64,000 nucleotides of DNA from Auanema rhodensis. Lineage: Eukaryota; Animalia; Nematoda. The translations under genes were made by a program, and so were the position numbers. Under the pieces are notes generated by a model. It was not told the DNA's origin. It worked only from the letters and a program-made list of their open reading frames with translations, and ran no database searches. The DNA is taken from positions 12,710,001 through 12,774,000 of the forward strand of contig OZ059895.1 of assembly GCA_964057225.1 (NCBI GenBank), written 5' to 3'. This document shows positions 1 through 64,000 of this stretch, in pieces (position 1 is the stretch's first letter; the number at the start of each line of letters is the position of its first letter).

Positions 1-420
1 TGGAGTTGCGAGGAATGTAGAGAGTGTGACGTTGGCGAGAGAGGAGGTCATTTTGAGTAAGAAAAGTGTTATTGAATTTTTCTCTATCAAAATTTTCTCT
101 TTATATAGTTTGTTTTTCAGTGATTGTTACAATTTGTTAAAATTAAAGGATAGAAATTAGAATTTCGGTGGTTTTTGATCTATGTCTTATGTTTAATGTA
201 CTATACGAAAGAAAGAAAAATTATTTTTACAATTCTACGATTTTTGTTAGTTAATTAAAAATTTCGTACTTGTTCTCCTTTGTTTTGCGTTGGAGATTTA
301 TTCTGCTGCTTTTTGCTTTGATCCGCTTTTCCATGTAGTTCCAATTCTCCATTACTTCTGATTTCTTCGTCTTGTGTTTTTCTTTTGGGTTGTAGTTTAA
401 CATGATACGGGCGTGAGTTT

Positions 421-3400
421 TCATTTCCTATTCCTAGTGCTGCGGCAAGTGTTCCAATTTTTGATTGCTGGTGAGTTTTTGTTTCTGTCCTCAAATAGCT
501 CCTTTCTGTTTTCATTCTTGAATTGATCTCGTAGCTTTTCGTATGTTTTTGCGTTATTATCTTCTATATCGTTTTGATTAGGACCTTCTTCTTGAGAGAA
601 AGGTGTCAGCTGTCTGAGGTCCTCTTGAATTCTGTCGATTGTTGTTGATTCATCTTCTAATTGTATATTAGAATTTGTTATTCTTCTTGCTGTAGCAAGG
701 TCGTCAGGTGTTTCTGAATTATGTTCAATTTCTTCTTCGTTTACTCCTCTGTTATTCCCTGTGATAGGTAACAGTTGCGCGAGAGTATCTGGACTGCCTG
801 TTGGGTAACAGTTGTTGTTATTTTCCGTATTATTGGTTTGTTCCCATTCATCCAGATTATTCCAACTTGTTTCTTCTTCTTCTTCTTCGTTTGCTATGTC
901 TTGGTCCTCTTCTTCCTCTTCTTCATTATTTCTTGTTGATATAAGATTATCGTCTGGTGGAAAATAACGTATGTTATTTTTGTGAGCTTTTATAATATTT
1001 TCATCTTGATCCGTTATGCTGATGTTGTTTCCTTCAATTGTCACTATCCGGTATGGTCCATCTCTTCGTATTTGTAATTTGTTGCTTGGGTTCGCTCTTT
1101 GTACAAATACTCGATCTCCTATATCTAATATTCTTTCTTTTGTCCTATGTGCTTGATCGTATTTCTGCTTCATTCTTTTTTCATTGGTGGCAATCTTTTC
1201 CTTGACTTTTTCTTGAATATCTCTTAAGTTTTTGAGCTGATCCGTGATATTTTGTTCTTCCGGTGTTTCCAAGTTTTTGTCAATGGGTAGACGTGCTACT
1301 TGTCCAAACAAACATTCGTATGGTGATGTTTTAGTGGTGGCGTTTGGTAATCTGTTGAGTGTAAAAATAATCTTCGGAAGTATTTTATCCCAATCGTTTT
1401 GTTCGTCATTAACGTAGGCTGTTAATGCTTCTTCGATCGTCCGATGCAATCTTTCTACTTGTCCGTTAGCGTTTTTGTAATACGGCATAGTAGTGTGGTG
1501 TGTAGTTCCAAAATTACTGCACATAGTAGTGAAATCGTTTGAAATAAAATTAGATCCATTGTCTGTGATGATAGTGACAGGTGGTCCAAAAACATAGAAA
1601 AGATATTTTTCGATAGCTGATATAATTTCTTCTGATGTTTGTCTGATTAGCGGAATTGCGATTATCCATTTTGAAAAAGAATCTTGAATTGAAAGAACAT
1701 ATCTGTTTTCTTGTTCTGTCCTAGGTAATGGTCCGAGTATATCCATGTGTACTCTTTGCCATGGTTTTGTTGATGTTGGAAAATTTTTCATTGGTTCCAC
1801 CGTTGCTTCGTGAGGGTTGTTCTTTCTTTTCGCACAAGCAAGACATCTGTTGATGTAGTTTGTAATGTCTTCTTGCATTCCAGTCCATGTAAATCGTCTT
1901 GATATTGAGTCCATTGTTTTGTTTATTCCTAGATGAGCTCCGAGTGTCGGATCTTCATGAAATTTCTTCATAATTGGATTAATTATGTGCTCTTCTCGTG
2001 GTAAAATTGTTCGTGGTACTTGTAGGCTTCTCTTTGGTTTTGAGTATAGTACATCGTTGTACACAATATATCTGTCCGTCAGTTGTCGTCCAGCTGTGTT
2101 ATTCTTTATTTTATCCATAGTTTCTTTTATCCAATTTGATTGATTCTGAACTGATCGAATATCTGCTATCGTGAAGGTGTTTATCTGATGAATAGTATCT
2201 TCCGTCGTTTTTCTTTCGTTTTTCTTCTTTGCTGGTGGTTTTGCTTCGTTGATTTCATCTTCAAAATATCGTGATAATGCGTCACATACACTGTTTAATT
2301 TTCCTGGTCTGTAGATAATTTCAATATCGTATTCTTGTAAAACAATTTGAAATTTTGCTAAACGATCTATTAAATCCTTTCTAGTCATTAAACTAGTAAG
2401 TGGTCTATGATCCGTGATAATTTTGGTTGCTGTTCCTAGTATGTAGGTGCGAAATTGTTTGACGGCGAATGTAAGAGCTAATGCTTCTACTTCTATTGGT
2501 GGATAATTCCTTTCAGCTTTGTTGAGTTTCCGACTAGCAAAAGCTATTGGATGTAATGGTTCTTGATCGTCTTTCGCTTGAAGTAGCACAGCGCCAACTG
2601 CTATCATACTTCCATCACTTTCAATAACATATGGTCGCTTCGGGATTGGTGCTTGTAACACAGGTGCTTGAGTCAATGTTTTCTTCAAAGTATTAAAAGC
2701 AATTTCTTCTTCTTCTGTCCATTTGAACGGAGTGTCTTTCCGAGTGAGGTTGTAGAGTGGTGTTGCTATTCCTGCAGCGTTCTTTATGAACCTTCTGAAG
2801 TAGTTTACTACTCCCATGAAAGCTCTTACTCCTGTTGTTGATTTTGGTTGGGGATAATCTTGTATTGCCTTAATTTTATGTGGGTCCGGTTTAATTCCTT
2901 CTTGTCCAACTATGTATCCTAGAAATTTTACTTCCTTTCTTGCGAATGCGCATTTCTTCAGTTTTATTTTGAATCCTATTTGAGTTACTGCTTCCAAAAC
3001 TTCTTCAATATCTTTTAAATGTGCTGTCGTAGATTCAGAGATTAACAGTAAATCATCTAGATATACGAATAGCTTGCATTTAACCATTGATTGCATGTAT
3101 CGTACTGCGTTTTGAAAAGTATGGGGTGATCCACATAATCCCATCGGCATTCGACAATATTGATAAGTTCCACTTGTTGTTGTGAAAGCTGTAAGATGAC
3201 GATCTTCTTTCTTAAGAGGTATTTGGAAAAATCCAGATACTAAATCAAAGTTGCTGAAGATCCTTGCTCCAGCGGCCAAATCTAGGATGTCCTGTATGTT
3301 TGATATGACATATACTTGTTTCTGAGTGATTGCATTCAGAGCTCGAAAGTCCGTTACAAATCTATAAGTTTTGTCTTTCTTCTTCACCAAAATTACTGGA

Positions 3401-6400
3401 CTAGTTGTCATTGAGTTTGATGGTTCAATGATTCTTTGTTGTAGCATTTCTTCTATTTGTTTCTCCACTTCTTCTTGTTGGGAGAGTGGTATACGATAAG
3501 TAATTTTGAATGATGGTGTTTTTCCTGGCATGATTGGAATGGAGTGTTCAATTGGTCCTAGGAAGAGTCCGATATTTCTATCTTTGTTGAGAAACGCTTG
3601 TTTATGTAGTAAAATTATTTCTTTCAGTTGCTGTTGTTCGATTTGTGAGAAGCAGGCTTCTGAAAGGTCAAGCTCATTGATGAAATTGTCTGGAAAATAT
3701 GGCAGTTGCTCTTCCCATCGAGCTTCCGGAGGTATGTATTGTCCTTCGTATTTTTCTTGGTTGTCCTTTGGTATCGCTTCTGCTATCCCTATTTCTTGGT
3801 TCATTTGAATTTCGAGTGGCTGTTTGCATATGTTCGTCGCGTAAATTTGTACTCCGTATCCAGTGGGCGTAAATATAGTAGGCGTGAAAGAGAGTTTGTT
3901 GCCTGGTTTCTTACAATCTAGAAACGCCTGTTCATAGCTTTCTGGATCGTGTACTTCTAGCGTGAGCGTTCTTGTTTCTCCTGGTCTTAGCGTTTTGTTT
4001 TCTAAGCTAACCACATATGCTTTTGTGGTCTGGTGTTCCCACGGAGATGTTTCTCGTGCTAGTGGAACATGTGTTGTGCCGATAACAATTGTTTTATCCA
4101 GCGGTCGAAGTGAGGTGTAAATTCCTTGTTGATGTAATGCTTCCATGAAGTCTATTCCAAGTAACACTGGTGCTGGACAGTAGTTATCTTCTGCTACATA
4201 AAATTTGTGTTCTGTTTCTGTTGTTCCTATTGTTATGAGGATCCTTGTGTATCCCATAAATGAGAATTTAGATTTATTCGCGACTATCGCTGTTGTTTGT
4301 TTTAGTACCATCGTTGCAGCGGGCAGTTGTTTGAAGGTGGATTCTCGCATGTATGATGCTGATGCTCCCGTGTCCCATAGTGCCTTAAAGATGTGATTGT
4401 GGATTGAAATCGGGACAAACGGTAATTGTGATCCTCCTATGTAATTTATGTTTTCTTTCTTCATGCTTGTAGGGAAATAAGCTTCATAAATGTGTTCAGG
4501 AATTGGTGCTGAAGGATCATACAATGTGAGTTGACAGCTGTTGTGATGGTTGTCGACGTATGGAGCAGACGGAGAAGGATGAGATGTTTCTGTTCTTGTG
4601 TTCTCAGTTGATAGTGGTTGTAAGTATTCTGTTTCCCATTTGACATTGTTGATGGGTATCCTTGAACTACATGCGTATATTTTTATTATCCAGGTGGCGA
4701 GTGTGATTATGCCAATTGTTATGATGATTGATCCAATGATAGCAAGTACGCGTAGTGTCCAGGTTTGAATCTTTTCCCATATTGGTGACAGAAAGTCAAA
4801 CATTTTCCAAGTTATAGCTTCTTTTGTATGTTCGTAGCTGAGTAGTAAGCTGCTGGCTGCTCCTGCTGTTAGGGTAACAGGGTTCATGTTAGGAATTAAT
4901 CTTTGTTTGATTACAGGTTTTATTCTTCCTGGTAAAGTAGCCTGTAGCGTTGCTAAGCTGGATCCATATGATATTGCTAGTGCCATAGGAAACGTTGATT
5001 CTGTTAGATTGTTGAAAATGTTGCTTCCATTAAACTTGATATGTTCTAGGTTGATTGATCCTAACTCGTCGATGTATGCTGGTGATGTTACATTTATTGA
5101 TTGGTTATTATTAGTCCATTGATCGTTTTCTTTCCAGGGATCCTTGATTGTGAATCCGCATGGTATGGCATGTGCCATCGGTGTGAGGTCTCTTGTACCT
5201 GGTAGGATGAACAGTTGGCCGTGATGTTCCGTTTCGACTGGGGTTTCCAGAAAACACGTGCTGTTGACTTTGTGATCACGGTATGTTTTTGTAATTTGAA
5301 TTGGTGTGCATGGCATTACATAAATTAGTTTATCATTTATGAATCTTGCAGATATATCCTGTCGTCGTAGCATTGTACGCATCCCTATAGTAGGATTTAT
5401 TTGAAGAATAGCCCACCAGGTAAGTAGTTGTTTATTTTGTACGTGGCAGATGTTGTTTCTGTTTGTTGTGAACGTACGTATGATATCATCTTCCAGATTG
5501 GTAGTGGCATATTGTAGATGAGATTGCGTTTCTTGTTGATGAAGATGTTCATTCCATTTTTGGACGATATCGTTCTTAGCTTTAAGGTAGTCTACGTGAG
5601 CTTTCTTACCAATATGTGATGATATTTCTTCAGGTGTGCTGCGAGTGGTAGTGATAGATCTTTTTGTAGTTCTTGGAGGCGGTGACTTGGTGAGTGATTC
5701 TTTCCTATTGTATTCCTGGCTTGAGGTGATTGTGATTGGGTTTGTAGTAATATTGAATGTAGATTGGGGGGTGGAGAATGATTGTGTTGGTCGATGAGTG
5801 GTGAATATAGTTGTGGTTGTTGTAGGTGTTGTGGTTGTTGTTGATCTGGGTCTAGCAGTAGTAGAAGTAGTAGTAGTAGTAGTGGTAGTAGTAGTAGTAG
5901 TTGATGAAGACGTGGGTATTGTTGGTTTGGGTCTAGTTGTTGTGGATATATGTGTTTTGGGTGTGATTGTCGAAGTGATGACGTTCCTTATGGTTGTAGG
6001 CTTAGGGGTCGTGGTAGTGGTTGTAGTAGTAGTTTGTAGGGGGGTCGAAGTGCTTCTAATTGTGGTTGCAAAAGGTCGTGTTCCGGGAGTACTGATAAGG
6101 GGTAGATAATGATTATAAAATTTTTCACTATCCTCTTGTGTAATGCTATAATTTGTAGGATTTCTTTTCCGGAAGCCGTAGAATATATCGTCGCCATCGA
6201 AGATAACTGTGTAGTTTGGCAGTTGTAATGGTGGTAAGTTCAGTTCTTTTTCATATTTGATCCATTTCTTCATTTCTGCTTCGTATTCTTCTTTTGAATG
6301 TAGCTTCTTCGGATTATTTATTGCGTTCAGGATAATTTTTGCTTGTGCTAGTTGTTCGTACAGTTCTAAATCGTTTCGTGTCTTGGTGAGTCTTGGTTTT

Positions 6401-9400
6401 CTTGGTGGCATGAGTTGATATAAGTATTCTTCTAAAGATGGTGTTGTTTCTCCTGTAGCTAACGTAGTAGGTATTTCCGCAAGTGAGTAAGCAATTTCTT
6501 TCGCGATTTCATAGTAGTCTCCTGTTTTGGTTGGTAGTATCTTCTTTAAATCCTTAATTGTGATCCGTTTGCTAAGTTTATGCGTAAGTTCCTTATACGA
6601 TAGATTATCGATCGCGATTTTTGTTGCTTCTCTTATTTCTGCTTCTCCTAGGGCGTGTAGAATGGCTATGTTGACGTCTTCATATTTGTGCCATATAAGA
6701 CGATTTTTGATAACATCAAAATTTATACCTAGGTATTTGAAGATTGCGATATACTTAGGTAACATATTTGTTATGTTATTGAGATTGTAATGGATGTCAA
6801 GTCTTTTCCGTTGAATATAGGTTGTATATAGTAGAATAGTTCCGGTTTTGCTGGCTGAATATCTTAGCGAGGGGTATTGATGAACTGTCAAGAATCCTTT
6901 AGGGTATTCCGTGATTGCGTGTCTTCTTGATCGTCCTAAGCTTGAGGTTGAGTTGAAGGAGATTAGAGTTCCACTATTTGTAGTAAATATATCTTTTTGT
7001 AAGCATGAGGAGGCTTCTTTTTCCGGTGTTTTATTGTTTAGAATAAAAGCACTTTGAATTCCGGGAATCAATATGGTGTCTTCTGATATAAAAACTTCGT
7101 GAGAGCCTAATGAAGTGTACGAGCAACTATGTTTTTCTGATGGTGGGGTCCATATGATGAGAGCGTTGTTGGTTAGGCATTGTCCTTTGTCACTGGTGCA
7201 TCCGTTGTCGTTTATGAATATATCTGAGAGTACTGTATTGTCTTGTAGGCTGGTCATGTGTCCTCGTTCAGCTATGAATCTGGTACGTTGTTCGCATTCC
7301 TGTTTCCATATACCATTAGTAATGGTTGTCTCTGGGAATGGAGTTCCATAGAGTCCTGGTGCTTCTCTTTGAAGGTTGGTACCGTTGAATATTCTTTCTT
7401 TAATAGCTGACGAACATTCTTGCAGTGTTGTTGGTGAAACTTTTGCTAGTGAGACATTAGTTTCTCTGATGAAGAAAACGTCGTGAATGCAGAGTTGGTA
7501 AGTTTCAATTGCACATTTCCATGCTTCCCATTCTTTTGGTTGTAGGTTTTGGATGAACAATTCTGCTGTTGTCTTCTGGATATGGTTATTAGTTGGTGCG
7601 GTGGATCGGCAAGCTGTTGGAGATGGCGGCTCGACATATATTCCTCCTCTGTTTCCTGTGCATAACTGGTACGTTGTTTCTGCACTGCATGTGTTTATAA
7701 TGAGTGCGATAATTGTGATAAAAAGGGGTAGGAATGGTGTTGATTTTCTTTTGTTGTTCGGTACTTCGTTTTCCGTGACGTTGTTGACTTGAAAACGTAC
7801 TCCTGGGCTCTGTGTGCGTTCTCTATACCGTTCCGGTCCATTGGAGGTGCTGCGCGGGCGACTTCTATAATTGTTGTATTGGCTTCGATTGTATTGAGAG
7901 GGGTATTGTTCGTGATTATTTGATTGTCGCCGGTTGTTGTGTCCGCTATAGTTTTGGTCGCGGTTTCGATAGTATGGTCTTTCTTGGCTTCTGTTCCGTG
8001 ATCTGTCGAAGTAGTTTTGTCTTGATCCCTTATTTTGAGAGAATCGTGAGTTATGGTTCCTGTATTGGTGTTGATGAGGCCGATATTGGTTGTTGTATCT
8101 GTCCGGATATCGGTTGTGTGGTTTGCCATTGCCATTATACATCGGTTTGGTTCCTTTGAAATCCTTAGATTCGTTTCTCTGGTATTGATTGTTGTCCTTC
8201 GAGTCTCGAATGTTGAGGTTGTTGAACGACTTCTCTATATTGTTGACAAACGATGTTGGTCTATTTTGTATAAAGAGTTCTTCTCGTAAGGCCATTTCGT
8301 AAGCTTCCTCAAAGTTTGGTGGGTCTAGACGGCTAACATGTTCGCTTATTTCGGGTCTTAGTCCCCAAGTGAAGGTGGATCGGAGCATGTTAAGCTCACT
8401 TTCGTTGTTCATGTCCATAGCCGAGTAGGCTTCGTTAGAACATCTTGTTGCAAAGCTTTGTACCGATTCCGTTGGTAACTGTTTCAAGCCATGTAGGCGG
8501 TGCATTGCTCGTTCTCTCTGTTTTTTCGGTGTGATCATTTCTGAGAGTCGCTTCTTGACATGGTCCCATCCGAGTCGCTTATCTTCGGTTGTGAGTTTTC
8601 TGTACGCTTCTCTTGCTCGATCATCTTCTAGCAATAATTGTATGCTTTGAAGACGTTCGGGCATAGTTGTTCTTGTAGCGTTGAAGTGTTCATCTAGGTA
8701 TAGTAGATAGCGGTTGAATGGTGTTTTTCCATCGTAGCGTGGAGCTTTTATATCGCGTATGGCGGACGGAATCGCTGCTGGTTGAGGGATGATTGTAGGT
8801 GTTGGAACAGGTGCCCTTCCCGAGGTTTGCGTAAGTGGTGCGCCTTCGTCCATTGGGTCCATTCTTGGGTTAATTCTCTTGTTTTCTGCAACAAAAGTAT
8901 TTGCTTGATTAGTTTGCGATGGAAGAGACGGAGATAGAGAATGCCCGGATGTAGAATGATCAATGGATGAAGGTGAGTTTCGTAGAGGTGGGGATGAGCT
9001 TACTGCGGGTGTGGTTGAAGAAAGTGCGGGCGTAGGTGATTTTTGTGTGGTTGGTGTATTGCTTCTTCTAGGGGTGGCTATTAAAGGATTGATTGGGTTG
9101 ATTGTATTTGGTATGGTGTTGGTTGGGGGGTTTTGAGGGTTCCCTTTGCTTGCTATGTTTTTAGGAATAGGTTTAATGTTTGGGATAATTTTCTTTTCTA
9201 AGGTGTTTCTTTCGACTATGTCTGTTTTTTGTTTCTTCGTTTTTTCATGTGATTTGGGATTGGTGAATTGTTTTTGAATGCCGCGATGTCTTGGGGTATG
9301 TATTACCATTGACTTTGTTTTAATGCTTAACTTCGCTTGTTTTGCAGAGGGGGGAGAATATGTTGCGGGCGGTTGTCTTTTTCTTCTTATAATATTTGAA

Positions 9401-9447
9401 GTGGCAGCAGGGTCCAGCAGAGGTTTTGGACCAGTATTGGGCAGCAT
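421..9447 (-). CDS. Gag-Env-Pol polyprotein (~3008 aa from the first ATG at 9447; the ORF track starts at TTG 9492)
   Basis: Gag capsid-like region (APRYDGK...LKQLPTESVQSF...LRSTFTWGL); signal peptide 7740-7681; gB-like ectodomain; TM 4749-4684; protease ALWDTGAS (D at 4374-4372); RT FDLVSGFFQI, MPMGL, YLDD (3063-3052); RNase H ESDGS/IAFASRKL/TDH/DALSR; integrase HHCC, HMDILGP/ITDNGSNF/NGQVERLH, GPY. No stop or frameshift. Confidence 0.95.
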   Translation of the reverse strand: MLPNTGPKPLLDPAATSNIIRRKRQPPATYSPPSAKQAKLSIKTKSMVIHTPRHRGIQKQFTNPKSHEKTKKQKTDIVERNTLEKKIIPNIKPIPKNIASKGNPQNPPTNTIPNTINPINPLIATPRRSNTPTTQKSPTPALSSTTPAVSSSPPLRNSPSSIDHSTSGHSLSPSLPSQTNQANTFVAENKRINPRMDPMDEGAPLTQTSGRAPVPTPTIIPQPAAIPSAIRDIKAPRYDGKTPFNRYLLYLDEHFNATRTTMPERLQSIQLLLEDDRAREAYRKLTTEDKRLGWDHVKKRLSEMITPKKQRERAMHRLHGLKQLPTESVQSFATRCSNEAYSAMDMNNESELNMLRSTFTWGLRPEISEHVSRLDPPNFEEAYEMALREELFIQNRPTSFVNNIEKSFNNLNIRDSKDNNQYQRNESKDFKGTKPMYNGNGKPHNRYPDRYNNQYRPHQHQYRNHNSRFSQNKGSRQNYFDRSRNRSQERPYYRNRDQNYSGHNNRRQSNNHEQYPSQYNRSQYNNYRSRPRSTSNGPERYRERTQSPGVRFQVNNVTENEVPNNKRKSTPFLPLFITIIALIINTCSAETTYQLCTGNRGGIYVEPPSPTACRSTAPTNNHIQKTTAELFIQNLQPKEWEAWKCAIETYQLCIHDVFFIRETNVSLAKVSPTTLQECSSAIKERIFNGTNLQREAPGLYGTPFPETTITNGIWKQECEQRTRFIAERGHMTSLQDNTVLSDIFINDNGCTSDKGQCLTNNALIIWTPPSEKHSCSYTSLGSHEVFISEDTILIPGIQSAFILNNKTPEKEASSCLQKDIFTTNSGTLISFNSTSSLGRSRRHAITEYPKGFLTVHQYPSLRYSASKTGTILLYTTYIQRKRLDIHYNLNNITNMLPKYIAIFKYLGINFDVIKNRLIWHKYEDVNIAILHALGEAEIREATKIAIDNLSYKELTHKLSKRITIKDLKKILPTKTGDYYEIAKEIAYSLAEIPTTLATGETTPSLEEYLYQLMPPRKPRLTKTRNDLELYEQLAQAKIILNAINNPKKLHSKEEYEAEMKKWIKYEKELNLPPLQLPNYTVIFDGDDIFYGFRKRNPTNYSITQEDSEKFYNHYLPLISTPGTRPFATTIRSTSTPLQTTTTTTTTTPKPTTIRNVITSTITPKTHISTTTRPKPTIPTSSSTTTTTTTTTTTTSTTARPRSTTTTTPTTTTTIFTTHRPTQSFSTPQSTFNITTNPITITSSQEYNRKESLTKSPPPRTTKRSITTTRSTPEEISSHIGKKAHVDYLKAKNDIVQKWNEHLHQQETQSHLQYATTNLEDDIIRTFTTNRNNICHVQNKQLLTWWAILQINPTIGMRTMLRRQDISARFINDKLIYVMPCTPIQITKTYRDHKVNSTCFLETPVETEHHGQLFILPGTRDLTPMAHAIPCGFTIKDPWKENDQWTNNNQSINVTSPAYIDELGSINLEHIKFNGSNIFNNLTESTFPMALAISYGSSLATLQATLPGRIKPVIKQRLIPNMNPVTLTAGAASSLLLSYEHTKEAITWKMFDFLSPIWEKIQTWTLRVLAIIGSIIITIGIITLATWIIKIYACSSRIPINNVKWETEYLQPLSTENTRTETSHPSPSAPYVDNHHNSCQLTLYDPSAPIPEHIYEAYFPTSMKKENINYIGGSQLPFVPISIHNHIFKALWDTGASASYMRESTFKQLPAATMVLKQTTAIVANKSKFSFMGYTRILITIGTTETEHKFYVAEDNYCPAPVLLGIDFMEALHQQGIYTSLRPLDKTIVIGTTHVPLARETSPWEHQTTKAYVVSLENKTLRPGETRTLTLEVHDPESYEQAFLDCKKPGNKLSFTPTIFTPTGYGVQIYATNICKQPLEIQMNQEIGIAEAIPKDNQEKYEGQYIPPEARWEEQLPYFPDNFINELDLSEACFSQIEQQQLKEIILLHKQAFLNKDRNIGLFLGPIEHSIPIMPGKTPSFKITYRIPLSQQEEVEKQIEEMLQQRIIEPSNSMTTSPVILVKKKDKTYRFVTDFRALNAITQKQVYVISNIQDILDLAAGARIFSNFDLVSGFFQIPLKKEDRHLTAFTTTSGTYQYCRMPMGLCGSPHTFQNAVRYMQSMVKCKLFVYLDDLLLISESTTAHLKDIEEVLEAVTQIGFKIKLKKCAFARKEVKFLGYIVGQEGIKPDPHKIKAIQDYPQPKSTTGVRAFMGVVNYFRRFIKNAAGIATPLYNLTRKDTPFKWTEEEEIAFNTLKKTLTQAPVLQAPIPKRPYVIESDGSMIAVGAVLLQAKDDQEPLHPIAFASRKLNKAERNYPPIEVEALALTFAVKQFRTYILGTATKIITDHRPLTSLMTRKDLIDRLAKFQIVLQEYDIEIIYRPGKLNSVCDALSRYFEDEINEAKPPAKKKNERKTTEDTIHQINTFTIADIRSVQNQSNWIKETMDKIKNNTAGRQLTDRYIVYNDVLYSKPKRSLQVPRTILPREEHIINPIMKKFHEDPTLGAHLGINKTMDSISRRFTWTGMQEDITNYINRCLACAKRKNNPHEATVEPMKNFPTSTKPWQRVHMDILGPLPRTEQENRYVLSIQDSFSKWIIAIPLIRQTSEEIISAIEKYLFYVFGPPVTIITDNGSNFISNDFTTMCSNFGTTHHTTMPYYKNANGQVERLHRTIEEALTAYVNDEQNDWDKILPKIIFTLNRLPNATTKTSPYECLFGQVARLPIDKNLETPEEQNITDQLKNLRDIQEKVKEKIATNEKRMKQKYDQAHRTKERILDIGDRVFVQRANPSNKLQIRRDGPYRIVTIEGNNISITDQDENIIKAHKNNIRYFPPDDNLISTRNNEEEEEEDQDIANEEEEEETSWNNLDEWEQTNNTENNNNCYPTGSPDTLAQLLPITGNNRGVNEEEIEHNSETPDDLATARRITNSNIQLEDESTTIDRIQEDLRQLTPFSQEEGPNQNDIEDNNAKTYEKLRDQFKNENRKELFEDRNKNSPAIKNWNTCRSTRNRK
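950..4440 (-). other. Pol region of element A (PR, spacer, RT, RNase H, integrase)
   Basis: Catalytic motifs DTG, YLDD, RNase H acidic residues and integrase DDE occur in Ty3/gypsy order. Boundaries are approximate. Confidence 0.93.
4684..7740 (-). other. Envelope glycoprotein domain of element A, herpesvirus gB-like class III fusogen
   Basis: Signal PFLPLFITIIALIINTCSA|ETTYQLC; YQLC..GG....PPSPTAC resembles the gB N-terminal FYVCPPPTGATVV..PRRC; furin site RSRR at 6933-6922; HLQY..ICHVQN..WWAILQINP..ISARF..PC (5520-5299) resembles gB RLQF..WCELQN..LWNEARKLNP..VSARML..TC; many N-x-S/T sequons; C-terminal TM helix. Confidence 0.85.
5640..6070 (-). repeat. Thr-rich mucin-like low-complexity segment within Env (ACT/ACA/ACC codon runs; (GTA)n on + strand)
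   Basis: TTTTTTTTTPKP..SSSTTTTTTTTTTTTSTT in the ORF; gtagtagtagta runs around 5856-5900. Confidence 0.9.
7741..9447 (-). other. Gag region of element A: basic Pro/Ser/Thr-rich N-terminus, capsid domain (~8750-8250), Arg/Asn/Tyr/Gln-rich NC-like tail
   Basis: Capsid C-terminal segment aligns by eye with element B (LRSTFTWGL..PPNFEEAYEMALREE vs LRSTFLRGL..PKTFAEAIDNARWEE). No CCHC knuckle is present. Confidence 0.85.
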
Positions 9448-10682
9448 CGTTGGTATCCTGTAAGGAAATTTGTTATATCCAACGTGTGCCAAAATAATTT
9501 TATATATAGAAAAACGTGAAGAATAATGTTGGGTTTGTGTGCGCGATTCTTATGAAGGTAGCTAGTCTTGCAAGTAATCTCTTTACCAATATAGCTCGTC
9601 CGGGTCTAACACAGGTTTGAAACTAGTGTGCCTTTTCGAAGGGACAAGTTCTATATTGTGAAAAAGGCATGAAATGAAAGTTAATAGTTCGCCAGTCTTT
9701 TGGGACAAGGATACAAAAATAGAATTTTTCGCAATCATTTCATTTTCCCAGACCTCATTAACCTATCTGAGTCACAGGTATGTCAGCTGCCTTCTGCATC
9801 CTGCTCCCTGACTCTATGATGGCGAGACCACTCTTATTATTTGTATCAATGTGGGGCAGATTTTAATTCAAAAATTCTCTAATTATTTCATGGGGCGTAC
9901 GTCTTATCCTGAGTGTCGGCCTCCGCTCGAGTCTCTTGAGTGTCTGGCATTATTCTTAACGAGGGGGGGGATGGTTTTTGCGTATGAGTTAAAACTTATT
10001 GATTAATTTAATTATTTTTCGTTTTTTCAGGTGCTAAGGTAATCGGAATTTGGATACGCTGCGCCTAATAAATATTTTTACTGTCGTGTTTAACACGGGA
10101 TTTCTTGTTTATGAAATTACGGGGGGGGGAAGGGGTGGGTTTATGAGAATACAGTGTAGTAGCATAAGAATAATAGTTTTATAAACGAACATAAAGAAAA
10201 TAATGAAAATATGGTATGATAGGATGATTAAGATAGTATGATAAGATGAAGATTCAGATAATATGATAAGATGATTAAGATTGAGAGGTATAGAAGCAAT
10301 ATTCTTTTTTATTTCTTAATTCTAAATTAATTTTATAAAGAACTTAACTATTTTTGTTCAAAAATGTGAAAATAAACTTATAATTCTTAGAAAAGTTAAT
10401 TATTGAATTTGAATAATTTTCGTATATAGGATTTTGGATAGAGAGAATGATAAATGATATAAGTACTCTTATGAATAATTGAAAATGATTTATGAGAATA
10501 TAATGAATGGAAAACTGAGTTTTTGTAAATAGTTTTTGGATATAATTTTTAATAGAAAAGTTTTAGAGTTTTTAAGAAAATATTATAAGCTAACTTTAAG
10601 AGAGAGATAAGATTTTTAATTGAATAAGAGATGTAGACGGTAGCGCTTGAGTTCCTTTACGAGATCCTGTCCAAAAGGAAGG

Positions 10683-10700
10683 ATCTCGGTGGAACCTCCA
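10683..10700 (-). promoter_or_regulatory. Primer binding site complementary to the tRNA-Gln 3' end
   Basis: The + strand reads ATCTCGGTGGAACCTCCA, the conserved 3' 18 nt (including CCA) of metazoan tRNA-Gln as I recall it, directly adjacent to the LTR. Confidence 0.9.
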
Positions 10701-10829
10701 CGTTCCATTTAGATTCTCAATGGTTCCAAGTTGAGAGATCCAAACAGACTATGAGAAGATGAGTATGATTTTAAATATAAGTGTGTAATGTAAGGTGAAA
10801 TAAGAAACAAAAGATGAAATGTATAAAGG

Positions 10830-10835
10830 TTTATT
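10830..10835 (-). terminator. LTR polyadenylation signal AATAAA (element A)
   Basis: + strand tttatt, ~130 bp from the U5 end; the same offset is seen in element B. Confidence 0.6.
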
Positions 10836-10955
10836 GTTCGCATTATAATATAATTATACCAAGATTAAAGCTAGAGTTAAGAAAGAGAATATAAAGAAGA
10901 TAAAGAGAAAGTAAGATAATGAGATAATGAGATGCCTGAGTCTTGAGGACTCAGG

Positions 10956-10963
10956 TTTATATA
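10956..10963 (-). promoter_or_regulatory. LTR TATA box (TATATAAA)
   Basis: + strand tttatata, ~155 bp inside the LTR start and upstream of the polyA signal. Confidence 0.65.
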
Positions 10964-11206
10964 TCCATACAACTCCTACTCAGTTTACACAAATTGTTAC
11001 AAAGCTTATAAAAAGTGCATCTAGAATATTCTCAGAATTGCTTAAAAACTATCTGCATTAGTTTAATAATAGCAGCTGCCATGGTCAGCTGCTTTCCTTT
11101 GAGATATGTATGTAACATAACGTAGAAAATTACATAACTAACATGAAATTGGAAAAAAAACAATAACGAGGATAAGTATGTAAATCATTGAATATCAGGT
11201 ATTTTC

Positions 11207-11325
11207 GCTTACGACCATACCACGTTGAAAGTACGCCATCCCGTCCGATCTGGCAAGTGAAGCAACGTTGGGCCCGGTTAGTACTTGGATCGGAGACGGC
11301 TTGGGAATCCCGGGTGCCGTAAGCT
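11207..11325 (+). rRNA. 5S rRNA: First 5S rRNA gene (variant C53G)
   Basis: Full-length 5S; AAGTGAAGC in place of the array consensus AAGTCAAGC at 11259. Confidence 0.95.
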
Positions 11326-11339
11326 TTTCAAATTTTTTT
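11325..11339 (+). terminator. Pol III terminator (T4 then T7), repeated in every full unit
   Basis: GCTTTTCAAATTTTTTT directly after the 5S 3' end. Confidence 0.9.
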
Positions 11340-11340
11340 A

Positions 11341-11369
11341 ACGATCATACCACGTTGAAAGTACGCCAT
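11341..11369 (+). pseudogene. 29-bp duplicate of 5S nt 5-33 (one mismatch) downstream of the terminator, in every full unit
   Basis: ACGATCATACCACGTTGAAAGTACGCCAT vs gene ACGACCATACCACGTTGAAAGTACGCCAT, 130 bp apart. Confidence 0.92.
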
Positions 11370-11734
11370 GCAGCTGATTTTCAATTTTATCTCTTCAGTA
11401 ACAAATGTTTTTAATTTTCCAGCAGTTTTACTTAGATAGCTCAACCCAAGGCATCAAAATATCTTCAATCTTATTTCTATATTACAGTTATAAACCAGTA
11501 GTTTATGAACCTTCATCTTAACTTTACTGTTTCTATCTATTTCCTATTGAAACAAACATTGTTTTAACACTATACAACTGTGAAACCTTTTTTAATTTAT
11601 TGTATTTGGAGCTCATAAGATTTGATATCATCGAGGAATTTAGATGTAACGTAGAAAATTACATAACTAACATGAAATTGAAAAAAAACAATAACGAGGA
11701 TAAGTATGTAAATCATTGAATATCAGATTTTTTC

Positions 11735-11767
11735 GCTTACGACCATACCACGTTGAAAGTACGCCAT
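11735..11767 (+). pseudogene. Truncated 5S (nt 1-33 only), first of 15 copies
   Basis: GCTTACGACC...CGCCAT joined directly to GCAGCTG spacer. Starts at 11735, 12133, 15705, 16632, 17560, 21132, 23646, 25631, 29732, 31717, 33174, 34631, 42437, 45481, 53815. Confidence 0.95.
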
Positions 11768-13060
11768 GCAGCTGATTTTCAATTTTATCTCTTCCGTAAC
11801 AAATGTTTTTAATTTTCCAGCAGTTTTACTTAGATAGCTCAACCCAAGGCATCAAAATATCTTCAATCTTATTTCTATATTACAGTTATAAACCAGTAGT
11901 TTATGAACCTTCATCTTAACTTTACTGTTTCTATCTATTTCCTATTGAAACAAACATTGTTTTAACACTATACAACTGTGAAACCTTTTTTAATTTATTG
12001 TATTTGGAGCTCATAAGATTTGATATCATCGAGGAATTTAGATGTAACGTAGAAAATTACATAACTAACATGAAATTGAAAAAAAACAATAACGAGGATA
12101 AGTATGTAAATCATTGAATATCAGATTTTTTCGCTTACGACCATACCACGTTGAAAGTACGCCATGCAGCTGATTTTCAATTTTATCTCTTCCGTAACAA
12201 ATGTTTTTAATTTTCCAGCAGTTTTACTTAGATAGCTCAACCCAAGGCATCAAAATATCTTCAATCTTATTTCTATATTACAGTTATAAACCAGTAGTTT
12301 ATGAACCTTCATCTTAACTTTACTGTTTCTATCTATTTCCTATTGGAACAAACATTGTTTTAACACTATACAACTGTGAAACCTTTTTTAATTTATTGTA
12401 TTTGGAGCTCATAAGATTTGATATCATCGAGGAATTTAGATGTAACGTAGAAAATTACATAACTAACATGAAATTGGAAAAAAAACAATAACGAGGATAA
12501 GTATGTAAATCATTGAATATCAGGTATTTTCGCTTACGACCATACCACGTTGAAAGTACGCCATCCCGTCCGATCTGGCAAGTCAAGCAACGTTGGGCCC
12601 GGTTAGTACTTGGATCGGAGACGGCTTGGGAATCCCGGGTGCCGTAAGCTTTTCAAATTTTTTTAACGATCATACCACGTTGAAAGTACGCCATGCAGCT
12701 GATTTTCAATTTTATCTCTTCAGTAACAAATGTTTTTAATTTTCCAGCAGTTTTACTTAGATAGCTCAACCCAAGGCATCAAAATATCTTCAATCTTATT
12801 TCTATATTACAGTTATAAACCAGTAGTTTATGAACCTTCATCTTAACTTTACTGTTTCTATCTATTTCCTATTGAAACAAACATTGTTTTAACACTATAC
12901 AACTGTGAAACCTTTTTTAATTTATTGTATTTGGAGCTCATAAGATTTGATATCATCGAGTAATTTAGATGTAACGTAGAAAATTACATAACTAACATGA
13001 AATTGGAAAAAAAACAATAACGAGGATAAGTATGTAAATCATTGAATATCAGGTATTTTC

Positions 13061-13179
13061 GCTTACGACCATACCACGTTGAAAGTACGCCATCCCGTCC
13101 GATCTGGCAAGTCAAGCAACGTTGGGCCCGGTTAGTACTTGGATCGGAGACGGCTTGGGAATCCCGGGTGCCGTAAGCT
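13061..13179 (+). rRNA. 5S rRNA: Representative consensus 5S rRNA gene
   Basis: 5' GCTTACG pairs with 3' CGTAAGC (helix I); internal control region AGTCAAGCAACG...GTACTTGGATCGGAG. Confidence 0.98.
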
Positions 13180-16100
13180 TTTCAAATTTTTTTAACGATC
13201 ATACCACGTTGAAAGTACGCCATGCAGCTGATTTTCAATTTTATCTCTTCAGTAACAAATGTTTTTAATTTTCCAGCAGTTTTACTTAGATAGCTCAACC
13301 CAAGGCATCAAAATATCTTCAATCTTATTTCTATATTACAGTTATAAACCAGTAGTTTATGAACCTTCATCTTAACTTTACTGTTTCTATCTATTTCCTA
13401 TTGAAACAAACATTGTTTTAACACTATACAACTGTGAAACCTTTTTTAATTTATTGTATTTGGAGCTCATAAGATTTGATATCATCGAGGAATTTAGATG
13501 TAACGTAGAAAATTACATAACTAACATGAAATTGGAAAAAAAACAATAACGAGGATAAGTATGTAAATCATTGAATATCAGGTATTTTCGCTTACGACCA
13601 TACCACGTTGAAAGTACGCCATCCCGTCCGATCTGGCAAGTCAAGCAACGTTGGGCCCGGTTAGTACTTGGATCGGAGACGGCTTGGGAATCCCGGGTGC
13701 CGTAAGCTTTTCAAATTTTTTTAACGATCATACCACGTTGAAAGTACGCCATGCAGCTGATTTTCAATTTTATCTCTTCAGTAACAAATGTTTTTAATTT
13801 TCCAGCAGTTTTACTTAGATAGCTCAACCCAAGGCATCAAAATATCTTCAATCTTATTTCTATATTACAGTTATAAACCAGTAGTTTATGAACCTTCATC
13901 TTAACTTTACTGTTTCTATCTATTTCCTATTGAAACAAACATTGTTTTAACACTATACAACTGTGAAACCTTTTTTAATTTATTGTATTTGGAGCTCATA
14001 AGATTTGATATCATCGAGGAATTTAGATGTAACGTAGAAAATTACATAACTAACATGAAATTGGAAAAAAAACAATAACGAGGATAAGTATGTAAATCAT
14101 TGAATATCAGATTTTTTCGCTTACGACCATACCACGTTGAAAGTACGCCATCCCGTCCGATCTGGCAAGTCAAGCAACGTTGGGCCCGGTTAGTACTTGG
14201 ATCGAAGACGGCTTGGGAATCCCGGGTGCCGTAAGCTTTTCAAATTTTTTTAACGATCATACCACGTTGAAAGTACGCCATGCAGCTGATTTTCAATTTT
14301 ATCTCTTCAGTAACAAATGTTTTTAATTTTCCAGCAGTTTTACTTAGATAGCTCAACCCAAGGCATCAAAATATCTTCAATCTTATTTCTATATTACAGT
14401 TATAAACCAGTAGTTTATGAACCTTCATCTTAACTTTACTGTTTCTATCTATTTCCTATTGAAACAAACATTGTTTTAACACTATACAACTGTGAAACCT
14501 TTTTTAATTTATTGTATTTGGAGCTCATAAGATTTGATATCATCGAGGAATTTAGATGTAACGTAGAAAATTACATAACTAACATGAAATTGGAAAAAAA
14601 ACAATAACGAGGATAAGTATGTAAATCATTGAATATCAGGTATTTTCGCTTACGACCATACCACGTTGAAAGTACGCCATCCCGTCCGATCTGGCAAGTC
14701 AAGCAACGTTGGGCCCGGTTAGTACTTGGATCGGAGACGGCTTGGGAATCCCGGGTGCCGTAAGCTTTTCAAATTTTTTTAACGATCATACCACGTTGAA
14801 AGTACGCCATGCAGCTGATTTTCAATTTTATCTCTTCAGTAACAAATGTTTTTAATTTTCCAGCAGTTTTACTTAGATAGCTCAACCCAAGGCATCAAAA
14901 TATCTTCAATCTTATTTCTATGTTACAGTTATAAACCAGTAGTTTATGAACCTTCATCTTAACTTTACTGTTTCTATCTATTTCCTATTGAAACAAACAT
15001 TGTTTTAACACTATACAACTGTGAAACCTTTTTTAATTTATTGTATTTGGAGCTCATAAGATTTGATATCATCGAGGAATTTAGATGTAACGTAGAAAAT
15101 TACATAACTAACATGAAATTGGAAAAAAAACAATAACGAGGATAAGTATGTAAATCATTGAATATCAGGTATTTTCGCTTACGACCATACCACGTTGAAA
15201 GTACGCCATCCCGTCCGATCTGGCAAGTCAAGCAACGTTGGGCCCGGTTAGTACTTGGATCGGAGACGGCTTGGGAATCCCGGGTGCCGTAAGCTTTTCA
15301 ATTTTTTTTAACGATCATACCACGTTGAAAGTACGCAATGCAGCTGATTTTCAATTTTATCTCTTCCGTAACAAATGTTTTTAATTTTCCAGCAGTTTTA
15401 CTTAGATAGCTCAACCCAAGGCATCAAAATATCTTCAATCTTATTTCTATATTACAGTTATAAACCAGTAGTTTATGAACCTTCATCTTAACTTTACTGT
15501 TTCTATCTATTTCCTATTGAAACAAACATTGTTTAAACACTATACAACTGTGAAACCTTTTTTAATTTATTGTATTTGGAGCTCATAAGATTTGATATCA
15601 TCGAGGAATTTAGATGTAACGTAGAAAATTACATAACTAACATGAAATTGAAAAAAAACAATAACGAGGATAAGTATGTAAATCATTGAATATCAGATTT
15701 TTTCGCTTACGACCATACCACGTTGAAAGTACGCCATGCAGCTGATTTTCAATTTTATCTCTTCAGTAACAAATGTTTTTAATTTTCCAGCAGTTTTACT
15801 TAGATAGCTCAACCCAAGGCATCAAAATATCTTCAATCTTATTTCTATATTACAGTTATAAACCAGTAGTTTATGAACCTTCATCTTAACTTTACTGTTT
15901 CTATCTATTTCCTATTGAAACAAACATTGTTTTAACACTATACAACTGTGAAACCTTTTTTAATTTATTGTATTTGGAGCTCATAAGATTTGATATCATC
16001 GAGGAATTTAGATGTAACGTAGAAAATTACATAACTAACATGAAATTGGAAAAAAAACAATAACGAGGATAAGTATGTAAATCATTGAATATCAGATTTT

Positions 16101-19100
16101 TTCGCTTACGACCATACCACGTTGAAAGTACGCCATCCCGTCCGATCTGGCAAGTCAAGCAACGTTGGGCCCGGTTAGTACTTGGATCGGAGACGGCTTG
16201 GGAATCCCGGGTGCCGTAAGCTTTTCAAATTTTTTTAACGATCATACCACGTTGAAAGTACGCCATGCAGCTGATTTTCAATTTTATCTCTTCAGTAACA
16301 AATGTTTTTAATTTTCCAGCAGTTTTACTTAGATAGCTCAACCCAAGGCATCAAAATATCTTCAATCTTATTTCTATATTACAGTTATAAACCAGTAGTT
16401 TATGAACCTTCATCTTAACTTTACTGTTTCTATCTATTTCCTATTGAAACAAACATTGTTTTAACACTATACAACTGTGAAACCTTTTTTAATTTATTGT
16501 ATTTGGAGCTCATAAGATTTGATATCATCGAGGAATTTAGATGTAACGTAGAAAATTACATAACTAACATGAAATTGAAAAAAAACAATAACGAGGATAA
16601 GTATGTAAATCATTGAATATCAGATTTTTTCGCTTACGACCATACCACGTTGAAAGTACGCCATGCAGCTGATTTTCAATTTTATCTCTTCCGTAACAAA
16701 TGTTTTTAATTTTCCAGCAGTTTTACTTAGATAGCTCAACCCAAGGCATCAAAATATCTTCAATCTTATTTCTATATTACAGTTATAAACCAGTAGTTTA
16801 TGAACCTTCATCTTAACTTTACTGTTTCTATCTATTTCCTATTGGAACAAACATTGTTTTAACACTATACAACTGTGAAACCTTTTTTAATTTATTGTAT
16901 TTGGAGCTCATAAGATTTGATATCATCGAGGAATTTAGATGTAACGTAGAAAATTACATAACTAACATGAAATTGGAAAAAAAAACAATAACGAGGATAA
17001 GTATGTAAATCATTGAATATCAGGTATTTTCGCTTACGACCATACCACGTTGAAAGTACGCCATCCCGTCCGATCTGGCAAGTCAAGCAACGTTGGGCCC
17101 GGTTAGTACTTGGATCGGAGACGGCTTGGGAATCCCGGGTGCCGTAAGCTTTTCAAATTTTTTTAACGATCATACCACGTTGAAAGTACGCCATGCAGCT
17201 GATTTTCAATTTTATCTCTTCAGTAACAAATGTTTTTAATTTTCCAGCAGTTTTACTTAGATAGCTCAACCCAAGGCATCAAAATATCTTCAATCTTATT
17301 TCTATATTACAGTTATAAACCAGTAGTTTATGAACCTTCATCTTAACTTTACTGTTTCTATCTATTTCCTATTGAAACAAACATTGTTTTAACACTATAC
17401 AACTGTGAAACCTTTTTTAATTTATTGTATTTGGAGCTCATAAGATTTGATATCATCGAGGAATTTAGATGTAACGTAGAAAATTACATAACTAACATGA
17501 AATTGAAAAAAAACAATAACGAGGATAAGTATGTAAATCATTGAATATCAGATTTTTTCGCTTACGACCATACCACGTTGAAAGTACGCCATGCAGCTGA
17601 TTTTCAATTTTATCTCTTCCGTAACAAATGTTTTTAATTTTCCAGCAGTTTTACTTAGATAGCTCAACCCAAGGCATCAAAATATCTTCAATCTTATTTC
17701 TATATTACAGTTATAAACCAGTAGTTTATGAACCTTCATCTTAACTTTACTGTTTCTATCTATTTCCTATTGGAACAAACATTGTTTTAACACTATACAA
17801 CTGTGAAACCTTTTTTAATTTATTGTATTTGGAGCTCATAAGATTTGATATCATCGAGGAATTTAGATGTAACGTAGAAAATTACATAACTAACATGAAA
17901 TTGGAAAAAAAACAATAACGAGGATAAGTATGTAAATCATTGAATATCAGGTATTTTCGCTTACGACCATACCACGTTGAAAGTACGCCATCCCGTCCGA
18001 TCTGGCAAGTCAAGCAACGTTGGGCCCGGTTAGTACTTGGATCGGAGACGGCTTGGGAATCCCGGGTGCCGTAAGCTTTTCAAATTTTTTTAACGATCAT
18101 ACCACGTTGAAAGTACGCCATGCAGCTGATTTTCAATTTTATCTCTTCAGTAACAAATGTTTTTAATTTTCCAGCAGTTTTACTTAGATAGCTCAACCCA
18201 AGGCATCAAAATATCTTCAATCTTATTTCTATATTACAGTTATAAACCAGTAGTTTATGAACCTTCATCTTAACTTTACTGTTTCTATCTATTTCCTATT
18301 GAAACAAACATTGTTTTAACACTATACAACTGTGAAACCTTTTTTAATTTATTGTATTTGGAGCTCATAAGATTTGATATCATCGAGGAATTTAGATGTA
18401 ACGTAGAAAATTACATAACTAACATGAAATTGGAAAAAAAACAATAACGAGGATAAGTATGTAAATCATTGAATATCAGGTATTTTCGCTTACGACCATA
18501 CCACGTTGAAAGTACGCCATCCCGTCCGATCTGGCAAGTCAAGCAACGTTGGGCCCGGTTAGTACTTGGATCGGAGACGGCTTGGGAATCCCGGGTGCCG
18601 TAAGCTTTTCAAATTTTTTTAACGATCATACCACGTTGAAAGTACGCCATGCAGCTGATTTTCAATTTTATCTCTTCAGTAACAAATGTTTTTAATTTTC
18701 CAGCAGTTTTACTTAGATAGCTCAACCCAAGGCATCAAAATATCTTCAATCTTATTTCTATATTACAGTTATAAACCAGTAGTTTATGAACCTTCATCTT
18801 AACTTTACTGTTTCTATCTATTTCCTATTGAAACAAACATTGTTTTAACACTATACAACTGTGAAACCTTTTTTAATTTATTGTATTTGGAGCTCATAAG
18901 ATTTGATATCATCGAGGAATTTAGATGTAACGTAGAAAATTACATAACTAACATGAAATTGGAAAAAAAACAATAACGAGGATAAGTATGTAAATCATTG
19001 AATATCAGGTATTTTCGCTTACGACCATACCACGTTGAAAGTACGCCATCCCGTCCGATCTGGCAAGTCAAGCAACGTTGGGCCCGGTTAGTACTTGGAT

Positions 19101-22100
19101 CGGAGACGGCTTGGGAATCCCGGGTGCCGTAAGCTTTTCAAATTTTTTTAACGATCATACCACGTTGAAAGTACGCCATGCAGCTGATTTTCAATTTTAT
19201 CTCTTCAGTAACAAATGTTTTTAATTTTCCAGCAGTTTTACTTAGATAGCTCAACCCAAGGCATCAAAATATCTTCAATCTTATTTCTATATTACAGTTA
19301 TAAACCAGTAGTTTATGAACCTTCATCTTAACTTTACTGTTTCTATCTATTTCCTATTGAAACAAACATTGTTTTAACACTATACAACTGTGAAACCTTT
19401 TTTAATTTATTGTATTTGGAGCTCATAAGATTTGATATCATCGAGGAATTTAGATGTAACGTAGAAAATTACATAACTAACATGAAATTGGAAAAAAAAC
19501 AATAACGAGGATAAGTATGTAAATCATTGAATATCAGATTTTTTCGCTTACGACCATACCACGTTGAAAGTACGCCATCCCGTCCGATCTGGCAAGTCAA
19601 GCAACGTTGGGCCCGGTTAGTACTTGGATCGGAGACGGCTTGGGAATCCCGGGTGCCGTAAGCTTTTCAAATTTTTTTAACGATCATACCACGTTGAAAG
19701 TACGCCATGCAGCTGATTTTCAATTTTATCTCTTCAGTAACAAATGTTTTTAATTTTCCAGCAGTTTTACTTAGATAGCTCAACCCAAGGCATCAAAATA
19801 TCTTCAATCTTATTTCTATATTACAGTTATAAACCAGTAGTTTATGAACCTTCATCTTAACTTTACTGTTTCTATCTATTTCCTATTGAAACAAACATTG
19901 TTTTAACACTATACAACTGTGAAACCTTTTTTAATTTATTGTATTTGGAGCTCATAAGATTTGATATCATCGAGGAATTTAGATGTAACGTAGAAAATTA
20001 CATAACTAACATGAAATTGGAAAAAAAACAATAACGAGGATAAGTATGTAAATCATTGAATATCAGGTATTTTCGCTTACGACCATACCACGTTGAAAGT
20101 ACGCCATCCCGTCCGATCTGGCAAGTCAAGCAACGTTGGGCCCGGTTAGTACTTGGATCGGAGACGGCTTGGGAATCCCGGGTGCCGTAAGCTTTTCAAA
20201 TTTTTTTAACGATCATACCACGTTGAAAGTACGCCATGCAGCTGATTTTCAATTTTATCTCTTCAGTAACAAATGTTTTTAATTTTCCAGCAGTTTTACT
20301 TAGATAGCTCAACCCAAGGCATCAAAATATCTTCAATCTTATTTCTATGTTACAGTTATAAACCAGTAGTTTATGAACCTTCATCTTAACTTTACTGTTT
20401 CTATCTATTTCCTATTGAAACAAACATTGTTTTAACACTATACAACTGTGAAACCTTTTTTAATTTATTGTATTTGGAGCTCATAAGATTTGATATCATC
20501 GAGGAATTTAGATGTAACGTAGAAAATTACATAACTAACATGAAATTGGAAAAAAAACAATAACGAGGATAAGTATGTAAATCATTGAATATCAGGTATT
20601 TTCGCTTACGACCATACCACGTTGAAAGTACGCCATCCCGTCCGATCTGGCAAGTCAAGCAACGTTGGGCCCGGTTAGTACTTGGATCGGAGACGGCTTG
20701 GGAATCCCGGGTGCCGTAAGCTTTTCAATTTTTTTTAACGATCATACCACGTTGAAAGTACGCAATGCAGCTGATTTTCAATTTTATCTCTTCCGTAACA
20801 AATGTTTTTAATTTTCCAGCAGTTTTACTTAGATAGCTCAACCCAAGGCATCAAAATATCTTCAATCTTATTTCTATATTACAGTTATAAACCAGTAGTT
20901 TATGAACCTTCATCTTAACTTTACTGTTTCTATCTATTTCCTATTGAAACAAACATTGTTTAAACACTATACAACTGTGAAACCTTTTTTAATTTATTGT
21001 ATTTGGAGCTCATAAGATTTGATATCATCGAGGAATTTAGATGTAACGTAGAAAATTACATAACTAACATGAAATTGAAAAAAAACAATAACGAGGATAA
21101 GTATGTAAATCATTGAATATCAGATTTTTTCGCTTACGACCATACCACGTTGAAAGTACGCCATGCAGCTGATTTTCAATTTTATCTCTTCAGTAACAAA
21201 TGTTTTTAATTTTCCAGCAGTTTTACTTAGATAGCTCAACCCAAGGCATCAAAATATCTTCAATCTTATTTCTATATTACAGTTATAAACCAGTAGTTTA
21301 TGAACCTTCATCTTAACTTTACTGTTTCTATCTATTTCCTATTGAAACAAACATTGTTTTAACACTATACAACTGTGAAACCTTTTTTAATTTATTGTAT
21401 TTGGAGCTCATAAGATTTGATATCATCGAGGAATTTAGATGTAACGTAGAAAATTACATAACTAACATGAAATTGGAAAAAAAACAATAACGAGGATAAG
21501 TATGTAAATCATTGAATATCAGATTTTTTCGCTTACGACCATACCACGTTGAAAGTACGCCATCCCGTCCGATCTGGCAAGTCAAGCAACGTTGGGCCCG
21601 GTTAGTACTTGGATCGGAGACGGCTTGGGAATCCCGGGTGCCGTAAGCTTTTCAAATTTTTTTAACGATCATACCACGTTGAAAGTACGCCATGCAGCTG
21701 ATTTTCAATTTTATCTCTTCAGTAACAAATGTTTTTAATTTTCCAGCAGTTTTACTTAGATAGCTCAACCCAAGGCATCAAAATATCTTCAATCTTATTT
21801 CTATATTACAGTTATAAACCAGTAGTTTATGAACCTTCATCTTAACTTTACTGTTTCTATCTATTTCCTATTGAAACAAACATTGTTTTAACACTATACA
21901 ACTGTGAAACCTTTTTTAATTTATTGTATTTGGAGCTCATAAGATTTGATATCATCGAGGAATTTAGATGTAACGTAGAAAATTACATAACTAACATGAA
22001 ATTGGAAAAAAAACAATAACGAGGATAAGTATGTAAATCATTGAATATCAGATTTTTTCGCTTACGACCATACCACGTTGAAAGTACGCCATCCCGTCCG

Positions 22101-25100
22101 ATCTGGCAAGTCAAGCAACGTTGGGCCCGGTTAGTACTTGGATCGGAGACGGCTTGGGAATCCCGGGTGCCGTAAGCTTTTCAAATTTTTTTAACGATCA
22201 TACCACGTTGAAAGTACGCCATGCAGCTGATTTTCAATTTTATCTCTTCAGTAACAAATGTTTTTAATTTTCCAGCAGTTTTACTTAGATAGCTCAACCC
22301 AAGGCATCAAAATATCTTCAATCTTATTTCTATATTACAGTTATAAACCAGTAGTTTATGAACCTTCATCTTAACTTTACTGTTTCTATCTATTTCCTAT
22401 TGAAACAAACATTGTTTTAACACTATACAACTGTGAAACCTTTTTTAATTTATTGTATTTGGAGCTCATAAGATTTGATATCATCGAGGAATTTAGATGT
22501 AACGTAGAAAATTACATAACTAACATGAAATTGGAAAAAAAACAATAACGAGGATAAGTATGTAAATCATTGAATATCAGGTATTTTCGCTTACGACCAT
22601 ACCACGTTGAAAGTACGCCATCCCGTCCGATCTGGCAAGTCAAGCAACGTTGGGCCCGGTTAGTACTTGGATCGGAGACGGCTTGGGAATCCCGGGTGCC
22701 GTAAGCTTTTCAAATTTTTTTAACGATCATACCACGTTGAAAGTACGCCATGCAGCTGATTTTCAATTTTATCTCTTCAGTAACAAATGTTTTTAATTTT
22801 CCAGCAGTTTTACTTAGATAGCTCAACCCAAGGCATCAAAATATCTTCAATCTTATTTCTATGTTACAGTTATAAACCAGTAGTTTATGAACCTTCATCT
22901 TAACTTTACTGTTTCTATCTATTTCCTATTGAAACAAACATTGTTTTAACACTATACAACTGTGAAACCTTTTTTAATTTATTGTATTTGGAGCTCATAA
23001 GATTTGATATCATCGAGGAATTTAGATGTAACGTAGAAAATTACATAACTAACATGAAATTGGAAAAAAAACAATAACGAGGATAAGTATGTAAATCATT
23101 GAATATCAGGTATTTTCGCTTACGACCATACCACGTTGAAAGTACGCCATCCCGTCCGATCTGGCAAGTCAAGCAACGTTGGGCCCGGTTAGTACTTGGA
23201 TCGGAGACGGCTTGGGAATCCCGGGTGCCGTAAGCTTTTCAATTTTTTTTAACGATCATACCACGTTGAAAGTACGCAATGCAGCTGATTTTCAATTTTA
23301 TCTCTTCCGTAACAAATGTTTTTAATTTTCCAGCAGTTTTACTTAGATAGCTCAACCCAAGGCATCAAAATATCTTCAATCTTATTTCTATATTACAGTT
23401 ATAAACCAGTAGTTTATGAACCTTCATCTTAACTTTACTGTTTCTATCTATTTCCTATTGAAACAAACATTGTTTAAACACTATACAACTGTGAAACCTT
23501 TTTTAATTTATTGTATTTGGAGCTCATAAGATTTGATATCATCGAGGAATTTAGATGTAACGTAGAAAATTACATAACTAACATGAAATTGAAAAAAAAC
23601 AATAACGAGGATAAGTATGTAAATCATTGAATATCAGATTTTTTCGCTTACGACCATACCACGTTGAAAGTACGCCATGCAGCTGATTTTCAATTTTATC
23701 TCTTCAGTAACAAATGTTTTTAATTTTCCAGCAGTTGTACTTAGATAGCTCAACCCAAGGCATCACAATATCTTCAATCTTATTTCTATATTACAGTTAT
23801 AAACCAGTAGTTTATGAACCTTCATCTTAACTTTACTGTTTCTATCTATTTCCTATTGAAACAAACATTGTTTTAACACTATACAACTGTGAAACCTTTT
23901 TTAATTTATTGTATTTGGAGCTCATAAGATTTGATATCATCGAGGAATTTAGATGTAACGTAGAAAATTACATAACTAACATGAAATTGGAAAAAAAACA
24001 ATAACGAGGATAAGTATGTAAATCATTGAATATCAGATTTTTTCGCTTACGACCATACCACGTTGAAAGTACGCCATCCCGTCCGATCTGGCAAGTCAAG
24101 CAACGTTGGGCCCGGTTAGTACTTGGATCGGAGACGGCTTGGGAATCCCGGGTGCCGTAAGCTTTTCAAATTTTTTTAACGATCATACCACGTTGAAAGT
24201 ACGCCATGCAGCTGATTTTCAATTTTATCTCTTCAGTAACAAATGTTTTTAATTTTCCAGCAGTTTTACTTAGATAGCTCAACCCAAGGCATCAAAATAT
24301 CTTCAATCTTATTTCTATATTACAGTTATAAACCAGTAGTTTATGAACCTTCATCTTAACTTTACTGTTTCTATCTATTTCCTATTGAAACAAACATTGT
24401 TTTAACACTATACAACTGTGAAACCTTTTTTAATTTATTGTATTTGGAGCTCATAAGATTTGATATCATCGAGGAATTTAGATGTAACGTAGAAAATTAC
24501 ATAACTAACATGAAATTGGAAAAAAAACAATAACGAGGATAAGTATGTAAATCATTGAATATCAGGTATTTTCGCTTACGACCATACCACGTTGAAAGTA
24601 CGCCATCCCGTCCGATCTGGCAAGTCAAGCAACGTTGGGCCCGGTTAGTACTTGGATCGGAGACGGCTTGGGAATCCCGGGTGCCGTAAGCTTTTCAAAT
24701 TTTTTTAACGATCATACCACGTTGAAAGTACGCCATGCAGCTGATTTTCAATTTTATCTCTTCAGTAACAAATGTTTTTAATTTTCCAGCAGTTTTACTT
24801 AGATAGCTCAACCCAAGGCATCAAAATATCTTCAATCTTATTTCTATATTACAGTTATAAACCAGTAGTTTATGAACCTTCATCTTAACTTTACTGTTTC
24901 TATCTATTTCCTATTGAAACAAACATTGTTTTAACACTATACAACTGTGAAACCTTTTTTAATTTATTGTATTTGGAGCTCATAAGATTTGATATCATCG
25001 AGGAATTTAGATGTAACGTAGAAAATTACATAACTAACATGAAATTGGAAAAAAAACAATAACGAGGATAAGTATGTAAATCATTGAATATCAGGTATTT

Positions 25101-28100
25101 TCGCTTACGACCATACCACGTTGAAAGTACGCCATCCCGTCCGATCTGGCAAGTCAAGCAACGTTGGGCCCGGTTAGTACTTGGATCGGAGACGGCTTGG
25201 GAATCCCGGGTGCCGTAAGCTTTTCAATTTTTTTTAACGATCATACCACGTTGAAAGTACGCAATGCAGCTGATTTTCAATTTTATCTCTTCCGTAACAA
25301 ATGTTTTTAATTTTCCAGCAGTTTTACTTAGATAGCTCAACCCAAGGCATCAAAATATCTTCAATCTTATTTCTATATTACAGTTATAAACCAGTAGTTT
25401 ATGAACCTTCATCTTAACTTTACTGTTTCTATCTATTTCCTATTGAAACAAACATTGTTTAAACACTATACAACTGTGAAACCTTTTTTAATTTATTGTA
25501 TTTGGAGCTCATAAGATTTGATATCATCGAGGAATTTAGATGTAACGTAGAAAATTACATAACTAACATGAAATTGAAAAAAAACAATAACGAGGATAAG
25601 TATGTAAATCATTGAATATCAGATTTTTTCGCTTACGACCATACCACGTTGAAAGTACGCCATGCAGCTGATTTTCAATTTTATCTCTTCAGTAACAAAT
25701 GTTTTTAATTTTCCAGCAGTTGTACTTAGATAGCTCAACCCAAGGCATCACAATATCTTCAATCTTATTTCTATATTACAGTTATAAACCAGTAGTTTAT
25801 GAACCTTCATCTTAACTTTACTGTTTCTATCTATTTCCTATTGAAACAAACATTGTTTTAACACTATACAACTGTGAAACCTTTTTTAATTTATTGTATT
25901 TGGAGCTCATAAGATTTGATATCATCGAGGAATTTAGATGTAACGTAGAAAATTACATAACTAACATGAAATTGGAAAAAAAACAATAACGAGGATAAGT
26001 ATGTAAATCATTGAATATCAGATTTTTTCGCTTACGACCATACCACGTTGAAAGTACGCCATCCCGTCCGATCTGGCAAGTCAAGCAACGTTGGGCCCGG
26101 TTAGTACTTGGATCGGAGACGGCTTGGGAATCCCGGGTGCCGTAAGCTTTTCAAATTTTTTTAACGATCATACCACGTTGAAAGTACGCCATGCAGCTGA
26201 TTTTCAATTTTATCTCTTCAGTAACAAATGTTTTTAATTTTCCAGCAGTTTTACTTAGATAGCTCAACCCAAGGCATCAAAATATCTTCAATCTTATTTC
26301 TATATTACAGTTATAAACCAGTAGTTTATGAACCTTCATCTTAACTTTACTGTTTCTATCTATTTCCTATTGAAACAAACATTGTTTTAACACTATACAA
26401 CTGTGAAACCTTTTTTAATTTATTGTATTTGGAGCTCATAAGATTTGATATCATCGAGGAATTTAGATGTAACGTAGAAAATTACATAACTAACATGAAA
26501 TTGGAAAAAAAACAATAACGAGGATAAGTATGTAAATCATTGAATATCAGGTATTTTCGCTTACGACCATACCACGTTGAAAGTACGCCATCCCGTCCGA
26601 TCTGGCAAGTCAAGCAACGTTGGGCCCGGTTAGTACTTGGATCGGAGACGGCTTGGGAATCCCGGGTGCCGTAAGCTTTTCAAATTTTTTTAACGATCAT
26701 ACCACGTTGAAAGTACGCCATGCAGCTGATTTTCAATTTTATCTCTTCAGTAACAAATGTTTTTAATTTTCCAGCAGTTTTACTTAGATAGCTCAACCCA
26801 AGGCATCAAAATATCTTCAATCTTATTTCTATATTACAGTTATAAACCAGTAGTTTATGAACCTTCATCTTAACTTTACTGTTTCTATCTATTTCCTATT
26901 GAAACAAACATTGTTTTAACACTATACAACTGTGAAACCTTTTTTAATTTATTGTATTTGGAGCTCATAAGATTTGATATCATCGAGGAATTTAGATGTA
27001 ACGTAGAAAATTACATAACTAACATGAAATTGGAAAAAAAACAATAACGAGGATAAGTATGTAAATCATTGAATATCAGGTATTTTCGCTTACGACCATA
27101 CCACGTTGAAAGTACGCCATCCCGTCCGATCTGGCAAGTCAAGCAACGTTGGGCCCGGTTAGTACTTGGATCGGAGACGGCTTGGGAATCCCGGGTGCCG
27201 TAAGCTTTTCAAATTTTTTTAACGATCATACCACGTTGAAAGTACGCCATGCAGCTGATTTTCAATTTTATCTCTTCAGTAACAAATGTTTTTAATTTTC
27301 CAGCAGTTTTACTTAGATAGCTCAACCCAAGGCATCAAAATATCTTCAATCTTATTTCTATATTACAGTTATAAACCAGTAGTTTATGAACCTTCATCTT
27401 AACTTTACTGTTTCTATCTATTTCCTATTGAAACAAACATTGTTTTAACACTATACAACTGTGAAACCTTTTTTAATTTATTGTATTTGGAGCTCATAAG
27501 ATTTGATATCATCGAGGAATTTAGATGTAACGTAGAAAATTACATAACTAACATGAAATTGGAAAAAAAACAATAACGAGGATAAGTATGTAAATCATTG
27601 AATATCAGATTTTTTCGCTTACGACCATACCACGTTGAAAGTACGCCATCCCGTCCGATCTGGCAAGTCAAGCAACGTTGGGCCCGGTTAGTACTTGGAT
27701 CGGAGACGGCTTGGGAATCCCGGGTGCCGTAAGCTTTTCAAATTTTTTTAACGATCATACCACGTTGAAAGTACGCCATGCAGCTGATTTTCAATTTTAT
27801 CTCTTCAGTAACAAATGTTTTTAATTTTCCAGCAGTTTTACTTAGATAGCTCAACCCAAGGCATCAAAATATCTTCAATCTTATTTCTATATTACAGTTA
27901 TAAACCAGTAGTTTATGAACCTTCATCTTAACTTTACTGTTTCTATCTATTTCCTATTGAAACAAACATTGTTTTAACACTATACAACTGTGAAACCTTT
28001 TTTAATTTATTGTATTTGGAGCTCATAAGATTTGATATCATCGAGGAATTTAGATGTAACGTAGAAAATTACATAACTAACATGAAATTGGAAAAAAAAC

Positions 28101-31100
28101 AATAACGAGGATAAGTATGTAAATCATTGAATATCAGATTTTTTCGCTTACGACCATACCACGTTGAAAGTACGCCATCCCGTCCGATCTGGCAAGTCAA
28201 GCAACGTTGGGCCCGGTTAGTACTTGGATCGGAGACGGCTTGGGAATCCCGGGTGCCGTAAGCTTTTCAAATTTTTTTAACGATCATACCACGTTGAAAG
28301 TACGCCATGCAGCTGATTTTCAATTTTATCTCTTCAGTAACAAATGTTTTTAATTTTCCAGCAGTTTTACTTAGATAGCTCAACCCAAGGCATCAAAATA
28401 TCTTCAATCTTATTTCTATATTACAGTTATAAACCAGTAGTTTATGAACCTTCATCTTAACTTTACTGTTTCTATCTATTTCCTATTGAAACAAACATTG
28501 TTTTAACACTATACAACTGTGAAACCTTTTTTAATTTATTGTATTTGGAGCTCATAAGATTTGATATCATCGAGGAATTTAGATGTAACGTAGAAAATTA
28601 CATAACTAACATGAAATTGGAAAAAAAACAATAACGAGGATAAGTATGTAAATCATTGAATATCAGGTATTTTCGCTTACGACCATACCACGTTGAAAGT
28701 ACGCCATCCCGTCCGATCTGGCAAGTCAAGCAACGTTGGGCCCGGTTAGTACTTGGATCGGAGACGGCTTGGGAATCCCGGGTGCCGTAAGCTTTTCAAA
28801 TTTTTTTAACGATCATACCACGTTGAAAGTACGCCATGCAGCTGATTTTCAATTTTATCTCTTCAGTAACAAATGTTTTTAATTTTCCAGCAGTTTTACT
28901 TAGATAGCTCAACCCAAGGCATCAAAATATCTTCAATCTTATTTCTATGTTACAGTTATAAACCAGTAGTTTATGAACCTTCATCTTAACTTTACTGTTT
29001 CTATCTATTTCCTATTGAAACAAACATTGTTTTAACACTATACAACTGTGAAACCTTTTTTAATTTATTGTATTTGGAGCTCATAAGATTTGATATCATC
29101 GAGGAATTTAGATGTAACGTAGAAAATTACATAACTAACATGAAATTGGAAAAAAAACAATAACGAGGATAAGTATGTAAATCATTGAATATCAGGTATT
29201 TTCGCTTACGACCATACCACGTTGAAAGTACGCCATCCCGTCCGATCTGGCAAGTCAAGCAACGTTGGGCCCGGTTAGTACTTGGATCGGAGACGGCTTG
29301 GGAATCCCGGGTGCCGTAAGCTTTTCAATTTTTTTTAACGATCATACCACGTTGAAAGTACGCAATGCAGCTGATTTTCAATTTTATCTCTTCCGTAACA
29401 AATGTTTTTAATTTTCCAGCAGTTTTACTTAGATAGCTCAACCCAAGGCATCAAAATATCTTCAATCTTATTTCTATATTACAGTTATAAACCAGTAGTT
29501 TATGAACCTTCATCTTAACTTTACTGTTTCTATCTATTTCCTATTGAAACAAACATTGTTTAAACACTATACAACTGTGAAACCTTTTTTAATTTATTGT
29601 ATTTGGAGCTCATAAGATTTGATATCATCGAGGAATTTAGATGTAACGTAGAAAATTACATAACTAACATGAAATTGAAAAAAAACAATAACGAGGATAA
29701 GTATGTAAATCATTGAATATCAGATTTTTTCGCTTACGACCATACCACGTTGAAAGTACGCCATGCAGCTGATTTTCAATTTTATCTCTTCAGTAACAAA
29801 TGTTTTTAATTTTCCAGCAGTTGTACTTAGATAGCTCAACCCAAGGCATCACAATATCTTCAATCTTATTTCTATATTACAGTTATAAACCAGTAGTTTA
29901 TGAACCTTCATCTTAACTTTACTGTTTCTATCTATTTCCTATTGAAACAAACATTGTTTTAACACTATACAACTGTGAAACCTTTTTTAATTTATTGTAT
30001 TTGGAGCTCATAAGATTTGATATCATCGAGGAATTTAGATGTAACGTAGAAAATTACATAACTAACATGAAATTGGAAAAAAAACAATAACGAGGATAAG
30101 TATGTAAATCATTGAATATCAGATTTTTTCGCTTACGACCATACCACGTTGAAAGTACGCCATCCCGTCCGATCTGGCAAGTCAAGCAACGTTGGGCCCG
30201 GTTAGTACTTGGATCGGAGACGGCTTGGGAATCCCGGGTGCCGTAAGCTTTTCAAATTTTTTTAACGATCATACCACGTTGAAAGTACGCCATGCAGCTG
30301 ATTTTCAATTTTATCTCTTCAGTAACAAATGTTTTTAATTTTCCAGCAGTTTTACTTAGATAGCTCAACCCAAGGCATCAAAATATCTTCAATCTTATTT
30401 CTATATTACAGTTATAAACCAGTAGTTTATGAACCTTCATCTTAACTTTACTGTTTCTATCTATTTCCTATTGAAACAAACATTGTTTTAACACTATACA
30501 ACTGTGAAACCTTTTTTAATTTATTGTATTTGGAGCTCATAAGATTTGATATCATCGAGGAATTTAGATGTAACGTAGAAAATTACATAACTAACATGAA
30601 ATTGGAAAAAAAACAATAACGAGGATAAGTATGTAAATCATTGAATATCAGGTATTTTCGCTTACGACCATACCACGTTGAAAGTACGCCATCCCGTCCG
30701 ATCTGGCAAGTCAAGCAACGTTGGGCCCGGTTAGTACTTGGATCGGAGACGGCTTGGGAATCCCGGGTGCCGTAAGCTTTTCAAATTTTTTTAACGATCA
30801 TACCACGTTGAAAGTACGCCATGCAGCTGATTTTCAATTTTATCTCTTCAGTAACAAATGTTTTTAATTTTCCAGCAGTTTTACTTAGATAGCTCAACCC
30901 AAGGCATCAAAATATCTTCAATCTTATTTCTATATTACAGTTATAAACCAGTAGTTTATGAACCTTCATCTTAACTTTACTGTTTCTATCTATTTCCTAT
31001 TGAAACAAACATTGTTTTAACACTATACAACTGTGAAACCTTTTTTAATTTATTGTATTTGGAGCTCATAAGATTTGATATCATCGAGGAATTTAGATGT

Positions 31101-34100
31101 AACGTAGAAAATTACATAACTAACATGAAATTGGAAAAAAAACAATAACGAGGATAAGTATGTAAATCATTGAATATCAGGTATTTTCGCTTACGACCAT
31201 ACCACGTTGAAAGTACGCCATCCCGTCCGATCTGGCAAGTCAAGCAACGTTGGGCCCGGTTAGTACTTGGATCGGAGACGGCTTGGGAATCCCGGGTGCC
31301 GTAAGCTTTTCAATTTTTTTTAACGATCATACCACGTTGAAAGTACGCAATGCAGCTGATTTTCAATTTTATCTCTTCCGTAACAAATGTTTTTAATTTT
31401 CCAGCAGTTTTACTTAGATAGCTCAACCCAAGGCATCAAAATATCTTCAATCTTATTTCTATATTACAGTTATAAACCAGTAGTTTATGAACCTTCATCT
31501 TAACTTTACTGTTTCTATCTATTTCCTATTGAAACAAACATTGTTTAAACACTATACAACTGTGAAACCTTTTTTAATTTATTGTATTTGGAGCTCATAA
31601 GATTTGATATCATCGAGGAATTTAGATGTAACGTAGAAAATCACATAACTAACATGAAATTGAAAAAAAACAATAACGAGGATAAGTATGTAAATCATTG
31701 AATATCAGATTTTTTCGCTTACGACCATACCACGTTGAAAGTACGCCATGCAGCTGATTTTCAATTTTATCTCTTCCGTAACAAATGTTTCTAATTTTCC
31801 AGCAGTTTTACTTAGATAGCTCAACCCAAGGCATCAAAATATCTTCAATCTTATTTCTATATTACAGTTATAAACCAGTAGTTTATGAACCTTCATCTTA
31901 ACTTTACTGTTTCTATCTATTTCCTATTGGAACAAACATTGTTTTAACACTATACAACTGTGAAACCTTTTTTAATTTATTGTATTTGGAGCTCATAAGA
32001 TTTGATATCATCGAGGAATTTAGATGTAACGTAGAAAATTACATAACTAACATGAAATTGGAAAAAAAAACAATAACGAGGATAAGTATGTAAATCATTG
32101 AATATCAGGTATTTTCGCTTACGACCATACCACGTTGAAAGTACGCCATCCCGTCCGATCTGGCAAGTCAAGCAACGTTGGGCCCGGTTAGTACTTGGAT
32201 CGGAGACGGCTTGGGAATCCCGGGTGCCGTAAGCTTTTCAAATTTTTTTAACGATCATACCACGTTGAAAGTACGCCATGCAGCTGATTTTCAATTTTAT
32301 CTCTTCAGTAACAAATGTTTTTAATTTTCCAGCAGTTTTACTTAGATAGCTCAACCCAAGGCATCAAAATATCTTCAATCTTATTTCTATATTACAGTTA
32401 TAAACCAGTAGTTTATGAACCTTCATCTTAACTTTACTGTTTCTATCTATTTCCTATTGAAACAAACATTGTTTTAACACTATACAACTGTGAAACCTTT
32501 TTTAATTTATTGTATTTGGAGCTCATAAGATTTGATATCATCGAGGAATTTAGATGTAACGTAGAAAATTACATAACTAACATGAAATTGGAAAAAAAAC
32601 AATAACGAGGATAAGTATGTAAATCATTGAATATCAGGTATTTTCGCTTACGACCATACCACGTTGAAAGTACGCCATCCCGTCCGATCTGGCAAGTCAA
32701 GCAACGTTGGGCCCGGTTAGTACTTGGATCGGAGACGGCTTGGGAATCCCGGGTGCCGTAAGCTTTTCAAATTTTTTTAACGATCATACCACGTTGAAAG
32801 TACGCCATGCAGCTGATTTTCAATTTTATCTCTTCAGTAACAAATGTTTTTAATTTTCCAGCAGTTTTACTTAGATAGCTCAACCCAAGGCATCAAAATA
32901 TCTTCAATCTTATTTCTATATTACAGTTATAAACCAGTAGTTTATGAACCTTCATCTTAACTTTACTGTTTCTATCTATTTCCTATTGAAACAAACATTG
33001 TTTAAACACTATACAACTGTGAAACCTTTTTTAATTTATTGTATTTGGAGCTCATAAGATTTGATATCATCGAGGAATTTAGATGTAACGTAGAAAATTA
33101 CATAACTAACATGAAATTGAAAAAAAACAATAACGAGGATAAGTATGTAAATCATTGAATATCAGATTTTTTCGCTTACGACCATACCACGTTGAAAGTA
33201 CGCCATGCAGCTGATTTTCAATTTTATCTCTTCCGTAACAAATGTTTTTAATTTTCCAGCAGTTTTACTTAGATAGCTCAACCCAAGGCATCAAAATATC
33301 TTCAATCTTATTTCTATATTACAGTTATAAACCAGTAGTTTATGAACCTTCATCTTAACTTTACTGTTTCTATCTATTTCCTATTGGAACAAACATTGTT
33401 TTAACACTATACAACTGTGAAACCTTTTTTAATTTATTGTATTTGGAGCTCATAAGATTTGATATCATCGAGGAATTTAGATGTAACGTAGAAAATTACA
33501 TAACTAACATGAAATTGGAAAAAAAAACAATAACGAGGATAAGTATGTAAATCATTGAATATCAGGTATTTTCGCTTACGACCATACCACGTTGAAAGTA
33601 CGCCATCCCGTCCGATCTGGCAAGTCAAGCAACGTTGGGCCCGGTTAGTACTTGGATCGGAGACGGCTTGGGAATCCCGGGTGCCGTAAGCTTTTCAAAT
33701 TTTTTTAACGATCATACCACGTTGAAAGTACGCCATGCAGCTGATTTTCAATTTTATCTCTTCAGTAACAAATGTTTTTAATTTTCCAGCAGTTTTACTT
33801 AGATAGCTCAACCCAAGGCATCAAAATATCTTCAATCTTATTTCTATATTACAGTTATAAACCAGTAGTTTATGAACCTTCATCTTAACTTTACTGTTTC
33901 TATCTATTTCCTATTGAAACAAACATTGTTTTAACACTATACAACTGTGAAACCTTTTTTAATTTATTGTATTTGGAGCTCATAAGATTTGATATCATCG
34001 AGGAATTTAGATGTAACGTAGAAAATTACATAACTAACATGAAATTGGAAAAAAAACAATAACGAGGATAAGTATGTAAATCATTGAATATCAGGTATTT

Positions 34101-37100
34101 TCGCTTACGACCATACCACGTTGAAAGTACGCCATCCCGTCCGATCTGGCAAGTCAAGCAACGTTGGGCCCGGTTAGTACTTGGATCGGAGACGGCTTGG
34201 GAATCCCGGGTGCCGTAAGCTTTTCAAATTTTTTTAACGATCATACCACGTTGAAAGTACGCCATGCAGCTGATTTTCAATTTTATCTCTTCAGTAACAA
34301 ATGTTTTTAATTTTCCAGCAGTTTTACTTAGATAGCTCAACCCAAGGCATCAAAATATCTTCAATCTTATTTCTATATTACAGTTATAAACCAGTAGTTT
34401 ATGAACCTTCATCTTAACTTTACTGTTTCTATCTATTTCCTATTGAAACAAACATTGTTTAAACACTATACAACTGTGAAACCTTTTTTAATTTATTGTA
34501 TTTGGAGCTCATAAGATTTGATATCATCGAGGAATTTAGATGTAACGTAGAAAATTACATAACTAACATGAAATTGAAAAAAAACAATAACGAGGATAAG
34601 TATGTAAATCATTGAATATCAGATTTTTTCGCTTACGACCATACCACGTTGAAAGTACGCCATGCAGCTGATTTTCAATTTTATCTCTTCCGTAACAAAT
34701 GTTTTTAATTTTCCAGCAGTTTTACTTAGATAGCTCAACCCAAGGCATCAAAATATCTTCAATCTTATTTCTATATTACAGTTATAAACCAGTAGTTTAT
34801 GAACCTTCATCTTAACTTTACTGTTTCTATCTATTTCCTATTGGAACAAACATTGTTTTAACACTATACAACTGTGAAACCTTTTTTAATTTATTGTATT
34901 TGGAGCTCATAAGATTTGATATCATCGAGGAATTTAGATGTAACGTAGAAAATTACATAACTAACATGAAATTGGAAAAAAAAACAATAACGAGGATAAG
35001 TATGTAAATCATTGAATATCAGGTATTTTCGCTTACGACCATACCACGTTGAAAGTACGCCATCCCGTCCGATCTGGCAAGTCAAGCAACGTTGGGCCCG
35101 GTTAGTACTTGGATCGGAGACGGCTTGGGAATCCCGGGTGCCGTAAGCTTTTCAAATTTTTTTAACGATCATACCACGTTGAAAGTACGCCATGCAGCTG
35201 ATTTTCAATTTTATCTCTTCAGTAACAAATGTTTTTAATTTTCCAGCAGTTTTACTTAGATAGCTCAACCCAAGGCATCAAAATATCTTCAATCTTATTT
35301 CTATATTACAGTTATAAACCAGTAGTTTATGAACCTTCATCTTAACTTTACTGTTTCTATCTATTTCCTATTGAAACAAACATTGTTTTAACACTATACA
35401 ACTGTGAAACCTTTTTTAATTTATTGTATTTGGAGCTCATAAGATTTGATATCATCGAGGAATTTAGATGTAACGTAGAAAATTACATAACTAACATGAA
35501 ATTGGAAAAAAAACAATAACGAGGATAAGTATGTAAATCATTGAATATCAGGTATTTTCGCTTACGACCATACCACGTTGAAAGTACGCCATCCCGTCCG
35601 ATCTGGCAAGTCAAGCAACGTTGGGCCCGGTTAGTACTTGGATCGGAGACGGCTTGGGAATCCCGGGTGCCGTAAGCTTTTCAAATTTTTTTAACGATCA
35701 TACCACGTTGAAAGTACGCCATGCAGCTGATTTTCAATTTTATCTCTTCAGTAACAAATGTTTTTAATTTTCCAGCAATTTTACTTAGATAGCTCAACCC
35801 AAGGCATCAAAATATCTTCAATCTTATTTCTATATTACAGTTATAAACCAGTAGTTTATGAACCTTCATCTCAACTTTACTGTTTCTATCTATTTCCTAT
35901 TGAAACAAACATTGTTTTAACACTATACAACTGTGAAACCTTTTTTAATTTATTGTATTTGGAGCTCATAAGATTTGATATCATCGAGGAATTTAGATGT
36001 AACGTAGAAAATTACATAACTAACATGAAATTGGAAAAAAAACAATAACGAGGATAAGTATGTAAATCATTGAATATCAGGTATTTTCGCTTACGACCAT
36101 ACCACGTTGAAAGTACGCCATCCCGTCCGATCTGGCAAGTCAAGCAACGTTGGGCCCGGTTAGTACTTGGATCGGAGACGGCTTGGGAATCCCAGGTGCC
36201 GTAAGCTTTTCAAATTTTTTTAACGATCATACCACGTTGAAAGTACGCCATGCAGCTGATTTTCAATTTTATCTCTTCAGTAACAAATGTTTTTAATTTT
36301 CCAGCAATTTTACTTAGATAGCTCAACCCAAGGCATCAAAATATCTTCAATCTTATTTCTATATTACAGTTATAAACCAGTAGTTTATGAACCTTCATCT
36401 TAACTTTACTGTTTCTATCTATTTCCTATTGAAACAAACATTGTTTTAACACTATACAACTGTGAAACCTTTTTTAATTTATTGTATTTGGAGCTCATAA
36501 GATTTGATATCATCGAGGAATTTAGATGTAACGTAGAAAATTACATAACTAACATGAAATTGGAAAAAAAACAATAACGAGGATAAGTATGTAAATCATT
36601 GAATATCAGGTATTTTCGCTTACGACCATACCACGTTGAAAGTACGCCATCCCGTCCGATCTGGCAAGTCAAGCAACGTTGGGCCCGGTTAGTACTTGGA
36701 TCGGAGACGGCTTGGGAATCCCGGGTGCCGTAAGCTTTTCAAATTTTTTTAACGATCATACCACGTTGAAAGTACGCCATGCAGCTGATTTTCAGTTTTA
36801 TCTCTTCAGTAACAAATGTTTTTAATTTTCCAGCAGTTTTACTTAGATAGCTCAACCCAAGGCATCAAAATATCTTCAATCTTATTTCTATATTACAGTT
36901 ATAAACCAGTAGTTTATGAACCTTCATCTTAACTTTACTGTTTCTATCTATTTCCTATTGAAACAAACATTGTTTTAACACTATACAACTGTGAAACCTT
37001 TTTTAATTTATTGTATTTGGAGCTCATAAGATTTGATATCATCGAGGAATTTAGATGTAACGTAGAAAATTACATAACTAACATGAAATTGGAAAAAAAA

Positions 37101-40100
37101 CAATAACGAGGATAAGTATGTAAATCATTGAATATCAGGTATTTTCGCTTACGACCATACCACGTTGAAAGTACGCCATCCCGTCCGATCTGGCAAGTCA
37201 AGCAACGTTGGGCCCGGTTAGTACTTGGATCGGAGACGGCTTGGGAATCCCGGGTGCCGTAAGCTTTTCAAATTTTTTTAACGATCATACCACGTTGAAA
37301 GTACGCCATGCAGCTGATTTTCAATTTTATCTCTTCAGTAACAAATGTTTTTAATTTTCCAGCAATTTTACTTAGATAGCTCAACCCAAGGCATCAAAAT
37401 ATCTTCAATCTTATTTCTATATTACAGTTATAAACCAGTAGTTTATGAACCTTCATCTTAACTTTACTGTTTCTATCTATTTCCTATTGAAACAAACATT
37501 GTTTTAACACTATACAACTGTGAAACCTTTTTTAATTTATTGTATTTGGAGCTCATAAGATTTGATATCATCGAGGAATTTAGATGTAACGTAGAAAATT
37601 ACATAACTAACATGAAATTGGAAAAAAAACAATAACGAGGATAAGTATGTAAATCATTGAATATCAGGTATTTTCGCTTACGACCATACCACGTTGAAAG
37701 TACGCCATCCCGTCCGATCTGGCAAGTCAAGCAACGTTGGGCCCGGTTAGTACTTGGATCGGAGACGGCTTGGGAATCCCGGGTGCCGTAAGCTTTTCAA
37801 ATTTTTTTAACGATCATACCACGTTGAAAGTACGCCATGCAGCTGATTTTCAATTTTATCTCTTCAGTAACAAATGTTTTTAATTTTCCAGCAGTTTTAC
37901 TTAGATAGCTCAACCCAAGGCATCAAAATATCTTCAATCTTATTTCTATATTACAGTTATAAACCAGTAGTTTATGAACCTTCATCTTAACTTTACTGTT
38001 TCTATCTATTTCCTATTGGAACAAACATTGTTTTAACACTATACAACTGTGAAACCTTTTTTAATTTATTGTATTTGGAGCTCATAAGATTTGATATCAT
38101 CGAGGAATTTAGATGTAACGTAGAAAATTACATAACTAACATGAAATTGGAAAAAAAAACAATAACGAGGATAAGTATGTAAATCATTGAATATCAGGTG
38201 TTTTCGCTTACGACCATACCACGTTGAAAGTACGCCATCCCGTCCGATCTGGCAAGTCAAGCAACGTTGGGCCCGGTTAGTACTTGGATCGGAGACGGCT
38301 TGGGAATCCCGGGTGCCGTAAGCTTTTCAAATTTTTTTAACGATCATACCACGTTGAAAGTACGCCATGCAGCTGATTTTCAATTTTATCTCTTCAGTAA
38401 CAAATGTTTTTAATTTTCCAGCAGTTTTACTTAGATAGCTCAACCCAAGGCATCAAAATATCTTCAATCTTATTTCTATATTACAGTTATAAACCAGTAG
38501 TTTATGAACCTTCATCTTAACTTTACTGTTTCTATCTATTTCCTATTGAAACAAACATTGTTTTAACACTATACAACTGTGAAACCTTTTTTAATTTATT
38601 GTATTTGGAGCTCATAAGATTTGATATCATCGAGGAATTTAGATGTAACGTAGAAAATTACATAACTAACATGAAATTGGAAAAAAAACAATAACGAGGA
38701 TAAGTATGTAAATCATTGAATATCAGGTATTTTCGCTTACGACCATACCACGTTGAAAGTACGCCATCCCGTCCGATCTGGCAAGTCAAGCAACGTTGGG
38801 CCCGGTTAGTACTTGGATCGGAGACGGCTTGGGAATCCCGGGTGCCGTAAGCTTTTCAAATTTTTTTAACGATCATACCACGTTGAAAGTACGCCATGCA
38901 GCTGATTTTCAATTTTATCTCTTCAGTAACAAATGTTTTTAATTTTCCAGCAATTTTACTTAGATAGCTCAACCCAAGGCATCAAAATATCTTCAATCTT
39001 ATTTCTATATTACAGTTATAAACCAGTAGTTTATGAACCTTCATCTCAACTTTACTGTTTCTATCTATTTCCTATTGAAACAAACATTGTTTTAACACTA
39101 TACAACTGTGAAACCTTTTTTAATTTATTGTATTTGGAGCTCATAAGATTTGATATCATCGAGGAATTTAGATGTAACGTAGAAAATTACATAACTAACA
39201 TGAAATTGGAAAAAAAACAATAACGAGGATAAGTATGTAAATCATTGAATATCAGGTATTTTCGCTTACGACCATACCACGTTGAAAGTACGCCATCCCG
39301 TCCGATCTGGCAAGTCAAGCAACGTTGGGCCCGGTTAGTACTTGGATCGGAGACGGCTTGGGAATCCCGGGTGCCGTAAGCTTTTCAAATTTTTTTAACG
39401 ATCATACCACGTTGAAAGTACGCCATGCAGCTGATTTTCAATTTTATCTCTTCAGTAACAAATGTTTTTAATTTTCCAGCAATTTTACTTAGATAGCTCA
39501 ACCCAAGGCATCAAAATATCTTCAATCTTATTTCTATATTACAGTTATAAACCAGTAGTTTATGAACCTTCATCTTAACTTTACTGTTTCTATCTATTTC
39601 CTATTGAAACAAACATTGTTTTAACACTATACAACTGTGAAACCTTTTTTAATTTATTGTATTTGGAGCTCATAAGATTTGATATCATCGAGGAATTTAG
39701 ATGTAACGTAGAAAATTACATAACTAACATGAAATTGGAAAAAAAACAATAACGAGGATAAGTATGTAAATCATTGAATATCAGGTATTTTCGCTTACGA
39801 CCATACCACGTTGAAAGTACGCCATCCCGTCCGATCTGGCAAGTCAAGCAACGTTGGGCCCGGTTAGTACTTGGATCGGAGACGGCTTGGGAATCCCGGG
39901 TGCCGTAAGCTTTTCAAATTTTTTTAACGATCATACCACGTTGAAAGTACGCCATGCAGCTGATTTTCAGTTTTATCTCTTCAGTAACAAATGTTTTTAA
40001 TTTTCCAGCAGTTTTACTTAGATAGCTCAACCCAAGGCATCAAAATATCTTCAATCTTATTTCTATATTACAGTTATAAACCAGTAGTTTATGAACCTTC

Positions 40101-43100
40101 ATCTTAACTTTACTGTTTCTATCTATTTCCTATTGAAACAAACATTGTTTTAACACTATACAACTGTGAAACCTTTTTTAATTTATTGTATTTGGAGCTC
40201 ATAAGATTTGATATCATCGAGGAATTTAGATGTAACGTAGAAAATTACATAACTAACATGAAATTGGAAAAAAAACAATAACGAGGATAAGTATGTAAAT
40301 CATTGAATATCAGGTATTTTCGCTTACGACCATACCACGTTGAAAGTACGCCATCCCGTCCGATCTGGCAAGTCAAGCAACGTTGGGCCCGGTTAGTACT
40401 TGGATCGGAGACGGCTTGGGAATCCCGGGTGCCGTAAGCTTTTCAAATTTTTTTAACGATCATACCACGTTGAAAGTACGCCATGCAGCTGATTTTCAAT
40501 TTTATCTCTTCAGTAACAAATGTTTTTAATTTTCCAGCAATTTTACTTAGATAGCTCAACCCAAGGCATCAAAATATCTTCAATCTTATTTCTATATTAC
40601 AGTTATAAACCAGTAGTTTATGAACCTTCATCTTAACTTTACTGTTTCTATCTATTTCCTATTGAAACAAACATTGTTTTAACACTATACAACTGTGAAA
40701 CCTTTTTTAATTTATTGTATTTGGAGCTCATAAGATTTGATATCATCGAGGAATTTAGATGTAACGTAGAAAATTACATAACTAACATGAAATTGGAAAA
40801 AAAACAATAACGAGGATAAGTATGTAAATCATTGAATATCAGGTATTTTCGCTTACGACCATACCACGTTGAAAGTACGCCATCCCGTCCGATCTGGCAA
40901 GTCAAGCAACGTTGGGCCCGGTTAGTACTTGGATCGGAGACGGCTTGGGAATCCCGGGTGCCGTAAGCTTTTCAAATTTTTTTAACGATCATACCACGTT
41001 GAAAGTACGCCATGCAGCTGATTTTCAATTTTATCTCTTCAGTAACAAATGTTTTTAATTTTCCAGCAGTTTTACTTAGATAGCTCAACCCAAGGCATCA
41101 AAATATCTTCAATCTTATTTCTATATTACAGTTATAAACCAGTAGTTTATGAACCTTCATCTTAACTTTACTGTTTCTATCTATTTCCTATTGAAACAAA
41201 CATTGTTTTAACACTATACAACTGTGAAACCTTTTTTAATTTATTGTATTTGGAGCTCATAAGATTTGATATCATCGAGGAATTTAGATGTAACGTAGAA
41301 AATTACATAACTAACATGAAATTGGAAAAAAAACAATAACGAGGATAAGTATGTAAATCATTGAATATCAGGTATTTTCGCTTACGACCATACCACGTTG
41401 AAAGTACGCCATCCCGTCCGATCTGGCAAGTCAAGCAACGTTGGGCCCGGTTAGTACTTGGATCGGAGACGGCTTGGGAATCCCGGGTGCCGTAAGCTTT
41501 TCAATTTTTTTTAACGATCATACCACGTTGAAAGTACGCCATGCAGCTGATTTTCAATTTTATCTCTTCAGTAACAAATGTTTTTAATTTTCCAGCAGTT
41601 TTACTTAGATAGCTCAACCCAAGGCATCAAAATATCTTCAATCTTATTTCTATATTACAGTTATAAACCAGTAGTTTATGAACCTTCATCTTAACTTTAC
41701 TGTTTCTATCTATTTCCTATTGAAACAAACATTGTTTTAACACTATACAACTGTGAAACCTTTTTTAATTTATTGTATTTGGAGCTCATAAGATTTGATA
41801 TCATCGAGGAATTTAGATGTAACGTAGAAAATTACATAACTAACATGAAATTGGAAAAAAAACAATAACGAGGATAAGTATGTAAATCATTGAATATCAG
41901 GTATTTTCGCTTACGACCATACCACGTTGAAAGTACGCCATCCCGTCCGATCTGGCAAGTCAAGCAACGTTGGGCCCGGTTAGTACTTGGATCGGAGACG
42001 GCTTGGGAATCCCGGGTGCCGTAAGCTTTTCAAATTTTTTTAACGATCATACCACGTTGAAAGTACGCCATGCAGCTGATTTTCAATTTTATCTCTTCAG
42101 TAACAAATGTTTTTAATTTTCCAGCAGTTTTACTTAGATAGCTCAACCCAAGGCATCAAAATATCTTCAATCTTATTTCTATATTACAGTTATAAACCAG
42201 TAGTTTATGAACCTTCATCTTAACTTTACTGTTTCTATCTATTTCCTATTGAAACAAACATTGTTTAAACACTATACAACTGTGAAACCTTTTTTAATTT
42301 ATTGTATTTGGAGCTCATAAGATTTGATATCATCGAGGAATTTAGATGTAACGTAGAAAATTACATAACTAACATGAAATTGAAAAAAAACAATAACGAG
42401 GATAAGTATGTAAATCATTGAATATCAGATTTTTTCGCTTACGACCATACCACGTTGAAAGTACGCCATGCAGCTGATTTTCAATTTTATCTCTTCCGTA
42501 ACAAATGTTTTTAATTTTCCAGCAGTTTTACTTAGATAGCTCAACCCAAGGCATCAAAATATCTTCAATCTTATTTCTATATTACAGTTATAAACCAGTA
42601 GTTTATGAACCTTCATCTTAACTTTACTGTTTCTATCTATTTCCTATTGGAACAAACATTGTTTTAACACTATACAACTGTGAAACCTTTTTTAATTTAT
42701 TGTATTTGGAGCTCATAAGATTTGATATCATCGAGGAATTTAGATGTAACGTAGAAAATTACATAACTAACATGAAATTGGAAAAAAAAACAATAACGAG
42801 GATAAGTATGTAAATCATTGAATATCAGGTATTTTCGCTTACGACCATACCACGTTGAAAGTACGCCATCCCGTCCGATCTGGCAAGTCAAGCAACGTTG
42901 GGCCCGGTTAGTACTTGGATCGGAGACGGCTTGGGAATCCCGGGTGCCGTAAGCTTTTCAAATTTTTTTAACGATCATACCACGTTGAAAGTACGCCATG
43001 CAGCTGATTTTCAATTCTATCTCTTCAGTAACAAATGTTTTTAATTTTCCAGCAGTTTTACTTAGATAGCTCAACCCAAGGCATCAAAATATCTTCAATC

Positions 43101-46100
43101 TTATTTCTATATTACAGTTATAAACCAGTAGTTTATGAACCTTCATCTTAACTTTACTGTTTCTATCTATTTCCTATTGAAACAAACATTGTTTTAACAC
43201 TATACAACTGTGAAACCTTTTTTAATTTATTGTATTTGGAGCTCATAAGATTTGATATCATCGAGGAATTTAGATGTAACGTAGAAAATTACATAACTAA
43301 CATGAAATTGGAAAAAAAACAATAACGAGGATAAGTATGTAAATCATTGAATATCAGGTATTTTCGCTTACGACCATACCACGTTGAAAGTACGCCATCC
43401 CGTCCGATCTGGCAAGTCAAGCAACGTTGGGCCCGGTTAGTACTTGGATCGGAGACGGCTTGGGAATCCCGGGTGCCGTAAGCTTTTCAAATTTTTTTAA
43501 CGATCATACCACGTTGAAAGTACGCCATGCAGCTGATTTTCAATTTTATCTCTTCAGTAACAAATGTTTTTAATTTTCCAGCAATTTTACTTAGATAGCT
43601 CAACCCAAGGCATCAAAATATCTTCAATCTTATTTCTATATTACAGTTATAAACCAGTAGTTTATGAACCTTCATCTTAACTTTACTGTTTCTATCTATT
43701 TCCTATTGAAACAAACATTGTTTTAACACTATACAACTGTGAAACCTTTTTTAATTTATTGTATTTGGAGCTCATAAGATTTGATATCATCGAGGAATTT
43801 AGATGTAACGTAGAAAATTACATAACTAACATGAAATTGGAAAAAAAACAATAACGAGGATAAGTATGTAAATCATTGAATATCAGGTATTTTCGCTTAC
43901 GACCATACCACGTTGAAAGTACGCCATCCCGTCCGATCTGGCAAGTCAAGCAACGTTGGGCCCGGTTAGTACTTGGATCGGAGACGGCTTGGGAATCCCG
44001 GGTGCCGTAAGCTTTTCAAATTTTTTTAACGATCATACCACGTTGAAAGTACGCCATGCAGCTGATTTTCAATTTTATCTCTTCAGTAACAAATGTTTTT
44101 AATTTTCCAGCAATTTTACTTAGATAGCTCAACCCAAGGCATCAAAATATCTTCAATCTTATTTCTATATTACAGTTATAAACCAGTAGTTTATGAACCT
44201 TCATCTTAACTTTACTGTTTCTATCTATTTCCTATTGAAACAAACATTGTTTTAACACTATACAACTGTGAAACCTTTTTTAATTTATTGTATTTGGAGC
44301 TCATAAGATTTGATATCATCGAGGAATTTAGATGTAACGTAGAAAATTACATAACTAACATGAAATTGGAAAAAAAACAATAACGAGGATAAGTATGTAA
44401 ATCATTGAATATCAGGTATTTTCGCTTACGACCATACCACGTTGAAAGTACGCCATCCCGTCCGATCTGGCAAGTCAAGCAACGTTGGGCCCGGTTAGTA
44501 CTTGGATCGGAGACGGCTTGGGAATCCCGGGTGCCGTAAGCTTTTCAAAGTTTTTTAACGATCATACCACGTTGAAAGTACGCCATGCAGCTGATTTTCA
44601 ATTTTATCTCTTCAGTAACAAATGTTTTTAATTTTCCAGCAGTTTTACTTAGATAGCTCAACCCAAGGCATCAAAATATCTTCAATCTTATTTCTATATT
44701 ACAGTTATAAACCAGTAGTTTATGAACCTTCATCTTAACTTCACTGTTTCTATCTATTTCCTATTGAAACAAACATTGTTTTAACACTATACAACTGTGA
44801 AACCTTTTTTAATTTATTGTATTTGGAGCTCATAAGATTTGATATCATCGAGGAATTTAGATGTAACGTAGAAAATTACATAACTAACATGAAATTGGAA
44901 AAAAAACAATAACGAGGATAAGTATGTAAATCATTGAATATCAGGTATTTTCGCTTACGACCATACCACGTTGAAAGTACGCCATCCCGTCCGATCTGGC
45001 AAGTCAAGCAACGTTGGGCCCGGTTAGTACTTGGATCGGAGACGGCTTGGGAATCCCGGGTGCCGTAAGCTTTTCAAATTTTTTTAACGATCATACCACG
45101 TTGAAAGTACGCCATGCAGCTGATTTTCAATTTTATCTCTTCAGTAACAAATGTTTTTAATTTTCCAGCAATTTTACTTAGATAGCTCAACCCAAGGCAT
45201 CAAAATATCTTCAATCTTATTTCTATATTACAGTTATAAACCAGTAGTTTATGAACCTTCATCTTAACTTTACTGTTTCTATCTATTTCCTATTGAAACA
45301 AACATTGTTTAAACACTATACAACTGTGAAACCTTTTTTAATTTATTGTATTTGGAGCTCATAAGATTTGATATCATCGAGGAATTTAGATGTAACGTAG
45401 AAAATTACATAACTAACATGAAATTGAAAAAAAACAATAACGAGGATAAGTATGTAAATCATTGAATATCAGATTTTTTCGCTTACGACCATACCACGTT
45501 GAAAGTACGCCATGCAGCTGATTTTCAATTTTATCTCTTCCGTAACAAATGTTTTTAATTTTCCAGCAGTTTTACTTAGATAGCTCAACCCAAGGCATCA
45601 AAATATCTTCAATCTTATTTCTATATTACAGTTATAAACCAGTAGTTTATGAACCTTCATCTTAACTTTACTGTTTCTATCTATTTCCTATTGGAACAAA
45701 CATTGTTTTAACACTATACAACTGTGAAACCTTTTTTAATTTATTGTATTTGGAGCTCATAAGATTTGATATCATCGAGGAATTTAGATGTAACGTAGAA
45801 AATTACATAACTAACATGAAATTGGAAAAAAAAACAATAACGAGGATAAGTATGTAAATCATTGAATATCAGGTATTTTCGCTTACGACCATACCACGTT
45901 GAAAGTACGCCATCCCGTCCGATCTGGCAAGTCAAGCAACGTTGGGCCCGGTTAGTACTTGGATCGGAGACGGCTTGGGAATCCCGGGTGCCGTAAGCTT
46001 TTCAAATTTTTTTAACGATCATACCACGTTGAAAGTACGCCATGCAGCTGATTTTCAATTCTATCTCTTCAGTAACAAATGTTTTTAATTTTCCAGCAGT

Positions 46101-49100
46101 TTTACTTAGATAGCTCAACCCAAGGCATCAAAATATCTTCAATCTTATTTCTATATTACAGTTATAAACCAGTAGTTTATGAACCTTCATCTTAACTTTA
46201 CTGTTTCTATCTATTTCCTATTGAAACAAACATTGTTTTAACACTATACAACTGTGAAACCTTTTTTAATTTATTGTATTTGGAGCTCATAAGATTTGAT
46301 ATCATCGAGGAATTTAGATGTAACGTAGAAAATTACATAACTAACATGAAATTGGAAAAAAAACAATAACGAGGATAAGTATGTAAATCATTGAATATCA
46401 GGTATTTTCGCTTACGACCATACCACGTTGAAAGTACGCCATCCCGTCCGATCTGGCAAGTCAAGCAACGTTGGGCCCGGTTAGTACTTGGATCGGAGAC
46501 GGCTTGGGAATCCCGGGTGCCGTAAGCTTTTCAAATTTTTTTAACGATCATACCACGTTGAAAGTACGCCATGCAGCTGATTTTCAATTTTATCTCTTCA
46601 GTAACAAATGTTTTTAATTTTCCAGCAATTTTACTTAGATAGCTCAACCCAAGGCATCAAAATATCTTCAATCTTATTTCTATATTACAGTTATAAACCA
46701 GTAGTTTATGAACCTTCATCTTAACTTTACTGTTTCTATCTATTTCCTATTGAAACAAACATTGTTTTAACACTATACAACTGTGAAACCTTTTTTAATT
46801 TATTGTATTTGGAGCTCATAAGATTTGATATCATCGAGGAATTTAGATGTAACGTAGAAAATTACATAACTAACATGAAATTGGAAAAAAAACAATAACG
46901 AGGATAAGTATGTAAATCATTGAATATCAGGTATTTTCGCTTACGACCATACCACGTTGAAAGTACGCCATCCCGTCCGATCTGGCAAGTCAAGCAACGT
47001 TGGGCCCGGTTAGTACTTGGATCGGAGACGGCTTGGGAATCCCGGGTGCCGTAAGCTTTTCAAATTTTTTTAACGATCATACCACGTTGAAAGTACGCCA
47101 TGCAGCTGATTTTCAATTTTATCTCTTCAGTAACAAATGTTTTTAATTTTCCAGCAATTTTACTTAGATAGCTCAACCCAAGGCATCAAAATATCTTCAA
47201 TCTTATTTCTATATTACAGTTATAAACCAGTAGTTTATGAACCTTCATCTTAACTTTACTGTTTCTATCTATTTCCTATTGAAACAAACATTGTTTTAAC
47301 ACTATACAACTGTGAAACCTTTTTTAATTTATTGTATTTGGAGCTCATAAGATTTGATATCATCGAGGAATTTAGATGTAACGTAGAAAATTACATAACT
47401 AACATGAAATTGGAAAAAAAACAATAACGAGGATAAGTATGTAAATCATTGAATATCAGGTATTTTCGCTTACGACCATACCACGTTGAAAGTACGCCAT
47501 CCCGTCCGATCTGGCAAGTCAAGCAACGTTGGGCCCGGTTAGTACTTGGATCGGAGACGGCTTGGGAATCCCGGGTGCCGTAAGCTTTTCAAAGTTTTTT
47601 AACGATCATACCACGTTGAAAGTACGCCATGCAGCTGATTTTCAATTTTATCTCTTCAGTAACAAATGTTTTTAATTTTCCAGCAGTTTTACTTAGATAG
47701 CTCAACCCAAGGCATCAAAATATCTTCAATCTTATTTCTATATTACAGTTATAAACCAGTAGTTTATGAACCTTCATCTTAACTTCACTGTTTCTATCTA
47801 TTTCCTATTGAAACAAACATTGTTTTAACACTATACAACTGTGAAACCTTTTTTAATTTATTGTATTTGGAGCTCATAAGATTTGATATCATCGAGGAAT
47901 TTAGATGTAACGTAGAAAATTACATAACTAACATGAAATTGGAAAAAAAACAATAACGAGGATAAGTATGTAAATCATTGAATATCAGGTATTTTCGCTT
48001 ACGACCATACCACGTTGAAAGTACGCCATCCCGTCCGATCTGGCAAGTCAAGCAACGTTGGGCCCGGTTAGTACTTGGATCGGAGACGGCTTGGGAATCC
48101 CGGGTGCCGTAAGCTTTTCAAATTTTTTTAACGATCATACCACGTTGAAAGTACGCCATGCAGCTGATTTTCAATTTTATCTCTTCAGTAACAAATGTTT
48201 TTAATTTTCCAGCAATTTTACTTAGATAGCTCAACCCAAGGCATCAAAATATCTTCAATCTTATTTCTATATTACAGTTATAAACCAGTAGTTTATGAAC
48301 CTTCATCTTAACTTTACTGTTTCTATCTATTTCCTATTGAAACAAACATTGTTTTAACACTATACAACTGTGAAACCTTTTTTAATTTATTGTATTTGGA
48401 GCTCATAAGATTTGATATCATCGAGGAATTTAGATGTAACGTAGAAAATTACATAACTAACATGAAATTGGAAAAAAAACAATAACGAGGATAAGTATGT
48501 AAATCATTGAATATCAGGTATTTTCGCTTACGACCATACCACGTTGAAAGTACGCCATCCCGTCCGATCTGGCAAGTCAAGCAACGTTGGGCCCGGTTAG
48601 TACTTGGATCGGAGACGGCTTGGGAATCCCGGGTGCCGTAAGCTTTTCAAATTTTTTTAACGATCATACCACGTTGAAAGTACGCCATGCAGCTGATTTT
48701 CAATTTTATCTCTTCAGTAACAAATGTTTTTAATTTTCCAGCAGTTTTACTTAGATAGCTCAACCCAAGGCATCAAAATATCTTCAATCTTATTTCTATA
48801 TTACAGTTATAAACCAGTAGTTTATGAACCTTCATCTTAACTTTACTGTTTCTATCTATTTCCTATTGAAACAAACATTGTTTTAACACTATACAACTGT
48901 GAAACCTTTTTTAATTTATTGTATTTGGAGCTCATAAGATTTGATATCATCGAGGAATTTAGATGTAACGTAGAAAATTACATAACTAACATGAAATTGG
49001 AAAAAAAACAATAACGAGGATAAGTATGTAAATCATTGAATATCAGGTATTTTCGCTTACGACCATACCACGTTGAAAGTACGCCATCCCGTCCGATCTG

Positions 49101-52100
49101 GCAAGTCAAGCAACGTTGGGCCCGGTTAGTACTTGGATCGGAGACGGCTTGGGAATCCCGGGTGCCGTAAGCTTTTCAAATTTTTTTAACGATCATACCA
49201 CGTTGAAAGTACGCCATGCAGCTGATTTTCAATTTTATCTCTTCAGTAACAAATGTTTTTAATTTTCCAGCAGTTTTACTTAGATAGCTCAACCCAAGGC
49301 ATCAAAATATCTTCAATCTTATTTCTATATTACAGTTATAAACCAGTAGTTTATGAACCTTCATCTTAACTTTACTGTTTCTATCTATTTCCTATTGAAA
49401 CAAACATTGTTTTAACACTATACAACTGTGAAACCTTTTTTAATTTATTGTATTTGGAGCTCATAAGATTTGATATCATCGAGGAATTTAGATGTAACGT
49501 AGAAAATTACATAACTAACATGAAATTGGAAAAAAAACAATAACGAGGATAAGTATGTAAATCATTGAATATCAGGTATTTTCGCTTACGACCATACCAC
49601 GTTGAAAGTACGCCATCCCGTCCGATCTGGCAAGTCAAGCAACGTTGGGCCCGGTTAGTACTTGGATCGGAGACGGCTTGGGAATCCCGGGTGCCGTAAG
49701 CTTTTCAAATTTTTTTAACGATCATACCACGTTGAAAGTACGCCATGCAGCTGATTTTCAATTTTATCTCTTCAGTAACAAATGTTTTTAATTTTCCAGC
49801 AGTTTTACTTAGATAGCTCAACCCAAGGCATCAAAATATCTTCAATCTTATTTCTATATTACAGTTATAAACCAGTAGTTTATGAACCTTCATCTTAACT
49901 TTACTGTTTCTATCTATTTCCTATTGAAACAAACATTGTTTTAACACTATACAACTGTGAAACCTTTTTTAATTTATTGTATTTGGAGCTCATAAGATTT
50001 GATATCATCGAGGAATTTAGATGTAACGTAGAAAATTACATAACTAACATGAAATTGGAAAAAAAACAATAACGAGGATAAGTATGTAAATCATTGAATA
50101 TCAGGTATTTTCGCTTACGACCATACCACGTTGAAAGTACGCCATCCCGTCCGATCTGGCAAGTCAAGCAACGTTGGGCCCGGTTAGTACTTGGATCGGA
50201 GACGGCTTGGGAATCCCGGGTGCCGTAAGCTTTTCAAATTTTTTTAACGATCATACCACGTTGAAAGTACGCCATGCAGCTGATTTTCAATTTTATCTCT
50301 TCAGTAACAAATGTTTTTAATTTTCCAGCAGTTTTACTTAGATAGCTCAACCCAAGGCATCAAAATATCTTCAATCTTATTTCTATATTACAGTTATAAA
50401 CCAGTAGTTTATGAACCTTCATCTTAACTTTACTGTTTCTATCTATTTCCTATTGAAACAAACATTGTTTTAACACTATACAACTGTGAAACCTTTTTTA
50501 ATTTATTGTATTTGGAGCTCATAAGATTTGATATCATCGAGGAATTTAGATGTAACGTAGAAAATTACATAACTAACATGAAATTGGAAAAAAAACAATA
50601 ACGAGGATAAGTATGTAAATCATTGAATATCAGGTATTTTCGCTTACGACCATACCACGTTGAAAGTACGCCATCCCGTCCGATCTGGCAAGTCAAGCAA
50701 CGTTGGGCCCGGTTAGTACTTGGATCGGAGACGGCTTGGGAATCCCGGGTGCCGTAAGCTTTTCAAATTTTTTTAACGATCATACCACGTTGAAAGTACG
50801 CCATGCAGCTGATTTTCAATTTTATCTCTTCAGTAACAAATGTTTTTAATTTTCCAGCAATTTTACTTAGATAGCTCAACCCAAGGCATCAAAATATCTT
50901 CAATCTTATTTCTATATTACAGTTATAAACCAGTAGTTTATGAACCTTCATCTTAACTTTACTGTTTCTATCTATTTCCTATTGAAACAAACATTGTTTT
51001 AACACTATACAACTGTGAAACCTTTTTTAATTTATTGTATTTGGAGCTCATAAGATTTGATATCATCGAGGAATTTAGATGTAACGTAGAAAATTACATA
51101 ACTAACATGAAATTGGAAAAAAAACAATAACGAGGATAAGTATGTAAATCATTGAATATCAGGTATTTTCGCTTACGACCATACCACGTTGAAAGTACGC
51201 CATCCCGTCCGATCTGGCAAGTCAAGCAACGTTGGGCCCGGTTAGTACTTGGATCGGAGACGGCTTGGGAATCCCGGGTGCCGTAAGCTTTTCAAATTTT
51301 TTTAACGATCATACCACGTTGAAAGTACGCCATGCAGCTGATTTTCAATTTTATCTCTTCAGTAACAAATGTTTTTAATTTTCCAGCAGTTTTACTTAGA
51401 TAGCTCAACCCAAGGCATCAAAATATCTTCAATCTTATTTCTATATTACAGTTATAAACCAGTAGTTTATGAACCTTCATCTTAACTTTACTGTTTCTAT
51501 CTATTTCCTATTGAAACAAACATTGTTTTAACACTATACAACTGTGAAACCTTTTTTAATTTATTGTATTTGGAGCTCATAAGATTTGATATCATCGAGG
51601 AATTTAGATGTAACGTAGAAAATTACATAACTAACATGAAATTGGAAAAAAAACAATAACGAGGATAAGTATGTAAATCATTGAATATCAGGTATTTTCG
51701 CTTACGACCATACCACGTTGAAAGTACGCCATCCCGTCCGATCTGGCAAGTCAAGCAACGTTGGGCCCGGTTAGTACTTGGATCGGAGACGGCTTGGGAA
51801 TCCCGGGTGCCGTAAGCTTTTCAAATTTTTTTAACGATCATACCACGTTGAAAGTACGCCATGCAGCTGATTTTCAATTTTATCTCTTCAGTAACAAATG
51901 TTTTTAATTTTCCAGCAGTTTTACTTAGATAGCTCAACCCAAGGCATCAAAATATCTTCAATCTTATTTCTATATTACAGTTATAAACCAGTAGTTTATG
52001 AACCTTCATCTTAACTTTACTGTTTCTATCTATTTCCTATTGAAACAAACATTGTTTTAACACTATACAACTGTGAAACCTTTTTTAATTTATTGTATTT

Positions 52101-55100
52101 GGAGCTCATAAGATTTGATATCATCGAGGAATTTAGATGTAACGTAGAAAATTACATAACTAACATGAAATTGGAAAAAAAACAATAACGAGGATAAGTA
52201 TGTAAATCATTGAATATCAGGTATTTTCGCTTACGACCATACCACGTTGAAAGTACGCCATCCCGTCCGATCTGGCAAGTCAAGCAACGTTGGGCCCGGT
52301 TAGTACTTGGATCGGAGACGGCTTGGGAATCCCGGGTGCCGTAAGCTTTTCAAATTTTTTTAACGATCATACCACGTTGAAAGTACGCCATGCAGCTGAT
52401 TTTCAATTTTATCTCTTCAGTAACAAATGTTTTTAATTTTCCAGCAGTTTTACTTAGATAGCTCAACCCAAGGCATCAAAATATCTTCAATCTTATTTCT
52501 ATATTACAGTTATAAACCAGTAGTTTATGAACCTTCATCTTAACTTTACTGTTTCTATCTATTTCCTATTGAAACAAACATTGTTTTAACACTATACAAC
52601 TGTGAAACCTTTTTTAATTTATTGTATTTGGAGCTCATAAGATTTGATATCATCGAGGAATTTAGATGTAACGTAGAAAATTACATAACTAACATGAAAT
52701 TGGAAAAAAAACAATAACGAGGATAAGTATGTAAATCATTGAATATCAGATTTTTTCGCTTACGACCATACCACGTTGAAAGTACGCCATCCCGTCCGAT
52801 CTGGCAAGTCAAGCAACGTTGGGCCCGGTTAGTACTTGGATCGGAGACGGCTTGGGAATCCCGGGTGCCGTAAGCTTTTCAAATTTTTTTAACGATCATA
52901 CCACGTTGAAAGTACGCCATGCAGCTGATTTTCAATTTTATCTCTTCAGTAACAAATGTTTTTAATTTTCCAGCAGTTTTACTTAGATAGCTCAACCCAA
53001 GGCATCAAAATATCTTCAATCTTATTTCTATATTACAGTTATAAACCAGTAGTTTATGAACCTTCATCTTAACTTTACTGTTTCTATCTATTTCCTATTG
53101 AAACAAACATTGTTTTAACACTATACAACTGTGAAACCTTTTTTAATTTATTGTATTTGGAGCTCATAAGATTTGATATCATCGAGGAATTTAGATGTAA
53201 CGTAGAAAATTACATAACTAACATGAAATTGGAAAAAAAACAATAACGAGGATAAGTATGTAAATCATTGAATATCAGGTATTTTCGCTTACGACCATAC
53301 CACGTTGAAAGTACGCCATCCCGTCCGATCTGGCAAGTCAAGCAACGTTGGGCCCGGTTAGTACTTGGATCGGAGACGGCTTGGGAATCCCGGGTGCCGT
53401 AAGCTTTTCAAATTTTTTTAACGATCATACCACGTTGAAAGTACGCCATGCAGCTGATTTTCAATTTTATCTCTTCAGTAACAAATGTTTTTAATTTTCC
53501 AGCAGTTTTACTTAGATAGCTCAACCCAAGGCATCAAAATATCTTCAATCTTATTTCTATATTACAGTTATAAACCAGTAGTTTATGAACCTTCATCTTA
53601 ACTTTACTGTTTCTATCTATTTCCTATTGAAACAAACATTGTTTTAACACTATACAACTGTGAAACCTTTTTTAATTTATTGTATTTGGAGCTCATAAGA
53701 TTTGATATCATCGAGGAATTTAGATGTAACGTAGAAAATTACATAACTAACATGAAATTGAAAAAAAACAATAACGAGGATAAGTATGTAAATCATTGAA
53801 TATCAGATTTTTTCGCTTACGACCATACCACGTTGAAAGTACGCCATGCAGCTGATTTTCAATTTTATCTCTTCAGTAACAAATGTTTTTAATTTTCCAG
53901 CAGTTTTACTTAGATAGCTCAACCCAAGGCATCAAAATATCTTCAATCTTATTTCTATATTACAGTTATAAACCAGTAGTTTATGAACCTTCATCTTAAC
54001 TTTACTGTTTCTATCTATTTCCTATTGAAACAAACATTGTTTTAACACTATACAACTGTGAAACCTTTTTTAATTTATTGTATTTGGAGCTCATAAGATT
54101 TGATATCATCGAGGAATTTAGATGTAACGTAGAAAATTACATAACTAACATGAAATTGGAAAAAAAACAATAACGAGGATAAGTATGTAAATCATTGAAT
54201 ATCAGGTATTTTCGCTTACGACCATACCACGTTGAAAGTACGCCATCCCGTCCGATCTGGCAAGTCAAGCAACGTTGGGCCCGGTTAGTACTTGGATCGG
54301 AGACGGCTTGGGAATCCCGGGTGCCGTAAGCTTTTCAAATTTTTTTAACGATCATACCACGTTGAAAGTACGCCATGCAGCTGATTTTCAATTTTATCTC
54401 TTCAGTAACAAATGTTTTTAATTTTCCAGCAGTTTTACTTAGATAGCTCAACCCAAGGCATCAAAATATCTTCAATCTTATTTCTATATTACAGTTATAA
54501 ACCAGTAGTTTATGAACCTTCATCTTAACTTTACTGTTTCTATCTATTTCCTATTGAAACAAACATTGTTTTAACACTATACAACTGTGAAACCTTTTTT
54601 AATTTATTGTATTTGGAGCTCATAAGATTTGATATCATCGAGGAATTTAGATGTAACGTAGAAAATTACATAACTAACATGAAATTGGAAAAAAAACAAT
54701 AACGAGGATAAGTATGTAAATCATTGAATATCAGGTATTTTCGCTTACGACCATACCACGTTGAAAGTACGCCATCCCGTCCGATCTGGCAAGTCAAGCA
54801 ACGTTGGGCCCGGTTAGTACTTGGATCGGAGACGGCTTGGGAATCCCGGGTGCCGTAAGCTTTTCAAATTTTTTTAACGATCATACCACGTTGAAAGTAC
54901 GCCATGCAGCTGATTTTCAATTTTATCTCTTCAGTAACAAATGTTTTTAATTTTCCAGCAGTTTTACTTAGATAGCTCAACCCAAGGCATCAAAATATCT
55001 TCAATCTTATTTCTATATTACAGTTATAAACCAGTAGTTTATGAACCTTCATCTTAACTTTACTGTTTCTATCTATTTCCTATTGAAACAAACATTGTTT

Positions 55101-55271
55101 TAACACTATACAACTGTGAAACCTTTTTTAATTTATTGTATTTGGAGCTCATAAGATTTGATATCATCGAGGAATTTAGATGTAACGTAGAAAATTACAT
55201 AACTAACATGAAATTGGAAAAAAAACAATAACGAGGATAAGTATGTAAATCATTGAATATCAGGTATTTTC

Positions 55272-55390
55272 GCTTACGACCATACCACGTTGAAAGTACG
55301 CCATCCCGTCCGATCTGGCAAGTCAAGCAACGTTGGGCCCGGTTAGTACTTGGATCGGAGACGGCTTGGGAATCCCGGGTGCCGTAAGCT
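55272..55390 (+). rRNA. 5S rRNA: Last 5S rRNA gene before element B
   Basis: Consensus sequence. Confidence 0.97.
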
Positions 55391-55586
55391 TTTCAAATTT
55401 TTTTAACGATCATACCACGTTGAAAGTACGCCATGCAGCTGATTTTCAATTTTATCTCTTCAGTAACAAATGTTTTTAATTTTCCAGCAGTTTTACTTAG
55501 ATAGCTCAACCCAAGGCATCAAAATATCTTCAATCTTATTTCTATATTACAGTTATAAACCAGTAGTTTATGAACCTTCATCTTAA

Positions 55587-56140
55587 CGTTCCCTTATGCT
55601 CCTGCGTCGATAATATAAACCATTGTAGTTTATACTATGACGCGCATAGTATTCCTTGGTGTAGCGGTGAGGAATAAAGAGCATAAGGTCAATCATAAGA
55701 TAAAAGAGAGAAAGATTTATTAGCATGAAACTACAACAATAATATACAAAGATAAAGATACAATACAATAATATAAATATAAGTATAAAGACTAAACTAC
55801 AAGCCGTCCATGAGCTTGCTAAGAGGCGAACTCCCGACCAAGGGAACGAGGGAAGGCGGAGCCATTCCTCGGTCCTCTGGTCGTCTGGCTCTAACCCTTC
55901 AGCTACATATATGGGGAGTCCGAATGGAACGTGCCCTTTTTCAAAGATTTTTCGCGTCCGCGCGATATAAAGAGTTTTTAGTGTATATGTAGCTGAGTTT
56001 TAGAGTCTAGGAGTTTACAAATAAAATTAAAAGTTTTAAAATCTACATGTAGAAAGATATATAAATAATTTTAATAGGTTTCTTTATGGTATTAAGATAG
56101 AATTTGAATACAATAATAGGTTTTATGTTATTTTGTAACG
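55587..56140 (-). repeat. Putative 3' LTR of element B (right boundary uncertain)
   Basis: Left end CGTTCC is identical to element A's U5 end; AATAAA on - at 55716-55721; TATA-like CATATATGTAG near 55903-55913; candidate U3 start TGTAACG at 56134-56140 resembles element A's TGTAACA. No clear PPT found. Confidence 0.55.
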
Positions 56141-56639
56141 GAGGATTAGAAAATAAATTTAGTCATTGTAGTACTGTAATAAAAAAAAATTTTTTTTTTT
56201 TTTTTTTTTGTTTCATGAATGTGTGATTTATGTGAGATAATAAGGAATTATTAAACATTTCTGGTACATGGTTACTCGTATCCTAATGATGATGGGGATA
56301 ATTTTATTTAATAATTTACTCGTCTCCATATGTCTCTCTGAATGAATCCTTGAGTACTAATGGAGGCTACCACTCAGATGGGGTGTGGCTTAGGCGCCTG
56401 CCAATGTTCGTCTCTTCTTGGAGATACATATGGAGCTCAGTTTAGCGCAAAATATTATCTCTATCGGTCGTATAGGATTACGGTAGCCATTTATTTCTAT
56501 TATATTTTTGCTTATTCCTTATTTTTGGTTGTTTACTCACTTAATCTCTCATCAAAAAGTTTTCTAATTCACCGTTACTTTCATTTTACAATTTACAGAA
56601 AAGAAAAGAATGTATATAAAGTTATTTCTTGTCGTCTTT

Positions 56640-59600
56640 TCATGCTTTCTCTTTTTGATTTTTCATCCGTGGTAACCATAATTCGTCTCCATCTTCGTTC
56701 TCTGATTCCGGTTCGCTATCGGTGTTATCTTGCTCGTTTCTTTTGATCACTCTTAGTATCTCTATATCGCTGTCCTCTTCTTCTTCTTCGTGATTGTTGC
56801 GTGTATTAGAGCGGGTATTGTGAGTGATATTTTGAGTCGCGTTTGAGAAGAGTTTGAGATTATCCTTGTGGATATCTTGTATCTTTCCTGATGAATTCCT
56901 TATCTGCACCTTGGATCCTTGTACGTTAATAACTTCGTAAGGTCCGTCATAGCTTTTCCTCAGTTTCTGACCAATTTTATGTGACTTTATTGTTGTCATC
57001 ACCATGTCGCCGGGTTGAATGTTCCTTTCGTGCGTCCTTTGTGTTCTATCCTTCTTCTTTCTGGCGTTTTCTTGGTTTTGGGCAATACGTTCACGTATTA
57101 TTTGGTCTATTTTCATCATTTGAGGTCTTCTCGTGAGTAATTCTTCCGAAATCTCTTTGATTTTTGTTATGGTTCCCGGTAATTCGGCATCAATTTTCAT
57201 TCTGCATTCTTTTCCAAAAAGTGCTACGTATGGGGCTATGCCTGTTGTAGCATGCTGAATGTTATTGATAGCGAATGTAATTTTTGGCAATACGCTATCC
57301 CAGTCGCTTAGATCTTCCTTCAAGTAGTGTGTTAATCCTTCCTCAAGAGTTCTGTGTAGTCTTTCGACTTGTCCGTTTGAGTTCTTTTGGTGAGGAAGGG
57401 TGGGTTCATGTTGAATTCCCAGTTTTGTACACATTTCTTCAAACTTTTGAGATACAAAATTAGATCCTCTATCGGTGATCAGTCGATGAGGCGGTCCGTA
57501 TATGTATACAAAGTTGCGTAGAAATCTGTCAATTGTTATTTCTGTCGTAATTTGCGGTACTGCTATCGTTGTTGACCATTTAGTAAAAGCATCCTGGATG
57601 GTAATAACGTAAGTACAATTCCTTTTTGACGGGGGAAAAGGTCCCATTACATCCATATGAACTCGTTCAAAAGGCTTGGTCGGTATTTCAAATTGACCTA
57701 TTGGCTGTACTGTCATAGAATGTGGGTCCTTCTTCCTTTGTGCGCATTTAATGCAGTTTTTGATATATATCATGATATCATTTTGCATGTTGGTCCAATA
57801 AAATCTCCGTAGGATGGCTTCTTTAGTTTTATTAATTCCTTGATGCGCTGCGATTGTAGGATCTTCGTGAAATAATTCTATTATCTCGTCCTTGATTGGA
57901 TGATCTTGTGGCACAACGATTGCAGGATGTGGTTTCTTGTCTGTTGGTTTTGTGTAGAGTAATCCATTTATAACGCAATATCTATCGTTAGAGACCATTT
58001 TCTTTTGCGTTCTATATTCGATGTCCGCGATTGTTTTCTTTATCCATAGAGTATTTTGTTGAATTTCTTTTATAGCAGGTGTATCAATAGTATTTATTCT
58101 GATCGATTCTGCGTTTTTCTTTTTCTTCTTTTCCGGCTTTGCATCATTTGCTTCATCACCTATATAACGTGACAATGCATCACATACTTTATTGAGCTGG
58201 CCCTCTCTGTACCTTATCTCAATGTCGTATTCTTGTATTACTAACTGAAATTTAGCAAGACGACCAAATAGGTCTCTGCGAGTTAGTAAACTTGTGAGAG
58301 GACGATGGTCAGTGATACATATAGTATGCGTTCCCAGTATGTATGTGCGAAATTGATTCAGTGCGTATACTAACCCTAAGGCTTCAATTTCGATTGGTGC
58401 GTAATTGCGTTCCGCTTTTACCAGTTTTCTGCTGGCGAATGCGATAGGATGAAGATGCTTCAATGGTTGCGTGGGATCTTCTGGTTGCAATAATACTGCG
58501 CCCACTGCTATGTTGCTGCCGTCACTCTCGATAATGAATAATCGATCAGATTTTGGTGGACTTAATACGGGCGCTTGGGTGAGACTTCTTTTTAATCGAT
58601 CTACAGCTTCCTGATGTTGCTTTTCCCAAGCGAATTCGGTATCCGTCTTTGTCAAATCGTACAATGGGCTTGCGATACTTGCAAAATCTTTAATGAATTT
58701 GCGAAAAAATCCAACCATTCCTAAGAATGCGCGAACGCCTGTTGCGTTCTTTGGTGCCGGATATTCTTGTATCGCAGCCACTTTTTGAGGGTCCGGTTTT
58801 ATTCCTTCTCTTCCAATTATTAATCCGAGAAATTTTACTTCTGGTTGAGCAAAGGCACATTTCTTTAACTTAATTTTCATTCCCAAACTTTCGACCGCAT
58901 GTAATAATTCGTCGATATCTTCAAGGTGTTGCTTTCTTGTATCAGAGATTATCAGCAGATCGTCCAAGTATACAAATAATTTGCAAGAGCATTTACTTTG
59001 CAAATATCTTACTGCTGTTTGAAAAGTATGAGGGGCTCCACAGAGACCCATAGGCATTCTTTTATATTGATACGTGCCTGATGTTGTTGTAAATGCTGTT
59101 AAAGGACGATCAGATTTACGTAGTGATATTTGAAAAAATCCTGATACTAAATCAAAGTTTGAGAAGAATTGAGCTCCAGCTGCCATGTCAACTATATCCG
59201 ATATGCTTGGTATAACGTATGTTTGTTTACGCGTGACACTATTGAGGGCTCGAAAATCTGTCACGAACCTATATGTCTCATCCTTCTTCTTCACTAGCAC
59301 AGCAGGGCTATTGAAGAGGGATGTAGAGGGTTCGATTATGCCTTGCTCTAGCATTTCTTTTACTTGCTTTTCCACTTCTTCCTGTTTACCAAGTGGAATC
59401 CTCGTTATTCTTGACCTTGGCATGTCCATATCCGATCTTAGTGGAATTGTATGCTCAATGGGACCTTTAAATAGACCTATCTTCCTATCTTCATTAAGAA
59501 AGGCCTCACGATGGTTCTTAACTATGTTTGTGAGCTCGTGCTTGTCTTCATTATTCAAATCTGCTTTATCCAGATTAAGGTCATTCATAAAATTTCTTGG

Positions 59601-62600
59601 AAAGTGGGGTAATTTATTCTCCCAATCTGCTTCTGGTGGAATATATGGTTGCATAGGGTCTTCTTGTATTGTTTGCCAGCTTGGTACTTCTCCTATTGTT
59701 GCCTGCCCTATGACTGAATTAGCTTCCATAGCTAATGTTTTGTCCGTATTGTTACGGAAAACTACATATACTCCACTTGTCTCACGGAAAGCTGTTGGAT
59801 AACTTGAAGCTAATGCATTTCCGTTGTCCCCTAAGATTACCACTTCGTTTGATTTGAGTGGTCTATCAGCTTTGATTGGAATAGTGGACTCTTCATCGGG
59901 TTGTATGATTCTTTTCTTCAAATTGATGATATTTACTGTTATTGCCGTTTGTTTAATGGCGTCCTGTTCAATTAAAGGGAGTGCGTAATTTCCGATCTCT
60001 AGCATCTTTTTCGATGGTTTTAAACTGACATCAATGTTTTCACTGTCGAGCGTGCTCATAAAGTCCATCCCAATAAGAGCAGGGGCTGGGCAATCACAGT
60101 CGTTTGAGACCAAAAAGGTATGTTCTATCTCGTAGCCAGCAATTTCGATGTTTAAATTTATTTTTCCGTATAATGTAAACGTTGTTTTGTTTGCTGCCAT
60201 TGCCACTAATCGTCGCTTTTTGACGTGTTGAGCCATGTTCAGGTATTTTAATGTCGATAGCCTGACATATGAGACTGACGAGCCTGAATCCCATAAAGCT
60301 AATATCAGCTTATCTTCCACTGATATATAGATAAGTGGTAGCTTTGTTTCTTTTGATTTAATAGAAGCAATAAATGGTATTGCTAGTGGAATGAATGTTA
60401 CGAGCGCCGGGTAATACTGCTTCATTATATTTTCTGGCATTGGTTGGTCTGGGCGGCTAACGAGTTCTAATGTTTCCTCGTAGCCTGGGGGCTCGTTGTC
60501 TGCTCTTTGAATATGCATGACTGGTAGTGGCATTGCTTTGAAAAAGTAAAATTTTCCGGCAAAGATGGTAATTATGATTGCTGCAATGATTAGAACAGTA
60601 GATCCTATTAATATTAAGGTTCTTTCAATTGTCCCTATTAAGAATTGTTTTATGCTATTCCAGGCTGTAGTTGTGAACTCGGTTGCTTTCGAAATATAAT
60701 CGCTGCCCTTTTTCAAAAGAATAAAGGCTGACGTTATCTTTGGGTCGTTGTGAATCGTATTTAGTACGTGATTTTGTCGTATTGAAGCTAAACTAGCTCC
60801 ATACGCTATTGCGGTAGTCATTGAATAGACTCTTGATGAAAGATTAGTATAAAGATGAGCACCTGTAAATTTTAAAGGCGTAACTTTATGTTGGTGAGCT
60901 CCATCAAAAAGTGTGATGGGATTGACTTCCGCAGACCCATTAATGTTCATCCATTCCCCGTTTTTCTCATAAATATCAGTTGGTACGTGTTCGCAGTCGA
61001 TTTCTTTCCCGTACGAGAGTAAATCTCTTGATCCCGGTGCTGCGAAATATAATTTGTTGTCTTCGGTTGTTACTGGTGTCTCTAAGTAACATGTTTCATT
61101 GATTTTATGAGAGTGGTGAACGGTTTTAGGCTCTATTGGTAGGCATATATGAACATGAACTATTTCGCTGCCCACGAAACGCGCTGCTATGTCTTCTCTG
61201 CCAAGGATTGTTCTCATTGCTATGGTTGGCTCTATTTGGAGAATTGAACGCCACAATTCGAGATATCTATTTTGTATCTCGCATATGGATTCGTAAGATT
61301 CCATAAAATGCTTTTGCAATTCTTCCTGTATAAGAGTGGTTGCATATTGTAGATGATCTTGCGCTATTCTCTGAGATATATTCTGTTTATATTGTATCTC
61401 GTTGTTTACTTTGGAGCCTATATAATGTGCTTGCGCTTGTACTGCTTTCGTTTCAATCTCCAAAGGTGGTGATGACGTTCTCTGCTTTCTTTGCGATCTT
61501 AAAGACATATCTGTGACCGTTGCAAACGTAGTAATAGGCTGTTCTTTGTGAACACCATATATTAATGTAACCGTTGTTGGCGCGCGCGTGGATGTTATGG
61601 TTTGAGTTGTATCGATTTCTGGCGTTGTTTGAGGGTCCTGGATTAGCTTTGTTACTTCCGTTGTTGTCGTTATATATTCCGTTTTGTCTGTCAGGCGTCT
61701 GGTTGAGTAGGGAGGTGTTCTTTTATCCTCTAGTAGCGGTAGAAAGGTTTGAATGAGGAGATTTCGTGTATATTTGTTAGGACTTTTTGTTTGTTGATGG
61801 GGCCCAACAGGTATACCAAAATTATTCTCCATATCTCGATATAATTTCTCTATATCTGGCAGGATAATAGTTGGTACAGGCAGATGTCGAAATCTTTCAT
61901 CGTCTGCTCTTGCCGCTGTTCGATTGGGTTTTATTGTACGTAGTTTGAGGACTTGGTGATATAGGTCAATTGTTTCTTTAATAATCAGTTGTTCCTTTTC
62001 GTTATTAGTTGATAATACGGGCCTGATTGGCGGCATGTTTACAAATGCTTTCAAAACTTCTTGTTTTGATGGCACCGACATGTTATTTTGAGCGAAAATG
62101 GTCGGTGTAAATGCCAACTCGAGCGCTATACTTTCGGTTCGCTCTCGATAACTTCCTTCTCTTGTGAGTATTTTTTCGTCAAATTCTTCTGCTGTTAATC
62201 TGTCGCCTATCTGCTCTAACAGTTGCAGGGAAGTGAGGTATTTAACGGCTCCTCTTGTGGTAGCTGCCAGTTCTTTTTGGGCGAAGAATTGAAGCATTGC
62301 TTCTTCTGGGTCGTAGAATTCATATATTTTCAAGAATCTTTCTATTGATCTATCCGAAGTAGTGCTTCGTAGAAAGAATTTGAACTGCTCGGGATGTGCT
62401 GAGATCCACTTAACGATAGAATATGTTGGATCTATTGTCCGTCTGGCTCGAATTATAGGAATTATTTGTGATATCCCAGGGTTACTCATTACTGGACGTA
62501 AAAATGGGTATGGGCATATGTTCAATGTTAAAGTTTCGTAGTCTTCTTGTTCTTTTATCCAGCTTTCGTCCAATTGCAGTGCGCATTGCGCTATAGCCCT

Positions 62601-63998
62601 TTTTTGACGCTTAGCTGGCAACTTTTTATATTCTCTTTCAATTAAGTTGTGTATATTACTGTCATTTGGATATTTGGGAAAGAGTATATAATTGCCCGTG
62701 GTTGATTGAAATATAGGTTGCGAAAAACATGATGTAATCTGTTTTGGAATTTGTTTATTGTCGATAACAAGGGCTGACTGCGTATTGGGAATTAGTATTA
62801 TGCTGTCTCCAATGATGGCATCGTATTCACTCATGTCTATGTAGTTGCATCTCTGTTCGTATGATTGGATTTCCCAGATGATCATTGAAGTATTGGATGC
62901 GCATTGGCCATGATGTGCAAGACAGCCTTCCGTATTGAGTAATAGATTTGTCAATATGGTGTCGTCTGGCATCCTGGTCATAACGCCTCTTTCCAAAACC
63001 AGTCGTTCTTTTTCTTCGCATTGTTCGTAATTGAATGAGCGCGCTGGAGAGAATGTAGGTTCGGTTGTCGCGTATGTCAAGCTATCCAATTTAATCAGGT
63101 CTTCTGATTTCCATTTACGGTCGCGGACAGCCAGTCTACATTCGTTTTCTGTTGTTGGCTCAATTCGAACAATGGAGGAGTTATGATCTCTTAAAAATAG
63201 CAAATCCCTGATGCATATTTTATGTATTTCTTTTGAACATCGCCATGAATCCCATTCGTGAGCCGTCTGGTTTCTTGTATACAGATGTATGTTTGTGCGG
63301 AGGACATGTTTGGTAGGTGGTATTGTGCATTTCCTCGGGGGTGGGGGTATAAGGAGGGCTCCACCTGTAGCTTTAGTGCACATCTGATAAGCATCAGTTA
63401 TAGTGATTAGTGATAAGATCACTGATAAAGCTACTGCTAGTGTTAAGGGGGATATCAAGGTCAAATTATTGACTCTTGAGCCTCTTCCTCTACCTCTATT
63501 ATTGTTGTTTCCCCTGAAGGGATTATTACCGCGTTGACGGTTATCACTCTCCTGATTACGTGATAAGTTGTTATTTCTTTGATACCAATTTGGATTTGAG
63601 AAATTTCTACCGCGATTACCAAGATTGCGGTTTCTTGCGAAAGAATTTTGCAAATTTTGTGGTTTCTGATTATTTGATGAATTTTGATAACTTTGATAAT
63701 TTTGATAATTTTGGTAGTTTCTATTGTTAAATGATTGATAGCCTCTACCGATTCCTCGCCTTCCGGTGTCGCGCCTGGGAGGGAATGTTCTATCGATTGC
63801 GTTAACCAGTAGCGCCTGAGGGTCGGATACTTGGTTAGCAATTGATTCTTCCCATCTGGCATTATCAATTGCCTCGGCAAACGTTTTTGGTTTAGCTCTG
63901 ATTACCCCCGGGCGTATTGTGTTTTTGAGACCGCGTAGAAAGGTGGATCTAAGAATGTGGTCCTTGTGTGGGTCTGTATGTGAGAAAGCGTTTAAGCT
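56640..63998 (-). CDS. Gag-Env-Pol polyprotein of element B, 5'-partial (the frame stays open past the called TTG start at 63653 to the window edge)
   Basis: Manual translation of 63998-63654 gives SLNAFSHTDPHKDHILRSTFLRGLKNTIRPGVIRAKPKTFAEAIDNARWEE...LVNAIDR...NYQNYQNYQSYQN, in frame. Signal 63464-63390, furin RQKR 62609-62598, TM 60620-60555, PR ALWDSGSS (60290), RT YLDD (58970-58959), RNase H, HHCC/DDE integrase, GPY. Confidence 0.95.
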   Translation of the reverse strand, partial: SLNAFSHTDPHKDHILRSTFLRGLKNTIRPGVIRAKPKTFAEAIDNARWEESIANQVSDPQALLVNAIDRTFPPRRDTGRRGIGRGYQSFNNRNYQNYQNYQSYQNSSNNQKPQNLQNSFARNRNLGNRGRNFSNPNWYQRNNNLSRNQESDNRQRGNNPFRGNNNNRGRGRGSRVNNLTLISPLTLAVALSVILSLITITDAYQMCTKATGGALLIPPPPRKCTIPPTKHVLRTNIHLYTRNQTAHEWDSWRCSKEIHKICIRDLLFLRDHNSSIVRIEPTTENECRLAVRDRKWKSEDLIKLDSLTYATTEPTFSPARSFNYEQCEEKERLVLERGVMTRMPDDTILTNLLLNTEGCLAHHGQCASNTSMIIWEIQSYEQRCNYIDMSEYDAIIGDSIILIPNTQSALVIDNKQIPKQITSCFSQPIFQSTTGNYILFPKYPNDSNIHNLIEREYKKLPAKRQKRAIAQCALQLDESWIKEQEDYETLTLNICPYPFLRPVMSNPGISQIIPIIRARRTIDPTYSIVKWISAHPEQFKFFLRSTTSDRSIERFLKIYEFYDPEEAMLQFFAQKELAATTRGAVKYLTSLQLLEQIGDRLTAEEFDEKILTREGSYRERTESIALELAFTPTIFAQNNMSVPSKQEVLKAFVNMPPIRPVLSTNNEKEQLIIKETIDLYHQVLKLRTIKPNRTAARADDERFRHLPVPTIILPDIEKLYRDMENNFGIPVGPHQQTKSPNKYTRNLLIQTFLPLLEDKRTPPYSTRRLTDKTEYITTTTEVTKLIQDPQTTPEIDTTQTITSTRAPTTVTLIYGVHKEQPITTFATVTDMSLRSQRKQRTSSPPLEIETKAVQAQAHYIGSKVNNEIQYKQNISQRIAQDHLQYATTLIQEELQKHFMESYESICEIQNRYLELWRSILQIEPTIAMRTILGREDIAARFVGSEIVHVHICLPIEPKTVHHSHKINETCYLETPVTTEDNKLYFAAPGSRDLLSYGKEIDCEHVPTDIYEKNGEWMNINGSAEVNPITLFDGAHQHKVTPLKFTGAHLYTNLSSRVYSMTTAIAYGASLASIRQNHVLNTIHNDPKITSAFILLKKGSDYISKATEFTTTAWNSIKQFLIGTIERTLILIGSTVLIIAAIIITIFAGKFYFFKAMPLPVMHIQRADNEPPGYEETLELVSRPDQPMPENIMKQYYPALVTFIPLAIPFIASIKSKETKLPLIYISVEDKLILALWDSGSSVSYVRLSTLKYLNMAQHVKKRRLVAMAANKTTFTLYGKINLNIEIAGYEIEHTFLVSNDCDCPAPALIGMDFMSTLDSENIDVSLKPSKKMLEIGNYALPLIEQDAIKQTAITVNIINLKKRIIQPDEESTIPIKADRPLKSNEVVILGDNGNALASSYPTAFRETSGVYVVFRNNTDKTLAMEANSVIGQATIGEVPSWQTIQEDPMQPYIPPEADWENKLPHFPRNFMNDLNLDKADLNNEDKHELTNIVKNHREAFLNEDRKIGLFKGPIEHTIPLRSDMDMPRSRITRIPLGKQEEVEKQVKEMLEQGIIEPSTSLFNSPAVLVKKKDETYRFVTDFRALNSVTRKQTYVIPSISDIVDMAAGAQFFSNFDLVSGFFQISLRKSDRPLTAFTTTSGTYQYKRMPMGLCGAPHTFQTAVRYLQSKCSCKLFVYLDDLLIISDTRKQHLEDIDELLHAVESLGMKIKLKKCAFAQPEVKFLGLIIGREGIKPDPQKVAAIQEYPAPKNATGVRAFLGMVGFFRKFIKDFASIASPLYDLTKTDTEFAWEKQHQEAVDRLKRSLTQAPVLSPPKSDRLFIIESDGSNIAVGAVLLQPEDPTQPLKHLHPIAFASRKLVKAERNYAPIEIEALGLVYALNQFRTYILGTHTICITDHRPLTSLLTRRDLFGRLAKFQLVIQEYDIEIRYREGQLNKVCDALSRYIGDEANDAKPEKKKKKNAESIRINTIDTPAIKEIQQNTLWIKKTIADIEYRTQKKMVSNDRYCVINGLLYTKPTDKKPHPAIVVPQDHPIKDEIIELFHEDPTIAAHQGINKTKEAILRRFYWTNMQNDIMIYIKNCIKCAQRKKDPHSMTVQPIGQFEIPTKPFERVHMDVMGPFPPSKRNCTYVITIQDAFTKWSTTIAVPQITTEITIDRFLRNFVYIYGPPHRLITDRGSNFVSQKFEEMCTKLGIQHEPTLPHQKNSNGQVERLHRTLEEGLTHYLKEDLSDWDSVLPKITFAINNIQHATTGIAPYVALFGKECRMKIDAELPGTITKIKEISEELLTRRPQMMKIDQIIRERIAQNQENARKKKDRTQRTHERNIQPGDMVMTTIKSHKIGQKLRKSYDGPYEVINVQGSKVQIRNSSGKIQDIHKDNLKLFSNATQNITHNTRSNTRNNHEEEEEDSDIEILRVIKRNEQDNTDSEPESENEDGDELWLPRMKNQKEKA
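60555..63464 (-). other. Envelope glycoprotein domain of element B, gB-like class III fusogen
   Basis: YQMCTKATGGALLIPPPPRKC; HLQYATT..ICEIQN..LWRSILQIEP..IAARFVG..HIC; cysteines co-linear with element A; signal peptide and TM. Confidence 0.85.
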
Positions 63999-64000
63999 TA

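Follow-up and report, generated by a model that had tools for sequence, protein, structure and literature searches.

Does an envelope gene that sits between gag and the protease, in one and the same reading frame, reflect an established design of a retroelement lineage, and how could such a precursor be distributed across a membrane? These questions are raised by a retroelement, here called element A, in a 64,000-nucleotide stretch of the Auanema rhodensis genome (contig OZ059895.1, positions 12,710,001 to 12,774,000; the whole stretch is referred to as the window). In the ORF list of the window, element A appears as a stop-free frame on the minus strand (9447-421), which encodes 3008 amino acids from its ATG and is the sole ORF of at least 300 aa within positions 1-10500. 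The order of domains in this frame is Gag, a signal-like segment, a gB-like fusogen, a transmembrane (TM) helix and PR-RT-RH-IN. ORF list and Pfam thereby agree with the initial annotation, which had described a single stop-free Gag-Env-Pol frame with this order.

All features of element A lie on the minus strand unless noted otherwise. Gag (7777..9447) starts with a low-complexity N-terminus, followed by the capsid, which matches Retrotrans_gag of Pfam at aa 275-364 (8625-8356; E 2e-4, below the family cut-off), and by a region rich in R, N, Q and Y. The latter corresponds to the NC-like region annotated before, but no CCHC knuckle was found in it on motif inspection. The ectodomain (4750..7680) contains a Glycoprotein_B match at aa 1308-1386 with an E of 5e-5, likewise below cut-off. 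Pfam further places an aspartyl protease at aa 1679-1769, RT at 2021-2180, RNase H at 2243-2373 and integrase at 2489-2657. With the help of motifs, these were mapped to 4132..4425 for the protease (DTG at aa 1692), 2329..3387 for RT (YLDD) plus RNase H and 1477..1983 for the integrase HHCC and DDE core. The catalytic motifs DTG, YLDD, RNase H, HHCC and DDE are all intact. C-terminal to the integrase, the protein carries an acidic low-complexity extension of ~220 aa (window 421-1100).

A second element, B, enters the window from its other end with an ORF on the minus strand that is 5'-open at the window edge (56640..63998, 2452 aa). It follows the domain order of element A, i.e., Gag-signal-gB-TM-PR-RT-RH-IN, and its Pfam matches include Monjiviricetes_fusion with an E of 6.4e-17. 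The two proteins share 37% identity overall, 70% in RT and 33-34% across the two conserved stretches of env, and similarity at the DNA level is confined to RT-RH-IN (68-72%). By sequence, element B is a different family from element A, and Pfam and hydropathy bear out the earlier claim that this diverged element keeps the same order.

An envelope in this position could also result from a one-off nested insertion, or from an assembly chimera, that separated gag from pol by a viral glycoprotein. Self-comparison of element A revealed no repeats flanking env, and the composition of env (GC 0.39, GC3 0.335) is intermediate between gag and pol. Contigs of the DNA-type run X1 cover 2639-5804 and 6199-8604 with 0 gaps and 11 and 12 differing letters, respectively, so that another assembly crosses the two env junctions without interruption. 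Only two length differences are listed inside the ORF, an in-frame one of 3 letters and one of 5 letters near the stop. As the 5-letter difference was found in all four of four runs and sets the frame of the final codons apart from other copies, the very last codons may be specific to the copy of element A in the window. Beyond this locus, the identical order was found in element B and in 32 database proteins.

The relatives comprise at least 123 database proteins from env and PR-RT-RH searches, one of which contributed its best 120 of 246 matches. The searches took proteins of at least 1654 aa, a length window that works against finding env-less relatives. Among the 125 proteins formed by A, B and the matches listed, env was matched in 39, ahead of the protease in 34 and after the integrase in five. 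An RT-RH tree was calculated with FastTree from 122 rows, three having been dropped for a short or missing RT. Among the matches listed, element A falls into a clade of 23 proteins with a support of 1.0, in which env is upstream of the protease in 23/23. All 18 members with names are from nematodes (Caenorhabditis, Auanema, Ancylostoma, Aphelenchus, Panagrolaimus and Meloidogyne). The nearest relative among these matches is an Auanema protein with 76% identity over RT-RH. Because the RT clade has env ahead of the protease throughout, element A is not a nested insertion. The junction continuity and the env-upstream database proteins refute that reading as well, nothing was found in its favor, and we regard it as hardly credible. 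The initial annotation had proposed a conserved lineage design and suggested an RT phylogeny as a check, which supports it.

A full-library env search returned 256 proteins at E 0.001, of which 145 were new and served as a held-out set. In these, gag precedes env in 46 and env precedes the protease in 42, the two sets overlapping, and env follows pol in 12. Duplications of the protease occur among the relatives: P0002 has three protease domains, and P0064 and P0065 carry a second one after the integrase.

A profile built from an alignment of these proteins to assess the type of Pol matches Ty3-G Gag-Pol best (3.6e-232), with foamy virus and MLV far lower. Together with the PR-RT-RH-IN order, this corresponds to Ty3/gypsy elements (Metaviridae). 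Two features of Belpaoviridae were not found in element A: env does not follow the integrase and the RT motif is YLDD, in B as well, instead of YVDN. Non-canonical nematode ERVs described by Sacco et al. in 2022 reportedly have a continuous gag-env-pro-pol ORF, and the abstract is said to tie their env to Nyamiviridae. The initial annotation knew of no family with this order, and in this respect, which it had set apart as bearing on novelty alone, it has to be corrected. Nematode, bryozoan and flatworm Ty3/gypsy elements that do not form one clade have been published as GAG-ENV-POL elements with an HSV/gB-type ENV (PMC13524379, Chary and Hayashi, eLife). The same paper lists 36 nematode elements in its Supplementary file 1 and names Sacco et al. 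2022 (J Gen Virol 103:1739) as the source for the flipped order in nematodes. Among the matches listed of a literature search for the layout, it was the sole paper to show it. Thus, element A is an intact, catalytically complete Ty3/gypsy retroelement of this published nematode GAG-ENV-POL group and a new family within it. With the layout already published, its discovery value is modest.

The ends of both elements fit this assignment. The 5' LTR of element A (10701..11117, 417 bp, TG...CG) borders the spacer of a 5S gene array, and other runs confirm its bounds, with a contig terminating at 10701 and loose ends at 11118 in three of them. Its 3' LTR lies outside the window, and a purine tract of element A is known from loose ends. 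Element B contributes a 3' LTR on the minus strand (55587..55931, 345 bp, CG...CG) that is preceded by a purine-rich tract. LTR termini of the type TG...CA are usual, though not universal, in Ty3/gypsy elements. Neither element has them, as A reads TG...CG and B reads CG...CG, the final G of B being equally compatible with the host sequence. The two LTRs share GGAACG as their terminal sequence, and a purine tract that closes with GGGCA precedes each of them. In B, the terminal inverted repeat of the LTR is perfect over 6 bp. Downstream of the element A LTR follow the primer-binding site and an AT-rich 5' leader (9448..10688) with just two short ATG ORFs of 27 and 51 aa. The leader holds an acceptor-like pyrimidine-AG stretch at 9458-9470 (-) whose end is 10 nt from the ATG; the translated RNA might be trans- or cis-spliced there. 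The primer-binding site (10689..10700) is of the tRNA-Gln type, a 12-nt match directly behind the LTR, and its 12-mer is identical to the tRNA end that Supplementary file 1 of PMC13524379 gives for the Caenorhabditis elements Clat_4 and Ctro_1.

Between A and B extends a 44 kb tandem array of 5S rDNA on the plus strand (11118..55586), which contains 73 full genes, identified by Rfam with 105-108 bits, in units of ~398/529 bp. The array further contains 88 fragments of ~30 nt that represent the 5' end of 5S, and no SL1-like motif was found in the one 5S unit inspected. The start of the element A LTR lies 90 bp ahead of a 5S gene, and the LTR of element B ends where the next 5S gene start would be 214 bp on. 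The host runs shared by both insertions end in TAAC/TTAAC on the plus strand. That two unrelated GAG-ENV-POL families abut one 5S array may reflect targeting of a Pol III locus or chance. A literature search for 5S and nematode gypsy insertion yielded no direct precedent among the matches listed, and the location provides a lead on where such elements insert.

What is the protein between Gag and protease? The C-terminal part of the element A env alone matches PF24664 (Monjiviricetes_fusion) with an E of 1.1e-12, above the cut-off. A, B, P0001 and P0002 share 14 Cys, every one of them between signal and TM, and none of the three Cys outside this span is common to the four proteins. Sequons are kept at aa 664 in 10/24 and at aa 1395 in 13/30 relatives. 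As folding of env from the single sequence gave a pLDDT of 34.8, a model based on a 30-row alignment was used instead (mean pLDDT 62.7, pTM 0.36, high confidence at residues 1-240 and 690-850). With this model, 36/36 PDB matches listed by Foldseek were herpesvirus gB, the best at E 2.9e-11, at low global TM-scores of 0.17-0.26. In a VIA-align comparison against 48,161 chains, gB ranked first (Z 10.9; PRV gB domain IV with Z 9.5, rmsd 4.0 and 142 aligned residues), followed by Chandipura G with a Z of 8.2. The top matches in BFVD were Beihai rhabdo-like virus 3 and then the Nyavirus midwayense glycoprotein. No env relative was found in a viral contig database, and a search of the ESM Atlas gave nothing above leads scoring <0.9. 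The three structure searches agree with the previous description of the ~1000-aa Cys-containing middle region as a gB-type fusogen. We therefore predict that it adopts a class III (herpes gB-like) fold, from which membrane-fusion activity may be inferred.

The N-terminal env domain is followed by a furin-like site, R-S-R-R at aa 839-842 (6922..6933), and by a variable insert (5608..6843). The latter consists of a ~250-aa helical domain (6843-6091, model helices 277-527 of env) and a Thr/Ser-rich mucin-like stretch. The helical domain is common to B and two Auanema proteins and gave no Pfam match and no usable ESM Atlas match. Across 20 relatives, the interval from the furin site to the central helix varies from 72 to 497 aa. 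We consider the helical domain a candidate receptor-binding insert.

A Kyte-Doolittle scan of element A gave just two segments with a KD19 >1.8, at aa 571-589 and 1567-1585, and two segments above 1.8 were likewise obtained for the ORF of element B. This recovers both hydrophobic segments of the initial annotation, the internal signal-like one (aa 570-589, 7681..7740) and the TM helix (aa 1567-1588, 4684..4749), as called by a hydropathy scan. Signal peptidase prefers small residues at positions -3 and -1 of its cleavage site. Judged by this rule, C-S-A at the end of the signal-like segment (aa 589) is a likely signal-peptidase site. In the clade set, a signal-like segment is present at the Gag/Env border in 14/15 proteins, a TM helix ahead of the protease in 25/25 and a net positive charge after the TM in 22/25. 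A furin motif (R-x-K/R-R) after the N-terminal env domain occurs in 13/20, compared with 8/265 Pol control windows. The held-out relatives gave similar counts for signal (43/46) and TM (39/40), and 24/46 carry the furin motif.

Signal segment, TM, charge, furin motif and Cys pattern are what a threaded precursor with Gag out, Env in and Pol out predicts. The arrangement with Gag cytosolic, Env luminal and Pol cytosolic, as first suggested by the initial annotation, is the best reading of these data. On the basis of sequence, a single precursor probably crosses the ER membrane twice, so that the predicted gB-like fusogen would be luminal and Gag and Pol would remain cytosolic. According to this proposal, cytosolic Gag would be made first and the internal signal would then open the translocon. 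Signal peptidase would cut after aa 589, and the signal remnant would keep Gag anchored, similar to HCV core. The ectodomain would be glycosylated and disulfide-bonded, with furin cleavage at aa 842 occurring later. The TM would halt transfer, leaving Pol suspended from the Env tail of ~90 aa. Gag, Env and Pol could then collect on the same membrane at 1:1:1 and bud. Finally, the element's own protease would cut at a V/I-N-x-V/I site immediately preceding the signal, which would free Gag, and would release the Pol enzymes by cleavage at similar sites. If this model is true, Gag and Pol are both membrane-anchored at a fixed 1:1:1, unlike frameshift-controlled retroviral Gag-Pol.

Sites suited for the last step were searched for with the motif [VI][NHAD][ANSTHQ][VIL], which had been selected by visual inspection of A, B, P0001 and P0002. 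Element A has V-N-N-V at the end of Gag (aa 554-557) and I-N-N-V behind the TM (aa 1599-1602), and no strict match ahead of the protease. In the clade set, the motif was found before the signal in 10/14, after the TM in 10/25, before the protease in 10/25 and in the RNase H/integrase linker in 12/22 proteins, compared with 15/495 and 47/1197 (3-4%) background tiles. Leaving out the four seed proteins, the counts were 7/10, 7/21, 9/21 and 9/18, respectively. Held-out proteins showed it before the signal in 15/43 and before the protease in 10/39 at a background of 59/1609; after the TM it was weak (4/39, p 0.07). Since the motif also marks borders of Pol domains, we infer that it is the site of the element's own protease, and it presumably resembles the sites of the Ty3 protease. 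Taken together with signal and TM, these sites suggest that the signal remnant probably holds Gag at the membrane up to its cleavage, and that the Env TM does so for Pol. Their conservation allows concrete predictions for N-terminal proteomics.

Retroelements usually produce Gag in large excess. Most Gag or Gag-Pol might accordingly be made in another way, i.e., by an env-skipping sense splice, signal skipping or recoding. Particles would then be cytoplasmic Ty3-like capsids with Gag in excess, and the threaded precursor a minor product. Pointing in this direction, element B contains, close to the end of Gag at aa 162, a slippery heptamer accompanied by a stem of -15.8 kcal/mol, and one X1 DNA contig skips 895-8869 (a weak observation, side 21). 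In addition, the five Gag-Env proteins P0125, P0143, P0145, P0178 and P0266 end 46-93 aa past a clear TM without a protease; these may be fragments or relatives with Pol in a separate frame. However, element A lacks the slippery site of B; its in-phase slippery heptamers, four in number, all lie away from the Gag end and the tail. No sense-strand splice (CT..AC joint) was present among the 15 joints listed of 22, the sense strand has just five GT[AG]AG donors, and an RNA-type contig is unspliced across 6158-9439, contigs carrying no strand information. Since neither a slippery site at these positions nor a sense splice among those 15 joints was found, a 1:1:1 output is the default, and we judge a separate main route to Gag to be unlikely.

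Alternatively, env could be a non-fusogenic passenger of an element that copies itself inside the cell, kept open just for the reading of Pol. Differences between copies, counted from 37 coding rows among the 40 listed of 97 differences and hence a small sample, comprise three synonymous and five non-synonymous ones in env and 16 and two, respectively, in pol. The env differences are thus not mostly synonymous, and the post-furin region is hypervariable, as might be expected of a passenger. On the other hand, the 14 Cys, sequons, furin site, signal and TM are conserved at 20-35% identity. Furthermore, the 23-protein clade has no env-less member, in a set of proteins of at least 1654 aa that is biased against env-less forms. 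A passenger role therefore appears very improbable to us, and a luminal fusogen within the threaded precursor remains the preferred reading.

Element A is also covered by spliced RNA of the opposite strand. Thirteen antisense introns of 41-1015 nt (3219..7545, plus strand) were derived from joints at about 3216-7545 in X12, eight of them also in X11, which run across env, the protease and the start of RT. X11 and X12, two samples of one study, are taken to be RNA by guess, as their GT-AG joints behave as in spliced RNA, although none of the runs listed is recorded as RNA; two DNA-type runs show 0 of the 13 joints. Cover by RNA-type contigs is absent over part of the element A leader. On the plus strand, 12/13 joints are GT..AG, and the thirteenth is too if its single additional letter represents a variant between copies. 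Donors read, e.g., GTAAGT, GTATGT or GTGAGT, acceptors are pyrimidine-rich, and 10/13 introns measure 41-77 nt. A protein-coding antisense gene was rejected: the longest frame within 2982 nt has 123 codons from stop to stop and 85 from an ATG, and stops occur in all three frames in 9/12 internal exons. Antisense GT[AG]AG donors number 32 in A, compared with 19.4 +/- 4.0 after shuffling (reached in 0/300 shuffles), and 14 in B compared with 13.0, i.e., no enrichment. The donor enrichment in A is suggestive and may reflect selection for splice sites; acceptors are not enriched, and GTAAG ranks 115 of 788 5-mers. Given that T makes up 40% of the antisense strand, the simplest interpretation is that read-through RNA from one copy or another was spliced cryptically. 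No direct precedent appeared among the matches listed of a literature search for spliced antisense, LTR and Caenorhabditis, and the RNA represents a lead on silencing of such elements. A more far-reaching scenario is an infectious nematode retrovirus-like agent with flavivirus-style ER assembly from one membrane-threaded precursor, release by its own protease at sites on either side of the envelope, 5S/Pol III targeting and self-regulation by an element-encoded 13-intron antisense RNA across env and protease. We consider this scenario quite unlikely.

How does element A compare with known systems? The polyprotein of flaviviruses and HCV (in part PMC5402940, otherwise general background) offers an analogy for the proposed topology, as its capsid ends in the envelope signal and stays anchored, and its enzymes follow the envelope TM. 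These are an unrelated virus group, whereas element A has a retroviral aspartic protease and a predicted class III fusogen. Herpesvirus gB and the G proteins of mononegaviruses and chuviruses (PF00606, PF24664) likewise have a class III fold with a long central helix and a mid-loop furin site. At 8-18% identity to these proteins, the version of element A is, unlike them, embedded in a retroelement polyprotein.

Among nematode elements, Atlas virus, Cer13 and Tas belong to the Belpaoviridae (PMC9094657). Atlas encodes one Gag-Pol-Env polyprotein of 2828 aa, and the env of Tas is gB-like, as in element A. According to the same source, env comes last in this family, that of Atlas is of class II and the RT motif of nematode members is YVDN. 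In element A, env is central and of predicted class III, and RT is Ty3-like.

Most similar are the nematode GAG-ENV-POL 'ancient errantiviruses' of PMC13524379, which like element A combine a Ty3/gypsy Pol with an env between gag and pol and a gB-type ectodomain between signal and TM. The tRNA-Gln primer site of A recurs in 8/36 nematode rows of the supplement, with the identical 12-mer in two. The RT clade of A includes proteins from six species listed there, the paper's own sequences standing outside the tree. The paper describes the entry mechanism of gB-carrying elements as unknown, and its main text contains 0 matches each for 'polyprotein' and 'splic'. A testable assembly model for element A thus goes beyond this main text. 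Compared with the published elements, element A is a family of its own, with 76% over RT-RH to the nearest database protein, and differs by its long helical and mucin-like post-furin insert, the CG end of its LTR, its location at a 5S array and its spliced antisense RNA.

Follow-up and report, generated by a model that had tools for sequence, protein, structure and literature searches.

Two retroelements and a 5S rDNA array

Based on the whole stretch of DNA analysed here (the window; 64,000 nucleotides of contig OZ059895.1 of the rhabditid nematode Auanema rhodensis), two retroelements, A and B, were recognized on the minus strand, to which all coordinates given below for these elements refer. 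The two are separated by a 5S rDNA array on the plus strand (11118..55586). Element A has one open frame (421..9549; 3042 codons stop to stop, with the first Met at 9447) in which hydrophobic stretches lie between Gag and the envelope (env) and again between env and Pol, the order being Gag-Env-PR-RT-RH-IN. The Gag capsid core lies at 8356..8625 (Retrotrans_gag, 21.8 bits, below the cut-off of 24.1). The env of A occupies 999 residues of the frame (4684..7680); it is preceded by a putative internal signal sequence (7681..7737) and ends in a predicted transmembrane anchor (4684..4770), both called by hydropathy and not by a trained predictor, and the protease comes next in frame.

The Pol of element A, as delimited by domain matches (1429..4425), shows the Ty3/gypsy order, namely protease (4132-4425), RT (2908-3387, with YLDD), RNase H (2329-2721) and integrase (1429-1983), and matched the Pfam families RVT_1, RT_RNaseH, Integrase_H2C2 and rve. 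Peptidase_A17, DUF1759 and DUF5641 were absent from the Pol of both elements in a Pfam search at E ≤ 0.1. The PR-RT-RH-IN order, the gypsy-type domains and the absence of Pao domains place the elements in Ty3/gypsy (Metaviridae). The hallmarks of BEL/Pao (Belpaoviridae), a Pao peptidase, DUF5641 and an env after the integrase, are missing from both, and the position of env between gag and pol in A and B corresponds to that of the GAG-ENV-POL errantiviruses with an HSV/gB-type env.

Element B is represented by a frame open at its 5' end (56640..63998, 2452 codons) with the same order as in A; its RT is 68% identical to that of A, and its env (about 60549-63398) 31% identical. Neither element is both-ended within the window: A has a 5' LTR (10701..11117) and a primer-binding site (10689..10700), the complement of which is the tRNA-Gln site listed for two Caenorhabditis errantiviruses, its 3' LTR falling outside, and B has a polypurine tract and a 3' LTR (55587..55942, boundaries judged by eye). 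The array between them comprises 88 units of 529, 530 or 398 bp, 73 of which contain a full 5S gene. Site-specific targeting of 5S genes was not supported, as A is placed 89 bp ahead of the start of a 5S gene and B 197 bp beyond the end of one, and a literature search for 5S-associated nematode LTR elements gave nothing on point.

Motifs and predicted fold of the envelope

A preliminary description of this DNA had claimed motifs of herpesvirus gB in both envs, and all of them are present. In A these are the C..GG...PP...C strand (7609-7662), LQY (5506-5520), ICHVQN (5434-5451), SARF (5341-5352) and CFLETPV (5236-5256), with a furin-type RSRR at 6922..6933; the corresponding motifs of B are found at 63327-63380, 61341-61355, 61269-61286, 61176-61187 and 61071-61091, and its furin-type site is RQKR (62598-62609). 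The pattern given for the central helix holds for the most part, except that element A reads LTWW and not LW. The N-half of the A env (6946..7680, 10 cysteines) resembles domains I and II of gB and has two putative fusion loops (about 7465-7488 and 7306-7317), whereas the C-half (5050..5607, 4 cysteines) corresponds to the domain IV strands and domain III helix, the long helix itself spanning 5398-5607. The thirteen env cysteine columns examined are kept in 70-100% of the filled rows, and the columns of V68 and F69 in the first fusion loop of A are 91-92% hydrophobic.

The likeness to gB goes beyond chance, because the profile matches in PDB are mostly or entirely gB: a two-sequence profile of A and B gave 43 matches at E ≤ 10, all 43 to herpesvirus gB (best, 8.9e-6), and with a profile of 101 env sequences 54 of the 59 matches at E ≤ 0.01 were herpesvirus gB chains (best E-value = 1e-15). 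With the A env alone, phmmer against PDB reached only E-values of 0.82-0.88, and a word-index search among proteins of 549-1749 residues gave none of 7425 candidates. Pfam Monjiviricetes_fusion (PF24664, curated cut-off 27 bits) scored 63.5 bits on the B env and 46.9 on the C-half of the A env, above its cut-off in both cases. The herpes family Glycoprotein_B (PF00606), however, scored 25-39 bits on the two envs, under its curated cut-off of 43; judged by these scores, they may work like gB and yet fall outside the herpesvirus gB family.

A single-sequence AlphaFold model was set aside (pLDDT 36). The monomer model of the A env that was used has a mean pLDDT of 66 and a pTM of 0.49, with pLDDT mostly above 85 at residues 11-240 and 691-860, about 45-87 per block in the insert, below 45 in the stalk, and low confidence in the domain V region. 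Its best structural match was prefusion-stabilised HSV-1 gB (Z = 12.8, 4.7 Å rmsd, 342 residues aligned, taking in model residues 1-876). Among 48,161 chains the top six were gB (Z = 8.9-11.3), followed by Chandipura G (8.2), and the matches after gB were rhabdovirus G and thogotovirus Gp. In BFVD, the top matches were mononegaviral glycoproteins and gB; identity to the viral proteins matched by structure was 8-17%. The proposal that a Ty3/gypsy backbone carries here an env of class III, gB-like fold is thus backed by the profile and structure searches and by the Pol domains. On this model the A env appears to have the fold common to gB, rhabdovirus G and thogotovirus/gp64-type proteins, and a gB-like ectodomain (domains I-V with cysteine bridges) is predicted between the signal/TM and the TM.

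With the gBs of HSV-1, EBV and HCMV the A and B envs share the predicted fold, the domain order and the long central helix, although identity is about 14%. With the mononegaviral G proteins (Nyamiviridae, rhabdo- and chu-like) they share scores above the PF24664 cut-off and the top BFVD places; those glycoproteins, however, are products of free viral genes, whereas these envs are embedded in Gag-Pol.

Proposed function of the envelope and its long linker

We consider it very probable that this is the open env of a Ty3/gypsy GAG-ENV-POL retroelement (an errantivirus sensu Chary and Hayashi), with a predicted gB-type class III fold that likely lets particles fuse with a neighbouring cell. From the anatomy of env and the way class III fusogens work, we infer that the polyprotein would pass the ER membrane twice, with Gag and Pol cytosolic and env lumenal; signal peptidase would release the N-terminus of env, and the element's protease would separate Pol from its tail. 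Furin cleavage at RSRR would give two disulfide-linked chains, the membrane-anchored one of which would carry the helical insert and the Thr-rich stalk at its N-terminus. The env would trimerise, and its two hydrophobic domain I loops would insert in the target membrane, after which env would refold. In this way the element probably moves between host cells, e.g., from soma to germ line; transfer of this kind has been shown for Drosophila gypsy, which has an F-type env.

Any stop or frameshift in env would cost the element its Pol as well, so that the open frame is a poor guide to what env does. Four public runs contain the element, with no stop among the 34 substitutions listed (24 synonymous and 10 not; there are 68 further differences beyond these) and no indel in env among the listed differences. 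The env has six of these substitutions, of which 2 are synonymous and 4 nonsynonymous (one codon holds two), and therefore no purifying signal is visible in it. The linkage of gag, env and pol and the few, unbiased env substitutions would suit an env that retains its fold and has no entry role, helping, as a membrane anchor, to organise the assembly of capsids at the ER or riding as a passive passenger inside a Gag-Pol frame intolerant of stops. However, the cysteines, loops and furin site are retained in A and B though about two thirds of env positions differ, identity is higher in the env core (33-37%) than in the insert (24%), and env is kept in the family (before RT in 42 of the 46 proteins having both) although its in-frame loss would be tolerated. 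We regard an env with no entry role as rather unlikely, and retained fusion capacity, as judged from the open frame, conserved cysteines and furin site, as plausible.

The linker after the furin site of the A env has 480 residues, the second longest of 104 (family median, 66), and consists of a conserved helical domain (6070..6897, about 270 residues, no cysteine) and a Ser/Thr-rich stretch (5620..6069, 55%), which is predicted to be disordered and may form a mucin-like stalk. The preliminary description was silent on this non-gB insert, which makes up nearly half of the env. The helical insert is common to A, B and fragments of Auanema sp. JU1783. In HHalign it matched a short Caenorhabditis module well (probability 91%), the group-2 insert of Ancylostoma/Caenorhabditis weakly (27%) and group 3 not at all. 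The A or B insert matched no Pfam family and no PDB sequence below E 0.24; in the ESM Atlas the best score, 0.82, was inside the chance range, and a word search among longer candidates gave 0 of 7996, which is weak evidence. Literature searches on Auanema retroelement env and on envelopes of this kind with mucin-like inserts gave nothing on point. A furin-type site stands at this linker position in 27 of the 35 long linkers. Release of the insert through furin cleavage on both sides does not hold as a general rule, strict sites being found at both ends in only four of the 35, and the linker of A has no strict site on its C-side.

The insert of A occupies the loop between domains II and III, which in many gBs contains the furin cleavage site. 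Herpesvirus gB also requires the partners gH/gL (and gD), whereas these are not encoded in A or B. For the helical insert and stalk as an attachment or shielding module, the two roles taken together, we see about an even chance. A more specific idea, which we hold as tentative and rather doubtful, is that a nematode gypsy lineage grew, inside the furin loop, its own receptor-binding or prefusion-capping module, namely the helical domain on its Thr-rich stalk, to do the job of the herpesvirus gD and gH/gL; a gB-type fusogen would thereby have become a one-gene entry machine, and the module would grow or shrink from lineage to lineage as hosts change. The insert is important only if it is receptor-binding or regulatory, in which case it would show a gB-type fusogen working without the herpesvirus helper glycoproteins.

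Relatives and origin of the envelope

In the RT tree, which has no BEL/Pao outgroup, A and B (support 97) fall within a 99-supported group of env-bearing elements from Caenorhabditis and Diploscapter; in the env tree, which is unrooted and without viral rows, they join four Caenorhabditis envs (100/100), and the nearest nematode relatives are the same in both. The env tree parts the nematode gypsy group from BEL/Pao (100/100), the envs of which sit in a separate group of 14 rows along with five other gypsy envs. Env swapping between the superfamilies was not supported, as a topology uniting the BEL/Pao envs in a single clade could not be rejected (p-AU = 0.147). A gB-like env occurs in BEL/Pao as well, where the A and B profile matched 10 Pao-domain proteins in both env halves (E-value = 1e-37 to 2e-18). 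These BEL/Pao elements, like Tas of Ascaris, share the env family with A and B, but have a Pao-type Pol, a C-terminal env and short linkers (22-71 residues).

The independent capture of env suggested for this element is unsupported, because env travels with pol across the Caenorhabditis relatives. The closest relatives of the A and B envs belong to other nematode gypsy elements, with the local grouping seen for RT; therefore, any capture would predate the split from the Caenorhabditis elements. An old one may lie at the base of the nematode gypsy group, which as a whole may have gained env separately from BEL/Pao. Nematode gB-type Ty3/gypsy elements are said to have been first reported by Sacco et al. 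in J Gen Virol in 2022, under a title that reportedly claims capture of an RNA-virus glycoprotein by a nematode metavirus. That title, the higher scores of Monjiviricetes_fusion over herpes gB and the mononegaviral best matches in BFVD would speak for a recent, separate capture by this lineage from an RNA virus (mononegaviral G) or a herpesvirus, which we nevertheless find highly improbable given the closeness of the other nematode gypsy envs, their RT-like local grouping and the low identity of the viral structural matches.

The preliminary description also implied that a gB-type env on Ty3/gypsy was new. This cannot be maintained, because the combination and the GAG-ENV-POL order are already published for Nematoda (Chary and Hayashi, eLife 2026; PMC13524379), and the finding therefore adds a new, open and apparently current rhabditid member to the class. 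Element A resembles the nematode errantiviruses of that paper in gene order, in a gB-type env with cysteine-bridged domains I-V between two hydrophobic stretches, in a Ty3/gypsy Pol, and in its tRNA-Gln primer-binding site, which Clat_4 and Ctro_1 have in identical form, but differs in the 480 residues of its linker, which includes a full-length helical domain. The main text of that paper does not mention mucin, threonine, linker or disorder, its table marks 'extra domain(s)' for two branchiopod elements only, and Figure 5 supplement 1 may show nematode inserts. What is added to the published layout, on the sequence, would be an unusually long insert in a predicted fusion protein. Most such elements lack a demonstrated fusion activity or trigger (PMC13524379, Discussion), which makes the open copy suitable for tests.

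A host-domesticated, syncytin-like fusogen would agree with a frame open in four independent runs, but is barely credible: the env shares its frame with intact Gag and Pol, the element carries an LTR and a primer-binding site, its LTR has roughly double the depth of its interior in the three DNA runs, a ratio expected of elements with two LTRs, and the LTR ends continue into other flanks in run contigs. The contigs also show variants of the element, and the only spliced RNA seen for it is antisense.

The envelope of element A and its fold

The envelope of element A (4684-7680, minus strand) comprises 999 residues with a hydrophobic stretch on either side, and lies within a long open frame of 3042 codons (421-9549, minus strand); the frame of its relative in the window, element B, has 2452 codons (56640-63998, minus strand) and is open at the window edge. 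In Pfam searches, Pol of both elements showed aspartic protease, reverse transcriptase (RT), RNase H and integrase in the Ty3/gypsy order, a gag-like region was found at the start of element A, and the glycoprotein match was placed between gag and protease.

All of the herpesvirus glycoprotein B (gB) motifs named in the preliminary description were found in both envelopes. As a single query, the A envelope gave no significant PDB match and scored below the Pfam herpes gB cut-off; the Monjiviricetes_fusion cut-off of Pfam was passed by the B envelope and by the C-terminal half of the A envelope. A profile of the two envelopes matched 43 PDB entries, all 43 of them gB, and 393 proteins (E ≤ 0.001) among 1.84 billion representatives. 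The two envelopes were then aligned with 99 proteins, selected for a length under about 1400 residues from the best 150 of the 393, and the resulting 101-sequence profile matched 54 gB chains, one unrelated chain and four chains named 'Glycoprotein', which we take to be rabies G. Of the 14 ectodomain cysteines, the thirteen examined are each kept in 70–100% of the filled alignment rows.

The AlphaFold model of a single A envelope chain, made from the 101-sequence alignment, has a mean pLDDT of 66 (high in the N- and C-terminal halves, middling in a helical insert and low in a Thr-rich stretch). All of the 33 PDB matches listed by Foldseek were gB, and the best VIA-align match was prefusion-stabilised HSV-1 gB (Z 12.8, rmsd 4.7 Å, 342 residues, model 1-876). 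Because the rmsd was 5–8 Å to prefusion entries but about 41 Å to postfusion ones, the arrangement of the model is prefusion-like. In a wide structure search, six gB chains ranked on top and Chandipura G came next, while thogotovirus glycoproteins and a fragment of rabies G appeared further down amid coiled-coil noise; the best BFVD matches were mononegaviral glycoproteins, an entomopoxvirus protein and gB (8–17% identity). The class III reading thus survived the attempt at refutation set out in the preliminary description, as the searches revealed neither a non-class III fold nor a lack of gB or chuvirus profile matches. As the preliminary description had proposed, and on the basis of the Pol order, the profile matches and the gB-like model, it is well supported that the A envelope is a predicted class III fusogen of the gB type, carried on the backbone of a Ty3/gypsy element.

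Such a combination is already described as a class. According to Chary and Hayashi (PMC13524379), errantiviruses (env-bearing Ty3/gypsy elements) of Nematoda, Bryozoa and Platyhelminthes have only HSV/gB-type ENV, in GAG-ENV-POL order, and the flipped env order is credited to Sacco et al. 2022. The complement of the primer-binding site of element A is identical to the tRNA-Gln site of Clat_4 and Ctro_1 in their table. Merchant et al. (PMC9094657) confirm the statement of the preliminary description on Tas, reporting a weakly gB-like envelope in it; a search of passages of PMC3315495 yielded no statement on env. Element A is a further element of the described class, with a long uncharacterised insert.

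Relatives and inheritance of the envelope

A search with the region from the C-terminal half of the envelope to RNase H returned 162 proteins; among the 120 of them listed, the best matches include polyproteins of Caenorhabditis, Diploscapter and Ancylostoma in which this envelope likewise precedes Pol. A quick RT tree was built from 66 rows, of which 21 were env-bearing and 45 were the first of the others. In it, A and B were sisters, nested with elements of Caenorhabditis and Diploscapter in a group supported at 99. Both envelope trees (80 rows, FastTree; 35 rows, IQ-TREE; unrooted and made up of retroelement rows) again placed A and B with Caenorhabditis envelopes. Since the same grouping recurs in the RT and envelope trees, the envelope was inherited with pol here, and the independent capture suggested earlier is not supported for element A. 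Pao domains accompany the same envelope family in 10 of 20 proteins scanned. In the 35-row unrooted IQ-TREE tree, BEL/Pao envelopes stood apart from those of A and B, grouped with five other gypsy envelopes, and a single BEL/Pao envelope clade was not rejected (p-AU 0.147). One related gag-env-pol element (P0028) has a dUTPase domain directly before env.

The long insert and a possible mode of action

In 104 relatives with both envelope halves, a set in which relatives of A and B are over-represented and near-duplicates occur, the median length of the linker that joins domain II to the central helix is 66 residues; the linker reaches at least 200 residues in 27 and at least 400 in six. That of A (480 residues) is the second longest of the 104, and that of B has 443. 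In A, a furin-type site is followed by about 270 residues of predicted helices and then by 150 residues that are 55% Ser/Thr. Identity in the helical part is 24% between A and B and 20–36% to four Auanema fragments; the closest long-insert fragments came from Auanema sp. JU1783 in six of 10 looked up, and these fragments and the primer-binding site together suggest that the host is a rhabditid nematode. The helical part showed no family or structure match in Pfam, PDB or ESM Atlas, its fold being predicted only within the whole envelope. A short module of the helical part also occurs in five Caenorhabditis-type relatives (HHalign 91%). Long Thr-rich linkers are also present in Ancylostoma and Caenorhabditis elements, and the inserts therefore characterise the nematode group rather than A alone. 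They are undiscussed in the main text of Chary and Hayashi (PMC13524379), whose figure supplement may show more and whose table notes extra domains for two branchiopod envelopes.

From the observed anatomy and the predicted fold, we infer every step of a mechanism in which the polyprotein would cross the membrane twice and be released by signal peptidase, furin and the element's own protease; the envelope would then form a trimer and fuse membranes via two domain I loops, and the element would spread from cell to cell. After the furin cut, the anchored chain would begin with the insert, whose role is most plausibly attachment or shielding. Loss of the insert by double cleavage was ruled out as a general rule, with strict sites at both ends in only four of 35 long linkers.

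Possible current activity and genomic setting of the elements

Element A was found in 15 public runs from four studies, with at least half of the sampled words present in 14 of the 15. Four runs were aligned to it, three of DNA and one (X10) presumed to be RNA; one of the four alignments left out a portion of the Thr repeat. Among the differences listed, there was no env indel, and the 34 substitutions in the A frame (68 further differences lie beyond them) comprised 24 synonymous, 10 nonsynonymous and no stops. For env alone, the listed differences were two synonymous and four nonsynonymous, and thus give no evidence of constraint in env. All four runs have a short length difference from the window at about 447, close to the last codons of the A frame and within the acidic tail after integrase.

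In X10, nine splice joints (3584-6158; skips of 43–588 bases) lie on the plus strand, opposite to element A, and none occurs in the three DNA runs. Eight of the nine are GT-AG on the plus strand with typical donor and acceptor context, and the ninth is at a variant base. A spliced antisense RNA in this one run therefore spans pol and env; its spliced form contains no frame longer than 123 codons, and it is possibly related to silencing.

The 5' LTR of element A (10701-11117) directly adjoins the primer-binding site, and the polypurine tract and 3' LTR near 55587-55942 mark the end of element B. The LTR ends appear to be AACG rather than the usual CA (10701-10710; 55587-55933), and the B 3' LTR appears to start near CGTT; boundaries were placed by eye, those of A being backed by contig ends. 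An AT-rich leader of about 1.2 kb separates the primer-binding site from the first Met of A (9549-10688). About 200 residues rich in Pro, Ser and Thr precede the capsid core, and an Arg/Asn/Gln/Tyr-rich stretch is seen in A Gag instead of a visible Cys-His nucleocapsid knuckle.

A 5S rDNA array (11118-55586) separates the two elements; its 88 units measure 529, 530 or 398 bp. A full 5S gene is present in 73 of the 88 (70 of them identical) and only its 5' end in 15, and every unit has a second short 5S fragment. At both ends, the array adjoins a gag-env-pol element; the two are related and share one orientation, and the junctions of A and B are at different positions in the 5S unit.

Follow-up and report, generated by a model that had tools for sequence, protein, structure and literature searches.

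Retrotransposons that insert next to genes transcribed by RNA polymerase III (Pol III) have been tabulated for fungi and social amoebae (PMC5911963). In Ty3, the SH3 domain is followed by a vestigial chromodomain that binds Brf1, and insertion occurs 2-3 bp from the start site (PMC8632968). Ty1 uses a broad window of about 1 kb upstream of tRNA and 5S genes (PMC5911963). Insertion of transposable elements into 5S spacers has been described as relatively frequent, Ty3/gypsy examples being known from fish, and concerted evolution has been discussed as a remover of such insertions (PMC10946416). Nematodes harbor GAG-ENV-POL errantiviruses with an HSV/gB-type env, described by Chary and Hayashi, and a tRNA-Gln primer is given in 8 of 11 Caenorhabditis rows among the rows considered in supplement 1 of that work (PMC13524379). 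The terms "5S rRNA," "rDNA," and "target site" do not occur in the paper, unlike the setting described here, and neither CG termini nor 5S insertion, both of which were seen in the present elements, was found in the part of it available (PMC13524379). A literature search covering titles and abstract openings returned no nematode LTR element described as targeting 5S or Pol III genes; Sacco et al. (2022), who reportedly labeled nematode GAG-ENV-POL elements NERV, may describe termini or duplications.

The 64-kb window (the whole stretch of DNA that was analyzed) contains a 5S array flanked by two gag-env-pol Ty3/gypsy elements, termed A and B, both of which are antisense to 5S. The array (11118..55586, + strand, 44.5 kb) has a 529-bp unit. 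An Rfam search of the window identified 73 full 5S genes, all on the + strand between 11207 and 55390, in units of 528-530 bp. These are accompanied by 15 short units of 398-400 bp retaining only the 5' ~30 nt of 5S, and the last unit is cut to 315 bp by B. The joint between element A and the spacer is at 11117/11118, which places it 89 bp ahead of the first 5S gene (start 11207). For element B, the joint is at 55586/55587; the preceding 5S start (55272) lies 315 bp back, and the next one would be expected 214 bp further on. The B joint, previously left ambiguous between CTTAA^C and CTTAAC^, was assigned to CTTAA^C because the B LTR then forms an inverted repeat (CGTTCC...GGAACG) and the A LTR also ends in GGAACG against its primer-binding site. 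The spacer matched the modal unit right up to the joints (89/89 positions at A and 315/315 at B), and neither a degenerate unit nor unique DNA was present between LTR and spacer at either of them. Because exact LTR termini abut unchanged spacer, we infer that the junctions were made by integrase; spacer would therefore have been present on both sides at the time of insertion, whatever happened later. The observation that two elements join 5S spacer at their LTR ends was confirmed as real. Within the window, there were no 5S genes beyond either element, no second LTR of A or B, and no tRNA genes. An SL1 16-mer had no exact match in the window, array included; in Caenorhabditis elegans, 5S and SL1 alternate. 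Three of seven singleton variants, including two of the three inside 5S genes, were located beside A (11207-14237) in the first 7 of the 88 units, a clustering with a post hoc p of 0.014. The units adjoining B had zero singleton variants.

Element A is encoded on the - strand by a single frame (421..9549, 3042 residues) comprising gag (residues 309-398, Pfam), a gB-like env (about residues 625-1660, limits read from the translation), PR, RT, RH, and IN, the last of which carries a GPY/F motif followed by an acidic tail. The 5' LTR of A (10701..11117, - strand, 417 bp, TGTTAC...GGAACG) contains TATA-like and AATAAA motifs. Its 3' end was fixed because an 18-nt primer-binding site (10683..10700, - strand) adjoins. 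The last 12 nt of this site are identical to the ones that supplement 1 of PMC13524379 assigns to tRNA-Gln in two Caenorhabditis elements. The LTR start was supported by one contig each in public sequencing runs X5 and X7 that tracks the LTR from the element side up to 11118; beyond it, these contigs run into an apparent purine tract resembling that before the B LTR. On the + strand, the A LTR start (ATGTAACA, within 11110-11125) agrees with the native target site (ATGTAACG) in 7 of 8 bases, although the LTR end is kept complete at the junction. The env of A contains a long Thr/Ser-rich, mucin-like stretch at about 5600-6100, which is much shorter in B.

Element B is likewise encoded on the - strand by a single frame (56640..63998 and beyond, 2452 residues), which is truncated within gag where the window ends. 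Its order is env (PF24664, PF00606), PR, RT, RH, IN, and a short acidic tail. Pfam gave no match for the B gag, the remnant of which was recognized by alignment to A. The 3' LTR (55587..55931, - strand, 345 bp) is preceded at a distance of 2 nt by a putative polypurine tract (55934..55942, - strand). The LTR termini are TG...CG in A and CG...CG in B; neither has TG...CA, and LTR finders demanding TG...CA would be expected to miss such elements. Within the literature compared, CG ends are otherwise described only for Troyka, which resembles B at both ends and A at one (PMC12440569). Troyka, however, is described as lacking GPF/Y and as lying outside Metaviridae (PMC12440569), whereas A and B have the GPY motif and group with nematode gypsy-type elements.

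The pol order PR-RT-RH-IN of Ty3/gypsy is present in both elements, and a gB-like env with a furin-like site and a TM-like segment sits between gag and pol. PF24664 scored above the cut-off in B, and PF00606 scored below it in both (E 5e-5 and 3e-9). In gene order, gB-like env, and, for A, the tRNA-Gln primer-binding site, they are alike to the elements of Chary and Hayashi (PMC13524379). The nearest pol relatives were Caenorhabditis proteins with matching env domains (46-50% identity over the query), and eight Caenorhabditis proteins shared 55-63% identity with the RT-RH regions of A and B. A tree of RT-RH sequences (26 rows, rooted at the midpoint only, no Troyka sequence) placed A and B as sisters (99/97). 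Together with the eight Caenorhabditis proteins, they formed a clade of 10 rows (99/97), which was nested in one of 15 rows (99/99). The elements are members of the already described nematode GAG-ENV-POL group, and sequence comparison places A and B as sister families of its gB-type Ty3/gypsy branch (PMC13524379). These relatives point to a nematode as the probable host. The statement in the earlier note that two different families are involved holds insofar as the families are distinct (identities of 72.6% in RT, 43.5% in IN, and 30.6% in env), but they are sisters and not independent lineages. The A LTR end had 0 matches in metagenome contigs, and no loci related to A or B were found in viral contigs. 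A set of 79 metagenome loci was dropped as relatives: an env match was seen in none of them, and the best RT identity was about 46%.

Part or most of the A end is contained in 11 public runs from three studies, and contigs of four of these were compared with 9000-11206. This stretch covers the spacer only from -89 to -1, and the B LTR lies outside it. In run X1, an A-type LTR 3' end was joined to spacer position -34 (11172..11173), a junction absent here in the window. The joint (11171 to 10700) was seen in one contig at a depth of 71.7 with 36 letters on its short side, the intervening letters not being known. Its orientation was antisense to 5S, as for A and B; three alike would be expected with p = 0.25. 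Mapping of further copies, as proposed in the earlier note, thus yielded a third junction from the contigs of four runs, but only one of the three joints listed linked LTR to spacer. The joint filter drops records, and a further 171 loose ends and 2203 pieces lie beyond those listed, so that 5S junctions may be undercounted. Two flanks at the A LTR 3' end in run X3 matched nothing in the compared stretch and could represent spacer upstream of -89 or tRNA genes. The A junction of the window itself is spanned by none of the 32 contig pieces listed, from which nothing follows. The internal depth of A was roughly 6-35 times that of rare variants (depth not being equivalent to copy number), and A seems to be multicopy. 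Under uniform insertion, 0.001-0.06 such joints would be expected, a range that rests on an assumed genome of 60-200 Mb with 73-300 genes and 50-200 insertions, which are assumptions and not measurements. The -34 junction favors repeated use of the array and is the best support for it. A test based on both A events lying <100 bp from a start (p = 0.036) was rejected because only that part of the spacer had been compared. Between 9000 and 10700, the window copy of A disagreed with every one of the four runs at five positions (>=89% of depth); it is therefore older or from another strain.

A and B have a Ty3/gypsy integrase in common with Ty3 (also Tj1 and DGLT-A), and the Ty3-like mechanism invoked earlier was examined. 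Ty3 was the best PDB sequence match of the A integrase (E 5.9e-29), and the aligned region did not go beyond chain residue 1426, immediately after the GPY/F motif. A model of the A integrase built with 33 sequences placed the SH3 domain at residues 334-384; the tail after it was modeled with low confidence and contained no strands. No Pfam chromodomain was detected in the tail of A or B, and a fold search returned the PFV and Ty3 integrases and nothing further. Whereas Ty3 inserts 1-4 bp from the start by means of its vestigial chromodomain (PMC5911963, PMC8632968), the sites here are -34, -89, and -214, none of which falls in that range, and no such domain is predicted. With neither a narrow window at the start site nor a chromodomain after the SH3 domain, a mechanism of the Ty3 type is unlikely.

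The other features put forward in the earlier note did not exceed chance expectation. Neither element interrupts a gene and both have the same orientation, as had been stated, but these outcomes carry little weight (p = 0.60 and p = 0.5, respectively, for chance alone). A common TAAC site was not borne out. TAAC occurs eight times per 5S unit, and two random cuts have some touching 4-mer in common in 10.8-14.2% of pairs (p = 0.11-0.14). With the LTR ends fixed, the candidate duplications were TAAC (A) and TTAA (B) at 4 bp and TAACG (A) and CTTAA (B) at 5 bp. The two elements were in register only at 3 bp (TAA, p = 0.029); four lengths were tried, giving a summed p of about 0.05. The X1 junction yielded GGA, AGGA, or GAGGA, without TAA, and whichever length between 3 and 6 bp was taken, the sites at -34, -89, and -214 had no duplication motif in common. 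TAAC is thus weak evidence for targeting. The palindromic TRYA/ATAT 4-bp target of Drosophila gypsy-type elements was not matched by TAAC, TTAA, or AGGA either. The agreement at 3 bp could be read as a sequence preference, in which CG-ended LTRs make a 3-bp duplication and favor TAA with a C behind it, a sequence common in the spacer. Troyka elements do combine CG...CG termini with 3-bp duplications (PMC12440569), and related families tend to have target motifs in common (PMC3276498). The agreement is nevertheless broken by the GGA of the X1 junction. In most Drosophila gypsy families, the duplication is 4 bp long (PMC3276498), and a short motif alone cannot account for a bias toward the array. 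We consider such a preference very improbable.

The reading that we prefer, at about even confidence, is that the elements land and persist repeatedly in the array through a regional bias combined with tolerance and not through a TAAC site or a Ty3-type tether. Integration would favor the putatively open, AT-rich region of the array, and spacer insertions would cost little among dozens of redundant 5S copies. Array turnover and concerted evolution would remove most insertions, so that few would be seen, and other copies would sit elsewhere in the genome. The intact LTR termini, the scattered sites, the improbable third junction, the apparent multicopy state of A, and the lack of a predicted chromodomain speak for this reading, as do the single LTR-spacer joint among those listed, the two unmatched X3 flanks, and the frequency ascribed to transposable element insertions in 5S spacers (PMC10946416). 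Against it, three antisense events in sister families are what would be expected from a heritable integrase preference, and a passive bias may be too weak to account for three events. If bias and tolerance are indeed responsible, the locus is a clear but ordinary case of elements sheltering in 5S spacer. The safe harbor suggested in the earlier note is accordingly plausible in view of the X1 junction, but without its TAAC site and Ty3-like mechanism, for which support was not obtained. It is improbable, in our judgment, that chance or rearrangement accounts for the pattern, with dispersed elements at which the array simply stops following insertion into terminal units or a later deletion. In favor of this view, the window was selected for this look, the 5S genes stop at both elements within it, and the singletons clustered beside A are as expected at an older boundary; moreover, four Caenorhabditis latens relatives are on four different chromosome records (supplement 1, PMC13524379). 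The direct contact of LTR and unaltered spacer and the use of another spacer site in run X1 argue against mere bordering.

Active tethering to Pol III genes as in Ty1 is a less likely alternative to regional bias. Here, the integrase of the sub-clade would be bound to the Pol III machinery, possibly by its acidic C-terminal tail, and would direct insertion to a wide stretch upstream of 5S and tRNA genes. The Ty1 window is compatible with the positions of A and B (PMC5911963). Ty1 belongs to the Copia superfamily, lacks env, and has a demonstrated tether, whereas A and B are Ty3/gypsy elements with env, and their tether is hypothetical. A Ty1 tether can consist of a short disordered motif. Such a motif could escape a fold model and a Pfam search, and most copies could be located at tRNA genes, invisible to the run comparison. 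Three spacer junctions in one orientation in sister families point in the same direction, and the -34 site resembles the distances given for DGLT-A upstream of tRNAs (13-33 bp) and for TRE5 upstream of 5S (37-41 bp) (PMC5911963). However, every place in an array of 529-bp units is <1 kb from a start, so that position proves little, the -34 site was findable only within -89 to -1, and one joint was obtained in four runs. The tails of A and B have no visible motif in common beyond acidity, and the hosts in the review's table are only fungal and amoebozoan (PMC5911963). The most specific form of the idea, which we regard as doubtful, is that an env-carrying nematode sub-clade with CG-ended LTRs evolved Pol III tethering that, with no Ty3 chromodomain, directs antisense insertion to sites upstream of 5S and tRNA genes, as an animal counterpart of Ty1 and DGLT-A. 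If true, Pol III targeting by an animal element with an env gene would represent another independent origin and offer a small integrase tail to test.

Within the array itself, a second copy of the 5' end of 5S (30 nt) follows directly behind the gene in full units. In the 15 short units, which recur in higher-order blocks, the 130 bp separating the two 30-nt copies are missing. The short units probably arose by deletion between the 30-nt repeats.
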